Assembly: GCA_963667175.2 (NCBI GenBank)
Contig: CAXXXF010000003.1
Coordinates: 160,001 to 224,000 of the forward strand
DNA: 64,000 bases
Reading direction: 5' to 3'
Source: Candidatus Latescibacterota bacterium
Lineage (GTDB): Bacteria > Latescibacterota > UBA2968 > GCA-2709665
Shown piece by piece: positions 1 to 64,000 of this stretch (the first letter of the stretch is position 1; the number at the start of each line of letters is the position of its first letter). The translations under genes and the position numbers were made by a program. The notes under the pieces are model-generated. The model had not been told where the DNA came from. It saw only the letters and a list, made by a program, of their open reading frames with translations, and made no database searches.

Positions 1-2
1 GC

Positions 3-449
3 GACAATCTGATCGCGTGCGGAACGACCCGTTCGAAGGTCCACGCCCTGAGGCTGGAAGGAGCGTTCCTGACGCCCCTCTGGACCCGCGACGTGGGCGA
101 AGAGGTGCACGCGGTCGCAGCGGTCGACATCGATGGCGACGGGAGGCCCGAGGTGGCGGCCGGGTCGGACTGTTTCTACCTCTATCTTTTCGATGAAGAC
201 GGTACGGAGCGATGGCGCCGCAATCTGCAGGCCCCCGTGAGGCGGGTGTTCGCCGCCGACGTCAACCGCGACGGCGCGCCGGAGGTCGCCGCCGGGTGTG
301 AGGACGGAAGCGTGTGGATCCTGGACGGAGATGGAAACACGCTGGCCGTCCACCGCGCGGAAGCGAAGATCCACGCCCTGACGCCTCAAGACGAAGGCCG
401 CCTCCTGCTCGGCTGTTCCGACGGGACCCTGTCACTGCTGGGGTTGTGA
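3..449 (+). CDS. C-terminal part of an FG-GAP/beta-propeller repeat protein (5' end outside the window)
   Basis: Frame is open from position 3. DIDGDGRPEV and DVNRDGAPEV repeats. Resembles the C-terminus of 11275..15147. Confidence 0.8.
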   Translation, partial: DNLIACGTTRSKVHALRLEGAFLTPLWTRDVGEEVHAVAAVDIDGDGRPEVAAGSDCFYLYLFDEDGTERWRRNLQAPVRRVFAADVNRDGAPEVAAGCEDGSVWILDGDGNTLAVHRAEAKIHALTPQDEGRLLLGCSDGTLSLLGL

Positions 450-725
450 TGTTGGGTGACAAAGGGGTTTGGTTCTGTTTACCTCAGGCTGGTGCCAAAC
501 ATTGAATCCATCCGTCGGTCAATCCAAGGGCATTTTAGGATGGCTGAATCGAGAGGTGAGATGCGGTCTAGGACCGACATTCCAGAGAGCGGTCGTTTTT
601 CGTACAAGTACCTGGCTACGGAAGAAAGAAAAAAGCAGCACGTCGAAGTGTTGGCCAATAAAACGCAATAATTCTCAATGCTAAATTTGATTTCGACTCT
701 TTTATTTGACTTATCAGGCCATACG

Positions 726-1748
726 TCATGCCTGCGATTTAGCGAATAATTCGGTCTGCTGAGTGAAGTTCGGCAGTTCAACGGAATCACCAGAGCAAAT
801 TTTCTCATAAATTGACTTCATTGTATCACAACACATTCCTTTAGGCAGAAAACGAAAAGCAGAGGCTGCCAGATAATCAATCCGCTCTTCAAAAGCTAAC
901 CATCGCCTTCGTTCGTTTTCAGCGACTGAACCAACTGTATTTGAACCTGCAAAGATGTCAATTACAAGGTCTCCTGGATCGGTCAGGTATCGAATGAAAA
1001 ATTGAGGTAGTCTTGAGGGAAACCTTGCGGGATGACCCTTGACGCCTACAGCTTTGCAGCCACCCAGATAGGGTCCGTTGGATTCGGTGTTTGGAATGTG
1101 CAGCAGATTGGATGGGATTGCTCCACCATTATTCTTGGCAAAACCGATACTTATGTCGTGTCCTGACGGACGTTTTTTAGCAGAATAAAACGCTTCGGGA
1201 TCCTTTAGTAGTTTTTTCATACGCGCACTGTATTCCGTCAGAACCTTTGATACGTCAGCTTTAGGCCATTGAGTCTTGCTAAACCACCACACAGTATTGA
1301 CAGCGTCTTTCGCCCTTATCTTTCTTTTGTTTACCCATTCAATCGGGCTGGGAAGTTTGGACGGATTGTACCAGTAAAAATCCTCAGCGAGGTGGAATCC
1401 CAAGTTGTCACAGAAGTGAATCGGAATGCGAAAATTATATAAGCTACGTGTTGGCAATCCTTTTCGGTAAGCGCCGCCCAAATCAAGTACAAAGCTCCCA
1501 TCATCACGCAACTTAAGGAACACGACTCGCGCGAATTCTGATAACCAATCGATGTATTCGTGTTGTTCCTTATTACCATATTCTTTTTGACGCTGGAGGG
1601 CGAAAGGTGGACTGGTAATTACGAGATTCACACTGTTATCAGGTAGCTGTGACAGGAGTTCCCGCGAATCTCCGCAGAATGCGGCACCCATTTCAGTGGA
1701 ATAAGTAGGGGCACGCTCAATCTTCGCCTTTTTATCCTTGTAAGGCAT
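726..1748 (-). CDS. pvuIIM: N4-cytosine DNA methyltransferase, M.PvuII-like (beta class)
   Basis: TSPPF catalytic motif, PSKLPSPIEWVNKRKIR, HPARFP and DIFAGSNT all match M.PvuII as I recall it. ATG at 1748 follows an AGGGGAG RBS. Confidence 0.92.
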   Translation of the reverse strand: MPYKDKKAKIERAPTYSTEMGAAFCGDSRELLSQLPDNSVNLVITSPPFALQRQKEYGNKEQHEYIDWLSEFARVVFLKLRDDGSFVLDLGGAYRKGLPTRSLYNFRIPIHFCDNLGFHLAEDFYWYNPSKLPSPIEWVNKRKIRAKDAVNTVWWFSKTQWPKADVSKVLTEYSARMKKLLKDPEAFYSAKKRPSGHDISIGFAKNNGGAIPSNLLHIPNTESNGPYLGGCKAVGVKGHPARFPSRLPQFFIRYLTDPGDLVIDIFAGSNTVGSVAENERRRWLAFEERIDYLAASAFRFLPKGMCCDTMKSIYEKICSGDSVELPNFTQQTELFAKSQA

Positions 1749-1798
1749 AACTGCTCCCCTGCTTTCATCGACTTCCAATGTCTAAAGGGGTTGACACG

Positions 1799-2281
1799 AT
1801 GCAGTATCATCCGGATAGAAAAATTCTGTTGAAGTTACTCCCTTACATCAGAAAATACCAAGAGCTGGCGTCGAAACACGGTATTGACGACATTTTTCAG
1901 GACAATGGGGGTAAACTACTGCAGGTTCTACTAATAACAGGATTGAGGGTCATACCAGGCAGAGAAGGGAATGATGCAAGAGACTCTGAAGGCAATGAAT
2001 TCGAGCTGAAATCTGTCAATATTCTCTTAACCAAAAGCTTCTCAACGCATCATCATCTTAATCCGAAGATCATTGCAAAGTACCGTCAAGTGGATTGGAT
2101 CTTTGCAGTCTATGAAGGCATCGAGATCCAAGCCATATATCATCTGTTGCCTCAAGACCTCGAGTTTTATTTTGTCAAATGGGAGAAGAAATGGCACGAC
2201 GACGGAGGAAGGGATATAAACAACCCGAAGATTCCGATAAAGTACGTAATTGAGCAAGGGAATTTGGTATACACGAGATAA
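1799..2281 (+). CDS. pvuIIR: Type II restriction endonuclease, R.PvuII-like (predicted site CAGCTG)
   Basis: [43 protein letters not shown] and KDINNPKIP-like motifs of R.PvuII. Divergent from the MTase. Confidence 0.92.
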
Positions 2282-2661
2282 TGGATGTCACCTATGGAAA
2301 TATACTATACATATGTTCAACTCGCAAGGGAAAAATCCCCGTTTTTCGAATAACGGGTGCATAAATCTTACAAGCGATTCAATAGGTTTCCCCAATCACT
2401 CAAAGTGGATAGAGAGACACGGATTCTGTCAGCCGAGTTACGTTTTTTTGCCGGTGTGATTGATGATCGCGAAATGGATTACCAAGATAGGGCAACAAAG
2501 ACTTCCCTCGTTGGATCCGTTCATCGAAAAACGAGAATCGCTCTATTGCAACGGAGAGGGCGAGTTGCACCTGCAAAATTGCGTTCGGTATTTAGCCAGG
2601 CAGAAGACAGGCGTCTCGACGCACCAGATGTAACCGATTTCGCCTTTCACAGGAGACTTGC

Positions 2662-3654
2662 ATGCCGGAAAAACTGTGTGTCGGAATTGTCGGATGTGGC
2701 GGGCAGACCCGCCTGAATCTCGCGCCGGGCATCGCCCGCGTCGAATCGGCGCGTCTCGTCGCGTGTGCGGACGTGGATGAGGCCAGGGCGGTCAAGCTGG
2801 CCGACGAATTCCGGATCGAGAATGTGCACGTCGATGCACGGGAGGTCACCACCGCCGCTGGCGTGGACGCGGTGATCGTGGCCGTCCCGCACCGGTTCCT
2901 CAAGGACGTGGCGCTTTCGTCGATCGCCGCCGGGAAGCACGTGTTTATCGAGAAGCCGATGGGGCTCAATGCGGCGGAGGGCGCCGAGGTGGTGGAAGCC
3001 GCTGAGAAGCGGGGCGTGGTGGCGATGGTGGGTTACTGCATGCGCTATTCGCTCAGCCGGATGTACATCAAATCCCTGCTGGACCGGGGCGCGGTGGGAG
3101 ACGTCAGCTTCGTGGCGGCCGGCAAGGGCGGCGGTCCGCTGGGCGGATGGCTCGGGGGGCCCTGGTCGGAAGGCGGCGGTCAACTCCTCTTTCTGGGCTC
3201 CCACCTCACCGACCAGGTGCTCTGGATGACGGACGACGAAGCCGAAGCCGTTTCGGGGACCGTACGATGGAACGCCGGCGGCACGGACGAGACGTCTGCC
3301 TACACCGTGCGCCTGAAAGGGGGCGCCGTGGCCACGTTCTCGGTGTCCCAGGCCTCGGGGGTCGGGTACGATTTCGTGGACATTTTTGGAACGCGGGGAC
3401 GCGTTCGGGGCGACTGGAAGGGCGACGTCGTGACCGTGGAGAGCCGGGCGATTCCCGAATACGCGCACCCCACCGTCCTGCGCATCCCGGGCGACAATCT
3501 CGAAGAAATGTGTTACCGCGAGTTGGCCGCGTTCGTAGACGCCACGCGATCGGGAGCATCTGCTCCCATCCCGGCGTCGGACGGCCTGCGCGTGCTCCGG
3601 ATCCTGGATGCGGTCGTCGCGTCGTCGAATGAGGGAAAGTGGATCGAGGTTTAG
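2662..3654 (+). CDS. Gfo/Idh/MocA family oxidoreductase
   Basis: GIVGCG Rossmann motif, GKHVFIEKP, MVGY.MRY. Confidence 0.9.
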   Translation: MPEKLCVGIVGCGGQTRLNLAPGIARVESARLVACADVDEARAVKLADEFRIENVHVDAREVTTAAGVDAVIVAVPHRFLKDVALSSIAAGKHVFIEKPMGLNAAEGAEVVEAAEKRGVVAMVGYCMRYSLSRMYIKSLLDRGAVGDVSFVAAGKGGGPLGGWLGGPWSEGGGQLLFLGSHLTDQVLWMTDDEAEAVSGTVRWNAGGTDETSAYTVRLKGGAVATFSVSQASGVGYDFVDIFGTRGRVRGDWKGDVVTVESRAIPEYAHPTVLRIPGDNLEEMCYRELAAFVDATRSGASAPIPASDGLRVLRILDAVVASSNEGKWIEV

Positions 3655-3657
3655 CAG

Positions 3658-3817
3658 CAGTCCGTTGAAAAAGTCGCTCTGCAGGCGAGGGCGAGTCATT
3701 GTGGCCGAAGACAAGGCGCGCGACCGACGCGCATCCCTGGATTCGGGGAGGGAGCGCAACGCCGTAGTTCGGTCACAAGGACCGGACGCAGACCGGATGG
3801 ACTTTTCCAACGGGCTG
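3658..3817. mobile_element. 160-bp MITE with 18-bp imperfect terminal inverted repeats (IS5-like)
   Basis: Left end CAGTCCGTTGAAAAAGTC, right end GACTTTTCCAACGGGCTG. TTAG follows the right end and lies 3 bp before the left end. A partial second copy is at 39636..39734. Confidence 0.75.
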
Positions 3818-4018
3818 TTAGGGGCGGAGACCGAAAATCGGCTCACACGGAGACACAAAGACACAAAGGGAACGAACAGTTGTCAGCCGTCAGTGATTAG
3901 CAGTCAGCTTGAAGCAAATTCGAAAGATCAGATTCAACATCCACATCTCCCCAAATTCCCTGCCTCCGGCGGGTTCCTTTTGAAGCGACCAAAAGGAACC
4001 AAAAGTCGCCGCTGGGCG

Positions 4019-4038
4019 CCTGCCTGCCGGCAGGCAGG
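4019..4038. repeat. CCTGCCTG...CAGGCAGG hairpin repeat (copy 1 of 4)
   Basis: Perfect palindrome CCTGCCTGCCGGCAGGCAGG. Related copies at 22318, 39603 and 58241. Confidence 0.85.
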
Positions 4039-4266
4039 CGGGGCCTGCTATATGCATAGCGCGAATACCCACACAGGAGGCACATGACCCTCTGGCCTGA
4101 CACCCTTGGTGCCACATCGAACCGCGTTGCTGGACGGATCAGCGCGCTCTGCTCTGAAAGTCCTCCCGTCAGGAAATGCCTTCGTAGACCGATCGGCGTC
4201 TGAACGATGAGGACAGGCGTTAGCAATCAGCTTGAAGCAAGAAAAAGGGCTTGAAAAAAGGGAAGT

Positions 4267-5502
4267 TTGGGGGTTGTGGATCATATTCCTACAATACAGG
4301 ACATACACGTGCCAGCCGTAGAGCAGAACAATTGGAGAGATCACAGCGTCATCCGACTGAACCCTGATGGGGATCGGGTCGAACTCCCTGCGGGTTCGCA
4401 GATTGTCACCGAGAGCTGGAACCGGGTGACGGCGGTGCCGCACGTCGTCTACATGCCGGAAGTGGACCGGGTGCTGATGCTGCTGAGCTGCGACTACCCC
4501 GGTAGCCCCTGGGTGCATTTCGCCATGGTGCTGTTCAGCGACGACCTTGGCGCCACCTGGAGCGATCCGGCCTACGTGCACACCGACGAAAAGGGCAACC
4601 CCGCCTGCGGGCTGGGGCACGGGCTGACCAACCTGGGGGGCGGCAGGTTGATGCTGTATTCGTGCCACCCGCCGGCGAGGTGGTTCAGCGACGATTACGG
4701 AGCGACGTGGGGGGACACCGTGCCCGTGGAGCCGGCGCCGAACGGGAGAACGTGGATGGCCTGGGACCCGGTTCTGGTGGACAGAGATCCCCAGACGGGA
4801 CGGGTAACGCGCCTGATGGAAAGCGGCTACTGGGGCGACGCCGGGACCATGGACTCGCAGGCCTACGTCAGATTCAGCGAGGACGGCGGCCGAAACTGGA
4901 CCGGTACCCGTCACGTGCCTGAGTTCGAAGGCGTCAACGAGGTCTGCCCGATTCGAGCGGAAAACGGCGATATTGTCGCAACCTGCCGGACGGACCCCCC
5001 GGAGGCGCTCAAGCCCCATCGGTTCGATCACTATGAAGGGTTCGGCGTCTCCATCTCCCGGGACAACGGCTGCACCTGGAGCGAGGTCCGGCAACTCTAC
5101 GACTGGGGGCGCCATCATGCCAGTCTGGCGCTACTGCCTTGTGGGCACATTGTCGCTACATACGTGGTTCGGTTGGGCTATCCGGACACCGTTGACGGGT
5201 TTCCGCGCTTCGGCATCGAGGCGGTTGTGAGCCGCGACAACGGACAGACGTGGGATTTGGACCGCCGCTATGTCCTTGCCGAGTGGACCGGAAACAGGAA
5301 GGGATCGCCCTCGCCCTCGCAAAAGCTGCGCTCCGGCGGCTGGCATGCAAGCCCGCACACCACGTCCACTCTGGTGCTCCCGGACGGCTCGATCCTGACC
5401 GCCTACGGGACGGGGTATCGCCAGCGGGACGATGCCTTCGGACCCGGACTGTACGGGCCGCGGGACGTCGGCCTGGTCAGATGGAATATCGAAAGAGAAT
5501 AG
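4267..5502 (+). CDS. BNR/Asp-box repeat sialidase-like glycosidase
   Basis: Asp-boxes SDDLGATW, SDDYGATW, SEDGGRNW, SRDNGCTW, SRDNGQTW. Start codon uncertain. Confidence 0.85.
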   Translation: MGVVDHIPTIQDIHVPAVEQNNWRDHSVIRLNPDGDRVELPAGSQIVTESWNRVTAVPHVVYMPEVDRVLMLLSCDYPGSPWVHFAMVLFSDDLGATWSDPAYVHTDEKGNPACGLGHGLTNLGGGRLMLYSCHPPARWFSDDYGATWGDTVPVEPAPNGRTWMAWDPVLVDRDPQTGRVTRLMESGYWGDAGTMDSQAYVRFSEDGGRNWTGTRHVPEFEGVNEVCPIRAENGDIVATCRTDPPEALKPHRFDHYEGFGVSISRDNGCTWSEVRQLYDWGRHHASLALLPCGHIVATYVVRLGYPDTVDGFPRFGIEAVVSRDNGQTWDLDRRYVLAEWTGNRKGSPSPSQKLRSGGWHASPHTTSTLVLPDGSILTAYGTGYRQRDDAFGPGLYGPRDVGLVRWNIERE

Positions 5503-5580
5503 ATTCGCCGCGCCGGCTGCATCGCCGCGTTTCTGCAACATCACTGAAAGAGCCGGTTCGGCACAGCGAAAGGGGCGGGT

Positions 5581-6351
5581 ATGATCAGCGATCAACAGGT
5601 CGAATTCTTCCGGACATTCGGCTTTCTTCCGCTGCGCGAGGCGTTCAGCGGGGAGGAGATGGCCGTCATCGGCGACACGTTCGACGACATGCTGGAAAGA
5701 GACCGGGAGGGCCGGCCTTTTCCGGGCGAGCAACGACAGGCGCTCTATGGCATCGCCGAGCGCAACCCTCTGCTGACGGAACTCGTCGAGGACGACCGCA
5801 TCTATGAAACCGTGGGGCGCCTGCTGGGTCCCGGGTTTCACTGGCTGTGTTCCGAGGGAAATCTGTACGTGGGCAAAACGGAATGGCATCCCGACGGCAG
5901 CCGGCTGAATTATCCGCCGATGAAAGTCTCTCTGTATCTGGATACCCTCACAAAGACCACGGGGTGCCTGCGGGTGATCCCCGGATCGCACCGGCTGCCG
6001 TTTCACGAGGCGCTGAGGCCCATCGAAAAGATGGGCGTGCCTGGCGCGGACGTGCCGTGCTATTTCCTGGAATCCAGTCCGGGAGACGTTCTGTTCCTGA
6101 ATATGAACATCTGGCATGCGACGTACGACGGGGCCGTGGGACGACGCCATCTGGCGCTGAATTTCGTTCCCGAGGCCACGGAAGCCGAGCACGTCGAGAT
6201 CCTGACGAGGAACCACCGGGTCCTGATTGACCTGATGGAACGGTTCCAGTACAGCCAGCCGGGCCGGGCCTTTACCGACGACTTTCTGAACAGCGAAAAG
6301 CCGCGTATCCGCCGCATGGCCGCGAAGTGGGTGGAACTCGGACTGCAATAG
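5581..6351 (+). CDS. Phytanoyl-CoA dioxygenase (PhyH) family Fe(II)/2OG dioxygenase
   Basis: QVEFFRTFGF start, WHPD, GCLRVIPGSH, distal IWHA. Confidence 0.9.
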   Translation: MISDQQVEFFRTFGFLPLREAFSGEEMAVIGDTFDDMLERDREGRPFPGEQRQALYGIAERNPLLTELVEDDRIYETVGRLLGPGFHWLCSEGNLYVGKTEWHPDGSRLNYPPMKVSLYLDTLTKTTGCLRVIPGSHRLPFHEALRPIEKMGVPGADVPCYFLESSPGDVLFLNMNIWHATYDGAVGRRHLALNFVPEATEAEHVEILTRNHRVLIDLMERFQYSQPGRAFTDDFLNSEKPRIRRMAAKWVELGLQ

Positions 6352-6370
6352 ACCTGGCGGAGGCCCTTGG

Positions 6371-7351
6371 GTGACCGGAATGCGCAAAGAAATCCTGATT
6401 TCCGAACGGGACGGTTTCGCCAGAAGAAACTTTCCCTGTACGATGAAGATGGGCTTTGAACCGGGCGAGTTCCCGGCGGACGGTCCCGCGCGAATGCTGG
6501 ACGCGGAAGGCGAATCCCGTCCCGTCCAGGTGGACGTCCTGGATTCTTGGGACGACGGCAGCATGAGGACCGCGGAGGTCTCGTTTCCGGCGCGGCTGCC
6601 TGCCGGGGGGGAGGAAGTCCTTGTGTTCGAGTTCGGAGACGGGACGCCGCCGCCCCCGCGGCAGACGAACCCGATCAAGGTCCGCGATCGCAAGGACCCG
6701 ATCGAGATTCAGCAGGGGCCCGTGATCTACCAGGTCCGGAAATGGCGTTTCAACTTCGTGGAAAACGTGATCTTCGACGGCAGGGCGTTTCACGGACCGG
6801 GCGCCCCGGGCCCCGCGCTCCTGCGCAAGGACGGCAGGATCCTGTTCCCGTCCGGCGAGGTCCGGATCGATATCCGGACGCGAGGTCCCCGCACGGCCCG
6901 CCTCCGAGTGGACGGGACCTACGGCGGCGGATATGCGTTTGTCGCGCATCTGACCTTTTATTCGGGGGTCTCCTGGTTCAGGGCGGAACACGAGATCGTA
7001 TCGGGCGATGTGTCGCAAATTGCGTCAGTCGTCGTCGAAAGTACCTTCAACCTGCCGGATGCGCCGCTTGTCTGCGCGTTCGGAGCACGCCAGCGGGTCG
7101 ATGGCGAGGGCACGAGTTGGGCCGTGGTGACAGACAATGCGGCAACCGTGGACGTCGCGGCGGTGGGCGCATGGTCCGGGAAGGACGCCGTCCGCTACGA
7201 AGTCGAAGCCAACGGGCGCTTCCGGACGCTGTTTCCATGTCTCGAGAAACCCGCGATCCTGTATATACATTACCTGACGACGCCCCCGATGGACCATCAT
7301 CACACGCCGGCGGCAGCAATGGCGACGGACCCGGAGTGCCGGGTGATGTAA
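6371..7351 (+). CDS. Hypothetical protein resembling N-terminal beta-domains of polysaccharide-lyase-type proteins
   Basis: GC-rich ORF co-oriented with its neighbours. The PVQVDVLDSWDDGSMR motif is typical of YetA/rhamnogalacturonan-lyase-like N-termini. Confidence 0.6.
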   Translation: MTGMRKEILISERDGFARRNFPCTMKMGFEPGEFPADGPARMLDAEGESRPVQVDVLDSWDDGSMRTAEVSFPARLPAGGEEVLVFEFGDGTPPPPRQTNPIKVRDRKDPIEIQQGPVIYQVRKWRFNFVENVIFDGRAFHGPGAPGPALLRKDGRILFPSGEVRIDIRTRGPRTARLRVDGTYGGGYAFVAHLTFYSGVSWFRAEHEIVSGDVSQIASVVVESTFNLPDAPLVCAFGARQRVDGEGTSWAVVTDNAATVDVAAVGAWSGKDAVRYEVEANGRFRTLFPCLEKPAILYIHYLTTPPMDHHHTPAAAMATDPECRVM

Positions 7352-7531
7352 GGCAGCTGTCAGCGGTCAGCTTTCAGCCGTCAGCTTGAAGCAAAAGACG
7401 AAGATCAACGTCCACGTCTCCCCAAATTCCCTAAAGGCGGGGAGAGGGTAGACGTAAGACGGGAGATGAGCTATCGCCCGCCGCCGGACATTGATACGGC
7501 CAGCCGAAATTTAGCCGCGATGTGCGCGAAA

Positions 7532-7655
7532 CCCTCACCCCCCGGCCCCCTCTCCCACGGGGAGAGGGGGAGCAGACAGATTGAAGCAAAACCAGGAGAC
7601 CCGGAGCAGTTCACAGTTCCCCCCCTTCCCCCCGGGAAGGGGGATAGGGGGTAGG
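7532..7655. repeat. GC-rich palindromic REP-like element (CCCCCTCTCCC..GGGAGAGGGGG / CCCCCTTCCC..GGGAAGGGGG)
   Basis: Two hairpins. A similar element is at 22305..22442 and a related one at 40998..41084. Confidence 0.7.
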
Positions 7656-7879
7656 TCGGTGGGGCGGTGAGCGGTGAGACGTTAGACGATATGAATGCCT
7701 CGTGCGGTTTCATTTTTTGCCAAAGGCATAAAGGAACATCCAGTCAGGCAATGACGTCCTCTACCCTCTACCGTCTTACGTCTTACCGATTTCAGGTTTT
7801 TCATCTACCGTCTTACGTCTCACGGGTTTTCTTGCGTGCCACAATCGCATCTGCAATTTCGTTCGAAAGGAGTTACAGG

Positions 7880-10285
7880 ATGATTGGGATTCTGGTCTTT
7901 GTAGCGGCGGTTTCGCTGCTGTTGGCGTCCTCGCGTCATGCCGCGGCCCGGCAGCCCGAGCTCGACGAGACGCCCGCGCGGCCCGGCGAGTGGGGGTTCC
8001 GCCCCGCGGACGGCAGCGTCTCCAAGGTGACGCCGCCCGGGTTTTCCTGGCGGCCGCAGAAGAATGCCGCGAGCTACGACCTTCAGTGCGCGCGGGACAG
8101 CGGCTTCGGAGACGTGGCGTATGAAGCGAGCGGCGTGACGTTCAACGTCCACTGTCCGCCACAAACTCTGCCCGCGGGCTGCTGGTTCTGGCGATTCCGC
8201 TTTCACGACGAGTCAGGTGCGGTATCGGAATGGAGCCGGGAGCGGGCGTTTACGATTGCAGCAGATGCAAACGCGCTTCCGCTGCCCTCGCGCGAGGACC
8301 TGCTGGCGCGCATTCCCGCGGGTCATCCCCGGCTGTTCGTACGGCCGGAGCAGATACCGGAACTCCGGCGGCGCGCCGAAACGGACCTGGCGGACAAATA
8401 CGAGGGACTCGTGGCGGCCTCGGAGAAGCTGCTCGAGAATCCGCCGCCCACCGAAGAGCCGCCGCTCTACCCCGAAGGCACCGTGCGCCTGAGCGAGGAG
8501 TGGCGGGCCATCTGGTGGCCGAACCGGGAGTATACGATTGCCGCTCTGAACGGCGCGGCGACCCTGGCCTTCACACGGTTGCTGGGCGGGCGCGAGGAGT
8601 ACGGGCAACTCGCCCGGGAGATCCTGATGGCCTGCGCCGAATGGGACCCGAAAGGGGCGACGGGATTCAAATATAACGACGAAGCCGGAATGCCCTACGC
8701 GTACTATTTCTCACGGACGTACAGCTACCTCAACGATCTGCTGACGGAGGACGAGAAGAAAACGTGCCGGCGGGTGATGAGGGTCCGGGGGAAGGAAATG
8801 AACGCGCATCTGAATCCGCGCTTCCTCTGGCGTCCGTACGGGAGTCACGACACCCGGTCCTGGCACTTTCTGGGGGAGGTGGGCATCGCGTTTCTGGACG
8901 AGATTCCGGAGGCGGCGGACTGGGTCTGGTTCGCCGCGAACGTGTTCGCCAACACGTACCCGGTCTGGAGCGATGACGACGGAGGCTGGCACCAGGGCAT
9001 GGGCTACTGGCGGAGTTACATTCAGCGGTTTACGTGGTGGGCGGACGTCATGCGCGAGGCCATGGGCGTCGACGCCTTCGATAAGCCCTACTTCTCAAAG
9101 GTCGGCTACTATCCGATGTACCTCCAGCCGCCGGGTACGCGGGGAGGCGGTTTCGGAGACCTGACGGCGCATCTCGTCTCCGCGCAGAACCGGGGCGTGA
9201 TGGCCCTCTTCGCGGCGATGGCGCAGAATCCCTACTGGCAGTGGTACGTCGAGGCGCACGGTGAGTTGCCTTCCGAGCCGGGTTATATCGGCTTTGTCAG
9301 GGGCGCGCTGCCCCGGGTGGCGGCGAAGCGGCCGGTCGACCTGCCCACGTCACGCGTTTTCCGGGGCACGGGCCAGGCCGTGTTCAATACCAATCTGGAG
9401 GATGCCCGCAACAACGTGGAGCTGATCTTCAAGAGCAGTCCGCTCGGGTCTCACAGCCACGGGTACGAAGCCCAGAACGCCTTCCTTCTCTATGCCTTCG
9501 GGGAACGGCTGCTGATCCGTACGGGCAGGCGGGACATCCACGGCAGCGAGCATCACAGGCGCTGGATGCACCATACGAAGTCGGTGAACTGCATCACCGT
9601 CAACGGGGACGGGCAATTGCCGAATTCCAGCGACGCCCAGGGCGAAATCCTGGAGTTCCACACGTCGGCGCATTTCGATTACGTATCGGGAGAGGCGTCC
9701 CCCGCGTACGCCGGAAAACTGGAGCGGTTCACCCGCCGCATCCTGTTCGTGAAACCGGAAGCGGTTCTCATCTTCGATACGGTGCGCGCGCCAGAGCCCG
9801 CGAGCTTCGAGTGGCGGCTGCACGCGCCCGTGGAGATGGACGTCCGGAACCAGCGGGACGTCCGGGTGGTCAACGGGGCCGCCGGTTGCCGGGTGTCGTA
9901 TCTGTGGCCGGACGCGTTGAAACTGGACCAGACCGACCGGTTCGATCCTCCGCCCCGCGCCCGTATCAAACTGGTGGAATATCACCTGACGGCGACGCCC
10001 TCCGCGCCTGCCCGCGAACGCACATTCGTGACGCTTCTCAGGCCCCACCGCTCCGCGGACGTGTTGATCGGCGAGGCGGAACTGGCGGAAATCGACGACG
10101 GGTACGCGGTCACGATACCCCTGGCAGAAGGCAGCGCGGGCGTACTTCTGCAGGCGTCCGGAGGCAGCGTCCTGGAAGGGGCGGGTCTCAGGACCGACGG
10201 CGAGGTCGGCGCGGCCACGTTCGATGATCAGGGAGAGGTCAAAGAGACGTTTGTGGCGTCAGGCACGGTAATAGAAGCTCCCTGA
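7880..10285 (+). CDS. Secreted heparinase II/III-family (DUF4962) polysaccharide lyase
   Basis: Signal peptide after ATG 7880, GHPRLFV, DGGWHQGMGYW, SHSHGYEAQNAF, HHTKSVNCITVNG. Confidence 0.85.
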   Translation: MIGILVFVAAVSLLLASSRHAAARQPELDETPARPGEWGFRPADGSVSKVTPPGFSWRPQKNAASYDLQCARDSGFGDVAYEASGVTFNVHCPPQTLPAGCWFWRFRFHDESGAVSEWSRERAFTIAADANALPLPSREDLLARIPAGHPRLFVRPEQIPELRRRAETDLADKYEGLVAASEKLLENPPPTEEPPLYPEGTVRLSEEWRAIWWPNREYTIAALNGAATLAFTRLLGGREEYGQLAREILMACAEWDPKGATGFKYNDEAGMPYAYYFSRTYSYLNDLLTEDEKKTCRRVMRVRGKEMNAHLNPRFLWRPYGSHDTRSWHFLGEVGIAFLDEIPEAADWVWFAANVFANTYPVWSDDDGGWHQGMGYWRSYIQRFTWWADVMREAMGVDAFDKPYFSKVGYYPMYLQPPGTRGGGFGDLTAHLVSAQNRGVMALFAAMAQNPYWQWYVEAHGELPSEPGYIGFVRGALPRVAAKRPVDLPTSRVFRGTGQAVFNTNLEDARNNVELIFKSSPLGSHSHGYEAQNAFLLYAFGERLLIRTGRRDIHGSEHHRRWMHHTKSVNCITVNGDGQLPNSSDAQGEILEFHTSAHFDYVSGEASPAYAGKLERFTRRILFVKPEAVLIFDTVRAPEPASFEWRLHAPVEMDVRNQRDVRVVNGAAGCRVSYLWPDALKLDQTDRFDPPPRARIKLVEYHLTATPSAPARERTFVTLLRPHRSADVLIGEAELAEIDDGYAVTIPLAEGSAGVLLQASGGSVLEGAGLRTDGEVGAATFDDQGEVKETFVASGTVIEAP

Positions 10286-10432
10286 TTACCGTCGACAAAA
10301 AGAGAAGATGCATTTGCGTTTCGGTCAATTCTGTTGGATATTGGCTTTGCGAATTTATCTTTGTCCGATCGGTGCAGGCCATCGCCGATCATTTCGTAAA
10401 CGGACGGGAGATGATTTCGGAGAGGGTATGGA

Positions 10433-10732
10433 ATGAGAATCAACCTGGAGAAGATGTCCGAACAGGAGCTCACCGATCTGAACAACCGAATTGTCGCGCG
10501 CATCAAGTTCCTTCGCGGACAACGGATACACCGGGAGATGCTGAAGTTCGGGATCGGGGAGAGAGTTGCCTTCAAACCCGAAGGCGGTCACTGGATCACA
10601 GGCGTATTGACGAAGTACAACCGGAAGACTGTCAGCGTCATCACGGATGCCGGTGAGCGTTGGAACGTAGCGCCGGGTTTCCTCCTGAGGGCTTCGGAAG
10701 TCGAAACCGGAGACGAAAATTCAGCAGTGTGA
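10433..10732 (+). CDS. Small hypothetical protein (SH3-like C-terminus)
   Basis: GGAGAGG RBS. Coiled-coil N-terminus followed by GERVAF...G..TKYNRKTVSV. Confidence 0.65.
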   Translation: MRINLEKMSEQELTDLNNRIVARIKFLRGQRIHREMLKFGIGERVAFKPEGGHWITGVLTKYNRKTVSVITDAGERWNVAPGFLLRASEVETGDENSAV

Positions 10733-10799
10733 CTGCACGATTCGAGAAAGAACACGGCAACGTTCCCAATGTCGCATTCCTTCCGTTAGCGGCAGAGCC

Positions 10800-11201
10800 A
10801 TGACACAGAACGATCCATTTCGTATTGTGCTATCGGACGCGGGTCGTGACCCGGGTGCGCCACACCAGTTGGAATTCTTCGCACTACTGAATCTTGGTCT
10901 GGTGCAGTCATTGGCCAGCGGAATTCTCGGTGCAACAGAAGCCATTCAGCGCTTTTACCACTCGGACAACTGTCTCTACGTCCGAAGGCAACTTCGAAAC
11001 CGCGAGGCCAACGCGGTTATGAGCCGTGGAGTGCAATTGCCCGATCTTTTTGAAAGTTTGCCTGCAGAGGAGGCGCAGCGCGAATTCCTTCACGAACTCG
11101 AGATGATGCGGTCTCTGTGTCTGAAGCTCCTCGAGAACGTACGATCGCCCTCCGCTACGGGTCGTGCGACTGCATCGGGATCGCACAGAACACCGGCCTG
11201 A
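10800..11201 (+). CDS. Hypothetical protein, DUF3969-like
   Basis: LLNLGLVQSL...G.QLPDL pattern resembles DUF3969 as I recall it. Confidence 0.5.
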   Translation: MTQNDPFRIVLSDAGRDPGAPHQLEFFALLNLGLVQSLASGILGATEAIQRFYHSDNCLYVRRQLRNREANAVMSRGVQLPDLFESLPAEEAQREFLHELEMMRSLCLKLLENVRSPSATGRATASGSHRTPA

Positions 11202-11274
11202 CTCTTGACGTGATATAAAGAGATTTTCTATTTTCGATCTCCCTCAGACGACCTGTGCCGGGGGATTCTTTGAG

Positions 11275-14200
11275 GTGAAGGCAATGTCCGAAACCGGAGG
11301 ACGCAGCGCGCGAAGGCGTAAGCAGGAATCGTACGATATCGAGATTGTGAACAAGGAGATCCCCAGGTTGAAGGACCTCTGCCTGGAGACGGACCTGTCG
11401 AAGGACGTGCTGGTCGTCCCGCCGGAGGGTGAAGGCGGACAGCAACCCGCCCGGCGAATCGCGCAGGCGCTGGGAAGCGCGGCGGAAGTGCGGCCCGCGT
11501 CGGAGGTTGGCGAGTGCGATTGGGATTCCGCGCATATCGTTGCCGCGGGCAACGTGTTCAGCAACCGGGCCGTCCGGCGTCTGGGGATGAACTTCCACGC
11601 GTGGACCGACGAGTACTATCCGGGCGGGGACGGGTACGAAGTGAGAACGGTCCACAATCCCTTCGGGGCCGGCCGCAACGCGGTGCTCCTTGGCGGAAGC
11701 ACGTCCGAAGGGGTCGAACGGGCGGTGAACGAATTTCTCGGTATTGTGGAAAGGGAGGGACCGCGCATCGGACGGATCAACCGGTCGGTATCGCGGCAGA
11801 ACCCCGAGTCCTTCCCCACGGACGCCGAAGCGCGCCGGATTATCGATACCGTGAACGAACAGGTGGCGCTTTCGGGAAGCCAGGGTCCGCTTCGCCGCAT
11901 GGTGGACCACGCCATGCTGTACTATCTGTCCGGCGACGACGCCTGGGGCAGGATCTTCAGGGAGGAGTTCCTGTTCTTCATCGATCTCGCGCACGAGGTG
12001 GGAGACTGGTGCCTGTCGCAGGGGACGCACCTCTACTTCTGGATCTACCGGATGCTGACCGCCTGGGACGTGATGGAGGAAGGGGAGGTGTTGAGCGACG
12101 CGGACCGTCTGAAGATGACGAACGCCATCTACAATATCATCCGGTGGACGTCCGAACTGACCCACTTCCGGTTCAGGTCCGTGGACGACGTGGTCCAGAA
12201 CCAGAACCACCAGAGCTTCGCCGCGCTGAGTCTGTTTAGCGGAGCGAGGTACTTCAAGAAATATTACGGATTGACGGATTTCGACGAAAAGCTGCCCCTG
12301 GCGCACCGGACGCTGGAACTGCATGCCAGGTCGTACAAGCCGAACGACAACGCCGGTACCGGGTACGTGTGGATCACGCCCGGTCACCTGATCAAGTACG
12401 GGTTGATGACGGACGATCTATCGTACCTGGAAGACGGCCATCTCGCCCGCCTGCTGGACAGCGCTGTGCTCACCATCGACAGCCGGGGCGACGACTGCTC
12501 GTACGGCGACGTCGGCGCGTACCGGGCATCCCGCGCCAGCCGCCCGAGCGGCCTGCAGACCGCGGCCATCGGCACATGGTTCTATAACGACGGGCGGTAC
12601 CGGTGGCTTTACGACTGGATGGAGCAGGGGCAGGAGTGGAAGGATTCCTTCCGGAGGGACCGGAACTGGGGCATCGGCGGCTGGGAGGTGTACGACGGGT
12701 TCTTCTTCAAGGACGTTCCGCCCGTGGAGCCGGTGGAACTGCTCGGGGTACGCGCCTCCATGCTCGATGCGGCCGCGCACGATTTTGCAAAGGATCGCGC
12801 CAGAAATACGGATCAGTACCACGGCGATCCACTGCTGGAATCGGACGTGCCCCTCGCCGAGGCATTCGACAAGCTCGCGTTCCGGCGCAGTTTCGACAGG
12901 CGCAGCGAATACCTGCTGATCGACGGCCCGACGGGGTTCTCCCATTCCCAGGAAGACGGCAACTCGATCATCCGTCTGTGCTGGAACGACCGGATCTGGC
13001 TTGCGGACCTGGACTACATCCGACGCCTCGCGAGATATCACAATACGGTGGTAATCGGGAAGGACGGCACGTGTTTTACCAAGCCGTCGCAGGTGGCGCT
13101 CAGGGCGATCGGAGATTTTTCGGACTGGGGGTACAGCCGGACGGTTTCGCCGGGAGACAACGGCACGGACTGGGCCCGCAACATTTTCTGGCGGAAGGGG
13201 TCGTATTTCCTGGTGATCGATACGGTGAACGCGCTCGAGCACGGGGACTTTCTCCTGGACGCCATCTGGCGGGTACTCGGGAACGTCGACGTCGAGGAAA
13301 ACGGTTTGAATCTGGAACAGGATGGGGAGCGCTTCCACCTTGTGAATGCCGACGCGTCCGAGAAGTCGCTGACGGACCGTGAGGCGGACTTCGCGCCGGA
13401 CTGGGAGGCCAACTGGAAGAACTACGAGCACGCCGACGGGACGGTCCGGATGTGGCGCCAGAAGCAGCGGCTCACGTTGAATGCGGGCGAGCAGGCCGCC
13501 TTCGTCAACCTGTTGTATCCTTCCAATGCGGAGATGGACCAGGCGTTTGATCTGGAGCGTGTGGGCCCGTCCGTCGCGCGGGTCCGGGACAGACGTTCCG
13601 GCGAGTCGCAGATCGCAGGGGTCGGGGCGTACGAGTCCGGGGAATTGAGAGTGGATGCGGAACTGTTCCGGATCGACGGCAGCGGATTCGCGCTGGTGGA
13701 GGGGACTTCCCTCGCGTGGGACGGCCCGCTGTTCAGGAGTTGGGCGCCGGTGTCGGTAGCGTTGGATCTCGCGCGGGGAGAGGGGATTGTTGAATCCCGT
13801 ACGGAGACCCGGGTGGGCATCCGCGCCGAGGCGGTCGACGTAGACGGCGAACGGACGTCCGGCGGAGGCGAGGGAAAGCTGCTCTGGTTCACGCTATCGG
13901 CCGGTCGTCATCGCCTTCAGGTCTCCCCGTCAGGCGAGGCGGTCTTCGACCAGGCGTTGCAAGACGCGGATCCCTATCACGAGCCCGCCGTGAGCAGAGA
14001 CGCCGCGCCCGGGCCCGGCGCCGGGCTGGCGCCGCTGTGGACCGTTCAGGCCGGCGCGGCGGTGACGGCGGCGGCCTCCGATGCATCGGGCGGCACGCTG
14101 TTCGGCACAGCCACCGGAGACGTTCGCCTGTTTGGCGCGGACGGCGCCGAAAATTGGTCGTTCCAGGCGAAGGGCGGGGTGCGCGCCGTTCACCTTGAGG

Positions 14201-15147
14201 ATATCGATGGAGACGGCGAGTCGGAGGCCATTATCGGTACGCGGGACTGCTGGATGCACGTGCTGAATGGCGGAGGCGACGTTCGCTGGGAGCACGAGTT
14301 CCCGCCCGGAAGCGGGATGCGGCCGCAACGGCTGACGACCCTGTCCACGGCCGACCTGGACGGGGATGGCCGACGGCAGGTACTGGCCGGCGCGGAGGGG
14401 TGGCTGTTCCACGCGTTCGAGGCGGATGGAACGCTGAGATGGCAGACGGAGACCCACTACCACTGCATAACCGGATGCCTGTCCGTGGACCTGGAAGGCG
14501 ACGGGCGGGACGAGATGCTGGTTGGCACGGAATACTACACCATCAATTGCCTGAACCCGGACGGGACGGCGCGGTGGCGGCGGAGCACCGGCTGCGTCTC
14601 ACCGACGATTCTCGCGGCCGACCTGGACGGCGACGGGTCAATCGAGGTGGTGTACGGGGACTGGCGGGCCGTAAACGCGGCGTCGAGCGGGGAGCTGTTC
14701 GGCCAGACCGGATTGGGCGGCACCGGCAAGGTCACGGGGCCGGGGACCTACAGCAGCAAGCCCGGCAGGATGGGCGCGCTCACCTGGCGCGTGAATATGG
14801 GGGGCGAGGTGGAGGATATCGCCCTGGCGGACGTGAACGGAGACGGGAAACCGGAGGTGATCGCCGGCAGCGACGTGGGGCAACTGGCCTGCATCACGGG
14901 CGACGGCAACGTCGTTTGGCGGCACGACCTGGTGGACAAGATCACGTGGCTGACAACCGTCGATCGCGGCGTCGAGGTGAAGATCCTGGTGGGTTTCGAT
15001 ACGGGAGAAATCCGGACGTTCGACGAGAAAGGCGATCTTGCCGCCGTGGATCGGGTGGATGGAGAAGTCACGCATCTTCGAGCCGTCGGCGACACGGTCG
15101 TTTGCGCAACGTCCGCGGGTACCGTGACGGCGTTCCGTCCGCATTGA
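11275..15147 (+). CDS. Heparinase II/III-like lyase fused to a C-terminal FG-GAP beta-propeller
   Basis: NQNHQ, HSQEDGNSII and YHNTVVI lyase motifs. Five DxDGDG/DxNGDG repeats at the C-terminus. Confidence 0.8.
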   Translation: MKAMSETGGRSARRRKQESYDIEIVNKEIPRLKDLCLETDLSKDVLVVPPEGEGGQQPARRIAQALGSAAEVRPASEVGECDWDSAHIVAAGNVFSNRAVRRLGMNFHAWTDEYYPGGDGYEVRTVHNPFGAGRNAVLLGGSTSEGVERAVNEFLGIVEREGPRIGRINRSVSRQNPESFPTDAEARRIIDTVNEQVALSGSQGPLRRMVDHAMLYYLSGDDAWGRIFREEFLFFIDLAHEVGDWCLSQGTHLYFWIYRMLTAWDVMEEGEVLSDADRLKMTNAIYNIIRWTSELTHFRFRSVDDVVQNQNHQSFAALSLFSGARYFKKYYGLTDFDEKLPLAHRTLELHARSYKPNDNAGTGYVWITPGHLIKYGLMTDDLSYLEDGHLARLLDSAVLTIDSRGDDCSYGDVGAYRASRASRPSGLQTAAIGTWFYNDGRYRWLYDWMEQGQEWKDSFRRDRNWGIGGWEVYDGFFFKDVPPVEPVELLGVRASMLDAAAHDFAKDRARNTDQYHGDPLLESDVPLAEAFDKLAFRRSFDRRSEYLLIDGPTGFSHSQEDGNSIIRLCWNDRIWLADLDYIRRLARYHNTVVIGKDGTCFTKPSQVALRAIGDFSDWGYSRTVSPGDNGTDWARNIFWRKGSYFLVIDTVNALEHGDFLLDAIWRVLGNVDVEENGLNLEQDGERFHLVNADASEKSLTDREADFAPDWEANWKNYEHADGTVRMWRQKQRLTLNAGEQAAFVNLLYPSNAEMDQAFDLERVGPSVARVRDRRSGESQIAGVGAYESGELRVDAELFRIDGSGFALVEGTSLAWDGPLFRSWAPVSVALDLARGEGIVESRTETRVGIRAEAVDVDGERTSGGGEGKLLWFTLSAGRHRLQVSPSGEAVFDQALQDADPYHEPAVSRDAAPGPGAGLAPLWTVQAGAAVTAAASDASGGTLFGTATGDVRLFGADGAENWSFQAKGGVRAVHLEDIDGDGESEAIIGTRDCWMHVLNGGGDVRWEHEFPPGSGMRPQRLTTLSTADLDGDGRRQVLAGAEGWLFHAFEADGTLRWQTETHYHCITGCLSVDLEGDGRDEMLVGTEYYTINCLNPDGTARWRRSTGCVSPTILAADLDGDGSIEVVYGDWRAVNAASSGELFGQTGLGGTGKVTGPGTYSSKPGRMGALTWRVNMGGEVEDIALADVNGDGKPEVIAGSDVGQLACITGDGNVVWRHDLVDKITWLTTVDRGVEVKILVGFDTGEIRTFDEKGDLAAVDRVDGEVTHLRAVGDTVVCATSAGTVTAFRPH

Positions 15148-15179
15148 CAGGTCATCAACCGACGCGTGAACAGAACCAT

Positions 15180-16043
15180 ATGGCAGGGCTGAGCGAAAAC
15201 CAGCGATCCACGTATCTCAACGACGGCTACCTCCTGCTGGAAGACGTGCTGGCGCCCGAGGACCTGCAGCCGCTGATCGACGACATCGACGCGGGGATCG
15301 ACCGAAAGGCGCGGGAGGCCGTTGCGCGCGGGCATCTGCGCGATCCGTTCGAGGATGCGCCCTTCGACCGGCGATTGGCCTGTATCCGCGACGCGATGGA
15401 CGATCCGTCGGAGATCGAGCGAGAGGTAACGGGGAAACGACTGAAGACGGCGGGGATGTTTTCGATGATCACGCACCCGGCGATTCTGGACGTCGTGGAA
15501 TCGGTCATCGGACCCGAGATCCTGGCCCATCCGCAGTTCAACTGCCAGGCGAAAATGCCCAACGAGATCCGGTCACAGATCCCCTGGCACCAGGACCTGG
15601 GGTTCCTGCATCCCGCGGCGGAAGCCACGTTCATGGTCAACTTCTGGATTCCGCTGGTGGACGTTTCCGTTGATAACGGATGCCTGGAGGTGATTCCGGG
15701 AAGCCATCGCGCGGGTCTGATGCCGCACGGCAAGGTCAGCGGGTATCCGAACGAAGGGATCCAGGATGGGTACGTACCAGAAGGGCGGGCCGTCGCCTGT
15801 CCGGTGGGAAAGGGAGGCGTGGTGGTGTTCCAGCACAAAACCGCGCACCGCTCGTTCCCCAACCGGACGGACCGCATCCGGTGGAGCGTGGACGTCCGTT
15901 ATTCCGACCCTTCAAAGCCAACGGGGCGTGACGAAGTGCCGGGATTTGTCGCGCGCAGCCAGGCCCATCCCGGGCGGGTGGCAAGGACGCACGTTGACTG
16001 GCAGAAGCGATTGCGGGGCGTGGAAGCGTCACTGTACGAGTAG
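15180..16043 (+). CDS. PhyH family Fe(II)/2OG dioxygenase
   Basis: YLNDGYLL, PWHQD, NGCLEVIPGSH, AHRS.PN.T.RIR. The true start is ATG 15180. Confidence 0.9.
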   Translation: MAGLSENQRSTYLNDGYLLLEDVLAPEDLQPLIDDIDAGIDRKAREAVARGHLRDPFEDAPFDRRLACIRDAMDDPSEIEREVTGKRLKTAGMFSMITHPAILDVVESVIGPEILAHPQFNCQAKMPNEIRSQIPWHQDLGFLHPAAEATFMVNFWIPLVDVSVDNGCLEVIPGSHRAGLMPHGKVSGYPNEGIQDGYVPEGRAVACPVGKGGVVVFQHKTAHRSFPNRTDRIRWSVDVRYSDPSKPTGRDEVPGFVARSQAHPGRVARTHVDWQKRLRGVEASLYE

Positions 16044-16077
16044 CTCCCCGGCGCCGCCCGCAGGGATGCATTCGCCG

Positions 16078-16911
16078 CTACGCGGGAACTGGAAAATCGG
16101 GCTTTCCATAAAACATACTGTGAAACGCCTGCCAGAAGGACTCGCCTCTGCACCGGATCGTAAAGTCGTCCACGCGCTCAACCCCTTCCCGCACGGAAAG
16201 TTTGTTGGGTTCGAGACGGATCATCTCTATCGCCGCGGGGCTTTCTGCAACAAGCGGTTCGATGTTATTCGCGATCGCCACGGCTTCCTGAACGCGCGTC
16301 CTGATCAGCGCGCGGGCATCTGCCGGCGCCATGTGAAGGGCGCATAATTCTCCCAGGCCTTCCTTCACGGGCGCCGTTACGATGCCTCTGACCCAGCGCT
16401 CGGATTCGGTGCACGCGTGCAGGTCGCCCGATGTAAAGACCCAGGGAATGCCCAGTTGACCGCACAGATACGCGGCCATTTCCATCTCGCCGACTTCGGC
16501 GCCATTGACGCGGTAGATGACATCGCGGCTCATCGAGTGTGCGAGGCATCCGTCGGGCGTGCCGGTCATTGCGTGCATGCCAACCTGGATCAATGCGTCG
16601 AATCCCGGCGATAGGCCAGGCAACCAGCACGGCCGCTTGACACCCTGCACCAGTTTCACGCCCGAGACCAATTCTTCCGACAGAATCGTGCGCCCCGCCC
16701 CGTGCGCGTCATTGATGATCACTTCTTCGACGCCTGCCGCAAATAAGCCCTGGGCCGCGGCGTTGACTTCGCCCGTCAACAGGCGCTGCATCTCGGCGCG
16801 GTCATACACGCCTTTTGCCGTTGTCGCGTCCTCCCGGTGTCTCGGGTCCCAGTCATCGACGCCGGCCACGCCTTCCAGATCGGTCATCATATAAACGGAT
16901 TTCACGACCAT
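16078..16911 (-). CDS. M55 family D-aminopeptidase (DppA-like)
   Basis: TDLEGVAG, NDAHG, GMHAM, LAHS, SGD motifs. Confidence 0.9.
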   Translation of the reverse strand: MVVKSVYMMTDLEGVAGVDDWDPRHREDATTAKGVYDRAEMQRLLTGEVNAAAQGLFAAGVEEVIINDAHGAGRTILSEELVSGVKLVQGVKRPCWLPGLSPGFDALIQVGMHAMTGTPDGCLAHSMSRDVIYRVNGAEVGEMEMAAYLCGQLGIPWVFTSGDLHACTESERWVRGIVTAPVKEGLGELCALHMAPADARALIRTRVQEAVAIANNIEPLVAESPAAIEMIRLEPNKLSVREGVERVDDFTIRCRGESFWQAFHSMFYGKPDFPVPA

Positions 16912-16969
16912 GGGATTCTCCTGTTTTTGGGTATTACCGCAAACTCTCGCATTGCCAGTGTTTCCGCGG

Positions 16970-18794
16970 TCAGCCCTCCGCGTGCGCCAGTGCGCTGTTG
17001 ACCCTCTCCGTCCACGGATCCGCGACGCGGGCTTCGTATCTCCCGTCGTTGAAGTAGGCGGACTTGGGCATATTGCGGTCTTCCAGGATCGCCCGGCGAT
17101 GTGACTTCCTGAGGCGCGGCCTGAGTCTGCGAAGGCCCGCGGCCTTCTCCCGGGTCTCCGGCCCGACGGGCAGCGCGCACACTTCGTCGGCCATGTGCCA
17201 GCCGCGAATGAGGGTTGCGGGAAAGGGAAACCAGCGGCGGATGGAGGCGATTCTCAGCCGGACGAGCGGGTCCCGCGTGGCGTTATAGGCGCGGCCGAGC
17301 GTGGTTTCCAGCGTATCCACGTCGTCGGTGGTGAAACAGTCGACCTGGTCGTACAGTCCCCGAAGGCCCTGGAACCACCGCCCCTTCCGGGGACGGCGCC
17401 AGATGGCCTCGAGGGTATCGTAGAAGGCGCGGACTTCGCCGGCGGCGCCCCGGTACAGGCGGGTGAAGAATTCATCGAGCAGCTTCTCCACGTCCAGGTC
17501 CGCGTTCCACCAGAGCTTGGACGCCAGCCAGATCTGCGGTCCGAAGGCGGGCCAGTGAGGATAGGCTTCGGCGTAGAAGCCTTTGACGCCGGCCTGGTGT
17601 TGGAACTTGATGTCGTCGGCCCATCAGGCCCGGGAAATAACGCGGCAGCACCCAGCCCAGGCCGTAATAGTCGTACTTGCAGACGTGGTCGCACTGCTTG
17701 AGCCATGAGAGGATGAACTCCCGGTCTTTGTCCCGGTACTCCGTATCCAGGTGCTGCGCCGTGTCCTGCGTGAGGTAGATGGCCGCGTTAGGCTCCAGGC
17801 GATCGATGCGTTTCGGGGTCTCCTCCACGTTGTGGTAGGCCAGGCATCCCACGAATTTTCCGGGGTGGGATTCCTGCAGGGCGCGGGCGACCGTGTTGAA
17901 ATAGGTGAACCACCGGTCGGAGTAGATCGGACGCCCCCGGAACTCCAGACCGGGTATATCGAGCGCGCGGCAGTTGTCGCACAGGCAGAAGTTCCCGTTG
18001 TCGTTCATCCCGAGCGAGAAACAGTGCGCCCCGGGGTGCTCGTCGAAATAGTCCCGCGTGGCCCTGATGGTAATATCCACGACCTCGGGGTTGCTGGTGC
18101 AGGGCTGTCCGAACAGGCCGTTGCTTACGTTGTCGCTCTCCGGTACGAGCCGCTCCCCGTCGATGAGCGCGTAGTACTCCGGGTGGGTTTTTCCGTAGCG
18201 GGCGACCGGAAAGATCTTGTACAGGGCGTGGTGGAAGCCGGCATAGGGCAGCTCGTGCCGCCGGCTGGAGACGCGGTTGCGGCGTTCCCAGCGATGTCCC
18301 TCCGATCCCGCGATTCCGCTGAACACGCGGAAGAGGAAGTGGGGGGTTCCCGTTTCGTTTACCGGCGCGATCTTGAGCGTGGTTTGCACCGGGACGTCTT
18401 CGAAGAGTTCGCCGGGCATGAACCAGCGGACGCCCAGGTGGTCTTCCAGAAAGCCGTAGACGCCGTATACAGTTCCGGCTTCGCTGCCGCCCAGGATGAA
18501 GAGGTCCCTGCCGGCGGTATGGATGCGGTACCCCTCCACGCCGGCGTCTCCGGCATCCAGGTTCAACTTTCGGGCGTACGCGGTGGCCCCCACGTGGATG
18601 GCTGTTCTCCCGCGGGGGCGCGGGCTTTCCGCTGTCGGTACCCATCGGGGGCGCCATCCCGATCATTTTTTCAAGGATGGCCTGCAGGTCCCCGGCGGTT
18701 GTCGCGAAGGCGTGTCTCCGGCGCCATCGGGCACGACGATGGTGCTCCGTGGCTGACCATTTTCTGCGAGGGTGAGGGTTCTGTATCGGCGCAT
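16970..18794 (-). pseudogene. DUF4838-domain protein split by at least three frameshifts
   Basis: EGYRI..., YGVYGFLEDHLGVRWF, HPEYYAL, QPCTSNP and FSLGMND..FC.C..C are spread across frames 18794-, 18666-, 18593- and 17491-. Confidence 0.75.
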
Positions 18795-18795
18795 G

Positions 18796-20046
18796 TCAGT
18801 TTTCCCCCTGCTGAGGTTGAGGATGGGGCGGTTTGCCTGTCTGAAGGAACCGTTGGGTCAGGCGACGGCTGATTTCCGGATAGACGGCGATGAAGTGGTC
18901 CCGCATGGTTGGAAACTGAAAGGCATCGGCGGTCTCGAATTCCGTTTCGAGGTCCTGTTTCCGGGGCATGTGGCAGTCGATGCAGTTGGACTGCATCGCG
19001 TCTCCGAGTTCGGCTGACAACCCGCAGACGTGGGTCTGGTGGCATGCGGCGCAGCGCCGGGAGAACAGAGCCAGGTTTCCACGCTCCAGGGCGTGCGGGT
19101 CGTGGCAGGTGACGCAGGTCATCCCCGCGCTTTGCTGGAAACACTTCGATTTCGTCAGCCGGGGTAGCTGGTTGGTGCTGTGGACGCCGATTCTGTTCTG
19201 TTCTTCGTGGGCGTCGAGTTCGAGATAATCGCTCAGGGGCTCTCCGGGACGGAAGGAAAAAGGCCGCTGAAGCGGGTTGCCCACCCCGGAGTGGCATTGC
19301 GCGCAGAGGTCGATCAGTCGCGGCGGGTCCAGCGTGCCGGGATGCAGGACGTGGGGCGTTTCCTTCCCATCGGGATTGGCGCGCTGGTAGGCCGCGTGGT
19401 CCGCGCCGGGTCCGTGGCACCGCTCGCATGAGACGCCAAGAACCAGGCGGTCCCTGTTGTATGCGTTACTGGAATAGGATTCCGATTTGGAATAGGTCGT
19501 ATGACACTCGAGGCATCGGGGGACGACGCCGCGTGAGAAATTCACCTCGCCATCGGGGTAGCCCGGGCTGTTAATCCACCGCTGTTGCTGCGTGAAGTAG
19601 GAAATGGGCAGTTGGTAGAGGCGGTCGCCCTGCCAGAAGAGATAGGTCTGGCCGATTTTTCCGGAGCCGGTGACAACGTCGATGCGTTCGGTCCGCCGGT
19701 AGGCGCCGTCTCCCTTTCCGATAATGGCCGTCTGAAAGAATCCGTCTGCTGTGGCGGTGATTTCGAAGCGGAGATTGGGATTCCGGGTCCGGACGACGGC
19801 GTGGTCGGGAGAAAAGCTGCCGAGAATCGCTTCGGCATCGGGCAGGCGGGAGGTGAGATGGTGGGCGGTGCGCCGGAACGCATCGAACCGGTCGAGGTGA
19901 CACTCCGCGCAGGCCTGCGCGCCGATGTAGCCAGGTGAACGGGTTTCGCCGCCCGCGTCTCCGCTGTCCGCCACGATTCGGGCGGTCAGTAGAGGCTGGA
20001 ATAGAAGAAATACGAGTACGGTTAGCCTGTAGCGGGATCGTGCCAT
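18796..20046 (-). CDS. Multiheme cytochrome c (7 CxxCH motifs)
   Basis: CAECH, CLECH, CERCH, CAQCH, CVTCH, CAACH, CIDCH plus a signal peptide. Confidence 0.9.
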   Translation of the reverse strand: MARSRYRLTVLVFLLFQPLLTARIVADSGDAGGETRSPGYIGAQACAECHLDRFDAFRRTAHHLTSRLPDAEAILGSFSPDHAVVRTRNPNLRFEITATADGFFQTAIIGKGDGAYRRTERIDVVTGSGKIGQTYLFWQGDRLYQLPISYFTQQQRWINSPGYPDGEVNFSRGVVPRCLECHTTYSKSESYSSNAYNRDRLVLGVSCERCHGPGADHAAYQRANPDGKETPHVLHPGTLDPPRLIDLCAQCHSGVGNPLQRPFSFRPGEPLSDYLELDAHEEQNRIGVHSTNQLPRLTKSKCFQQSAGMTCVTCHDPHALERGNLALFSRRCAACHQTHVCGLSAELGDAMQSNCIDCHMPRKQDLETEFETADAFQFPTMRDHFIAVYPEISRRLTQRFLQTGKPPHPQPQQGEN

Positions 20047-20142
20047 AGCGGTATCGTATTTCGCATGACATATGGACCGGCGATAGCGAAATCATGCGCG
20101 CACGTACGCCGGATGTCAAACGAAAACTCGAAAGGCGGCGTC

Positions 20143-21138
20143 ATGTCGAAAACACGGTTTGCGAATCGATGGTCTTGCCGGGTCCCCACCGGCGTTCGCC
20201 TCGCGACGTCTGCAGTCCTCGCCGCGTTGAGTTGGTTTGTTGACCCCTCGGCGGCCAGCGCCCAGGGGCAGGGCGGCTTCTATCTGCGGGGCGATTTTGG
20301 CGACTCGGATGCGCTGACCGTTCGGGGGAGCATCGAGGGCGTCGATCAGCCGACGCGTTGCGACCGGCTGCTGCATCCCGATGCGGCCACAATACCACGC
20401 GATCCGGCATGCACTGAGATTGCAACCGGAGTGGTCGCTAGCGTCGAGTTTGATCGGGGCGCGGAAACCATGACCAGCTCAACCGCTCTCGCGTTGGGGT
20501 ACTCCCGTGGTTGGCTGCGATTGGAAGCCGAGTTGAGCAATACGGTACTGGGCGCAACCTCGGCGCCGCTGTTGGACGCCGGCCGGTGGGCGCCGGAGAG
20601 GGTGCATGAGTGGAGCGCGGTCGAACAACCTCGAGCCAGACTTTCGGGGTTCAACGTCACGGACATGTTCGTGAACGTACTCCTCGACTTCAACAATTCT
20701 TCGCGCTTCACGCCGTTCGTCGGCGTTGGAGGCGGCGTCTCCAATGTCATTCTCGTCTTCGACGGTTTGCGGGTGCGACGAACGCTCGCCAACGGATTCG
20801 CTCCGGCAGGCGGTGTAGAACCTGCCGCGTACGTCGCAATTCCTGCATGGCAGACGCGCGCGGCAGCCACGACCGATGCCGTGTCGCTCCCTTTGGCCGA
20901 ATCGACACAAGGATCGAACCTGATCGGCGGGGTGGCGTATGAGGCGAACGAGCGATTCAGTATTGCGCTTCGAGGGCGCTATGCGCGTTACCGGGATATC
21001 CGAAAACATGGAACGTGGGACCTGGTGCGAAGTCACGCGCCGGTGCTCGCGGACGGGACGACGCCCGCGACGTTCGACCTGGTGCTCAGCGGCATCGTGT
21101 TCTATGCGGTCACCATTTCGTTCGTGTACGACATCTAA
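20143..21138 (+). CDS. Outer-membrane beta-barrel protein (opacity/OmpW-like)
   Basis: Signal peptide, GFYLRG, RLEAE, RFTPFVGVGGG and a terminal amphipathic strand ending YDI. Confidence 0.8.
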   Translation: MSKTRFANRWSCRVPTGVRLATSAVLAALSWFVDPSAASAQGQGGFYLRGDFGDSDALTVRGSIEGVDQPTRCDRLLHPDAATIPRDPACTEIATGVVASVEFDRGAETMTSSTALALGYSRGWLRLEAELSNTVLGATSAPLLDAGRWAPERVHEWSAVEQPRARLSGFNVTDMFVNVLLDFNNSSRFTPFVGVGGGVSNVILVFDGLRVRRTLANGFAPAGGVEPAAYVAIPAWQTRAAATTDAVSLPLAESTQGSNLIGGVAYEANERFSIALRGRYARYRDIRKHGTWDLVRSHAPVLADGTTPATFDLVLSGIVFYAVTISFVYDI

Positions 21139-21199
21139 CGGGCTGCCATTTCCGATAGATGATGTGGTCGGACCTCATGTCATATGAAGGGATTGCGCA

Positions 21200-22240
21200 A
21201 TGTCGAAAGTACGAATCGCGGTTGTGGGAGCGGGGAACATGGCACGGGTTCGCGGCCATGCGTTTCTGGATACCGGCCGTGCGGAAATCTGTGGCGTGGC
21301 CGCGCGCCGGCGGGAGACGGCCGAACGCTGCGCGGAGGAGTTGGGGTGCGGGGTTTTCTTCGACGACTACGGGCTGTTGGTCGAATCGCGTCCCGATGCG
21401 GTCCTGATCGAGGTACCGCATTTCGTTCAGGACGAGGTCTCTCTGTGGGCGCTGGATGCCGGCTGGGATCTCCTCATCGGCGGCTGTCTCGCTTCGTCTC
21501 CGGAGAATGGGAATCGGATTGTGGAAACGGCGGACCGGTCGGGACGGATCGTGGAGGCCGGGTTTCAGCGACGCTACGACCCGGCCTGGGAGGAGATCCG
21601 TCGCCTGGTGGCGGGCGGCGAACTCGGCGCGCCGGTGATGGCGGTCACGATGGCCCTCTGGAATCCGGACCCGGGCGCCTGGTACTACGATCAGGCGGAG
21701 AGCGGGGGCATGCCGCTGACCCACATGAGCTACTGCTATCTGAATGCCGTTCGCTGGATTCTGGGCAGGCCGGCCACCGTGTCCGCGATGGCCAATCGCA
21801 AGCGGAATACCTCGCCCGTTCAGGTTACGGAAGAGACCTGCGGGGCCCTGATCGGGTTCGAAAACGGTGCCTTTGCTTCGGCCACGGCCAGCTACATCGG
21901 CCCGGATGGAATGCCCGATCCGCAGCCGCGTTTCGTCTGCTCGGAGGGCGGTGTCATGCCCAATGCGGACAGCCCGCCAGGCAAGGATTCCATCACTGTT
22001 TACAAGGGGGGCCGCTCGGAGACCCGGGAGTTTGAGAGTCAGCCGTCTTCGACGGTCCGGCAGGCGCACGCTTTTCTCGATGCCGTCGAGAACCGCCGCG
22101 AGGCGCGCAATCCTCCGGAAGACGCCCTGCTCGACGTCGAGATCGCCCAAGCCATCGCAATCTCAGCCAGGGAACAGAGGACGGTTTCGCTGGCGGAGAA
22201 ATGGCAGCGATCATCCATCAGTTTTCAGCAGTCAGAATGA
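21200..22240 (+). CDS. Gfo/Idh/MocA family oxidoreductase
   Basis: IAVVGAG, GFQRRYDP, ESGG. The EKP motif is degenerate. Confidence 0.85.
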   Translation: MSKVRIAVVGAGNMARVRGHAFLDTGRAEICGVAARRRETAERCAEELGCGVFFDDYGLLVESRPDAVLIEVPHFVQDEVSLWALDAGWDLLIGGCLASSPENGNRIVETADRSGRIVEAGFQRRYDPAWEEIRRLVAGGELGAPVMAVTMALWNPDPGAWYYDQAESGGMPLTHMSYCYLNAVRWILGRPATVSAMANRKRNTSPVQVTEETCGALIGFENGAFASATASYIGPDGMPDPQPRFVCSEGGVMPNADSPPGKDSITVYKGGRSETREFESQPSSTVRQAHAFLDAVENRREARNPPEDALLDVEIAQAIAISAREQRTVSLAEKWQRSSISFQQSE

Positions 22241-22304
22241 AGCGAAAATCAGCTCACACGGAGACACAAAGACACAAAGGAAAACAAACCAGCAATCAGC
22301 TAAA

Positions 22305-22442
22305 CCTCTCCCCCCGGCCTGCCTGCGCCGAGTTCTGCTCGGCAGGCAGGCCCCCTCTCCCGAGGGGAGAGGGGGAGAAAACCAGGACGCCGAGGGGGGA
22401 TCACAGTTCCCCCTTCCCCACGGGAAGGTGATAGGGGGTAGG
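22305..22442. repeat. REP-like palindromic element carrying an inserted CCTGCCTG hairpin (22318..22350)
   Basis: Same layout as 7532..7655 with a 33-bp hairpin inserted. Confidence 0.75.
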
Positions 22443-22547
22443 TTGGCGGCAATGGGGCTGGGGATTTTTCGAGGGTATCTTCGGACAGCACACTGGATCC
22501 GAGGTGGATTCGTATGGAGATTGGGAAAGCGTAACGAAAGTGTTCGG

Positions 22548-25379
22548 ATGATCAAGGACGATCATCGAACGTCGATCGCGTTGCGACGTCTGTTTGTCGC
22601 GGTGCTTTTCATTGCCGTCTCAACAAACGCCGAGGAGATCCATGCCATGAAGACCGAAGAAGGTACCAGCGCTCCTGCCGCATCCCGTATTTTTGCATTA
22701 AGTGGTCAGGTCGTCCTGCAGGCGGAGGACGCCGTCATCGACCCCGATCGTACGGAGGTCGTCGCGCAGAGCTCGTTCACCAGTAAAAAAGGCGTTGCAC
22801 TGAAGGCCGGTGTGGCCACCAGCGTGGGTTCGCCGGGGGCCGAGCCGGACCTGGTTTTCAAGGTGCGCGCCGCCAGGGCGGGGCGGTACGTGATTCGAAC
22901 GCACGCGGCCACGGACGCCCGGGGAGGTGAGGCGATGCGAGTAGCCGGGAGCAAATTCGATTCGCTGTTCCTGACGATCGCCGTGGGCGACGGCCGCCCC
23001 ACCCGGCGCGTGGTGTTCGTGCCGTGGAGCCGTCCGGAGAGCTGTACGCAGAGTATCGGAAAGTTCGATCTCAACGGACAGGAGCAGGAGATCCGGATCT
23101 GGCTGCCGGAGGGCGTGCGCCTCGATTACGTGGAGGTCGGCCCGTACAGGCCTCCGGAAGTCCCATCGACGGCGACCGACTATCAGCCGTCCGTCGTTCC
23201 GCCGGCTTCGCGACCGCGTATCTGGGTGAACGAGCAGTCGCTGCCGAAGGTCCGAGGAAATCTGAGCAAGGGTGAAAACGCACGGCTTTGGGCGCGGGTC
23301 AGGGAAAACGCGGCCGAACCCTTCGTATTTGAGGTTGAACCGGGTACGGAAGTCGGCTATCACGCGGAACTTGAAAAAGCGGCGGTCGCCAGGGCATTCG
23401 TCTACCTGATGACGGGTGACGAGTCACCCGGCCGGGAAGCGGTGGCGCTGATTCGCGACTATCTTGCCGCCGTGGAATTCGGAAATCTGCTGGACATTAC
23501 CCGGGAAATCGGCCGGGCCATCTACTCGGCCGCACTGGTTTACGACTGGTGCTATGAGCTGATGACACCAGACGACAGGGAAAGCATCCGCGGCGATCTG
23601 ATGCGTCTGGCCGACGACATGGAAATTGGCTGGCCGCCGTTCAAGCAGATCATCGTCAACGGCCACGGCAACGAGGCGCAGGTCAACCGCGACCTGCTCT
23701 GCATGGCCATCGCGATCTACGACGAGGATCCGGTACTCTACCAATACTGCGCCTACCGCGTTCTGGAAGAACTGGTACCCATGCGCCGGTTCGAATACCA
23801 GTCCCCGCGTCACAACCAGGGCGTCAGTTACGGCCCGTACCGGTTCGCCTGGGATATGCACGCCGCCTGGCTCTTCTACCGCATGTCCGGCAAGCGGGTC
23901 TTCGACGACAACATCTCGGAGGTCTGCAAGTTCTGGCTCTACATGCGCTTGCCGAACGAAGAGACCTTCCGGGACGGCGACGGATTCTCCGACGGCAGGC
24001 CCGCAAGCCTCGGAGCCACGGCACTGCTCAGCTACGCCTACAGCAACGATCCTGTCATCAAGCGGGACTTCGAGCGGCAGGGCGGTCTGCCTTCCGACCC
24101 GATCCTGGTGCTGCTGCTGAACGACCCGGACCTGAAGGCGGCGGAGAGTTTCGATTCATTGCCGCGGACCCTGGATTTCGGTCCGGTCATCGGTTCCATG
24201 GTCGCTCGGACCGGCTGGAACATGGGCCCGGGCGTGTCCGACGTGGTTGTGGAAATGAAGGGCGGGGGATATCACTTCGGCAATCACCAGCACGCCGACG
24301 CGGGCAGCTTCCAGATCTATTACCGCGGGCTGCAGGCGGCGGACCTGGGGCAGTACCACTTCTACGGTACGCCCTACGATTTCAATTTCTGCAAGCGTTC
24401 GATTTCGCACAGCATGATGCTGGCGGTCGATCCTGAAGAGCAGTTCATTCGCAATTCCGCCAACGACGGCGGCGCCCGTTTCATTCAATCCTGCCCGACC
24501 ACACCGGAACAGGCGCGTACGGATCCAACCTTCGCCAACGGCGACGTCCTCTCAGCCGACTTCGGGCCGTCGCCACAGCGTCCGTTCTACAGCTATTTCT
24601 CGGTCAATCTGACGTCGGCATACAGCGAGAAGATCGAAGACTACGTCCGGACCTTCTGCTTCCTGAATCTGGACAACGAGCGGACTCCCGCGGCGCTGAT
24701 CGTCCTGGACAACATGACCACCGCCAGACGGGAGTTCAGAAAATACTGGCAGGTCAACACCCTCAACCCGCCCGAAACCACGCCCGACGGCGTGATCCTG
24801 ACAAACAGCAGCGATGGCGAGACCGGCAAGGTCGTTCTGCGAATGCTGCGGCCGGGGCCGGAGGAGCGGGACCTTCAGGTTTTGAGCGGCAGGGACGCCA
24901 ACAGCGTGTTCGGACAGTACTTCACGCCGCCGAAACCCGACCGGCCGGAAGCGAACGGGCATCGTGTGATGTTCTCGCCTTCCAAAGAGCAGGCCAACGA
25001 TGTGTTCCTTACGGTGATGTCAATGTCCGACGTGCAGGCGACGGACCTGCCGGTCGCCCTCGTGGAACTCCCCGAAGCCTTCGTCGTTTCGCTGGCCGAC
25101 AGGGTGGTAGTCTTGAGCCGTACCGGCAGACTGCTGGAGCAGACGCTGCAGGTTGACGTGACGGGTGATGATCGCTGCCAGTTACTGCTGGCCGGCCTGG
25201 CGCCGGGCGTATGGAGTATCCGGGACCGGGACGGCAGGGTTCAGTACAACACCCGCGTCGACGATCGCCGAAACACCGCGTTCTTCGTGGTACCGAATGG
25301 GGAATATACGGTTCAGCCCGAAGCCATCCCCGGCGCACCCGAGTTCCAGGCGGCGCCGGACTTCATGCCCGCCGGTTGA
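22548..25379 (+). CDS. Heparinase II-like lyase
   Basis: GHGNEAQ, HNQGVSYG..RF, RDGD, FGNHQHADAGSFQIYYRG, SHSMML. The start could instead be ~22648. Confidence 0.85.
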   Translation: MIKDDHRTSIALRRLFVAVLFIAVSTNAEEIHAMKTEEGTSAPAASRIFALSGQVVLQAEDAVIDPDRTEVVAQSSFTSKKGVALKAGVATSVGSPGAEPDLVFKVRAARAGRYVIRTHAATDARGGEAMRVAGSKFDSLFLTIAVGDGRPTRRVVFVPWSRPESCTQSIGKFDLNGQEQEIRIWLPEGVRLDYVEVGPYRPPEVPSTATDYQPSVVPPASRPRIWVNEQSLPKVRGNLSKGENARLWARVRENAAEPFVFEVEPGTEVGYHAELEKAAVARAFVYLMTGDESPGREAVALIRDYLAAVEFGNLLDITREIGRAIYSAALVYDWCYELMTPDDRESIRGDLMRLADDMEIGWPPFKQIIVNGHGNEAQVNRDLLCMAIAIYDEDPVLYQYCAYRVLEELVPMRRFEYQSPRHNQGVSYGPYRFAWDMHAAWLFYRMSGKRVFDDNISEVCKFWLYMRLPNEETFRDGDGFSDGRPASLGATALLSYAYSNDPVIKRDFERQGGLPSDPILVLLLNDPDLKAAESFDSLPRTLDFGPVIGSMVARTGWNMGPGVSDVVVEMKGGGYHFGNHQHADAGSFQIYYRGLQAADLGQYHFYGTPYDFNFCKRSISHSMMLAVDPEEQFIRNSANDGGARFIQSCPTTPEQARTDPTFANGDVLSADFGPSPQRPFYSYFSVNLTSAYSEKIEDYVRTFCFLNLDNERTPAALIVLDNMTTARREFRKYWQVNTLNPPETTPDGVILTNSSDGETGKVVLRMLRPGPEERDLQVLSGRDANSVFGQYFTPPKPDRPEANGHRVMFSPSKEQANDVFLTVMSMSDVQATDLPVALVELPEAFVVSLADRVVVLSRTGRLLEQTLQVDVTGDDRCQLLLAGLAPGVWSIRDRDGRVQYNTRVDDRRNTAFFVVPNGEYTVQPEAIPGAPEFQAAPDFMPAG

Positions 25380-25761
25380 CGAGCGGTGGGCTGAAAGCAG
25401 GCGGGAAGGTGATATGCAGGGGTTGGTGGATCTGGACGAGGATTTTCTACCGGATGTCGAAATGGCCGAAGCCGGTTCCATCTTTACCTGGGAACAGAAA
25501 ACGGTTTACCTGGCAGGTATCAAATGAAGGGAGGGGAAATGAAACGGCGGGACAGGAGGGTCATTTCGGTAGCCCGCGCTATAGGCAACGTCGGGTACCA
25601 ACCATTTATTGAATTCAAGGGCTCGTAGGCGTCACGACACCGGCGCTATTCGGAATTCCTACCGACGTAACCGATCAAGCATCTGCAGGAGAATGGGGAT
25701 ATTTCAGATGTGATTATGACTTGGTTCGCGACATTGGAGGACCGTAAGAGACTGAATCCAC

Positions 25762-26169
25762 CTAATCGATATCCCACCAGACGGAATTCGCGACGATAGC
25801 GTCGCGGACAGCCATTTTCTTGCGCCCCTTTATTAATGAATGGGCATCGTTAGAGCCCTGGTCAGAATCCCTAATCGGATCGTATATGACTTGCTGCTTC
25901 CAGGCCGGAACGATCTCACCCTCTCTTTTCGGATTGCGAGGGTTCTTGATCTCGTCACAAATCGTGATTTCGATTACCCTTGTCTTACCTTGCTCCACGT
26001 GTAAGGATGTTCTCGGATCATGACGGAACCTCGCCCAATCACAGGAGAGCTCAATATCACCAAATAGCGACCCGGGAATCTCCACTTGATCTTTCGGAAA
26101 GGCTTCGCTACGACACCACCTGTATAATACCTCTCCGTTCGGAATCTCACTACCGGGAGATGGAGGCAT
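25762..26169 (-). CDS. Putative ADP-ribosyltransferase-like toxin
   Basis: E.LYR ... LSCD ... V.YDP ... N.AHSLI.G pattern. Overlaps the upstream gene by 20 bp. Confidence 0.55.
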   Translation of the reverse strand: MPPSPGSEIPNGEVLYRWCRSEAFPKDQVEIPGSLFGDIELSCDWARFRHDPRTSLHVEQGKTRVIEITICDEIKNPRNPKREGEIVPAWKQQVIYDPIRDSDQGSNDAHSLIKGRKKMAVRDAIVANSVWWDID

Positions 26170-26746
26170 ATTGAGATGTCACCGTACCATTCAACTCATT
26201 CGCCGACAGATTGAATTCGTAATAGTAGCCGCCGTATTGCACCTCCAGTTCTACACGATCATCGTTCGATATCGTCACGTGGATTGAATTATCGTCATCC
26301 GCATGAAGTTCAACGAGTATTCCTCCGCTTGGGATTGGACCCATAACTATTCTCGGAATGAGGCAGAGTTCCTCGCTGAATATCTTTCTTTTTATGTAGA
26401 GAAGCAACTCTTGGGAACGGAGAATCGCAGAGGATGATGGATTGACGGCGCCGCCGGACACCCAATCTGATTCAAGATTCCTCAACCCCTCAAGATAGCT
26501 ACACCTTTTGGACACAAGAGAGGCGAAACTCTGAATTCCGATTTCTTTCCAATCGTCTGACCGGGCGCAACTACCATAATTGACTGCGCCGAAGGCCGAA
26601 ATATCCGACGTATCAGGAGTGCGGACCTCCTCGACGAAAATCGAAACAGGAGTCCCCTGCAACTTATCAAAAACCGCCTCCTTGTGATTGCTCAACGCTG
26701 ATGGCGAATCAATCTCATAGGGGGCTTGGAATGTGTCTAGGCCCAT
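26150..26746 (-). CDS. Putative antitoxin (hypothetical protein)
   Basis: L..LESDW.SGGA..PS..AI ... P.P.GG..VE motif after a ~70-aa polar N-terminal extension. Overlaps both neighbours. Confidence 0.55.
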   Translation of the reverse strand: MGLDTFQAPYEIDSPSALSNHKEAVFDKLQGTPVSIFVEEVRTPDTSDISAFGAVNYGSCARSDDWKEIGIQSFASLVSKRCSYLEGLRNLESDWVSGGAVNPSSSAILRSQELLLYIKRKIFSEELCLIPRIVMGPIPSGGILVELHADDDNSIHVTISNDDRVELEVQYGGYYYEFNLSANELNGTVTSQYASISR

Positions 26747-27498
26747 TTTGCAAGAGTCTCCGCTGTAAAGATTCCGCTGAAATGATCGTACTGCACCTTG
26801 TGTGCAGCGCTGAACCAGTCGTCGAACGACTGATGTAGATTGATACCGCGAAGGGTGCTCTCAAGTTGAAGGACCTGTTTCCCCTCGGCAGCGGCCTGAG
26901 TTGCTGTGTTCACTGCAAAAATACCATATCCGCCTAATGGATCATAATTGTAAGTAAAGCGTGAGAATGAGTTGTTCAATCCCTCTGGAGTCCCGATCTC
27001 CGGAGGCTTGAACCTCATGATTTTGTGGGTATCACTCAGGCTGTCGATATATTCCTGCCACTCAAGACGGTCATGATAGCTAAGGTCGAAGTACCTGACT
27101 GAATCCTTGGTGAGATCGGAGGAATCGAGCCTCATAACATCGAGTGCTTGCCTGAATCTGCCATATATTGTGGTGTATCCAGGATAGTTGCCGACTGATT
27201 CATAGTCCGGACGGATCCAGTTGAGGTAGACCTTATTCGCTTGAATCTGGCACATCCATTTGCCGTCTTCGCTGCGCAAACGAATCAGGACCGTTCCTGA
27301 CTTTTCAGGGTTCAATTCCTGAGTGACCTGGTATCCTGACATCCATTCATCGGCTAAAGGGGGGCGAATCTCCACTCGTGAGTATTTGTCCGACAAGGCC
27401 TGCTGGGTGTCAAACAACTCCCTTATGGATAGCCGTTTCTCCTTAAAGGTCACGCCAAAGATGACCTCGGATACTGGTGCCCTGGGGTATGTCTTCAT
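26737..27498 (-). CDS. TIGR04255 family protein
   Basis: YPRAPVSEVIFGVTF start, QIQ.N..YLNW, YPGY, L.Y.D and the C-terminal F..AH......F..IFT....KW. Confidence 0.8.
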   Translation of the reverse strand: MKTYPRAPVSEVIFGVTFKEKRLSIRELFDTQQALSDKYSRVEIRPPLADEWMSGYQVTQELNPEKSGTVLIRLRSEDGKWMCQIQANKVYLNWIRPDYESVGNYPGYTTIYGRFRQALDVMRLDSSDLTKDSVRYFDLSYHDRLEWQEYIDSLSDTHKIMRFKPPEIGTPEGLNNSFSRFTYNYDPLGGYGIFAVNTATQAAAEGKQVLQLESTLRGINLHQSFDDWFSAAHKVQYDHFSGIFTAETLAKWA

Positions 27499-28434
27499 TT
27501 TATCTGAACGAGATGAAGATCGTGCGATGATTGTCGTTTCGCCCGACGTGGATCGCTATTCGTTTCAGTTAAGCATTTCGCCGAATTGCTAATACTCAAG
27601 ATTCCTGTACTGTACAATAGTAGAGCTGGGGGTTAAATGCAAAGCGGGCGCTCAATCCTGCTCGATGGAGCCGCGAGAGAACTCCGGTCCTTCATTGCAC
27701 CGATTGCCTTGATTCGAAATTTTCTGGTGACGTTAAATCGAATATATCCAGGTGAATAAAGACGATTTGACGTCGGATATCCAAGAACCTTCAGGTCACT
27801 GGACGTGAACGGAAGAATTGTCCATTTGGACGACCTTTACGCCCCGTTTAGCGCCGATACCTTTTGTGCTTTTTGTGGCTGATTTAGCGCTTATCTTTTT
27901 CGAATTGAGGTTAGTTCGTCGAGTGCGCCCTGGTGAACTCCTTGGAGGTCAATCCACCAAAAGTCAAACTCTCGGAGCAAACCGAAACGTTGCCCACGCC
28001 AGTAACGCCCAAACCGACTACAGGCATGGTTGTCAGCGCGAGCGGAAATTGAGAATTCTCCTGCGCCTACGCTTCCGACGCTGCCCGATAGGCGAAGGTT
28101 CCCCAAGTTTGGGTCCAATTAAGTCCCATCTGAGTGTCTCTGTCAAGGCAATTTGCGCAGGCCAGGATCCCTCACGCTACCATTTATACATTCGCCGGAA
28201 TTTCAGTTGGGCTCCCAAACAGGTCTGGTTGACGTTCGGCTGCACGTAACGGTAGCATCCCACTACTCGTCGCGGCCATCCATCACGCACACCCTGGTAG
28301 ATTCGTCACTGGATACCTTCCAGATGACATTCACGAGGCGCGCTCACCGGGGTTCTCCGCACCTACCCCGACCTCTCCAGATGGCGGCGGACTGAGTTCC
28401 GAGTGGTCAGGACGACAATGACTCTCAGACGGTC

Positions 28435-29595
28435 CTAGTATTCCTGGATATCTGCTTTCTGGCGAAATGCTGCCAGGTCCAGGCCACCTCGGTTGTAGGC
28501 ATCCACGTCCCGTTTCTTAACCTTTAGCACAAGTCCTCGTGGATCGGACGTTCTCCTGGGGAATCCCCTCGAAAACCGCACATCCAACAAGATGTACTCG
28601 TCGGGCTTGAGGGTGCGCAGGGTATAGCCGTAATCTCCCACGGCCTCAACCAACTCATCCTTGAATCGTTCCTGGAAATGGGTATCTCCTTTGACTGCGT
28701 TTCTCGGCTTGGCGAGATTGACTGGTGACTTTGGCGCATTCCTCGTTTTCGAACTAAAGAAAGTACGAGGCCCACGCTTCGCGTTCACAAAGAAGAGCGC
28801 ACCCAACCCTTTTTGGTATATGCCCCGAGTCGCGTAGGTTCTCGGTACACGATGTTCTGCATGCGTCAGCGCTTTGTCCAGGATGGTGGCCATCACACCG
28901 ATCTTCTTCATCATTGACCCATCCGGCCTGCGATCCCGAGAGACGATCCGCTTCCTGAAATCCGCTTCGCTGATGCGCTCCCGGCGGTATGCCACGATAT
29001 CGCTTTTTTTCGCCGTCACCTCTAAATAGCTCTGTTCCGACAACTCGGTCCTGATCCGATTGTCCGGGACCGCCCAGAAATATTCTGATTTGTCGACAAA
29101 CATCCTCGCTATATCATCCACGTTACGGGGGCCAAGTCGGTGATGGGTCAGGATAGTAATTCGGTCTTCATCTCTTAGCTGGCGGATAGCATCCGCGTAT
29201 GTTCCAAGAAACTCACGCAGTCGTTCCTGGAAAGCGAGCCGCTTATTCTCCCGCTTCGATTTACCGTCCTTCGCGACATTGCCTTTCTCCTGAGTTCCGG
29301 TAACGGTTGTGGGCGGCACGAAAGATTCCATTCCAGCAAATTCGAATCCCGGCGGAGGCCGTTCTTCTATGAGAAAGATCACCCCGTAGTTCTCGAAGTA
29401 GAGTCCCCGTACGTGCGGTTCTCGGAGGAAAATGGGTACGGTTGGCGTGTTCTGCGCGCGCAGGCGTTTCAGGATGCCTTCCATGATGTCCAGGTCCTGC
29501 TTCATCCGCTTTCGGTCGATTTCGGCTTCGACGGGGAATGCGGGAAGGGAGAGGCATAAGGCGGCTGCGATGCCAATAAGGCGATGGGTCTTCAT
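28435..29595 (-). CDS. Secreted hypothetical protein in the ECF operon
   Basis: Signal peptide. Internal duplication: GLYFENYGVIF / GIYQKGLGALF and VTAKKSDI / LKVKKRDV. Confidence 0.75.
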   Translation of the reverse strand: MKTHRLIGIAAALCLSLPAFPVEAEIDRKRMKQDLDIMEGILKRLRAQNTPTVPIFLREPHVRGLYFENYGVIFLIEERPPPGFEFAGMESFVPPTTVTGTQEKGNVAKDGKSKRENKRLAFQERLREFLGTYADAIRQLRDEDRITILTHHRLGPRNVDDIARMFVDKSEYFWAVPDNRIRTELSEQSYLEVTAKKSDIVAYRRERISEADFRKRIVSRDRRPDGSMMKKIGVMATILDKALTHAEHRVPRTYATRGIYQKGLGALFFVNAKRGPRTFFSSKTRNAPKSPVNLAKPRNAVKGDTHFQERFKDELVEAVGDYGYTLRTLKPDEYILLDVRFSRGFPRRTSDPRGLVLKVKKRDVDAYNRGGLDLAAFRQKADIQEY

Positions 29596-29613
29596 ATTTC
29601 AATCTCCGTCAGT

Positions 29614-30327
29614 TTATTGTTCGGCGGTGGGAGGAGTGTACGGATCCGCCTGCGCGTAAGTCACCGCAAGCAGGTGGTGCAGGAGGTCTTCGGTACGTAG
29701 AAAGCGGTTCTCCGTCGATCCCTCGATTTCCTGCAAGCCCTGGCCTACGAGCACCAGGTCGCGACGGCGCTGGGATTCCATGTCCCGGGCGAACTGTTCG
29801 AGGATAAGACCGAGTTCCAGACGTTGACTGGTGTACCCGTCGTCGATCAACTCCTGAATCAGCGCCAGGGACTGATTTTGGACCTGGATCAGCTCCGCTC
29901 GCGTGACCGGCGTCTCGCGAACCCCTTCAGATGGCTCGAGATCTTCAACCGCGGGGAGCCGCAGCTTCACGTGCAGTCCCCCCTCCCCGTCGTATCGCGC
30001 CTCGAAGTTCAAAACAGCGAAGACGAGAATGACCGCGGCCAGTCCCAGGGCCATACCTGGCGCAAGCCAGCGCCGGTTGCCCGCGGACGTCCACGGCGGC
30101 AGGATGGCCTTCCACCATGGGTTTTTTTCGGGCGCGAAGACCAGACTCGCCGGAGGGACTTCATCCGTCCAGGCACGCATCAGGTTCCTGGTCCGCCCGA
30201 GTCTCTCCAGAGCCTGTGCGCAGGCAGGACAGGCGCTGAAGTGGGATTCGATTCCGGCTTTCTCCTCGGCGTCGACTTCGTCGTAGAGATAGCCGATAAG
30301 TTCCTCTCTGGGCAGTTCACATTTCAT
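29614..30327 (-). CDS. Zinc-finger (zf-HC2) anti-sigma factor
   Basis: HFSACPAC motif and one TM helix. Overlaps the sigma gene. Confidence 0.88.
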   Translation of the reverse strand: MKCELPREELIGYLYDEVDAEEKAGIESHFSACPACAQALERLGRTRNLMRAWTDEVPPASLVFAPEKNPWWKAILPPWTSAGNRRWLAPGMALGLAAVILVFAVLNFEARYDGEGGLHVKLRLPAVEDLEPSEGVRETPVTRAELIQVQNQSLALIQELIDDGYTSQRLELGLILEQFARDMESQRRRDLVLVGQGLQEIEGSTENRFLRTEDLLHHLLAVTYAQADPYTPPTAEQ

Positions 30328-30907
30328 AATCGATCGTCTCCCGGGTGATGTTCCACTGGTCCATAACCTTTCTGAGGTTTCCGAGGCCGTAGTAGAGACG
30401 GGATTTTACCGTATTGACCGGCAGTTTCAGAATGCCGGCGATTTCGGTGAATTTCAGATGCTGGTATTCCTTCATGACGACGATTGTCCGTTGTTCATGC
30501 GGAATGCACTGCAACGCCCGGTTGAGCAGATCGCGGAGTTCGCACTTGTGAATTCCGGAATCCGTTGTTGGCGATACTTCCGCCTTCTCGTCCGGCCTGC
30601 GGTCGACGCCGGTTTCCAGGCTCTCCAGTGAAATCATCGGACGCCGCTTCCTCCTCCTCAACTCGTCCCGACACGAATTGACGGCGATCTGATAGATCCA
30701 GGTGGAGAACTTTTCCGGATCCCGCAGCCGGCGGAGGTTTCGGTGGGCTTTGATGAGGACCTTCTGGCTCAGGTCATGCGCTTCCTCGCGGTCTCCGACC
30801 TGGCGCAGGATGAAGTTGTAGAGCCTGCTTTGCCACCGTCCAGCCAGACCGTTAAAGGCATGCGATTCACCGTCGCGGAATCGCCTGATCAACTCGGCGT
30901 CCGTCAT
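30317..30907 (-). CDS. ECF RNA polymerase sigma factor
   Basis: DLSQ, FSTWIYQIAVN, EIAGIL..PVNTVKSRL. GGAGGA RBS. Confidence 0.93.
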   Translation of the reverse strand: MTDAELIRRFRDGESHAFNGLAGRWQSRLYNFILRQVGDREEAHDLSQKVLIKAHRNLRRLRDPEKFSTWIYQIAVNSCRDELRRRKRRPMISLESLETGVDRRPDEKAEVSPTTDSGIHKCELRDLLNRALQCIPHEQRTIVVMKEYQHLKFTEIAGILKLPVNTVKSRLYYGLGNLRKVMDQWNITRETIDYEM

Positions 30908-30955
30908 CTATCCTCCGGTATGAATTATCGCGGATTCCTGAAGGCATCTGCATGT

Positions 30956-30982
30956 GTGACGACGAGATTGACGGAAAAGTTC
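30956..30982 (-). promoter_or_regulatory. Putative autoregulatory ECF promoter
   Basis: GAACTT-N15-CGTCAC (GAAC-N17-CGTC) on the minus strand, ~50 bp upstream of the sigma ATG. Confidence 0.6.
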
Positions 30983-31390
30983 TACGGTTTACGTCGGTGC
31001 ACGCGAATTTTTAACTGCTGACCTGTCCGGATGAGATCGGTTGTTCCGACAATGTCTCACAGGCGTCCTGTCGTCTGCTGGCCGATCGAGAACATTGGAT
31101 CGACGCCAGGGATCTGTACGGTGGAGCCGGCCGAACGCTTCAGTCCGTGGGTACGTGTCAGGATTGCGATTGACATCATTGGGGATTTTGGCCATGGTGA
31201 AGTTGGCCGGAGGCATACGGCGGGTGTATGAGCGCCGCAGGTTTCCAACCCGATCTCGGACATGCGTGGTCTGAAGCAATCTGACGGAGAAGCCGCAGGT
31301 CCGGACGACAACTCCGGCGCCGTCGGATCGGGAGAACCGCGTTTCGTATGACCGGGTTCGCGGGGATGGATTCGCAACGGGAGAGCCTTA

Positions 31391-32170
31391 ATGGACTCAA
31401 AACTACAACAGGAATATGAAGAGAAGGGTTACTGCATCGCCCGCGGGGCGATTGACGCGGGTCTGGCGGCCGAGACGGTCGGGCACGTGCAATGGCTCGT
31501 CAAGAGGCATCCGGATACGCGCCCCGAGCGATTGCACCACAATCTGCTCGTAAACGACCCGTTCATGCACCGGCTGGTGTGCGACGATCGGCTGGTGGAT
31601 ATCGCCGCGCAGTTCATCGGCCCGAACGTGGCCATGTTCGGCGCGCATTATATCGCCAAGAAGCCCGAAACCGGGCAGGCCGTACGGTGGCACCAGGATG
31701 GGTCGTACTGGCCGCTGGAGCCGATGGAGGTGACCACCCTGTGGGTCGCCGGCAACGACTCCACCGTGGAGAACGGGTGCATGCGCGTCCTTCCGGGAAC
31801 GCACACCCGGCGTCTGTTGAAGCGTTCGGAGATGGTGGACCTGGATCCGGACAAGTACGTGCTCGGCATCGGAATGCGTCCGGACCAGATCGACGAGGCC
31901 GACGCCGTGGACGTGGAACTCAAGGCCGGGGATATCTCCATTCACCACCCCAACATCATCCACGGCTCCAACTCCAATACGTCCGACCAATGGCGGGTGG
32001 GGCTCACCCTGCGCTATATCCCCACCAGCACCCGGGTGACGCGGCAGGCCCACCCTTCCATCTTGTGCCGGGGGGCGCCAATCCCCGAAGTCGGAAACCT
32101 TTACGCCGATAAGCCGAAATACGTCGAGGGAGAACACATGGCCTTCGCGGGGTGCGGGAACTGGGCGTGA
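31391..32170 (+). CDS. PhyH family Fe(II)/2OG dioxygenase
   Basis: WHQDGSYW, ENGCMRVLPG, IHGSNSNTS..WR. Confidence 0.92.
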   Translation: MDSKLQQEYEEKGYCIARGAIDAGLAAETVGHVQWLVKRHPDTRPERLHHNLLVNDPFMHRLVCDDRLVDIAAQFIGPNVAMFGAHYIAKKPETGQAVRWHQDGSYWPLEPMEVTTLWVAGNDSTVENGCMRVLPGTHTRRLLKRSEMVDLDPDKYVLGIGMRPDQIDEADAVDVELKAGDISIHHPNIIHGSNSNTSDQWRVGLTLRYIPTSTRVTRQAHPSILCRGAPIPEVGNLYADKPKYVEGEHMAFAGCGNWA

Positions 32171-32274
32171 GTGGGGGTTGGAGGGAGAACGTCCTTCCCG
32201 TGGACGGGGTGTCCAGGCTTCGATACGTAGCACGGGGCGCGATCCATAGGGCGCCAGGGTGTCTTTCCCGGGAT

Positions 32275-33951
32275 CGAGGGCATCCCTGCCCTCGGTGGCC
32301 GATGCGCTGTGCCTTGGCGCCGTCATTTCCGATGTTTCGGACGAATGGGAATGTAAGCCCTTGATGAGGATATTTGCGGGTTCCGCGATATTCGAGGGCA
32401 GGGATGCCCTCGGTCCGGTTTCTGGTAGATTATGAACTGATGTAGGGCGGGATACCCTCGGTTCGGATACTATTTAATCACGTACTAATGTAGGGAAGGA
32501 CACCTTGGGCTTCAGTGGACCGACATCCCGCGTAAAGCCGTCAAGTAGACTTCACCGCACCCGTCTTCCGCACTTTGAAGCCGGGGAAGTTCCCCAACAC
32601 GTTTGTTTTCGACTGGCGGACAGCCTGCCGCAATATCTGCTCCGACAACGGGAGCGTGACCTGGATAGACTTCAGGAAGGGGAACACCAGAATCGTCGAA
32701 GGATCGAAGAGGCGTTGGATCGGGGCCATGGCGCCTGCTGGCTGCGCCGGCCTGACATCGCAGCACTGGTGCGTGATGCCATACGGTACTTCGATGGCCA
32801 CCTGTATCATCTGCATGCGTGGGTGGTCATGCCCAATCATGTCCACGTGTTGGCGACACCGATTGGCAACCACTCGCTGTCTGGCATCGTACACTCCTGG
32901 AAGTCGTACACTGCTAGCCTGGCTAATAAGATGCTGAAACGCAAGGGAAAGTTCTGGCATGAGGACTACTTTGACCGGTTTGTTCGCGACGAAGATCACT
33001 TCGGAGAAATTGTCAAATATATTCACTGGAACCCGGTGAAGGCAGGGTTGTGCACGGACCCTGAAGATTGGGAATGGAGCAATTGTTGCAACCGGCGTTC
33101 ACGGGATTGATGGCCTCCTTCCCTCGACGCGTAGCGCCAGGCGCGATCCGTTGGGTGCGAGGATGCCTTTCCCGGGAGCGAGGGCATCCCTGCCCTCGCC
33201 GGCGGATGTACGGGGCCTTGGTGCCGTCATTTCCGAAATGGAACTGGAAGCGAAGGAAGCGATAGGCCCTTGATGTAGATGTTGGCTGTTGATGCGAAGT
33301 TCGAGGGCAGGGATGCCCTCGGTCCGGGTGCTGGAGGATCATGAACTGATGCAGGGCGGGAGGCTCGGTGTTAGGGATGGCACAATCGGTGTGTGGCGGA
33401 TTTTTACGAACTGAATCAATTCCAGCGGATCTGTTCCTGGGTTCAAGGTTTCCCTGAGAGCGAGGGCATCCCTGCCCTCGCCGGCCGATACGTGAGGCCT
33501 TGGCGCCGTCATTTCCGATGTTTCGGATGAATGGGGATGATAAGCCCTTGATGAGGAAATTTGCGGGTGCTGCGATATTCGAGGGCAGGGATGCCCTCGG
33601 TCCGGACACTGGTGGATCATGTACTGAAGTAGGGCAGATCTTCAGTTTTGCAGGTATTGATCGGTCACTTGTCCTGACCGGGTAACACGCAGGGCGTGCA
33701 AGGTGGCGGGAGGAAAAAACCGCGCACCTTCGGGAGGTCAATTCGAAGTAGCGATTCACGCCAAACAGGTGTTATTGGCGCAATAGCAACGAATGCCTTT
33801 CCCGGGATCGAGGGCATCCCTGCCCTCGGTGGCCGATGCGCTGTGCCTTGGCGCCGTCATTTCCGAAATGGAATTGGAAGCAAGGGAAGCAGAAGGTCCC
33901 TGATGTGGAAATTGGCGGTTGATGCGAAGTTCGAGGGCAGGGATGCCCTCG
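32275..33951. repeat. Eight REP palindromes CGAGGGCATCCCTGCCCTCG arranged as four inverted doublets (REPINs)
   Basis: Copies at 32275, 32393(rc), 33179, 33302(rc), 33461, 33580(rc), 33809, 33932(rc). Confidence 0.92.
32505..33110 (+). mobile_element. REP-associated tyrosine transposase (RAYT/TnpA-REP)
   Basis: RLPHF, FRLADSLP, VVMPNHVH (HUH), FW...YFDRFVR, YIHWNPVKAGL..PEDWEWS. Flanked by REPs. Confidence 0.9.
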
Positions 33952-34062
33952 GTCCGGGTGCTGGAGGATCATGAACTGATGCAGGGCGGGAGGCTCGGTG
34001 TTAGGGATGGCACAATCGGTGTGGTGGCGAGTTCGCATTCGTAACGTCGATATCGATACCAA

Positions 34063-37000
34063 ATGCAACTGGAAGACCTCAAACCCGGCACAACCGTCCG
34101 CGGCATCGTTCCCGACGGCGTTGTAACCGTCGTCAACGTGCAATGGCACGGCTCCGGAGCGCTTACGCTGATCTATCGCCCGGCCTCCGGGCGGGTCGCC
34201 GAAGAGATTCTCTACCGGCACGACGAGGCGCGCCTCGAGATCGTCGAGCATGGCCGCCCGTGGAGTTTCGACGGCGACGGCGCGCTCTTTCGCCTTGTGT
34301 CCGAAGCCTACCGCATCCGCCTGGCCCACTTATTCGATCCCGTCCTCGCCGTACATACTTCCCTCGTCGAACCTCTCCCGCACCAGATCACGGCCGTGTA
34401 CGAGGCCATGTTACCGCACCATCCGCTGCGGTTCCTGCTGGCCGACGATCCCGGCGCCGGAAAAACGATCATGGCCGGGCTCTTGATGAAGGAACTCGTT
34501 GCCCGCGGCGATCTCCGACGATGCCTCGTGGTGTGTCCCGGTAGCCTTGCCGAGCAGTGGCAGGACGAACTCTACCGCCGTTTCCATCTCCCGTTCGAGA
34601 TTCTGACGAACGACAAGCTTGACGCCGCCCGGACTGGAAATTGGTTCCTCGAAAACGACCTCGCCATCGCCCGGCTGGACAAACTCGCCCGCAATGACGA
34701 CCTGCAGGCCAAGCTGGGCGCCCCGGACTGTCGCTACGACATGGTGGTCTGCGACGAAGCGCACAAGATGTCGGCGACCTTCTTCGGCGGCGAAGTGAGA
34801 TACACCAGGCGCTACCGGCTCGGTCAACTTCTGTCCAATCTCACCCGCCATTTTCTGCTGATGACGGCCACGCCGCACAACGGGAAGGAGGCGGACTTTC
34901 AACTCTTCCTCGCCCTGTTGGACGGCGATCGCTTCGAGGGACGGTTCCGTGACGGCGTTCACCAGGTGGACGTTTCCGATCTGATGCGCCGAATGGTGAA
35001 GGAGAATCTGTTGAAGTTCGACGGACGGCCGTTGTTCCCGGAGCGCATCGCGTATTCGGTGCCGTACAGGCTAACTGACGCCGAAGCGCGGCTGTACAGA
35101 GAGGTGACCGAATACGTCCGCGAAGAGTTCAATCGCGCGGAGGCGTTGCAAAACGATACACGCGCGGGTACCGTCGGCTTTGCGCTCACCATCCTGCAGC
35201 GGCGCCTGGCGTCTTCGCCCGAAGCGATTCACCAATCGCTGAGGCGGCGCCGTGAACGGCTCGAAGGCCGGCTTCGAGAACTGAGCCTGCTGCAACGCGG
35301 CGCCAGGCAACAGGAAGCAATCTCCCAGGCCGGTCCGTTGTTGGACGCCGAGGACGTGGAGGACCTGGACGACGCCCCGTACGAAGAGGTCGAGGCTGCC
35401 GAGGCGGCAGTGCTGGACGAGGCGACGGCGGCAGGTACCATCGCGGAACTGGAAGCCGAGATCGCTTCGCTCAAGCGGCTCGAAAAGATCGCGGGTGAAA
35501 TCCTTCGCAGCGGAGAGGATACGAAGTGGCGTGAACTCTCGAATCTGCTCGGAGAGATCTTCACGAAGGCCGGACTGGGAGCGTCGGGTGGCGAGAAAGT
35601 CGAACCCTACGGCAGCGGCGCCATCCCGCCTCCTGTTCCGTCGCCGAGCCAGAAACTCGTACTCTTCACCGAGCACCGGGATTCGCTGAACTACCTCCAG
35701 CGGCGCATTGCCACGCTGCTTGGCCGTCCGTCCGGCGTTGTCACCATCCACGGGAGCATGGGGCGGGAGGATCGCCGCAAGGCCCAGGAGGCCTTCCTGC
35801 ACGATCCGCTGGTTCGGGTTCTGTTGGCTACCGACGCCGCCGGTGAGGGCATCAACCTCCAGCGCGCCCACCTGATGGTGAACTACGACCTTCCGTGGAA
35901 CCCGAACCGCATCGAACAGCGATTCGGACGGATCCACCGCATCGGGCAGACGGAGGTCTGTCATCTCTGGAACCTGGTGGCGGAAGAAACCCGGGAAGGC
36001 GACGTGTACCGCAAACTGCTGGACAAGCTCGAGCAGGCCCGGAGCGCCCTTGGCGGACAGGTCTTCGACGTGCTCGGCAGGCTTCAGTTCGACGGCCGTC
36101 CCCTTCGCGACCTGCTGATCGAAGCGATCCGCTACGGCGAACAACCCGAAGTGCGCGCCCGGCTCTCGGAGGCTGTAGATGAAGCCGTAGACCGGCCGCA
36201 TCTTCAGGAACTGATCGATGAACACGCCCTCGCGCACGATGCGATGGACTCGACCCGGGTTGCGCGCGTGCGGGAGGAGATGGAACGCGCCGAGGCCCGG
36301 CGACTGCAACCGCACTACATCGAGGCGTTTTTCCTCGAAGCGTTCAGGCGACTGGGAGGCACGGCGCGACGGCGTGAGACGGGCCGGTATCAGATCAACC
36401 ACGTCCCGGCGCCGGTGCGCAACCGCGACAGGCAGATCGGCGTGGGCGAACCGGTTCTCGCGCGCTACGAACGCATCGCTTTCGACAAGAAGTACCTCAC
36501 GCCACAGGGGGAGACGCCCGCGGCCTTCGTGTGCCCCGGACACCCGTTACTCGACGCAATCCTCGACCTGACGCTGGAGCGCCACAGGGACCTGCTTCAT
36601 CGAGGCGCCGTACTCGTGGATGAGCGGGACCCGGGCCTGGAAACGCGCGTGATCTTCTCTCTGGAACATGCCATCAAGGATGGGAGTGTCCTGCCGAGCG
36701 GTGAAGGTCGCGTCATTTCCCGCCGGACGCTATACGTCGAGATCGATTCATCGGGCGCAAAGTATCGTCTGGACCACGCGCCTTACCTGGACTACCGGCC
36801 ACTGGGAGATCACGAACCCAATGAAGCGGACGTCCTCGCTCGTCCCGAATGCGAATGGATCACGCGCGAACTGGAGCAGCAGGCGCGCGAGGAAGCCATC
36901 GCCAACATCGTGCCGGAACACCTCGGTGAAGTACGCGACCGTCGAATTGATCTGGTTGCGAAGACCCGCGCCGCGGTAAAGGAGCGCCTGACCAGGGAAA

Positions 37001-37635
37001 TGGCGTACTGGGACCACCGGGCCGAGGAGCTCAAGCTGCAGGAGGAAGCGGGAAAGGCCGGAGCAAAGCTAAACTCGCGTGAGGCCCAGCGGCGGGCCGA
37101 CGACCTTCAGGAGCGTCTTGAGCAGCGGATGTCCCAACTGGACCGGGAAGAGAAAATTTCAGCGCTCCCTCCCGCCGTGATCGGCGGCCTTGTCGTGGTG
37201 CCGATGGGACTTCTGGCAGAGATGAGCGGCGCCTCGCCCCCGCGGCGACCCGTGGACACCCAGAAGTCGGCGGCGAAAGCGCGCGCCATCATCATGGAAG
37301 TCGAGCGCGGCCTTGGATTCGAGCCGGTCGACCGGGAGACCGAACACCTCGGATATGACATCGAGAGCCGCGTTCCGGGAACGGGGAAACTCCGGTTCAT
37401 CGAAGTGAAGGGCCGCCAATCCGGTGAAGATACGATCACGGTGACGACAAACGAGATCGTCACCGCGTTGAACAAACCGGACGACTTCGTCCTCGCCATT
37501 GTCGAGTTTCTGGATAGCGGTGAACATCGCACGCACTACCTGCGCCGGCCCTTCCAGCGGGAACCGGACTTTTCGGTGACCAGCGTGAACTACAAGCTGA
37601 AAGACTTAATTGAACGGGCCGGAAAGCCGGTCTAA
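34063..37635 (+). CDS. SNF2-family helicase with C-terminal DUF3883 (NOV_C) nuclease-like domain
   Basis: LLADDPGAGKT, DEAH, TATPH, EGINLQ, QRFGRIHRIGQ. C-terminal GYDIES...FIEVKG...NE. Confidence 0.93.
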   Translation: MQLEDLKPGTTVRGIVPDGVVTVVNVQWHGSGALTLIYRPASGRVAEEILYRHDEARLEIVEHGRPWSFDGDGALFRLVSEAYRIRLAHLFDPVLAVHTSLVEPLPHQITAVYEAMLPHHPLRFLLADDPGAGKTIMAGLLMKELVARGDLRRCLVVCPGSLAEQWQDELYRRFHLPFEILTNDKLDAARTGNWFLENDLAIARLDKLARNDDLQAKLGAPDCRYDMVVCDEAHKMSATFFGGEVRYTRRYRLGQLLSNLTRHFLLMTATPHNGKEADFQLFLALLDGDRFEGRFRDGVHQVDVSDLMRRMVKENLLKFDGRPLFPERIAYSVPYRLTDAEARLYREVTEYVREEFNRAEALQNDTRAGTVGFALTILQRRLASSPEAIHQSLRRRRERLEGRLRELSLLQRGARQQEAISQAGPLLDAEDVEDLDDAPYEEVEAAEAAVLDEATAAGTIAELEAEIASLKRLEKIAGEILRSGEDTKWRELSNLLGEIFTKAGLGASGGEKVEPYGSGAIPPPVPSPSQKLVLFTEHRDSLNYLQRRIATLLGRPSGVVTIHGSMGREDRRKAQEAFLHDPLVRVLLATDAAGEGINLQRAHLMVNYDLPWNPNRIEQRFGRIHRIGQTEVCHLWNLVAEETREGDVYRKLLDKLEQARSALGGQVFDVLGRLQFDGRPLRDLLIEAIRYGEQPEVRARLSEAVDEAVDRPHLQELIDEHALAHDAMDSTRVARVREEMERAEARRLQPHYIEAFFLEAFRRLGGTARRRETGRYQINHVPAPVRNRDRQIGVGEPVLARYERIAFDKKYLTPQGETPAAFVCPGHPLLDAILDLTLERHRDLLHRGAVLVDERDPGLETRVIFSLEHAIKDGSVLPSGEGRVISRRTLYVEIDSSGAKYRLDHAPYLDYRPLGDHEPNEADVLARPECEWITRELEQQAREEAIANIVPEHLGEVRDRRIDLVAKTRAAVKERLTREMAYWDHRAEELKLQEEAGKAGAKLNSREAQRRADDLQERLEQRMSQLDREEKISALPPAVIGGLVVVPMGLLAEMSGASPPRRPVDTQKSAAKARAIIMEVERGLGFEPVDRETEHLGYDIESRVPGTGKLRFIEVKGRQSGEDTITVTTNEIVTALNKPDDFVLAIVEFLDSGEHRTHYLRRPFQREPDFSVTSVNYKLKDLIERAGKPV

Positions 37636-37657
37636 AGTACAACTGAGGGAGGGAATT

Positions 37658-39364
37658 ATGGCGAAAGCGAATATCCTCAACACTCGTACGATCAATTACA
37701 TGGAGCTTATTGGCAACGGCAAGTTATACAGAGTGCCCCCGTATCAACGCGACTACTCCTGGTCGCAAGAACAATGGGAGGACTTATGGAACGACATTCT
37801 AGAACTGAAGTCGTCCCCCGATGAGCGCCATTATATGGGTGCACTCGTAGTTGAAGGGAAGAGTGATCGCGAATTCCTGATCATCGATGGACAGCAGCGC
37901 CTTCCTACATTGAGTCTGTTTGCGCTCGCAGTTATCGACAGATTACAGGCGATGGCCGACCAGGGGATCGAGCCTGAGGACAACGGGGAACGGGCTCGGG
38001 AACTACGGAATCGATTTATAGGAGAGAAGGATCCGGCTTCGCTTACCGAAAGCACGCGATTGTACTTAAACGAGACCGACGATCCATTCTATCAAGACTA
38101 TCTGGTTCAACTAAGAAAACCGATAAACCCAAGGGGTTTGCCCAGGTCGAATCAACTCCTTTGGCAGTGTTTCCTTTATTTTAAGCGAAGTCTCGAATCG
38201 GCTCAGGATCTACAGGTGGATGGCAGAATCACAGCTAGCCTCCTCTCAGAGACCATCGCACGCCAATTCCTTTTTATTCTGATCACAGTAGACGACGAGT
38301 TAAACGCTTACACGGTTTTTGAGACTCTTAACGCGCGGGGTTTGGAATTAACCACTACGGACCTCCTGAAGAACTACCTGTTCTCGCGAGTGTCAGTGTC
38401 TGCAGATCTGACGGCATTACAGCGTCGCTGGCAAAGGCTAGTCGCCACCGTCGAACAGCCGCGTTTTCCTGAGTTTCTTCGATATCATCTTCTCTGCGAG
38501 CACCCGAGAGTTCGAAGCGAACGGTTATTTAAGCTGGTTCGAGAGCGAACCAAAACGTCTCAGGATGTATTCGATCTCCTTGACAACCTGGAAGGCCGTG
38601 CGGAACTATTCGCGGCTGTCCTGGATCCGAACCACAGCTACTGGATTGAATTACACAAAGCAAAGCCGTACATCCATGAGCTAAACCTCTTTCGAGTACG
38701 TCAAGCAATGCCTCTGCTGTTCGCAGCTTGGGAAAATATGAATGGCGAATTTGTCCGCATTCTGAAACTCGTCAGCAATATTTCGTTCCGTTACACTGTT
38801 GTGAGCCGCCGGAACACGAATGAACTAGAACCTGTCTACCACAACGCTGCCAAGGCGGTAATCGAGGGTAAGGCGACGGGACCTGCCGAAGTTTTCAATC
38901 ATCTAAAGGCCATCTACGTGGATGACATAAGGATGGACCAGGATTTCGCATTTCTTACCGTAAACACTCGAGGGCCCAGGAAGAAATTGGCGAAATATAT
39001 CCTGGCACGACTGGAAGAGGACGCAGCTAAGCGCCCCTGCGATTCGAATACGGACCCCGGAACGATCGAGCATATCCTTCCGGAGAATCCATTGGAATCC
39101 TGGGATGAGACATTTGCTTCGGATCAGTGGGATGCCGCAATCTACCGACTCGGGAATCTAACGCTTCTCGAGCCGTCAGCCAATCGGGATTTAGGTAATT
39201 CCGCCTATGAGCAAAAACGTACGGCGTATACAATAAGCAAGTATGAAATCACCAGGACCATTCCCGAGTTGGCGCCGGAGCAATGGACACCTGAACTGTT
39301 GGACGAAAGGCAACGCAGGTTCTCCAGACGAGCCGTACATTTGTGGAGATCGGATTTCGCGTGA
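37658..39364 (+). CDS. GmrSD-type type IV restriction protein (DUF262 + DUF1524/HNH)
   Basis: VPPYQRDYSW, IIDGQQR, FETLNARG, TIEHILP, LGNLTLL...N. Confidence 0.9.
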   Translation: MAKANILNTRTINYMELIGNGKLYRVPPYQRDYSWSQEQWEDLWNDILELKSSPDERHYMGALVVEGKSDREFLIIDGQQRLPTLSLFALAVIDRLQAMADQGIEPEDNGERARELRNRFIGEKDPASLTESTRLYLNETDDPFYQDYLVQLRKPINPRGLPRSNQLLWQCFLYFKRSLESAQDLQVDGRITASLLSETIARQFLFILITVDDELNAYTVFETLNARGLELTTTDLLKNYLFSRVSVSADLTALQRRWQRLVATVEQPRFPEFLRYHLLCEHPRVRSERLFKLVRERTKTSQDVFDLLDNLEGRAELFAAVLDPNHSYWIELHKAKPYIHELNLFRVRQAMPLLFAAWENMNGEFVRILKLVSNISFRYTVVSRRNTNELEPVYHNAAKAVIEGKATGPAEVFNHLKAIYVDDIRMDQDFAFLTVNTRGPRKKLAKYILARLEEDAAKRPCDSNTDPGTIEHILPENPLESWDETFASDQWDAAIYRLGNLTLLEPSANRDLGNSAYEQKRTAYTISKYEITRTIPELAPEQWTPELLDERQRRFSRRAVHLWRSDFA

Positions 39365-39520
39365 AAGAGCATTCAGGTCGGCGTTAAATCCAGCTAAATC
39401 AATGTCAGGGGAGCTTGTGTGACGGAACAGGAAATGAAATACCAAATAAAGGTCAACATTACGCAAGTAAATGGGCACTTTGACGGCAATTGCGACAATT
39501 GTTGATGAATTCCAAGAAAT

Positions 39521-39539
39521 CGTTACCTTTTGCGTAATG
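39521..39539 (+). promoter_or_regulatory. Operator-like palindrome (copy 1) before a higB remnant
   Basis: CGTTACCTTTTGCGTAATG, running into ATGATGATCGCCTTCAAA as in the intact higB. Confidence 0.65.
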
Positions 39540-40198
39540 ATGATCGCCTTCAAAAATAGGAGAATTCGTTAAGATTCCTATCGCGGCTTCGCTTTGTTCA
39601 GCCCTGCCTGCGCCGTGTCCGGCACGGCAGGCAGGCGCTCCCTCCCCGAATCCAGGGATGCGCGTCGGTCGCGCGCCTTGTCTTCGGCCACAATGACTCG
39701 GCCTCGCCTGCAGAGCGACTTTTTCAACGGACTGCTAAAGGAGAGCAAGTAATGGAGACGAACGAGTACCGCCCGGACTACGCAGTCCCCCCTGGTTGGG
39801 ATCCTCGCGGAGCGCCTCGAAGCGTAGGGATTTTCGCACGCGGAGTTCGCGAGACGATGCGACCGACCGGCGAAACTCATCAGCGAGATCATCTCCGGGA
39901 AAGCTCCGATTGAGCCGAAGACGGCCCTTCGGTTCGAAAGGGTGCTGGGGGTCAATGCGGACATCTGGTTGGGTATTGAGAAAGACTATCAGTTACATCA
40001 GAACCGGGAAGCCGATCCGAGGGTAGTTTAGCGTATACCGGCGCCGAAGGCGCATTCAGGAGTCCGGACGTGTTTCGTTCTGCCGACGAGCAGGGCATCG
40101 CTCCTGGAATCGTCGTCGGAAGGCTCCAGCACGAGAGGTATATCGAGTGGAATCGGCTGAACAACCTGAAAGTCCGATTGGAGTGGGTTGACAATTGA
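39537..40198 (+). pseudogene. Decayed higB-higA(ImmA) copy
   Basis: Only the higB start survives. higA (39752..40198) matches both ends of 41662..42747 but has a frameshift, a TAG and a large internal deletion. Confidence 0.85.
39636..39734 (-). mobile_element. Partial copy of the 3658..3817 MITE
   Basis: Near-identical reverse complement of the left ~100 bp, ending at CTAA (39735..39738). Confidence 0.85.
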
Positions 40199-40303
40199 TG
40201 CCCAAATGCGCAAAAAGAAACGCCCCTTTCGGGGCGTCGGGCCGGAGATGCTATCTCCGGCGGGGTGACGTTCAGATGATAGCTTTTTCCATGGAAATTG
40301 TCA

Positions 40304-40375
40304 ATGGCAAAAGATGCAATCGGAAGGCAACATAAAACCACGTCGAACCGAGTTCTTGTATACATTGATGGCTTC
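40304..40375 (+). pseudogene. 5' remnant of a NYN-domain gene
   Basis: Reads MAKDAIGRQHKTTSNRVLVYIDGF, the typical first strand of NYN/PIN. Preceded by hairpins at 40212..40268. Confidence 0.5.
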
Positions 40376-40396
40376 GTACTGCGCCGGCCGGTCAAG

Positions 40397-40521
40397 TGGA
40401 TGGCGGTGAACATCGCACGCTCTACCTGCGCCGGCCCTTCCAGCGGGAACCGGACTTCGCGGTGACCAGCGTGAACTACAAGCTGAAAGATTTAATGGAG
40501 CGGGCCGGAAAGCCCACTTGA
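40397..40521 (+). repeat. Duplicate of the last 125 bp of the SNF2 helicase gene
   Basis: Aligns with 37511..37635, including a stop codon at the equivalent position. Confidence 0.93.
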
Positions 40522-40560
40522 CGGGGGGAACCCGATTTGGGCAGATCGCCAAATTGGCTC

Positions 40561-40599
40561 TTGACACCGGTCTCGAAAATCGTTACCTTTTGCGTAACG
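40561..40599 (+). promoter_or_regulatory. Sigma70-like promoter with overlapping operator palindrome (copy 2)
   Basis: TTGACA-N17-TACCTT, with CGTTAC-N7-GTAACG at 40581..40599. Confidence 0.7.
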
Positions 40600-40648
40600 A
40601 AAACGAATCTCTCCACGAATTTCTCGTCAAAACCGAGAGGTGAGACAA

Positions 40649-40906
40649 ATGCCAAGAAAACCAAGAGACACCGTCACATACGACCTCAAGCTAGGCCGCG
40701 AAATCGTTTATCGTGGAACCACCAGCGATCCCGATGCGCGAGAGCAGAGCCACAGAGCAGAGGGCAAGAATTTCGATCAGCTGAAGGTAACATCAAGACG
40801 AATGACGAGAGCGGGGGCGGAGAAAAAGGAGGCCGAGAATCTGGAGACGTACCGAAAGGGACACGGTGGAAGAAATCCAAAATACAACAAGAGGGACGAC
40901 GGATAG
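40649..40906 (+). CDS. Minimal stand-alone GIY-YIG-like protein (85 aa)
   Basis: TYDL....IVYRGTT.D...REQSH ... E ... PKYN follows the GIY-YIG Y/Y-G/R/H/E/N order. GAGAGG RBS. Confidence 0.65.
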   Translation: MPRKPRDTVTYDLKLGREIVYRGTTSDPDAREQSHRAEGKNFDQLKVTSRRMTRAGAEKKEAENLETYRKGHGGRNPKYNKRDDG

Positions 40907-40997
40907 ATCTACTACAACTCTCCGAGCGCGGCTTCGCGTCGTTCAACCGCAATCAAATGGGTGGCAGTGAACGCGTGAGCCCGTTCGATGTACCAAT

Positions 40998-41084
40998 CAC
41001 TCCCCCCTTGAGGGGGAGTCGCAGAAGCCGAGCCTGATCCCTGTGCTTTTCGAAGGGTCAGGCGACGGCTGATGCGGTGGGGGG
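40998..41084. repeat. REP-like palindromic element
   Basis: ACTCCCCCCTTGAGGGGGAGT hairpin and a distal GGTGGGGGG. Confidence 0.55.
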
Positions 41085-41275
41085 AATTCAGCGCCTTGCC
41101 GTACGCCGGTGGCGTGCATGAACTTGCTGCCGTTTTTCGCGTTGATGCCCCGCTTGAAGACTCAAAGGACTGACGGACTACACATCCACACGATTCCGCG
41201 GTCCCGGCATCCAAACGCACCCTGCGCGATTTCGTGATCGAATACCGGTCGCCGAACAGGTATAGTAATCTCTCC

Positions 41276-41317
41276 TTGACATACGCTCACCCAAATCGTT
41301 ACCTTCCGCGTAACGAT
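41276..41317 (+). promoter_or_regulatory. higBA promoter/operator (copy 3)
   Basis: TTGACA-N18-TACCTT. ATCGTTAC-N7-GTAACGAT overlaps the -10 box and the start codon. Confidence 0.7.
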
Positions 41318-41651
41318 GATGATCGCCTTCAAATCCAGAAAGCTCGAAAAGACCCTAAACTCCGGTCGCGCCCTTGTGAGGACGTTCGGAAACAGGAAAG
41401 CTCGAGCAATAAAGATGCGGCTCGCCGTGCTGGCGAACGCTTCGACACTGGCCGCCGTTCCCCATACGCCACCGGATCGACGACATCAGCTAACGGATGA
41501 TCGTGAAGGGCAATTCGCGGTAGATCTCGACCATCACAATCGGCTTATCTTCGTACCCAATCACGACCCTGTCCCCCTTTTGGAAGACAGTGGAATCGAC
41601 CTTCACCGTGTCACGGCAATCATGATTCTGGAAGTCACCGACTATCACTAA
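41316..41651 (+). CDS. higB: HigB/RelE-family toxin
   Basis: I.FKSRKLEK, RRHQL..DREGQFAVDL...RLIF.P, ILEVTDYH. Confidence 0.88.
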   Translation: MMIAFKSRKLEKTLNSGRALVRTFGNRKARAIKMRLAVLANASTLAAVPHTPPDRRHQLTDDREGQFAVDLDHHNRLIFVPNHDPVPLLEDSGIDLHRVTAIMILEVTDYH

Positions 41652-41661
41652 AGGAGAACGA

Positions 41662-42747
41662 GTGATGGCGACGAACCAGTACCGCCCCGACTACGCGGTC
41701 CCTCCTGGATGGGTCTTGGAAGAGCGCCTCGCCGTCCAGGGCATTTCGCACGCGGAGTTAGCGCGACGATGTGACCGCTCGGCCAAGCTTATCAGCGAGA
41801 TTATCTCCGGGAAGGCTCCCGTCGAACCGAAGACGGCCCTTCAATTTGAAAGGGTACTGGGTGTCGAGGCCGACATCTGGTTGGGCATTGAGAAGGGCTA
41901 TCAGTTGCACCAGATTAGAGAATCTGAGGCCAGGCAAGCGGAAGCGTTAGCAGCATGGGCGAATTCTTTCCCACTCATCGAACTGGCCAAACGAGGGGCG
42001 ATCCGAACGCGTTCGGCAAGCAGAGAAGCGTTTTCCGAACTGATGGTATTCTTTCGTGTCGCGTCAATAGAGGCGTGGCACGTCAAATACGGGACCGCTA
42101 ACATCGCTTATCGACACTCGCCAAGTTTCAAGAGCGACGAGCCTTCCCTGGCGTCCTGGCTTCGACTCGCGGAGACCGACGCCGAAGAACAGAAGTGCAA
42201 TGCGTACGACAGATCGGCCTTCAAGGCTACACTTCGTCGGATCCGAGAGTTGACTCGCGAGCCGTTCGACGAAGCGCTCAAAGAGACGCATAGGCTATTT
42301 AACAACGCGGGCGTTGCGCTTTCGCTGGTGGAACCCTTACCGAATGCCCGGCTGAGCGGCGCCGCCTGGTGGCTCACGCCCCGAAAACCCGTCATCGCGT
42401 TGAGCGCGCGCCACTTAACGGACGACCACCTCTGGTTCAGTCTCTTCCACGAGGCCGCGCACATCCTGTTGCACAGCAAAAGGGACGTATTTGTTGACGA
42501 AGCCAAGTCAGGCGATGCCGACTTCGAAACCGAGGCGAACGAATGGGCTTCACACTTCCTGGTTCCCCGGTCAGATTGGCGGCGATTCGTTGACGAACGT
42601 GCATTTAAGGCTTCGGACATTCACCAGTTCGCCGATGAACAGGGCATCGCTCCTGGAATCGTCGTCGGCCGACTCCAGCACGAGGGGCATATCGAGTGGA
42701 ACCGGCTGAACAACCTGAAAGTGCGTCTGGAATGGGTTGAGAATTGA
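41662..42747 (+). CDS. higA: HigA-family HTH antitoxin fused to an ImmA/IrrE Zn-peptidase
   Basis: VPPGWVL, ELARR...ISEIISGK HTH, WFSLFHEAAH, E.EAN.WA. Confidence 0.9.
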   Translation: MMATNQYRPDYAVPPGWVLEERLAVQGISHAELARRCDRSAKLISEIISGKAPVEPKTALQFERVLGVEADIWLGIEKGYQLHQIRESEARQAEALAAWANSFPLIELAKRGAIRTRSASREAFSELMVFFRVASIEAWHVKYGTANIAYRHSPSFKSDEPSLASWLRLAETDAEEQKCNAYDRSAFKATLRRIRELTREPFDEALKETHRLFNNAGVALSLVEPLPNARLSGAAWWLTPRKPVIALSARHLTDDHLWFSLFHEAAHILLHSKRDVFVDEAKSGDADFETEANEWASHFLVPRSDWRRFVDERAFKASDIHQFADEQGIAPGIVVGRLQHEGHIEWNRLNNLKVRLEWVEN

Positions 42748-42947
42748 TGGTCGATTAAAACGTCACGTGGCATCGGGCGGGGGATTTGATCTCCTGCTTA
42801 GCAGAAATCGTAAAATGCCAGCCTCCGAAGGTTCATTCGAGATGCTTGGCGATACTAATAGTGACAGAATCGTCTACCCTGCCGCATATTTTGGCAAACC
42901 TCCGAGACGACTGAATCTTGAAATCGAACATTGAGGAGGTATCCGGT

Positions 42948-45113
42948 ATGAGTGTATCCATCGTTCGTGGTACGAACAACAAGCCTGTGTCCAGCGGAAC
43001 CTTGGTTGGCTTTTTTTCCGATTGTGTCGACCTTGAAGGTGAACTTTTCATTGGATATCCAATTATCAGCACTCCGGAAGGAAGGCATCCGATCGACGCG
43101 CTTTGGATATCTTGTGGACGGGGAATTGTGCTGTTCGATCTGATTGAAGGCTCTGATCTGACCGATTTTCGGGACCGACAGGACGATTTGGCAAACAAGC
43201 TCGAATCCAGGCTTAAGACCCATCGCGAACTTATGCGACGGAGGGATCTCATCGTGCCTATTCACACGATTTCCTTCGCGCCGGGAGTGCCCCAACTCGA
43301 TGAATATGTTGACGACGAGTATCTGCTTGCAAATAACGAGACGCTTTATGGGAGGATCGCCGGCATTGAAATGTGGGATGATAGTAGGGAGGAAGTTTAT
43401 AGAACTGCACTCTCGGCGATACAGAGCATTTCGACGATTCGTAAGAGAAGGACAATCCGACGGAGTATTCAAGAAGATACGAGAGGAGCCAAACTAAAGC
43501 GTTTAGAGGAATCAATTGCGACGCTTGATCGCCAACAGAGTAGAGCGGTGATAGAGACTGTGGATGGCGTACAGCGTATTCGAGGATTGGCTGGGTCTGG
43601 AAAGACGATTGTACTGGCATTGAAGGCTGCGTATTTGCACGCACAACATCCTGACTGGCGCATAGCAGTAACCTTCCACACGCGGTCTCTCAAAGGACAG
43701 TTTCGTCATCTGATTAACAACTTCTTTCTCCAACAGACAGGCGAAGAACCTGACTGGGATAATTTGCGAGTCCTCAATGCTTGGGGGGCTTCTGGGGGTG
43801 TTGATCGGGACGGAATCTACAGTGAGTTTTGTAGGACCCACGATGTCGCATGCTACGATCTCAGGGCGGCGAGAAACGCGTTTGGTCGTGAAGCCGAATT
43901 TTCTGGAGCGTGTAAACATGCACTTGCTCAAGCCCGGGGAATAAAGGCCGCATACAACGCTATCTTAGTTGATGAGGCTCAGGATTTTCCGCCAGAGTTC
44001 TTGAGACTTTGTTATCAATTTCTAGATAAGGACAAGCGATTGGTATACGCATACGATGAGTTGCAGAGCCTAGCGGGAGAGTCGCTACCGTCGCCGGAGC
44101 ACATATTTGGATATAATGCTAACGGTTCTCCAAAAGTCCAACTCGAATATGAACCCAATGACGATCGGCGGCGCGATGTGATTCTCAATGTATGCTACCG
44201 CAACTCGCGGCCATTGCTGGTTACAGCTCATGCACTTGGGTTTGGAATCTACCGAGAGGCGGAGAACCTGGGTTCGACAGGTCTTGTCCAAATGTTCGAC
44301 GTCCCAAAGTTGTGGGAGGATATTGGATATCGAGCGAAGGACGGTGAACTCAACAGTGGTTCTCGTGTTACTCTTCACAGAACAAACGAAACCAGTCCAA
44401 AGTTTCTAGAAAACCATTCGCCATTACAGGATATAATCCGGTTTATTGAATTCGACGATGAACAGCAACAAAATAACTGGCTTGTAAATGAGATTAAGCG
44501 GAATCTCGAAGAGGACCAACTTCGGCACGACGACATTATCGTAATAAATCCTGATCCTGTTACTACTCGCGATAGTGTCGGTCCCATAAGGAGTCAACTG
44601 CTGGAGATGGGCATCGAATGCCACCTTGCTGGAGTCGACACCGATCCGGATATCTTTTTCCGGCTGGGTACGGGATCTGTGACTTTTACTGGTATTTTTC
44701 GGGCTAAGGGCAATGAAGCAGGGATGGTCTATATCATCAACGCTCAAGACTGCCAATCCGCGCACTGGAACCTGGCTAGCATTCGCAACCGGCTCTTTAC
44801 GGCGATCACAAGAAGCAAGGCATGGGTTCGTGTCCTTGGTGTAGGCGAAAAGATGGTAAAGTTAAAGAGAGAATACGAACAGCTAGTGTCACATGATTTC
44901 GAGTTGAAATTCAATTATCCGTCCGACGAACAACGTCAGCAACTTCGCGTCATCCATCGTGATATGACCGAGCAGGAACGAAAAAAACTGAGGAACAAAG
45001 ACAAGGCGTTGGTTGATCTAGTGAAAGATCTCGAGGCTGGAAATATCCATACGGAAGATCTTAACGAACAAGCGATAATGAAACTCCGTGAATTGCTCTC
45101 GAAAAACGAGTGA
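42948..45113 (+). CDS. SF1/UvrD-like helicase of a helicase+DUF2290 defence system
   Basis: RGLAGSGKT, VDEAQD, CYRN, FRAKGNEA, TAITRSK. Adjacent to DUF2290. Confidence 0.88.
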   Translation: MSVSIVRGTNNKPVSSGTLVGFFSDCVDLEGELFIGYPIISTPEGRHPIDALWISCGRGIVLFDLIEGSDLTDFRDRQDDLANKLESRLKTHRELMRRRDLIVPIHTISFAPGVPQLDEYVDDEYLLANNETLYGRIAGIEMWDDSREEVYRTALSAIQSISTIRKRRTIRRSIQEDTRGAKLKRLEESIATLDRQQSRAVIETVDGVQRIRGLAGSGKTIVLALKAAYLHAQHPDWRIAVTFHTRSLKGQFRHLINNFFLQQTGEEPDWDNLRVLNAWGASGGVDRDGIYSEFCRTHDVACYDLRAARNAFGREAEFSGACKHALAQARGIKAAYNAILVDEAQDFPPEFLRLCYQFLDKDKRLVYAYDELQSLAGESLPSPEHIFGYNANGSPKVQLEYEPNDDRRRDVILNVCYRNSRPLLVTAHALGFGIYREAENLGSTGLVQMFDVPKLWEDIGYRAKDGELNSGSRVTLHRTNETSPKFLENHSPLQDIIRFIEFDDEQQQNNWLVNEIKRNLEEDQLRHDDIIVINPDPVTTRDSVGPIRSQLLEMGIECHLAGVDTDPDIFFRLGTGSVTFTGIFRAKGNEAGMVYIINAQDCQSAHWNLASIRNRLFTAITRSKAWVRVLGVGEKMVKLKREYEQLVSHDFELKFNYPSDEQRQQLRVIHRDMTEQERKKLRNKDKALVDLVKDLEAGNIHTEDLNEQAIMKLRELLSKNE

Positions 45114-45119
45114 ACCTGA

Positions 45120-46084
45120 ATGCCATCACATAATGAGACAAGACGACAAATCAACGACCTTATCGGCCATTTGGTGCGAATTGGACTCGCCGACGATCAA
45201 CGTTTCGCGTTCCAAAGGGAAGTCGATGCCAGTCAGCATCACATAACCTTTGCAGGGTCTGAGCACATACAGTTTGCATTGAAAAACCTCAACTACGAAC
45301 AGATTTATCAGCATCTCGTACGAGAACGTGCGTACAACGTGAAAATGCTTGATGGCGCCCTAATTCAAATGATGTACATGTTCGAAAACGGAACGATCAG
45401 ACGCCATCGACTCGCGTTTTTTTCTGCGCCGCACCTTGAGAAGTTTCAGAATGATCCGGATATCTACCTACAAGACGAACGATACGCTGACGTAGTCACT
45501 AGAAACATCGTCCCATTCCCAATCAGATTCGATTACAATAATGATGATGCCCAACCAAGGCCAGATCATCCCAGGTCGCACCTTACTTTAGGTCAATACG
45601 AAAATTGTAGAATTCCCGTGACTGCACCTATGGCGCCATTTTGGTTTGTTGATTTCATTCTTCGGCACTGCTGTCCAAGAACCGTCGGATTCCCAGAGAT
45701 AAGGTTCGAAAAATGGCTACAATAGGCGATTTTGGACGGGTTTGACCCGGATAATGAAAACCAGGTTTGCCATCTTCTGCGCAATGCTGTCCAAGAACAA
45801 GGTGACGTTTCCAGCGGCCATAATTGTGCTGTTTCCGTCTCAATAAGCCCGTGAAATAAGCACTTTGTGAATCTCAGGCGATCTTGGTCGAGGGATTGCT
45901 TCGCGGAAGTGAACCAGATGCTGTCCAAGACTGAAACCGATTTTGGACAGGTGTGATTCTTCGGAATTTCTATCACACGGCATTCCACAGATTTGTCCGC
46001 CATCTTCCGAATCACAGCGACAATTTCGAGCGATCGATTCTTCCGGAAGAAGAAGCTGTTGTTCACATATCCGTTCCGCAGTGA
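45120..46084 (+). pseudogene. DUF2290 protein interrupted by a MITE
   Basis: MLDGALIQMMY, RFDY, HPRSHLTLGQYENCRIPV. The frame resumes after the insertion as ILRNFYHTAF...VHISVPQ*. Confidence 0.88.
45666..45955. mobile_element. 290-bp MITE with 9-bp target duplication
   Basis: TSD ATTCTTCGG at 45657..45665 and 45956..45964. TIRs CACTGCTGTCCAAGA / TTTTGGACAGGTGTG. Confidence 0.92.
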
Positions 46085-46264
46085 GGATTTACTCCGAGAA
46101 TCCACAAAACAGCGCTTGTTTAATGTGAATCGAGCATAGGTATCCAAGGGCGCTGCATCTCTTCTGTGCGCTGCATGGGGCCTTCGCTGGGCTGGCGAGC
46201 GACTTGTTGGTAACCGCGTCACAAGGAGTGTGCGAATCTAAGGCTGGTGACGGAGATTAAAATT

Positions 46265-47803
46265 ATGGCCGACCCAACAGTAAAAGACTCGCTTGAACTC
46301 GAAGTGAACGATTTTGGACCGATCGTTGATGCCAAGATTGACCTGCGTCCCTTGACTGTTTTTGTCGGACCGAGCAATACCGGGAAATCTTATCTGGCAA
46401 CGTTGATCTATGCGCTGCATCGGTATTATTGTGACTCCTCGTCGATCAACCGTCGGCTCCATATTGGGGATGATGCGATAACTCCGCATTTCTGGCATAG
46501 TGAGTTAAGCGGAAAAGATGTGCAAAGTGTAGCCGAATGGGCCGAGCAGATCCTAAGCAAAAGCACCGATCCATCTACTAAAGGACGGGTGCACTTGTCG
46601 CGTTCGGTTATGGATATTATTCGCACTGTATTCGATGCACAAGGTGAACAGGTCGACTTCGAGATGGGCAGGTGTTTCGGTACTGATAAGCCCAATGCTC
46701 TGATACGGAGAGGGAGCAGAAGTGGCGCGCGGATTGTCTTGAACAAGACATTTGCCAACGATTCGACCTCATTCTTGCAGGAATTCAGTCTTAGAGCGCG
46801 CAGGTCTCACTTGCGAACGTCAATGCCAGGAGAAGAGACGTTGCGTATTGACGCTCGGGCTGTTCGACATTGGATTGGGATTTTGTACCGTATGGTCGAT
46901 GGACTCTCGGAACTCGATCGAGACGGAGCGGAGCTGAAATTGCGTGCGTTACCATTGATGAACAAAATCCTTGAAGCCACACTGCCTAAAATACTTGGGC
47001 CTCTCTATCGTCCCGCCTTCTATCTTCCGGCGTCTCGGACAGGTGTGATGCACAGCCATCAGGTAGTCGTCGGCGCTTTGGTACAGAATGCAACTACCGC
47101 AGGACTACGTCCCACGGTCGAAACTCCAATGCTATCGGGGGTTCTTGCTGATTTTCTCCAGCAGTTGATTCAACTGAAGCCCCTTATGTATCGGCGACCA
47201 ACGTCACATAGCGCACTAAGTACGCATATTGAAGAAGCCATTCTTGGTGGATCAGTCCAGGTGGAAAGTGCTCAAGGAGTTAACTATCCACACTTTACCT
47301 ACCGCCCGAATGGGTGGAAGGAATCATTGCCACTAAAGAACGCCTCTTCGATGGTGTCGGAACTCGCGCCCGTCGTGCTGTATCTGCGTGATGTCGTCGA
47401 ATCCGGCGAGACGCTAATCATTGAAGAACCAGAATCTCACTTGCACCCCGCAATGCAGGTCGAATTCACTCGTCAAATCGTGGCACTCGTTGAGGCGGGC
47501 GTACGAGTGATCATCACGACGCATAGCGAGTGGGTTCTGGAGGAACTCGGGAACGTCGTCAGACGCTCCGAACTTTCAGAGTCCCGTCGAAAGGAGATGC
47601 CACACGGCAAATATGCCCTTCGTCCCGATCAGGTGGGGGCATGGCTGTTCAAGCCGAAGCGCCGACCAAAGGGATCCGTAGTCGAAGAAATTCGATTCGA
47701 TCCCGATGCAGGTGGGCTCGAGAGTGATTTCGGTGACGTTGCCGAGCAAGTTTATAATGATTGGTCGACGATCGGTAACCGTATCGCAGGAAACACCGAA
47801 TAA
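46265..47803 (+). CDS. ABC-type ATPase (AAA_15/AAA_21)
   Basis: GPSNTGKS, ASSMVSE signature, IIEEPESHLHP, ITTHS. Confidence 0.9.
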   Translation: MADPTVKDSLELEVNDFGPIVDAKIDLRPLTVFVGPSNTGKSYLATLIYALHRYYCDSSSINRRLHIGDDAITPHFWHSELSGKDVQSVAEWAEQILSKSTDPSTKGRVHLSRSVMDIIRTVFDAQGEQVDFEMGRCFGTDKPNALIRRGSRSGARIVLNKTFANDSTSFLQEFSLRARRSHLRTSMPGEETLRIDARAVRHWIGILYRMVDGLSELDRDGAELKLRALPLMNKILEATLPKILGPLYRPAFYLPASRTGVMHSHQVVVGALVQNATTAGLRPTVETPMLSGVLADFLQQLIQLKPLMYRRPTSHSALSTHIEEAILGGSVQVESAQGVNYPHFTYRPNGWKESLPLKNASSMVSELAPVVLYLRDVVESGETLIIEEPESHLHPAMQVEFTRQIVALVEAGVRVIITTHSEWVLEELGNVVRRSELSESRRKEMPHGKYALRPDQVGAWLFKPKRRPKGSVVEEIRFDPDAGGLESDFGDVAEQVYNDWSTIGNRIAGNTE

Positions 47804-48270
47804 TGTGTGGCGTGGTCGAACGGCTGAGAGACGAACTTCCTGAAGGAACTACCGTCAAAAGATGCTCGGCCAAGGGGTGTAACGTTCCGCTGAAAGACGC
47901 CCCATCGCCGCATCTCGTATTGGATCTGGATCATCCCTTTTTCCGGTTGAAGGACAAGATCCATTGCGATTTTCTGTATATCAGTTGCGGCGGCAATGGC
48001 GGGGACAACTGGGTTGTACCGCTGGAGTTGAAACGCGGCAGCCCCGACGCTACAGAATTGGTGTCGCAGCTACAGGCAGGGTCAAATTTCGCGCAAGCCT
48101 GGATACCGGAAGATCACAAGACCCAGTTCCGCCCCGTGGGCGCCTTTGGTGGCCGCTTGCATAAATCCCAATGGGACAGGCTCAGACGGGCTCGCATTTT
48201 GTATCGGAGAAAACGGTACGAAGTCAAACTCATACGATGTAGGACACCGTTAAGCGTTGCTATTGCGTAA
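47803..48270 (+). CDS. Putative PD-(D/E)xK nuclease partner of the ATPase
   Basis: CDFLY...VVPLELKRG...QLQ. TAATG coupling to the ATPase gene. Confidence 0.6.
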   Translation: MCGVVERLRDELPEGTTVKRCSAKGCNVPLKDAPSPHLVLDLDHPFFRLKDKIHCDFLYISCGGNGGDNWVVPLELKRGSPDATELVSQLQAGSNFAQAWIPEDHKTQFRPVGAFGGRLHKSQWDRLRRARILYRRKRYEVKLIRCRTPLSVAIA

Positions 48271-48281
48271 GAGAAAACCCA

Positions 48282-51194
48282 ATGACTGTTACAAGAAAAA
48301 AACTGATTGAAGTCGCTCTGCCGCTTGACGCGATCAACACCGCGTCAGCCCGCGAAAAGTCGATCCGCCACGGCCACCCCAGCACGCTGCACCTCTGGTG
48401 GGCGCGTCGTCCGTTGGCGGCGGCGCGCGCGGTAATCTTCGCGCAGATGGTGGACGATCCGTCTGCCTGCCCGGAGGAATTCCCCACTGAAATGGAGCAG
48501 GAGAAGGAGCGAGGGCGCCTGTTCGGGCTTATCGAGGAACTGGTAAAGTGGGAAAACACGACCAACGAGGAGGTACTGGAAAGAGCGCGGGAAGATATCC
48601 GCAGGAGTTGGCGCCGGACGTGCGCTGATAATGCGGACCATCCTCGCGCCGATGAGTTGTTCGACCCGGACAAGCTACCGGCCTTCCACGATCCCTTTGC
48701 GGGTGGTGGCTCGTTACCATTGGAAGCCCAGCGTTTGGGGCTCCAGGCTTACGCCAGCGACCTTAATCCGGTGGCTGTGCTAATCAACAAAGCAATGATT
48801 GAAATTCCGCCGAAGTTTGCTGGCAGGCCCCCAGTTAACCCAGAGTCGCGCCCGGGAGGATCATCAGGGAAAGAATCGTTGATCGAACGCGACTGGACCG
48901 GCGCCAAAGGGCTTGCGGAGGACGTACGTTACTATGGGCAATGGATGCGCGACGAAGCCGAGAAACGCATCGGGCATCTCTATCCCAAGGTCGAAGTTAC
49001 TTCGGAGATGGTTCGACACCGGCCCGATCTCAAGCAATACCAGGGGCGAAAACTCACCGTAATCGCTTGGCTCTGGGCGCGGACCGTGAAAAGCCCGAAT
49101 CCAGCATTTGCGGATGTCAAGGTACCGCTCGTATCGACGTTCAGGCTATCGACAAAGAAAGGAAAAGAGGCATACGTCGAGCCGGAGATAGAGGGGCGCA
49201 GCTATCGGTTTGCGGTTCGGGTTGGGAGTCCACCGGACCCTGAGGCGGCCAAGCGGGGCACGACAGCAGGTAAACGTCAGGCATTTCGTTGCCTGATGTC
49301 TGGTGTGCCGGTACCGTATGACCACATTCGAAACGAGGGTAAGGCCGGACGAATGGACGCGCAATTGATGGCTGTTGTAGCCGAGGGCGATAGGGGAAGA
49401 GTATATCTGTCGCCGACAAGAGAACATGAATCAATCGCGAGAAAAGCAAACCCCGAATGGAAGCCTGAGTTGGCTCTTCCCAATAACCCGCGGGACTTCA
49501 AAACCCCGAATTACGGTCTTCCCACTTTCGCAGATCTCTTTACCGACCGCCAACTTGTGGCACTTACAACGTTCTCGGACTTGGTGCAGGAAGCAATCGA
49601 GCGTGTCAAATTGGATTCCGCAAACGCCCATTTAGGCCGTGACGAGCGGTCCCTCAACGACGGGGGTGGCGGTCGATTAGCGTATGCCGAGGCAATCGCA
49701 GTATATTTGGCATTGGCTGTTAATCGCATGGCGAATACCCTTTGCTCAATCGCTCGGTGGACGCCGGATCGTGGACAAACCGTTACTGCATTTGCGCGCC
49801 AAGCGATTCCGATGACATGGGACTTTCCAGATGTCAACCCATTTGCTGGTGCAGCCGGCGACTATGGGGTCTCTGTCGAAGGGGTAGTCAAGGGAATGAC
49901 CAGTGCTACGAATCCTAGTGGTGTTGCAAGCCAACAGGATGCATCTATCCAGTCGATTAGTGTTGGGAAAATTGTATCGACGGACCCGCCTTACTACGAC
50001 AACATTGGCTACGCCGACCTTTCCGACTTCTTCTACGTCTGGATGCGTCGTTCTTTGCGCTCAGTAATCACCGATATCTTTTACACGGTCGCCGTGCCGA
50101 AAGCGGAAGAGCTCGTCGCTACACCCTATCGTCACGGTACTAAGAAACAAGCTGAGAGCTTCTTTATCGCCGGAATGTCAAAGGCCATGACTCGCGTGGC
50201 TAAACAAGCACATCCAGGTTTCCCTGCTTCAATATTCTATGCGTTCAAGCAATCGGAGACCAAGGATAAGACGGGAACGCGTAGCACCGGCTGGGAGACT
50301 TTTTTGGATGCAGTTGTCCGTGCAGGATTCGCAGTCACGGGCACTTGGCCGCTACGTACCGAGTTGTCGCACCGAATGGTCGGAATGGGCACAAACGCTT
50401 TGGCATCCAGCATTGTGCTAACGTGCAGAAAGCGCGCGAAAAATGCACCACTGGCGACCCGGCGTCAATTCGTAGCAGCGTTGTACGACGAACTACCAGT
50501 TGCTATCACCCGGCTGCAGATTGGCAATATCGCGCCGGTAGATCTTGCTCAGGCAGCAATTGGACCTGGGATGGCCGTGTTCACCCGCTATGCTAAAGTG
50601 CTTGATGCGCAGGGCAATCGCGTATCGGTAGGGGAGGCCCTGGCGCTGATCAATCAGACTCTGGCTGAAGTACAGGCCGAACAGGAGGGTGAATTCGACG
50701 GTGACACCCGCTGGGCCCTGGCGTGGTTCGAGCAGGAGAGTTTCGGCGAGGGCGAATACGGCGTGGCAGAGACGCTATCCAAAGCAAAGAACACCAGCAT
50801 CGACGGCATCGTGGAAGGCGGTATTCTCGCCTCCAAGGGCGGAAAAGTGCGACTACTTCGACCGAATGAAATGGCCAGCGAATGGGATCCGACAGCGGAC
50901 ACTCGGCTGACAGTCTGGGAGGCAGTACACTACCTTGTCCGTGCTCTCGAAACCGGAGGCGAATTCGCCGCCGCCGGGCTGATTCACCAACTCGGCGGCC
51001 TCGCGGAAACCGCGCGCGAACTGGCCTACAGGCTCTATACTATCTGCGAGCGTAAGAACCGCGCCGAAGAAGCCCGTTCCTACAACGGCCTCGTTCAAAG
51101 CTGGCCAGAAATCTCGAAATTGGCGCGGGAACGGGCAACGGCGGAGCAGGGCGAGTTGTTTGGGGACGGAAATCAGGGACGTGTCACCCGATGA
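48282..51194 (+). CDS. DUF1156 adenine-specific DNA methyltransferase (COG1743-like)
   Basis: KKLIEVALPL, LHLWWARRPL, DPFAGGGS, TDPPYYDNI.YADLSDFF, NALASSI. Confidence 0.93.
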   Translation: MTVTRKKLIEVALPLDAINTASAREKSIRHGHPSTLHLWWARRPLAAARAVIFAQMVDDPSACPEEFPTEMEQEKERGRLFGLIEELVKWENTTNEEVLERAREDIRRSWRRTCADNADHPRADELFDPDKLPAFHDPFAGGGSLPLEAQRLGLQAYASDLNPVAVLINKAMIEIPPKFAGRPPVNPESRPGGSSGKESLIERDWTGAKGLAEDVRYYGQWMRDEAEKRIGHLYPKVEVTSEMVRHRPDLKQYQGRKLTVIAWLWARTVKSPNPAFADVKVPLVSTFRLSTKKGKEAYVEPEIEGRSYRFAVRVGSPPDPEAAKRGTTAGKRQAFRCLMSGVPVPYDHIRNEGKAGRMDAQLMAVVAEGDRGRVYLSPTREHESIARKANPEWKPELALPNNPRDFKTPNYGLPTFADLFTDRQLVALTTFSDLVQEAIERVKLDSANAHLGRDERSLNDGGGGRLAYAEAIAVYLALAVNRMANTLCSIARWTPDRGQTVTAFARQAIPMTWDFPDVNPFAGAAGDYGVSVEGVVKGMTSATNPSGVASQQDASIQSISVGKIVSTDPPYYDNIGYADLSDFFYVWMRRSLRSVITDIFYTVAVPKAEELVATPYRHGTKKQAESFFIAGMSKAMTRVAKQAHPGFPASIFYAFKQSETKDKTGTRSTGWETFLDAVVRAGFAVTGTWPLRTELSHRMVGMGTNALASSIVLTCRKRAKNAPLATRRQFVAALYDELPVAITRLQIGNIAPVDLAQAAIGPGMAVFTRYAKVLDAQGNRVSVGEALALINQTLAEVQAEQEGEFDGDTRWALAWFEQESFGEGEYGVAETLSKAKNTSIDGIVEGGILASKGGKVRLLRPNEMASEWDPTADTRLTVWEAVHYLVRALETGGEFAAAGLIHQLGGLAETARELAYRLYTICERKNRAEEARSYNGLVQSWPEISKLARERATAEQGELFGDGNQGRVTR

Positions 51195-51324
51195 ACGTCT
51201 GGGAGCGCGTTGCAGGTAACCATATCCCAATATTGGAAAATGTGAAATTGACTTCAATTGTTATACATTTTCGTATATGCCCTCCCGGGAAATCTAAGTC
51301 GTAGTTCGATGTCTGGAGAACTGA

Positions 51325-53928
51325 ATGGAAAGAGTAAATGTCCTCCAAGAGATACTTGAGTGGTCTCAATCTCGCCCCGAATGGCAACGTGACGCGTTGC
51401 GACGGCTTGTCTCGAAGGGCGAATTAGCCGATTCCGACATACGCGAGCTTGCGAATCTCTGCAAGTCCAGACACGGACTCGGTGACAGAGAAACACCAGT
51501 ACCCCTCAACGCAAATCACCTCCCAAAGTCTGGTGCCGAAACGAAACCCGTGTTGCTGCAATCACTTACACATCACGCGGGTGTCAACGCACTTGCCCAA
51601 GATCAGACTATCCAATTTGGGGGATCATTGACTGTCGTATACGGAGCAAATGCCGCCGGTAAATCCGGCTATACGAGAGTCTTGAAACGTGCGTGTCGCG
51701 CGCGCGGTGCGGAGGAGATCCTGGGAAACGTAGTGTCTGGTACTGCTCCTGGGCGTCCCTCTGCGACAATCAAGTTCACAGCGAACGAAAAGTCGCACGA
51801 TCACTTGTGGGATGACGATCAGTTGCCAAATCCGATTCTTTCAAGAGTTAGCGTATTCGATCATCATTGTGCAAGCGTGTACGTTTCACAACAGACCGAT
51901 GTCGCATTTCGACCATTGGGTTTGGACTTGTTTGACAAACTTTCCGCCGCTTGTGAGGCTGTTAAGAAAGCCTTAGAAAAGGAACGAGAAGCGCTTGAAA
52001 TACTGAGCCTTAAGTTTCCGAATGTCGATTACGGTACGGCCGTCCATGATCTAGTCACAAATCTGACGCCACTTACTGATCCGGCGACTGTCCACGAACT
52101 TGCAATTCTAACAGACTGCGATAGACGCCGCCGCGACGATATCCGCAACCGGATTCGCGATCTAACGTCGGAAGACCCAAAAAAGACCGCTCGTGCAGTC
52201 GAACTTCGCGCCGCACGAGCAAAGGTCTTGGTCGAAAGAGTCACTAATGCGCAGGTGATACTTTCTGATACCGAGATTGGAGAATTGTTCACGGCTCATG
52301 AGAAGACGACCGAGACTCAGCGCGTTTTGGAAACCCTGCAAAGGGAGACTTTCCGAGAACAGCCGTTGTTAAACACAGGATCAGCAGCGTGGCGTACACT
52401 CTGGAATGCCGCGGAGAAGTTCTCAACAACAAATGCGTATCCAGATCGTGCCTTTCCGTACACAGAAGAGGGTTCGCGCTGCGTTTTATGTCAGCAACAA
52501 CTCAACGACGAGGGGATGGAGCGACTTCAGCAATTCCGGGAATTTGTCGGTTCAACCGCACAGCGTGAGCACGAAATGGCGACTGATGAATACAACCGGA
52601 AGCGTCAGCAATTCAAGGATGCAGTCGTCTTGGATGACAAAGCAATGGAAGTGCTTGAGGAACTCAAACTCGACGATGATGATCTTTTTGAAGCCATCCA
52701 GGCCACTCTCAAAGCGGCGGAGGCTCGGAGAGAATTAGTAGATACAGCGATAACTGAGAGTCTGCCTGCCCCTACGACTCTACCTGGACGACCACTCGAC
52801 GTGAGTATCCTAACGGATCATATTGAGAGCTTGGAGAATCGAGTAAATGAACTACGGAAAGCGGAAGATCCGGAGGCGATTAGCAAGTTGCGTACCGAAT
52901 TAGGTGAACTTGAAGCACGAGAGGTACTTGCGGAAAACTTGAGTACTGTACTCGAGGAGATTGAACGTAAAAAGAAAATCGCAGTTTACCAGATGTGCAT
53001 CAATGAAACTCGGACGAATTCGATAACTCGCAAGAGCAGCGACGTAACAAGACGGGCTGTCACCGAGCAACTCACAAGATGTTTTTCCGATGAACTTGAC
53101 GGACTAAGGTTTCATCATGTCGAAGTCCAGATGGTGGACACCGGAGGGTCTCGTGGAGCGCTATACCACAAATTGCAGCTTAGGCGTGCGCCGGGTGTGG
53201 ATGTGTCCAAGGTTGCCAGCGAGGGCGAAGCCCGATGCCTCTCAATTGCGTCCTTTTTCGCAGAACTCAGTACGGCCGCAGATCGATCGGCGATACTGTT
53301 CGACGATCCGGTTTCATCGCTTGACCACAGTTGGCGTGAAAATGTTGCGAAACGGTTGGTCGTCGAGTCAAAGTCTCGGCAGGTAATCATCTTTACTCAT
53401 GACATGGTTTTCCTTGTCGCGTTGGTGGAGAAGGCCAGCGAGTTAGACGTCGAACTACAACACCAATACTTGCGAAGAGACAACACTGCCGCGGGACTAT
53501 CCTCCCAGGAATTGCCATGGGCTGCGTTGAAGGTCCGCGACCGCATTGGCCGCTTGAATGCTCTCTGGCAAGACGCAGAAAGGACGTTTAGGAATGGCGA
53601 CTCAGGCAAATACGAGAAGGACGCATCTTACATTTACGGTCTTCTACGAGAAGCGTGGGAACGAGGAGTTGAGGAGGTGCTATTGGCTGGGACAGTCGAG
53701 CGTTACAGAAACAGTGTTCAAACCCAGCGCGCAAACCAACTCGCTGACATTTGTGATAATGACATAGGAACGCTGAATATCGGAATGACAAAGTGCTCAA
53801 AGTGGTTGACTGGTCACGATCAGTCACTCGCGGATAACTCACCGATTCCAGGGCCAAATGAGGTTAAGGAGGACATCGATGCCCTCGCGACTTGGATACA
53901 GAATATCCGGAAGCGTCGAGGGAATTAA
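51325..53928 (+). CDS. SMC/Rad50-like ATPase (AAA_13, RloC-like) with Zn hook and HEPN-like C-terminus
   Basis: GANAAGKS, coiled coil with CVLC, SEGE, FDDPVSSLD, FTHD. C-terminal LREAWE...GHD. Confidence 0.8.
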   Translation: MERVNVLQEILEWSQSRPEWQRDALRRLVSKGELADSDIRELANLCKSRHGLGDRETPVPLNANHLPKSGAETKPVLLQSLTHHAGVNALAQDQTIQFGGSLTVVYGANAAGKSGYTRVLKRACRARGAEEILGNVVSGTAPGRPSATIKFTANEKSHDHLWDDDQLPNPILSRVSVFDHHCASVYVSQQTDVAFRPLGLDLFDKLSAACEAVKKALEKEREALEILSLKFPNVDYGTAVHDLVTNLTPLTDPATVHELAILTDCDRRRRDDIRNRIRDLTSEDPKKTARAVELRAARAKVLVERVTNAQVILSDTEIGELFTAHEKTTETQRVLETLQRETFREQPLLNTGSAAWRTLWNAAEKFSTTNAYPDRAFPYTEEGSRCVLCQQQLNDEGMERLQQFREFVGSTAQREHEMATDEYNRKRQQFKDAVVLDDKAMEVLEELKLDDDDLFEAIQATLKAAEARRELVDTAITESLPAPTTLPGRPLDVSILTDHIESLENRVNELRKAEDPEAISKLRTELGELEAREVLAENLSTVLEEIERKKKIAVYQMCINETRTNSITRKSSDVTRRAVTEQLTRCFSDELDGLRFHHVEVQMVDTGGSRGALYHKLQLRRAPGVDVSKVASEGEARCLSIASFFAELSTAADRSAILFDDPVSSLDHSWRENVAKRLVVESKSRQVIIFTHDMVFLVALVEKASELDVELQHQYLRRDNTAAGLSSQELPWAALKVRDRIGRLNALWQDAERTFRNGDSGKYEKDASYIYGLLREAWERGVEEVLLAGTVERYRNSVQTQRANQLADICDNDIGTLNIGMTKCSKWLTGHDQSLADNSPIPGPNEVKEDIDALATWIQNIRKRRGN

Positions 53929-54005
53929 CTTTAAGGCGTGCCGTATTTGTACGTAGATCGAATACTAAACGCAGGTCTCACGGATTGGCCGCCGAGACCG
54001 TCTAA

Positions 54006-54827
54006 ATGAACCAATGGGTCATGCATCCTGCTGAACAAATTGCAAAGGACACCTGGGGACGATTGAAACAGTCACGCGAACTTCGGACCCGGTTGGGAGA
54101 GGTAACCCTTACTGATCTGCTCGTTTTGGATTTCGTGCGTTTCATGGATGGGCGCGCCAGGTTATTTCAAAGTACCAACAAACAGGAATCGATACGAGGG
54201 ACCGATCTCGAGATCCGGATTCACGCCGGATGCAATCGAGCCGTTGCGTTTGCACTGCAAGCCAAGAAGCTGTATCCAGATGAAAGGTATCGTGAATTAA
54301 AGACCACGGTGAAGTCATCGAACTCCCTTCAATTGGAGATTCTTGAGGATTATGCTGAATCAGTATGCGCTGTCCCACTCTATCTACTGTACAACTACGT
54401 GTGCTGGGATGATTTACAACCATGTTGGCATTGCCGCGAGCGCTTCAGCGTAGACATCGAACAATTGGGTTGTACCGTGGTACCAAGTCGGATAATTCGG
54501 CGTGCGATTTGTAAACGCGGACGCAGGAACTTCGATTGGATACATAAATCATGCGCCGCACTGCCCTGGCGTTGTCTTTTCGACTGCCCGCACCAATGCA
54601 CGCAGCGCTATGACTGCGAGTATTTGGAACCCGTTTACGGTGGGTGGCCGGACTGGCTTTGGTCTCGAAACAGCACGACGTTCTCTGATGAAGACGTGGA
54701 GAGATTGCAGCGGGAGATACGGCGCCATGACGTACAGGCGTTCACGCCGCACATCAAGGATAAGTTAATGGAACATTCAGACGAAATTCCCGGTTACCTC
54801 ATTTTAGTCAAGGAGACGAGGCGATGA
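54006..54827 (+). CDS. Putative PD-(D/E)xK nuclease (DUF6615-like), copy 1
   Basis: GEVTLTD, E...GTDLE, LQAKKL, PLYLLYN. Confidence 0.7.
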   Translation: MNQWVMHPAEQIAKDTWGRLKQSRELRTRLGEVTLTDLLVLDFVRFMDGRARLFQSTNKQESIRGTDLEIRIHAGCNRAVAFALQAKKLYPDERYRELKTTVKSSNSLQLEILEDYAESVCAVPLYLLYNYVCWDDLQPCWHCRERFSVDIEQLGCTVVPSRIIRRAICKRGRRNFDWIHKSCAALPWRCLFDCPHQCTQRYDCEYLEPVYGGWPDWLWSRNSTTFSDEDVERLQREIRRHDVQAFTPHIKDKLMEHSDEIPGYLILVKETRR

Positions 54828-56053
54828 CTGACGCGAATCTGGCTCGCCGCATCCGGCTCGGTGAGGACTCCAATATTGAGTTAAAGCTGGTATCAATGCG
54901 TGGTTCCCGGGTAAGTGCGCCTAAGCGAGACGAATTTGCCGACGAGCTCGCTGCCCTGGCCAACGGCCGTGGCGGAATTGTTGTACTGGGGGTGAACGAC
55001 ATAAGCAGGGAAGTCATAGGTATACGCATGGAACATCTGGATACTGTTGAGGGCTGGGTTTCGGAAATTTGCAACGACTCCATGACACCCCCACTCGACG
55101 CGGCAATCCGAAAGTTCGAGTTACCCCGCCCTGACGGGAAGATGGTTCCGGTCATCCACATTGACATTGCTCGCAGTTTGTTTGTGCACAGGAGTCCTGG
55201 CGGATACTTCAGCAGGATCGGAAGTTCCAAGCGTGAGTTGTCGCCGGAGGCACTTGCCCGGCTGCTGCAACACCGAAGCCAGAGCCGCATGATATGGTAT
55301 GATGAATCGCTTGTGCCTCACACAGCGCCGGGAGATCTCGACTATTCTCTTACGCGCCGCTTTTTAAGAGAAGATTCGCTCGCAGAAGGCGTCAATGAAA
55401 CCCTCGCACGCAAGATTAGCCTCGTCGCTGACGATGTTGAGGGGGTTCCAAGACTAACGCTCGCCGCCGTGCTACTATGTACGCGCAAACCGCAGCAATG
55501 GCTTCCGCACGCGTACATACAAGCCGTCAGCTACACAGGTGAGCGTGCTGATATCCAATATCAGACTGACGCCCGCGATGTCGATGGGCCGCTCGACGAG
55601 CAGATCGAGGAAGCGTTGCACTTTGTGCGTCGAAATATGACGATCCGAGCGACCAAGACTACGGCCCGTGCAGAGGGACCGCAGTTCAGCGAACGCGCGG
55701 TATTCGAGGCTCTCGTAAATGCGGTCGCACATCGCGATTACTCGATGGCGGGTACTCGGATTCGTCTCCACATGTTCGGAGATCGTCTTGAACTGTATGT
55801 CCCCGGTGGGCTGGTGAATACGCTTTCCCTCGAGAGCCTGCACCTGAGGCAGGCGAGCCGGAATGAACTCATTGTGTCGTTGTTGGCCCGTTGTCGTACG
55901 CAAAGCGGTCTTGGGCGGACCCATTTGATGGATCGGCGCGGGGACGGCGTGCCAATAATACTAAAGGACAGTCAAGAGTTGTCCGGTCGCGAGCCCGAGT
56001 ATAGTCTCATTGACGATAACGAATTGCGATTGTTGATTTGGGCGGCGACATAG
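54824..56053 (+). CDS. AlbA_2 (Schlafen-like) + HATPase_c_4 protein
   Basis: GEDSNIELK, ALANGRGG.VVLGV.D, EALVNAVAHRDY, RNELI, G.G. Confidence 0.88.
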   Translation: MTDANLARRIRLGEDSNIELKLVSMRGSRVSAPKRDEFADELAALANGRGGIVVLGVNDISREVIGIRMEHLDTVEGWVSEICNDSMTPPLDAAIRKFELPRPDGKMVPVIHIDIARSLFVHRSPGGYFSRIGSSKRELSPEALARLLQHRSQSRMIWYDESLVPHTAPGDLDYSLTRRFLREDSLAEGVNETLARKISLVADDVEGVPRLTLAAVLLCTRKPQQWLPHAYIQAVSYTGERADIQYQTDARDVDGPLDEQIEEALHFVRRNMTIRATKTTARAEGPQFSERAVFEALVNAVAHRDYSMAGTRIRLHMFGDRLELYVPGGLVNTLSLESLHLRQASRNELIVSLLARCRTQSGLGRTHLMDRRGDGVPIILKDSQELSGREPEYSLIDDNELRLLIWAAT

Positions 56054-56078
56054 ACCTGACGTAGCGATAAGGAAGACA

Positions 56079-56780
56079 TTGGTGCCTGAGTTCAAGCGCA
56101 TTGTTTGTTTGGCGAACTCCCGGAAAATGGCGGGACGGTGCATTGCCGGTCGGGAATGGAACGAGGAACAGAAAGTTGGTAAATGGGTCCGGCCTGTGAG
56201 CGCCCGCGACAACCAAGAAGTTTCCGAGTACGAACGTCAATACGAAGACGGAAGCGATCCTCGGGTACTCGATATCATCGACATTCCGGTTCTGAATCCA
56301 CAGCCAAAGAACTTTCAAACCGAGAATTGGTTGCTCGATCCAGACTATTATTGGGAGAAAGCAGGTAAGTTAACGCCGTACGATTTGTCCGAATTCGTGG
56401 ATATATCCACCCCTTTGTGGATTGATGGACAAAGCACGTACCACGGTCGAAATGACAAAATCCCGCTTGAATCAGCCAAATCTGTTTCGGATTCGCTAAG
56501 ACTCGTCCATGTCGAACAGTTGAACCTTTCTGTGTTTAAACCAGGTGAAGCGTTCGGAAACTCCAAGCGGCGTGTACAAGGGCATTTTCGTCACGCCGAT
56601 ACGGGATATAAACTTTGGGTCACCGATCCCGTATACGAGCAGGAATACCTGGCGAAGCTAGATGGCACCTATGAAATAGGAGAATGTTACGTCACGATCA
56701 GCCTTGGGGAACCGTACGACGAAGCGTGTTACAAACTGATCGCTGCAATCATTCCGGCAGAACTGGGGGTGAAATTATAA
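56079..56780 (+). CDS. Dual OB-fold domain protein
   Basis: CLANSRK..GRCIAG, WVRPV, QTENWL, Y.L.VTDP, TISLGEP...CYKLIAAI. Confidence 0.75.
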   Translation: MVPEFKRIVCLANSRKMAGRCIAGREWNEEQKVGKWVRPVSARDNQEVSEYERQYEDGSDPRVLDIIDIPVLNPQPKNFQTENWLLDPDYYWEKAGKLTPYDLSEFVDISTPLWIDGQSTYHGRNDKIPLESAKSVSDSLRLVHVEQLNLSVFKPGEAFGNSKRRVQGHFRHADTGYKLWVTDPVYEQEYLAKLDGTYEIGECYVTISLGEPYDEACYKLIAAIIPAELGVKL

Positions 56781-57412
56781 TGAAGACCAACAATACGGTT
56801 TATACAATTGGCCATTCCAATCACGCAGTTGACTCCTTGATCGCGTGTCTGCGCATGCATCATGTCACGGCAGTAGCCGATGTCCGCTCAGCGCCGTACA
56901 GCCGCTTCAATCCCCAATTCAATCGTGAGCCCTTAGATGGTTGTCTCAAAAAGCACGGGATAGAGTATTGGTTCTTTGGTCACGAATTGGGAGGTCGCTT
57001 CAGTGACCCTACATGTTACATTGACGGGCGTGTGAGTTACGACCATGTTGCTGCGACGGATTTGTTCAGGCGCGGCTTGGATGAGGTCGCGCAAAGCGTG
57101 GCCAATCACCGAATCGTGCTTCTATGCGCAGAGCGTGAGCCGCTCGAATGTCATCGGACGCTCCTTGTGGGCCGGGCAATTGACGAGCGAGGTATCGAAG
57201 TCGCACATATCCACGCCGATGGTCGGCTGGAGTCCCATGCCGAGGCGATGGACCGATTGCTCAACCGCTTCAATCTGCACCCCGACGGCGATCTGTTTCG
57301 TGCAGCGCAATCTCGAGAAAAACTGGTCGCGGAGGCCGTAGCACGGCAGGCAAAACGCATTGCCTTTGCGGACCGGAAATCGACAAAACGTTCAAGGGAG
57401 TCTACAATATGA
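56780..57412 (+). CDS. DUF488 family protein (a)
   Basis: YTIGHS, DVRSAPYSR, ELGG, LLCAE..P..CHR. TAATG coupling. Confidence 0.88.
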   Translation: MKTNNTVYTIGHSNHAVDSLIACLRMHHVTAVADVRSAPYSRFNPQFNREPLDGCLKKHGIEYWFFGHELGGRFSDPTCYIDGRVSYDHVAATDLFRRGLDEVAQSVANHRIVLLCAEREPLECHRTLLVGRAIDERGIEVAHIHADGRLESHAEAMDRLLNRFNLHPDGDLFRAAQSREKLVAEAVARQAKRIAFADRKSTKRSRESTI

Positions 57413-57846
57413 ATATCTCAACCATCGGCTTTACGAGAAAGCCCGCGAGCCGTTTCTTCGACTTGCTGATGCAGTCAGACGCCAGGCGTGTCGTCGACGT
57501 CCGGTTAAACAACGCGTCGCAATTGGCCGGTTTTGCGAAGAAGGATGATCTGGCGTATTTCCTGCGGGAACTCTGTGGGATGGACTACGTCCACGTCCCC
57601 CAATTGGCGCCCACGAAGGAATTGCTGGACGACTACAGGAATCGGCGGTGTGACTGGCAGGCCTACGAGGACCGTTTCAACGGGCTGATGTGCGAGCGGC
57701 GGATCGAGGAGACGGTTCCGATTGAGATCGTCGCGGACGGGTGTCTGCTGTGCAGCGAGGATAAACCGCACCGCTGCCATCGGCGGCTCGTCGCCGAATA
57801 CCTGAAATACCATTGGGTCGACGTCGAAATCGTCCATCTCCGATAG
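57409..57846 (+). CDS. DUF488 family protein (b)
   Basis: TIGF, DVRL, LAPT, CLLCSE..P..CHR. ATGA overlap. Confidence 0.88.
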   Translation: MNISTIGFTRKPASRFFDLLMQSDARRVVDVRLNNASQLAGFAKKDDLAYFLRELCGMDYVHVPQLAPTKELLDDYRNRRCDWQAYEDRFNGLMCERRIEETVPIEIVADGCLLCSEDKPHRCHRRLVAEYLKYHWVDVEIVHLR

Positions 57847-57856
57847 GTAGCATCGC

Positions 57857-58192
57857 GTGAACATACCTGCCTCGGAAACGTTCATCTCGACGATGGTAGA
57901 CCGAATTGTAGAAGGCTTCCAACCTTCTCGACTCGTTCTCTTCGGTTCCCATGCGCGGGGCACGGCAACCGACACAAGTGACGTGGACTTGCTCGTCATT
58001 CTGCCCAACGTGTCCGACAGGCGGCACACGGCTGTCGAATTTCGCCGAGCCCTGGGCGACCTGCCGGTATGTAAGGACATCGTAATAGCGACTCCCGAGG
58101 AAGTCACTCGTCACGGTCATCTTGTTGGTACCGTGCTGCGTTCAGCACTCCGCGAAGGAAAGGTTCTCTATGAACGACCGATTCCAACGTGA
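57857..58192 (+). CDS. Minimal nucleotidyltransferase (MNT), copy 1
   Basis: LFGSHARG...SDVDLLV, EGKVLYE. Confidence 0.88.
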   Translation: MNIPASETFISTMVDRIVEGFQPSRLVLFGSHARGTATDTSDVDLLVILPNVSDRRHTAVEFRRALGDLPVCKDIVIATPEEVTRHGHLVGTVLRSALREGKVLYERPIPT

Positions 58193-58226
58193 GGTTTGAC
58201 GCACATCGCTCCTACAACGTCCTTCC

Positions 58227-58278
58227 TGGGAGCGCGGGCGCCTGCCTGTGCGTTGCACGCAGGCAGGTCCCGCCCGCA
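58227..58278. repeat. REP-like palindrome interrupted by a CCTGCCTG hairpin (58241..58267)
   Basis: GGGAGCGCGGGCG | CCTGCCTGTGCGTTGCACGCAGGCAGG | TCCCGCCCGCA. Confidence 0.7.
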
Positions 58279-58424
58279 TGTGCTGTATCTATTCGGCCAC
58301 GTAAGCGCACAATTGAACGTCGTACTACCAATGCCCACTTTTGGTGATTCAACGTATAAACGAAATCTGCGGCAATCGATGTCGCTATCCAAACAGAGTC
58401 ACACTTAGAACAGGTACTGACGCC

Positions 58425-59561
58425 ATGGACCAGGAACGCCCTGAAGACCGACTTCATCTTCCGGATCTGTCGATAACCGGATTTCGGGGAATCGCGTCAC
58501 TTTCCATTAAGCGCTTAGGCCGCGTGACGCTGCTCGCGGGAAGGAATAGTGTCGGCAAAACAACCGTCCTTGATGCCGTCCGGGTCTACGCGGCGCGGGG
58601 TCGCCCTTCCGTTCTGTCCGACGTGTTGAAGAGCCACGAAGAAGTGGCTGCCGTTACCTACCACAGTGACAGCGAGAAAATTGGCCCTCATCTGGAAGCG
58701 CTCTTCCACGGACGGGACGCTTCTGAGGAAACATTCTTCTCGATCGGCCCTGATAACGGACGGGATCAAGTTAGCGTTGAAGCGATTCCTCCGGATAAAG
58801 CCACTCGCCCTCATCATCCGTGTCCTGCCCCTTTTTTTGTGGCGCCAGTAAGAATGCTTAAAATTGTCTGTCGAGACAAAGAGGAGATCGTCCCCTGGTT
58901 TTTCTCTCCCTATGCGTTGAGTACCAAGATGGCCAAGAGTCGCCGTGTATATCAATATATCGTGGCAACAACCACAGATTACGACCTTCCAGCCACGATA
59001 GACTGTCGGTCGATGGGTCCGGCCCTTTTGAGCAAGGACCAAGTCGTGGCATTTTGGGATGACGTCGCGCTGACCGACGATGAGGAATGGGTCGTCAATT
59101 CCCTGCAGCCTGTTCTCGGGGACCAGGTTCAGCGCATTGGGACGATCGGAGATAACAGTAACGGTCGACGGGTGATCGTCAGAATTCGGGAGCAAGCCTT
59201 TCCGGTCCCTCTGGATAGTTTTGGCGACGGGGCCCTGCGCCTGTTCGGCACAGCCTTGGCGTTGATCAATAGCCGGGACGGCTTCCTGCTCATCGATGAA
59301 GTGGAAAACGGGATTCACCATACCGTGCAGCGCGATTATTGGCGAATGGTACTTGAGACCGCGCACATAAACAACGTGCAGGTTCTGGCAACAACGCACA
59401 GCTACGACTGTGTCCGCGGTTTTGCGCAGGCGGCAACGGAATGCGAGGGAATCGACGGGGCGCTTGTGCGCATTGAACGTAGAGATAAGGAAATGTGGGC
59501 AGTTGAGTATTCGGAAAAGGATCTCAGGATCGCTGCTGAACAGCGTATCGAAGTGAGGTAG
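58425..59561 (+). CDS. ABC-type ATPase (AAA_15/AAA_21)
   Basis: GFRGI, GRNSVGKT, FGDG, LLIDEVENGIH, TTHS. Confidence 0.9.
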   Translation: MDQERPEDRLHLPDLSITGFRGIASLSIKRLGRVTLLAGRNSVGKTTVLDAVRVYAARGRPSVLSDVLKSHEEVAAVTYHSDSEKIGPHLEALFHGRDASEETFFSIGPDNGRDQVSVEAIPPDKATRPHHPCPAPFFVAPVRMLKIVCRDKEEIVPWFFSPYALSTKMAKSRRVYQYIVATTTDYDLPATIDCRSMGPALLSKDQVVAFWDDVALTDDEEWVVNSLQPVLGDQVQRIGTIGDNSNGRRVIVRIREQAFPVPLDSFGDGALRLFGTALALINSRDGFLLIDEVENGIHHTVQRDYWRMVLETAHINNVQVLATTHSYDCVRGFAQAATECEGIDGALVRIERRDKEMWAVEYSEKDLRIAAEQRIEVR

Positions 59562-59562
59562 G

Positions 59563-60180
59563 TTGATGGAAAATGGTGACCGTGTCCTCCTCGTTGAAGG
59601 GCAAGACGACAAGCATGTTGTTCGACATCTGTGCCGGCAAAGCGAGTCAATGCCGCCATTTCACATTGAAGTAAAGGGTAACGACAGAAAGCTTCTTGAT
59701 TCCCTTAAACAGGAAATCAGAGTTTCCGGTCGCAGTGCCGTCGGCATCCTCATTGACGCAAACGACGATATGAATGGTCGCTGGAGTGCGGTGGAATATC
59801 GGCTTCGAGGCGAGGGTATTGAATTACCTCGTGTCCCTGTACGAACCGGTACCTTGATTGAGGGAATCATCCGCACGCCCCGCATTGGTATCTGGTTGAT
59901 GCCAGACAATCAGTCGGCCGGCGAACTCGAAGACTTTGTCTCGACGATGGTTCCTGAAAGCGATTCGGTATGGCCGCGTTCTGAGCGTTACATAAGGGAC
60001 ATTCCGAAAAAGGATAGAAAATTCAGCGACCATAAGGTACAGAGAGCCATGATCCACGCCTGGTTAGCGACTAGAAAGGAACCCAGGAAGATTGGCACAG
60101 CCATTTATGCGGGAGATTTGCGCGTTGATGGAAGACTCAGCATGGAATTTGCAGATTGGCTTCGCGAGCTTTTTAAATGA
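59563..60180 (+). CDS. DUF3226-like TOPRIM-type protein
   Basis: LLVEGQDD, GILIDAND, WLMPDN...GELE. Confidence 0.8.
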   Translation: MMENGDRVLLVEGQDDKHVVRHLCRQSESMPPFHIEVKGNDRKLLDSLKQEIRVSGRSAVGILIDANDDMNGRWSAVEYRLRGEGIELPRVPVRTGTLIEGIIRTPRIGIWLMPDNQSAGELEDFVSTMVPESDSVWPRSERYIRDIPKKDRKFSDHKVQRAMIHAWLATRKEPRKIGTAIYAGDLRVDGRLSMEFADWLRELFK

Positions 60181-61001
60181 ACGGATGGATCATGCATCCT
60201 GCTGAACAAATCGCAAAGGACACCTGGGGACGATTGAAACTGGCACGCGAACTCCGGACCCGGCTGGGAGAGGTAACCCTTACTGATCTGCTCGTTTTGG
60301 ATTTCGTGCGTTTCATGAATGGTCGCGCCAGGTTATTTCAAAGTACCAACAAGCAGGAATCGATACGAGGGACCGATCTCGAGATTCGGATTCACGCTGG
60401 ATGCAATCGAGCCGTTGCGTTTGCACTGCAAGCCAAGAAGCTGTATCCAGATGAAAGGTATCGTGAATTAAAGACCACGGTGAAGTCATCGAACTCCCTT
60501 CAATTGGAAATTCTTGAGGATTATGCTGAATCAGTACGCGCTGTCCCACTCTATCTACTGTACAACTACGTGTGCTGGGATGATTTACAACCATATTGGC
60601 ATTGTCGTGAGCGCCTCACGGAAGACATTGAACAACTGGGTTGTACCGTGGTACCAAGTCGGATTATTCGGCATGCGATTTGTAAACGCGGGCGCAGTAA
60701 CTTCGAATGGATCCACAGACTTAACCATGCATTGCCGTGGCGTTGTCTTTTCAACTGCCCTCACCAATGCACGCAGCGCTATGACGGCGAGTATTTGGAA
60801 CCCGTTGACGGTGGGTGGCCGGACTGGCTTTGGTCTCGAAAGAACACGACGTTTTATGACGAAGACGTGGACAGATTGCGTGAGGAGATTTCAAACCGAG
60901 AGAAATCGAGGCGGAAATTGGAACAGTCCGATATTCCACACGGATTTGGACATACCGACGAGATTGGCGAACTGCCGGGTTACCTCATCTTGGTCAAGTA
61001 G
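60177..61001 (+). CDS. Putative PD-(D/E)xK nuclease (DUF6615-like), copy 2
   Basis: Near-identical to 54006..54827 except for the last ~40 codons. Confidence 0.75.
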   Translation: MNGWIMHPAEQIAKDTWGRLKLARELRTRLGEVTLTDLLVLDFVRFMNGRARLFQSTNKQESIRGTDLEIRIHAGCNRAVAFALQAKKLYPDERYRELKTTVKSSNSLQLEILEDYAESVRAVPLYLLYNYVCWDDLQPYWHCRERLTEDIEQLGCTVVPSRIIRHAICKRGRSNFEWIHRLNHALPWRCLFNCPHQCTQRYDGEYLEPVDGGWPDWLWSRKNTTFYDEDVDRLREEISNREKSRRKLEQSDIPHGFGHTDEIGELPGYLILVK

Positions 61002-61076
61002 AAGACCGGATAAACAGATCGAATGTAGCACGACGCTAATCCCGCGGTGCCTCGGCAACCGTTCCCAACGAACTCC

Positions 61077-61192
61077 TCGCGGACGGGTGTCTGCTGTGCA
61101 GCGAGGATAAGCCGCACCACTGCCATAGGCGGCTCGTGGCGGAGTATCTGAAACAGCATTGGGGCGACGTCGAAATTGTCCACCTCGGATAG
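61077..61192 (+). pseudogene. 3' remnant of DUF488(b)
   Basis: Matches 57731..57846. Confidence 0.85.
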
Positions 61193-61202
61193 GAAACATC
61201 GC

Positions 61203-61541
61203 GTGAACATACCTGCCTCGGAAACGTTTATATCGACCATGGTAGACCGAATTGTAGAAGGCTTCCAACCTTCTCGGCTTCTCCTGTTCGGTTCCCATGC
61301 GCGGGGCACGGCAACCGAGTGGAGTGACGTCGACTTGCTCGTCATTCTGCCCAACGTGTCCGACAAGCGGGATACGGCTATCGAGATCCGCCGCGCCCTG
61401 GGAGATCTCCCAGTTTGCAAGGACATAGTAATAGCCACTCCCGAGGAAGTCATTCGTCGCGGTCATCTTGTTGGTACCGTGTTGCGTTCAGCACTCCGCG
61501 AAGGGAAGGTTCTCTATGAACGACCCTGCGCGCCATCGTGA
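61203..61541 (+). CDS. Minimal nucleotidyltransferase (MNT), copy 2
   Basis: Near-identical to 57857..58192. Confidence 0.88.
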   Translation: MNIPASETFISTMVDRIVEGFQPSRLLLFGSHARGTATEWSDVDLLVILPNVSDKRDTAIEIRRALGDLPVCKDIVIATPEEVIRRGHLVGTVLRSALREGKVLYERPCAPS

Positions 61542-61968
61542 CGCGCGTCGCTTGTTTCATTTCGAGACGGGAGATCTCGTTTTCGGACAACGCTTCTTGT
61601 CGGCCGACGGCGCTTGACTTCGGCACACCCGATCCGTCGTCTAGCAAATTGACAGATCGCCAATATCCGTCAGCGGTACTACGACGCGAACTTCAAGACC
61701 CAGGACATCCCGCATTTGATGGCGAGCTCGGTATCTATTTCGAATGAACTGTGTCAGAGAAGCGATTGCATTGTGACAAGCGGTGACACAAATTTCGGCG
61801 CAATGCCCGATACAAGGAAATTCAACGAGCTTGCTTCGCGCGACGCGTTGCTTTTCTGAACGATAAATTGCACGCAACTACCGTGAAGTTCTGTCAGGCG
61901 TGACCTCAGACGTCGACTTCACCAGGAGTCCTTGCCGCCTTGTCTTTGACAGATAGGGGAATTGAACC

Positions 61969-63144
61969 ATGCAAATTGAGCAGATTGAGATCAAAAACTA
62001 CCGTCCCTTCCGCCACGCGGTCCTCGGAGCTCTGCCGCGCATGGTCGTAGTTGTCGGCGCCAACGGCTCGGGCAAATCAACGCTCTATGATGTTTTCAGC
62101 TTTCTAAAGGATGCGCTGACTCAAAATGTCGCCACGGCGGTCGCCAGGCGAGGCGGATTCCAGGAGCTTGTCAGTCGTGGAGAAAACGGCCCGATCGGTA
62201 TTACGATTAAATTTCGAGAGAAAGGCGGGCGGCTGGCCACATATGTCCTTCAAGTGGCCGAAGATAGTGGACGTGTCGTCGTCCACCGCGAGATTCTACG
62301 CTACCGGCGGGGGCAGTATGGAAAGCCCTGGCATTTCGTTGATTTTTCGCGCGGTACGGGAACTGCGATCACAAATGAGTCCGTGTACGGCCAAAAAGGC
62401 GTCGTCGAAGAGCGGGAAGAGTATGAGCTCGACGATCCAAGCATCCTGGCGATAAAAGGTTTGGGCCAATTCCGTGAATTCCGTGTTGTATCGGAGTATC
62501 GTAGCCTGGTTGAGAACTGGCACGTGTCGAATTTCCACATTGCCGACGCCCGGCCGAGTGTCGACGCTGGCTACGCCGAACATCTGTCCAGCCGAGGCGA
62601 CAATGTCGCCCAGGTCGCCCACTATCTTTACGAGAATCACCGCGACTCGTTCGACCGAATTCTAAGGGCGATGAGTCACCGCGTTCCGGGTGTTAGTAGA
62701 GTAGAAGCCAAACCCACGGAGGACGGACGTCTGGTTTTACGCTTTCAGGATGGAAGCTTCAAGGATCCATTCATCGCCCGGTACGTCTCCGACGGCACCA
62801 TAAAGATGTTTGCATATCTCGTATTGCTCTATGACCCCAGACCTCATCCCTTGTTGGCAGTCGAAGAACCTGAAAACCAACTGTACCCCGAGCTGTTGGT
62901 TGAGCTAGCTGAGGAGTTTCGCGACTACGCCCAGCGAGGAGGTCAAGTGTTTATTTCAACACACTCACCTGATTTCCTGAATGGTGTGGAACTCGAAGAG
63001 ATCTTCTATTTGGTCAAGAAAAACGGCTTCACGACTGTGCGCCGAGCATCCGAGAGCGAGTTGCTACGCAACCTCGTCGACGAAGGGGATTTACCAGGTT
63101 CTCTCTGGAAGCAAAGGCTGTTTGAGGGAGTAGGACTACAATGA
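61969..63144 (+). CDS. ABC-type ATPase (AAA_21)
   Basis: GANGSGKS, SDGT, VEEPENQLYP, STHS. Confidence 0.92.
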   Translation: MQIEQIEIKNYRPFRHAVLGALPRMVVVVGANGSGKSTLYDVFSFLKDALTQNVATAVARRGGFQELVSRGENGPIGITIKFREKGGRLATYVLQVAEDSGRVVVHREILRYRRGQYGKPWHFVDFSRGTGTAITNESVYGQKGVVEEREEYELDDPSILAIKGLGQFREFRVVSEYRSLVENWHVSNFHIADARPSVDAGYAEHLSSRGDNVAQVAHYLYENHRDSFDRILRAMSHRVPGVSRVEAKPTEDGRLVLRFQDGSFKDPFIARYVSDGTIKMFAYLVLLYDPRPHPLLAVEEPENQLYPELLVELAEEFRDYAQRGGQVFISTHSPDFLNGVELEEIFYLVKKNGFTTVRRASESELLRNLVDEGDLPGSLWKQRLFEGVGLQ

Positions 63145-63731
63145 GGCACATTGTTTTCCTTCTGGAGGAGTTCTCAATGGGCGGCTTTCTGGATGTCTTG
63201 TTGCCGAGAATTTTTCCGGATCTGTCCTTTCAGTGCGTGCCCCACGAGGGTAAACAAGACCTTGAGAAGAGTATCCCTCGAAAATTAAGGGCGTGGCGCG
63301 AGCCGGGTGTACATTTCTGCGTGATTCGGGATAACGATAGTGGCGATTGCCGCGCACTGAAGGAAAGGCTTATCGCTCAATGCAAGTCGGGCGGCCGGGA
63401 TGACACCTTGATCCGCATCGCTTGCCAGGAGTTGGAGGCCTGGTATCTGGGCGAGCCGGATGCTTTGGCGGAGGCGTTCGCTAACGAAAAGCTGCGGGGC
63501 ATCGGAAATAAAGCGCGATATCGCAATCCGGACGCCGTCGTCAGACCATCTGCCGAAGTCCGAAAGCTCGTACCTGAATTCCAAAAGGTTTCGGGCGCTC
63601 GCCGCATGGCTTGCCATTTGACCTGCGACAGGAATAGGTCGGCTAGTTTCCGCACTTTTCTAATGGGAATTGAGGACCTATGGCGAAATCCCCTGATCGG
63701 GGATGTGCGTAGTCCATCAACCGTAGGATGA
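63141..63731 (+). CDS. DUF4276-like TOPRIM-type protein
   Basis: VFLLEE.S, HEGKQDL, IRDNDSGDC, ELEAWYLG, NRS.SF. ATGA overlap. Confidence 0.82.
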   Translation: MRHIVFLLEEFSMGGFLDVLLPRIFPDLSFQCVPHEGKQDLEKSIPRKLRAWREPGVHFCVIRDNDSGDCRALKERLIAQCKSGGRDDTLIRIACQELEAWYLGEPDALAEAFANEKLRGIGNKARYRNPDAVVRPSAEVRKLVPEFQKVSGARRMACHLTCDRNRSASFRTFLMGIEDLWRNPLIGDVRSPSTVG

Positions 63732-63743
63732 GGATAAAGGACC

Positions 63744-64000
63744 ATGGCAGTAACCAACCGTGAACGCGTCGAAAAGGCGCTCGATCTATTGAAGGCGGGA
63801 TTGGGTCCATTCGTCGATCGAGAAGTCAAGAGTGCATTTAAAGCAAAGCGATTGGACGAATACGGCTTCCACCACTATCAGGATGACCCGAAACTCAAAG
63901 GCAAGCCCGTTACCGGATGGGACGCGGCCGCTTTGTTGAAGTTGATGTGGACCACGTGGAACGACGTGTTCAGGTATACGCTCGGGCATATCGAACGTAG
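63744..64000 (+). CDS. N-terminus of a Swt1-like HEPN / DUF499 AAA+ ATPase (runs off the window; missing from the ORF track)
   Basis: MAVTNRERVEKALDLLKAGLGPFVDRE...WDAAALLKLMWTTWNDVFR, the start typical of the ATPase that accompanies DUF1156 and SNF2/DUF3883 genes. AAGGA RBS. Confidence 0.8.
   Translation, partial: MAVTNRERVEKALDLLKAGLGPFVDREVKSAFKAKRLDEYGFHHYQDDPKLKGKPVTGWDAAALLKLMWTTWNDVFRYTLGHIER

Follow-up and report, generated by a model that had tools for sequence, protein, structure and literature searches.

Hma systems with embedded genes have been described by Payne et al. (2021, 2024), in PMC11232893 and in PMC12839542. Payne et al. 2024 (bioRxiv 10.1101/2024.01.29.577857), who speak of 'embedding' and 'guilt-by-embedding', report embedded genes in 931 of 1,485 Hma systems, with co-orientation in 96.7% of these; a second report calls Hma a 'defence gene insertion hotspot', gives insertions in 66.5%, and ascribes protection against T4 by HmaA alone to its nickase domain (PMC11232893). 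For the sister system MANTIS a mechanism has been worked out (bioRxiv 10.64898/2026.09.23.753747). The initial annotation of the DNA analysed here knew of no established mechanism for such a gene trio, a statement that the HmaA and MANTIS reports have made outdated.

The window analysed is a 64,000-nt stretch from Candidatus Latescibacterota bacterium (GCA_963667175.2, contig CAXXXF010000003.1, forward strand 160,001-224,000). It encodes the same three core proteins as the published Hma systems, in the same order and on one strand, and as in those systems co-oriented defence genes lie between the core genes. We put the probability at roughly 0.8 that the region is an Hma system, i.e. a Type-1 DUF499-centred BREX-related system, whose gaps hold independent cargo acquired from other Hma loci through recombination. 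The core genes and a neighbouring element are as follows.

32275-34029, + strand: RAYT (REP-associated tyrosine transposase) gene with flanking REPs, a boundary element
34063-37635, + strand: hmaA, 1190 aa, Snf2-family helicase with a C-terminal NOV_C/DUF3883 PD-(D/E)XK nuclease domain
48282-51194, + strand: hmaB, 970 aa, predicted DUF1156 N6-adenine DNA methyltransferase
63744-64000, + strand: hmaC 5' end, 85 codons (ORF 63744-63998), HEPN_Swt1, open at the window edge

The initial annotation had placed a helicase, a methyltransferase and the start of a Swt1/DUF499 gene in this order on one strand, about 10.6 and 12.5 kb apart, with about 20 co-oriented genes and remnants between them. Our measurements agree, giving 10,646 nt between hmaA and hmaB (slot 1, 37636-48281) and 12,549 nt between hmaB and hmaC (slot 2, 51195-63743), with 8 and 13 + strand ORFs, respectively (21 in all), plus gene remnants. 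No convincing - strand gene was found in either slot; two - strand ORFs at 39578-40413 were rejected as genes, as neither matches a family and both overlap a gene remnant. A promoter/terminator scan returned fewer sites than shuffled sequence and is thus uninformative on operon structure.

The bit scores of the anchor genes are far above chance. HmaA matches the PADLOC HmaA model (1643.8 bits, residues 1-1188) and Pfam SNF2-rel_dom, ResIII, Helicase_C and NOV_C (= DUF3883), contains GAGKT, DEAH and D...EVK motifs (the motif naming is our own reading), and scores 298-310 bits with PADLOC BrxHI/BrxHII. HmaB matches PADLOC HmaB (1543.5 bits) and Pfam DUF1156 and MethyltransfD12, and its FAGGG and DPPY motifs show no variation in two alignments (A1, A2). 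The hmaC piece carries HEPN_Swt1 (Pfam, 53.1 bits), in line with the Swt1 call of the initial annotation; the DUF499 ATPase lies beyond the window and is predicted from the 120 best longer relatives of the 85-aa piece (94-62% identity), among which 103, of about 950-1118 aa, combine HEPN_Swt1 with DUF499 and 17 are left, short fragments plus one HEPN-SNF2 protein. The core genes are mosaic: the HmaC N-terminus reaches 94% identity with its best relative versus 78% for HmaB, and hmaB aligns to its counterpart in the closest related locus (L070) at 95-99% identity over 49079-49528, then at 45-63% over 49529-50086. In addition, 183 plasmid records contain HmaB relatives, which makes incoming Hma copies plausible.

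MANTIS (formerly Gao_RL; Type-2 BREX-related) shares with this locus a DUF499 AAA+ ATPase, a related N6-adenine methyltransferase and a helicase-nuclease, and currently offers the best model of the core, with ATPase-loaded hemimethylation of asymmetric sites followed by motor-nuclease restriction. Its helicase carries a PLD nuclease and it has a fourth protein, MtsB (DUF3870), whereas here we find NOV_C/PD-(D/E)XK and no DUF3870; hmaC opens with a HEPN domain, unlike MANTIS, and NCBIfam MANTIS-type models score far under their cut-offs (101 versus 1000 and 154 versus 1100). By homology and MANTIS analogy, HmaC would load HmaB at short asymmetric sites, thereby marking self DNA, and HmaA would attack DNA lacking the mark, while the HEPN domain of HmaC may, by homology, act as a last-resort RNase; methylation, restriction and co-transcription at the locus are predictions. 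Type 3 BREX (BrxC, PglXI, BrxHII, PglZ and others) has a homologous ATPase, methyltransferase and Snf2 helicase (PMC12839542), and BREX also hosts embedded systems, e.g. BrxU. The core here has three genes in comparison, with no PglZ, BrxA or BrxB among the ORFs scanned with Pfam and PADLOC profiles.

PADLOC profiles matched HmaA, HmaB and most of the cargo, which largely fits models from the published embedding work (HEC-06, HEC-01, PDC-S06, PDC-M45, PDC-M38, Helicase+DUF2290), where the HEC-06, HEC-01 and PDC families were defined. GC content is 0.634 in hmaA and 0.628 in the flanking chromosome, versus 0.516 and 0.530 in the slots, and this low value marks the cargo as foreign. Slot 1 contains:

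37658-39364, + strand: HEC-06, GmrSD-type (DUF262/DUF1524) type IV restriction enzyme by HMM, cassette 1
39517-40200, + strand: decayed copy, with internal deletion, of the operator/HigB-like/HigA-M78 module (intact module 41293-42749)
40397-40514, + strand: hmaA 3'-terminal remnant, final 118 nt including a TGA stop of its own, direct repeat of 37511-37628
40640-40906, + strand: possible small ORF, 88 aa, weak GIY-YIG resemblance
41296-42747, + strand: toxin-antitoxin-like pair with operator (palindrome, HigB-like ORF, HigA-HTH/M78)
41296-41316, + strand: operator palindrome, further copies at 39520 and 40580 (3 occurrences, 0 expected)
41316-41651, + strand: HigB-like ORF, 111 aa (Atlas lead, HigB-like toxin, 0.97)
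41662-42747, + strand: HigA-HTH with M78 peptidase (TIGR02607, Pfam, PADLOC)
42918-45725, + strand: two-gene system, Helicase (42918-45113) and DUF2290 (45120-45725), by PADLOC
46247-47803 and 47803-48270, + strand: ABC-type ATPase (AAA_15/AAA_21) and 155-aa partner, directly 5' of hmaB

The HEC-06 gene matches PADLOC HEC-06 (695.5 bits) and Pfam GmrSD_N and GmrSD_C, and its start was set at 37658 because of a ribosome-binding site and DNA matches to L015 and L021, two related loci in which HEC-06 is the sole slot 1 cargo. HEC-06 protected E. coli in the work of Payne et al. 2024. The decayed module was recognized by self-blastn, in which 39517-39554, 39735-40002 and 40077-40200 correspond to 41293-41333 (88%), 41648-41914 (82%) and 42627-42749 (89%). 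In the intact module, the HigA-M78 ORF matches TIGR02607 HigA (48.7 bits, cut-off 47.7), Peptidase_M78, HTH_3 and PADLOC PD-Lambda-2_B (130 bits); the 111-aa ORF has no HMM match, leaving the Atlas result as a lead only. The 88-aa ORF stays under the cut-off for Pfam GIY-YIG (E 0.021, 15.6 bits), and substitutions relative to its L070 counterpart peak at the third position of its frame; a 166-aa ORF at 40537-41037 was rejected, the L070 counterpart having three stops in its frame. PADLOC 'Helicase' and 'DUF2290' score 1027.3 and 262.3 bits, and this pair inhibits T7 (Rousset et al. 2022, PMC9122126). The ABC-type ATPase matches Pfam AAA_15 and AAA_21 and, partially, PADLOC PD-T4-4_A (121 bits); its partner matched nothing in Pfam, PADLOC and NCBIfam-type profile scans, and both genes are kept at the same place in L070. 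Slot 2 contains:

51325-53928, + strand: PDC-S06, AAA_13/SMC-like ATPase, 867 aa (PADLOC PDC-S06 796.5 bits; Pfam AAA_13, AAA_21)
54006-54827 and 54824-56053, + strand: DUF6615 gene and Schlafen/AlbA_2-HATPase_c_4 gene, overlapping stop/start
56079-57846, + strand: PDC-M45 A/B/C, DuOB followed by two DUF488 proteins (PADLOC and Pfam)
57857-58192, + strand: MntA-like nucleotidyltransferase, copy 1 (Pfam NTP_transf_2)
58221-58279, + strand: solo REP-like hairpin between cassettes, once in the window
58341-60180, + strand: PDC-M38 A/B, AbiL-like ATPase and DUF3226 (PADLOC and Pfam)
60177-61541, + strand: second copy of unit 54003-58179, with an internal deletion, by self-blastn
60177-61001, + strand: DUF6615 copy 2, inside the second unit copy
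61058-61175, + strand: PDC-M45C 3' end remnant, inside the second unit copy
61176-61541, + strand: nucleotidyltransferase copy 2, inside the second unit copy
61969-63144 and 63141-63731, + strand: HEC-01 pair, ABC ATPase and DUF4276 (PADLOC 588.3 and 203.7 bits)

The DUF6615-Schlafen pair matches Pfam DUF6615, SLFN_AlbA_2 and HATPase_c_4, and Schlafen-like genes are also embedded in L013, L028 and L070. PDC-M45 A/B/C score 319.1, 261.4 and 234.7 bits with PADLOC (Pfam DuOB, DUF488) and PDC-M38 A/B 244.5 and 131.3 bits (Pfam AAA_21, DUF3226); the first nucleotidyltransferase reaches 34.5 bits with NCBIfam MntA_antitoxin, under the cut-off, and 40 bits with PADLOC PDC-S09. Self-blastn pairs 54003-54708 with 60174-60879 (706 nt, 92.6%) and 57712-58179 with 61058-61525 (468 nt, 88.2%), and at the protein level the copies are 82% (DUF6615) and 91% (nucleotidyltransferase) identical. 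The HEC-01 pair stops 12 nt 5' of hmaC.

For comparison we assembled 79 Hma loci from many phyla, drawn from the best 80 of at least 573 matches and thus not a random sample, counting a gap above 150 nt as occupied and measuring slots up to 10-kb flanks. In this set slot 1 is occupied in 45 of 59 measurable gaps and slot 2 in 29 of 57; where both could be measured (45 loci), at least one is occupied in 37 and both are empty in 8. The contents vary between loci and include at least 25 PADLOC families among the best-match loci (184 of 188 slot ORFs scanned), so that the conserved core with variable cargo foreseen in the initial annotation is borne out and slot contents are not invariant. The cassettes concatenated in the window stand alone in slots elsewhere: PDC-M45, for example, is the sole cargo directly 5' of hmaC in L004 and L057, and HEC-01 adjoins hmaC in 5 loci. 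The PDC-M38 cassette is shared with L070 (81% nt identity), the closest relative within the best 80 of at least 573 matches. Both window slots exceed all 59 and 57 measurable slots of these best matches, the largest of which is 8.6 kb, in a comparison that stops at 10 kb: 11 loci have no + strand hmaA within 10 kb upstream of hmaB and 7 no hmaC within 10 kb downstream, and equally large slots could be hidden in some of them. Slot 2 of L070 exceeds 10 kb.

The borders of the cassettes carry scars at exact positions, namely the 118-nt hmaA copy and the duplicated cassette pieces. The two copies of the hmaA 3' end (94% identity) flank HEC-06 and the decayed HigBA-M78 copy. In alignment A3 the remnant has retained the same stop codon and following sequence as the intact L070 hmaA, whereas the current hmaA diverges from L070 at its stop codon; L070 hmaA leads straight into the HigBA-M78 module without a GmrSD gene. 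The 706-nt and 468-nt repeats likewise flank PDC-M38AB. Direct-repeat remnants of a slot-facing core-gene end occur in 6 of the 79 relatives (7 of 80 with the window; best 80 of at least 573 matches), comprising hmaB 5' remnants in L014, L034, L039 and L045, an hmaA 3' remnant in L040 and an hmaC 5' remnant in L041 (98% identity), and those in L039, L040, L041 and L045 sit at cassette borders. Most occupied slots in this best-match set lack core-end scars, so other arrival routes are possible.

As the remnants are core-gene ends, the donors would themselves be Hma loci, and the sequence evidence suggests that the cargo came from such loci through integrase-free recombination. In the route we propose, a segment from another Hma locus would enter by recombination with one end anchored in a core gene or an already shared cassette and illegitimate joining at the other; single-crossover integration of a circular intermediate would have the same outcome. 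In both cases each import would leave a cassette border marked by a short, directly repeated piece of the anchor, repeated imports without loss would yield unusually large slots, and redundant copies would then decay by deletion. The scars fit homology-facilitated illegitimate recombination, circle single-crossover integration and unequal crossing-over alike. The earlier proposal that cargo is swapped by recombination is upheld as to recombination, but the scars show accumulation, not clean swapping. Variable cargo between conserved flanks is likewise found, without a dedicated recombinase, in Type I restriction-modification loci that embed PrrC or similar genes and in integrase-free defence hotspots, with homologous recombination in the flanks as the presumed means of exchange (PMC10250203); here, in contrast, the flanks are subunits of one defence system, with two slots in one operon-like unit. 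Chromosomal integrons with defence cassettes (bioRxiv 10.1101/2024.07.02.601686) are alike in their one-directional array of many small cassettes growing by addition, but we see no IntI integrase and no attC-like border repeats, core-gene and cassette pieces taking their place.

Could the locus instead be an ordinary defence island, a 'genomic sink' in which genes are tolerated anywhere, the hma genes are no special anchors, and the interleaving stems from random insertion and drift? Payne et al. 2024 raise this idea themselves in their Discussion, and the foreign GC content of the cargo, the existence of the same cassettes outside Hma, the location of PDC-M38 in slot 1 of L073 but slot 2 here, and the presence of HEC-03 in either slot accord with it. 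We nevertheless regard it as unlikely, since in most of the 79 loci the insertions lie in the gaps between the core genes, whose order A-B-C is kept, a number of cassettes are constant in both slot and adjoining core gene (Septu in slot 1 in 5/5 loci; the HEC-01 subtype of the window directly 5' of hmaC in L003, L034, L038, L039 and L053, 6/6 with the window; all within the best 80 of at least 573 matches), and the remnants, deriving from core-gene ends, point to Hma donors.

It is improbable that mobile elements delivered the cargo, be it RAYT/REP, insertion sequences or an integrase encoded beyond the window, whose end at hmaC would then account for the integrase-free look. The RAYT gene (32505-33110; NCBIfam NF047646, 100.8 bits, cut-off 80) lies 950 nt upstream of hmaA and is flanked by four inverted doublets of a 20-nt palindromic REP (8 copies, all at 32275-33951; 0 expected in shuffles), a region spanned by repeat families D3, D5 and D8. 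Its membership of the Hma locus is uncertain. The solo hairpin at a slot 2 cassette border matches the left end of a RAYT insert in L070 hmaB at 96.6% identity, IS1595 and DDE_3 transposase genes lie in the L070 slots, and phage integrases occur near 19.1% of hmaA genes (PMC11232893). However, profile searches found no integrase or transposase match among the 21 slot ORFs and no tRNA gene was found in the window, the repeats at the borders, 57-706 nt long, derive from core genes or cassettes and are not short target duplications, and RAYT relatives occur in 4 of 79 loci, each nested in frame inside hmaB, versus cargo in 37 of 45 (best 80 of at least 573 matches). The 'integrase-free' label thus holds for the window slots, but not for L070 or for the RAYT upstream of hmaA.

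Equally doubtful is one composite machine in which some or all embedded genes are Hma accessories (sensors, back-up effectors, regulators) needing the core: the HEC-01 subtype is always joined head-to-tail with hmaC, HEC-01 alone gave no protection against the phages of Payne et al. 2024, embedded nucleases have been proposed as back-up effectors (NAR 2026 BREX paper) and the whole cargo is co-oriented with the core, but HEC-06, Helicase+DUF2290 and others protect alone, contents are highly variable with both slots empty in 8 of 45 best-match loci, and duplicated, decaying copies are unexpected for obligatory subunits.

Under our reading of an Hma system with imported cargo, the cargo-slot idea of the initial annotation is right, but already in print (Payne et al. 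2024; PMC11232893). In the survey of Payne et al. 2024 a gap could contain no more than three genes (Methods), so this locus would be missed, and the word 'recombination' is absent from the main text of that paper. The RAYT near hmaA, with its closest relatives nested in hmaB, goes beyond the Hma papers cited here and is a side lead worth following. What also goes beyond it is the size of the slots (8 + 13 ORFs in 10.6 and 12.5 kb) and the core-end and cassette duplications that mark the borders. The locus is of an ordinary kind, but an extreme example in its cargo load.

The three core genes of the Hma locus lie in order on the forward strand, an arrangement proposed in the initial annotation and confirmed by ORF listing together with Pfam and PADLOC scans:

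hmaA, 34063-37635, + strand: 1190 aa, full length; PADLOC HmaA 1643.8 bits
hmaB, 48282-51194, + strand: 970 aa, full length; PADLOC HmaB 1543.5 bits
probable hmaC 5' end, 63744-63998, + strand: open-ended ORF of 85 residues; Pfam HEPN_Swt1 53.1 bits

HmaA carries the Pfam domains SNF2-rel_dom, ResIII, Helicase_C and NOV_C/DUF3883 (NOV_C at residues 1073-1152, 64.5 bits), with GAGKT and DEAH helicase motifs and a D...EVK nuclease motif present; it is the Snf2-family helicase with a C-terminal PD-(D/E)XK (NOV_C/DUF3883) nuclease that characterizes Hma. HmaB provides the equally characteristic DUF1156 N6-adenine methyltransferase (Pfam DUF1156, 108.6 bits), and alignments A1 and A2 show no variation in its FAGGG and DPPY motifs. 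PADLOC returned no match for the 85-residue fragment of the third gene. Because HEPN_Swt1 and DUF499 occur together in 103 of its 120 best relatives in a search limited to proteins longer than the fragment (~950-1118 aa, 94-62% identity), the gene at 63744 is almost certainly hmaC, with a predicted DUF499 ATPase domain beyond the window. Among the relatives of this fragment is also an 874-aa protein in which HEPN_Swt1 is fused to an SNF2 helicase (P0031). The order A-B-C on one strand recurs in most of the 79 related Hma loci that we collected from other genomes (handles L001 onwards), while L013 and L059 have the order B-A-C.

The hmaA-hmaB gap (slot 1, 37636-48281) and the hmaB-hmaC gap (slot 2, 51195-63743) measure 10,646 and 12,549 nt and hold 8 and 13 ORFs, all 21 on the core strand, in line with the original estimate of ~10.6 and ~12.5 kb with about 20 co-oriented genes. 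GC content falls from 0.628 in the flanking chromosome and 0.634 in hmaA to 0.568 in hmaB, and to 0.516 and 0.530 in the two slots. None of the 21 slot ORFs matched an integrase or transposase family in Pfam.

Contents of the two slots
Slot 1: HEC-06, GmrSD-type restriction enzyme; PADLOC 695.5 bits
Slot 1: decayed copy of a toxin-antitoxin-like module
Slot 1: hmaA 3' end remnant
Slot 1: possible 88-aa ORF, 40640-40906; weak GIY-YIG resemblance
Slot 1: HigB-like 111-aa ORF; ESM Atlas lead only
Slot 1: HigA-HTH/M78 peptidase protein; TIGR02607 48.7 bits, PD-Lambda-2_B 130 bits
Slot 1: Helicase + DUF2290; PADLOC 1027 and 262 bits
Slot 1: AAA_15 ABC ATPase + 155-aa partner without known family; directly before hmaB
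Slot 2: PDC-S06; PADLOC 796.5 bits
Slot 2: DUF6615 + Schlafen/AlbA_2-HATPase_c_4 protein
Slot 2: PDC-M45A/B/C
Slot 2: MntA-like nucleotidyltransferase
Slot 2: REP-like hairpin, 58221-58279
Slot 2: PDC-M38A/B
Slot 2: second DUF6615, PDC-M45C stub and second nucleotidyltransferase
Slot 2: HEC-01, ABC ATPase + DUF4276; stops 12 nt upstream of hmaC

Taken as a whole, the embedded systems would add orthogonal layers to the core, namely type IV restriction of modified DNA, ABC-ATPase systems, toxin-antitoxin-like modules and Schlafen-like ATPases. The Helicase + DUF2290 pair is reported to inhibit T7 (PMC9122126). The 111-aa ORF matched nothing in Pfam, NCBIfam or PADLOC and was placed among HigB-like clusters in the ESM Atlas, where the 155-aa partner falls among unnamed clusters. 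The fold predicted for this partner from an alignment of two sequences was unusable (mean pLDDT 35.5), and its D...ELK motif is a weak hint of a PD-(D/E)XK nuclease. Between the hmaA remnant and the HigB-like gene, ~770 nt (40515-41283) are ~80% conserved with L070, the closest related locus. A 166-aa ORF in this stretch (40537-41037) was rejected as a gene, its L070 counterpart having three in-frame stops and its third codon position showing no substitution peak against L070; the 88-aa ORF suits the substitution pattern better. A 7-N7-7 palindrome occurs three times (39520-39540, 40580-40600 and 41296-41316; 0 expected by chance), one copy abutting the start codon of the HigB-like ORF, and is likely the operator of the HigA-HTH/M78 protein. 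Scans for promoter-like sites (6 vs ~10 in shuffles) and terminator-like sites (14 and 11 vs 20 and 17) were uninformative on transcription. No Rfam match reached the gathering threshold in 32000-64000, and the tRNA scan found no tRNA gene in the window.

Elsewhere in the window, a divergent PvuII-like type II restriction-modification pair occupies 726-2281 in a low-GC patch (0.457), consisting of an N6_N4_Mtase (PADLOC MTase_II 554.9 bits) and an Endonuc-PvuII protein (226 bits). A second low-GC region at 25500-29600 (0.49-0.56) holds five ORFs of 135-386 aa, four of them on the reverse strand, with no Pfam match and a single very weak PADLOC match; it could be another foreign islet.

By content the locus is an Hma system, and it would escape the published PADLOC rule, whose limit of three genes per gap is exceeded by its 8 and 13 ORFs. 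Its trio has been renamed the Type-1 DUF499-centred BREX-related system, for which a restriction-modification-like mechanism is proposed (PMC12839542). The sister Type-2 system is MANTIS, in which the methyltransferase is loaded by a DUF499 ATPase and hemimethylation falls on asymmetric 6-bp sites, after which a helicase-nuclease restricts unmodified DNA (10.64898/2026.09.23.753747). MANTIS, however, has a PLD (HKD) nuclease on its helicase and an MtsB (DUF3870) gene, and the window matches neither: NCBIfam phospholipD_antiphage reaches 154 bits where its cut-off is 1100, over the helicase part only, DUF1156_antiphage reaches 101 bits where 1000 is required, and no slot ORF matches a DUF3870-type family. 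BREX types 1-6 combine a PglZ phosphatase with a BrxC ATPase, a combination that the locus does not show, with no PglZ found by Pfam and PADLOC in the 26 ORFs scanned up to the window end at 64000. An integron would combine an IntI tyrosine recombinase with attC sites where cassettes meet; in the locus, no slot ORF matches a recombinase family, and a repeat search of the window found no short repeat family recurring at the borders of its cassettes (embedded defence modules).

The view that a conserved core holds variable cargo, put forward in the initial annotation, is correct but already in print (Payne et al. 2024; PMC11232893). Payne, Hughes, Fineran and Jackson, who introduced the HEC ('Hma-embedded candidate') and PDC names, report embedded genes in 931 of 1,485 Hma systems, with 96.7% of these genes in the orientation of the host system; seven of nine HEC candidates, including HEC-06, protected E. 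coli, the exceptions being HEC-01 and HEC-09, and 145 PDC candidates are still unassayed (bioRxiv 10.1101/2024.01.29.577857). In that survey, according to the Methods, no more than three other genes could separate adjacent hma genes, which places loci such as ours outside its reach (10.1101/2024.01.29.577857). A second study found insertions in 66.5% of hma systems, describing a 'defence gene insertion hotspot', and showed that the nickase activity of NOV_C lets Halomonas meridiana HmaA protect against T4 on its own (PMC11232893).

To place the slots in context, we scanned one genome per species with an HmaB alignment, which matched at least 573 stretches, and kept 79 loci from many bacterial phyla and one archaeon. 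Slots were measured by tblastn with HmaA, HmaB and full-length HmaC and counted as occupied above 150 nt.

Slot sizes among the related loci
Slot 1: 59 loci; median 1,207 nt; maximum 8,596 nt; occupied in 45/59
Slot 2: 57 loci; median 216 nt; maximum 9,011 nt; occupied in 29/57
Slot 2 minus five loci with core genes in the gap or an alignment artefact: 52 loci; median 82 nt; maximum 4,921 nt; occupied in 25/52

The 9,011-nt maximum belongs to L059, whose gap holds hmaA. At least one slot carries cargo in 37 of the 45 loci with both slots measurable. Because no measured slot reaches 10 kb, with flanks covered for 10 kb each way, the window stands with L070 at the extreme of measurable slot sizes; 18 of these flanks (11 upstream and 7 downstream) contained no match to the partner core gene on the forward strand. 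PADLOC scans of 184 of the 188 slot ORFs from the relatives (thresholds 1e-10, 1e-8 and 1e-20 by batch) gave matches for 63 of 150 ORFs in one batch, four of these being hma genes or fragments, and for 11 of 25 in another. The slots include Septu, HEC-01, -03, -04, -05-like, -06 and -09, several PDC-S and PDC-M families, and AbiL, Ppl, Tiamat, RmrA, SoFic-like and Mokosh-like genes. Invariant contents would have spoken against cargo exchange. Contents instead vary widely between loci, and the cargo set of the window is found in none of the others. Cassettes tend to keep one core neighbour: Septu occupies slot 1 in 5/5 loci and HEC-06 lies directly 3' of hmaA in 3/3, while PDC-M38 and HEC-03 are found in either slot.

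Repeats and gene remnants suggest how the cargo may have arrived. First, comparison of the window with itself revealed a second copy of the final 118 nt of hmaA (37511-37628) at 40397-40514, with 94% identity. In alignment A3 this remnant retains a TGA stop of its own, followed by the sequence that lies downstream of the intact L070 hmaA, while the current hmaA ends in TAA and runs straight into the HEC-06 ribosome-binding site. In L070 the HigB-like/HigA-M78 module directly follows hmaA and no GmrSD gene is present. Second, two cargo units are duplicated. The module at 41293-42749 recurs, internally deleted, at 39517-40200 (82-89% identity), and the unit at 54003-58179 recurs as 60174-61525 (706 nt at 92.6% and 468 nt at 88.2%) with ~3 kb deleted between the matching parts, the two copies flanking PDC-M38AB. 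The window and L070 share the AAA_15 + 155-aa pair directly before hmaB, the Schlafen-like gene, PDC-M45C, the nucleotidyltransferase and PDC-M38AB; DUF4325, IS1595, a DDE_3 transposase, a pentapeptide protein and Ppl are confined to L070, and HEC-06, Helicase+DUF2290, PDC-S06 and PDC-M45A/B to the window. Direct-repeat remnants of a slot-facing core-gene end occur in 6 of the 79 loci, from the 5' end of hmaB (L014, L034, L039, L045), the 3' end of hmaA (L040) and the 5' end of hmaC (L041, 57 nt, 98% identity), and four of these remnants (L039, L040, L041 and L045) fall precisely at the junction of two cassettes. Tandem or inverted hmaB duplications or split genes occur in eight more loci, comprising tandem hmaB pairs (L024, L031), head-to-head hma gene pairs (L038, L042, L044) and split or inverted hmaB/hmaC fragments (L016, L023, L035).

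The core genes themselves are mosaic. Against L070, hmaB is 95-99% identical over 450 nt (49079-49528), abutting a block of 45-63% identity (49529-50086) that is probably the target-recognition part, which suggests that specificity is exchanged by recombination. The HmaC N-terminus has a relative of 94% identity, while the best HmaB relative reaches 78%. HmaB (DUF1156 methyltransferase) relatives are encoded on 183 plasmid records, which could be a source of donors. On one such record, Thermus oshimai plasmid NC_019387.1, the HmaB homologue (66% identity) is split in two, and the matched region carries an IS4 transposase annotation.

Because core-gene remnants, mosaic cores and the linkage of cassettes to a core neighbour point the same way when taken together, we favour a route, reconstructed from sequence comparison, in which segments consisting of a core end plus cargo would be imported from other Hma loci. 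Such a segment would enter by homologous recombination at one end and illegitimate joining at the other, and the redundant copies would then decay. A single crossover with a circle is an alternative, and the scars do not discriminate between these variants. Our literature search found no paper on recombination scars in Hma loci, supplementary tables apart.

As a side observation, the transposase gene directly upstream of hmaA has relatives nested in hmaB of other loci:

RAYT (REP-associated tyrosine transposase) gene, 32505-33110: NF047646 100.8 bits against a cut-off of 80
Nested RAYT in hmaB of L018, 11323-12096
Nested RAYT in hmaB of L056, 11309-12026
Nested RAYT in hmaB of L070, 10570-11351
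Nested RAYT in hmaB of L073, about 11420-12180

The window gene encodes a RAYT-family HUH Y1 transposase and, with the four inverted REP doublets that flank it and occur nowhere else in the 64 kb, forms a REP/RAYT element at 32275-34029, as judged from this one window. Relatives were found in 4 of the 79 loci, always within hmaB in the same orientation and reading frame, and the hmaB ORF continues through them; they are 76-79% identical to the window RAYT, and the HUH and tyrosine motifs are kept in all four aligned copies. Perfect inverted repeats of 25-27 nt flank the inserts of L018 and L056. In a large protein collection, 97 of the 120 best RAYT relatives longer than 352 aa are DUF1156 proteins, with inserts at a small number of fixed sites, mostly near HmaB residue 455 and less often near 175, 200 and 300, and with two inserts each in four proteins. 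In a 50%-identity representative library most near relatives are free-standing (190-300 aa, best 61% identity); on the collections compared, either nested or free copies may be the closest kin. The hairpin at 58221-58279, a single-copy sequence in the window, separates the nucleotidyltransferase from PDC-M38A and matches the left end of the L070 hmaB RAYT insert with 96.6% identity. Slot 2 is occupied in 5/5 RAYT-associated loci (the window, L018, L056, L070 and L073) vs 29/57 overall. A tblastn search with the four nested HmaB proteins found no hmaB remnant around the window RAYT.

These observations, with the slot 2 occupancy as one hint, would suit a specific Hma companion, making the locus not recombinase-free, whose single-stranded DNA nuclease acts on Hma hairpins and thereby seeds the illegitimate ends of cassette capture or switches and diversifies hmaB; we regard this as improbable. 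RAYT cannot explain embedding in general, because only 4/79 related loci carry the element. The literature, supplementary tables apart, yielded no mention of RAYT nested in DUF1156/hmaB, and a search combining REP-associated tyrosine transposase, methyltransferase and defence returned nothing relevant beyond the MANTIS preprint (10.64898/2026.09.23.753747). RAYT is also nested in an N6_Mtase/Eco57I-type methyltransferase and in a class I tRNA ligase (P0338, P0355). RAYT domains in frame within a defence methyltransferase merit separate study.

For the core itself, homology suggests that HmaB would mark self DNA, HmaC (DUF499) would load or regulate HmaB and sense targets, and HmaA would translocate on, nick or degrade unmodified DNA, while the HEPN domain may serve as a back-up RNase. 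The HEC-01 subtype of the window (61969-63743) lies directly before hmaC in 6/6 loci (the window, L003, L034, L038, L039 and L053), stop and start abutting or overlapping. Because it always adjoins hmaC and was inactive alone in the published screen (10.1101/2024.01.29.577857), HEC-01 is the best candidate for core-dependent cargo and may work with HmaC.

The window locus is thus of a known kind, unusually loaded and unusually informative on how cargo arrives. Rules allowing no more than three genes per gap would split its 30-kb unit into unrelated matches, and published embedding and cargo-size figures are therefore probably truncated. The strongly defence-enriched context offers candidates for phage assays in the ABC ATPase with its 155-aa partner, DUF6615 with the Schlafen-like ATPase, the HigBA-M78 pair, PDC-S06, PDC-M45 and PDC-M38. 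The papers on Hma embedding, supplementary tables apart, leave the entry route of embedded genes open; core-gene-end remnants at cassette borders suggest a concrete and checkable one, in which Hma loci recombine with each other through homology at one end and illegitimate joining at the other.
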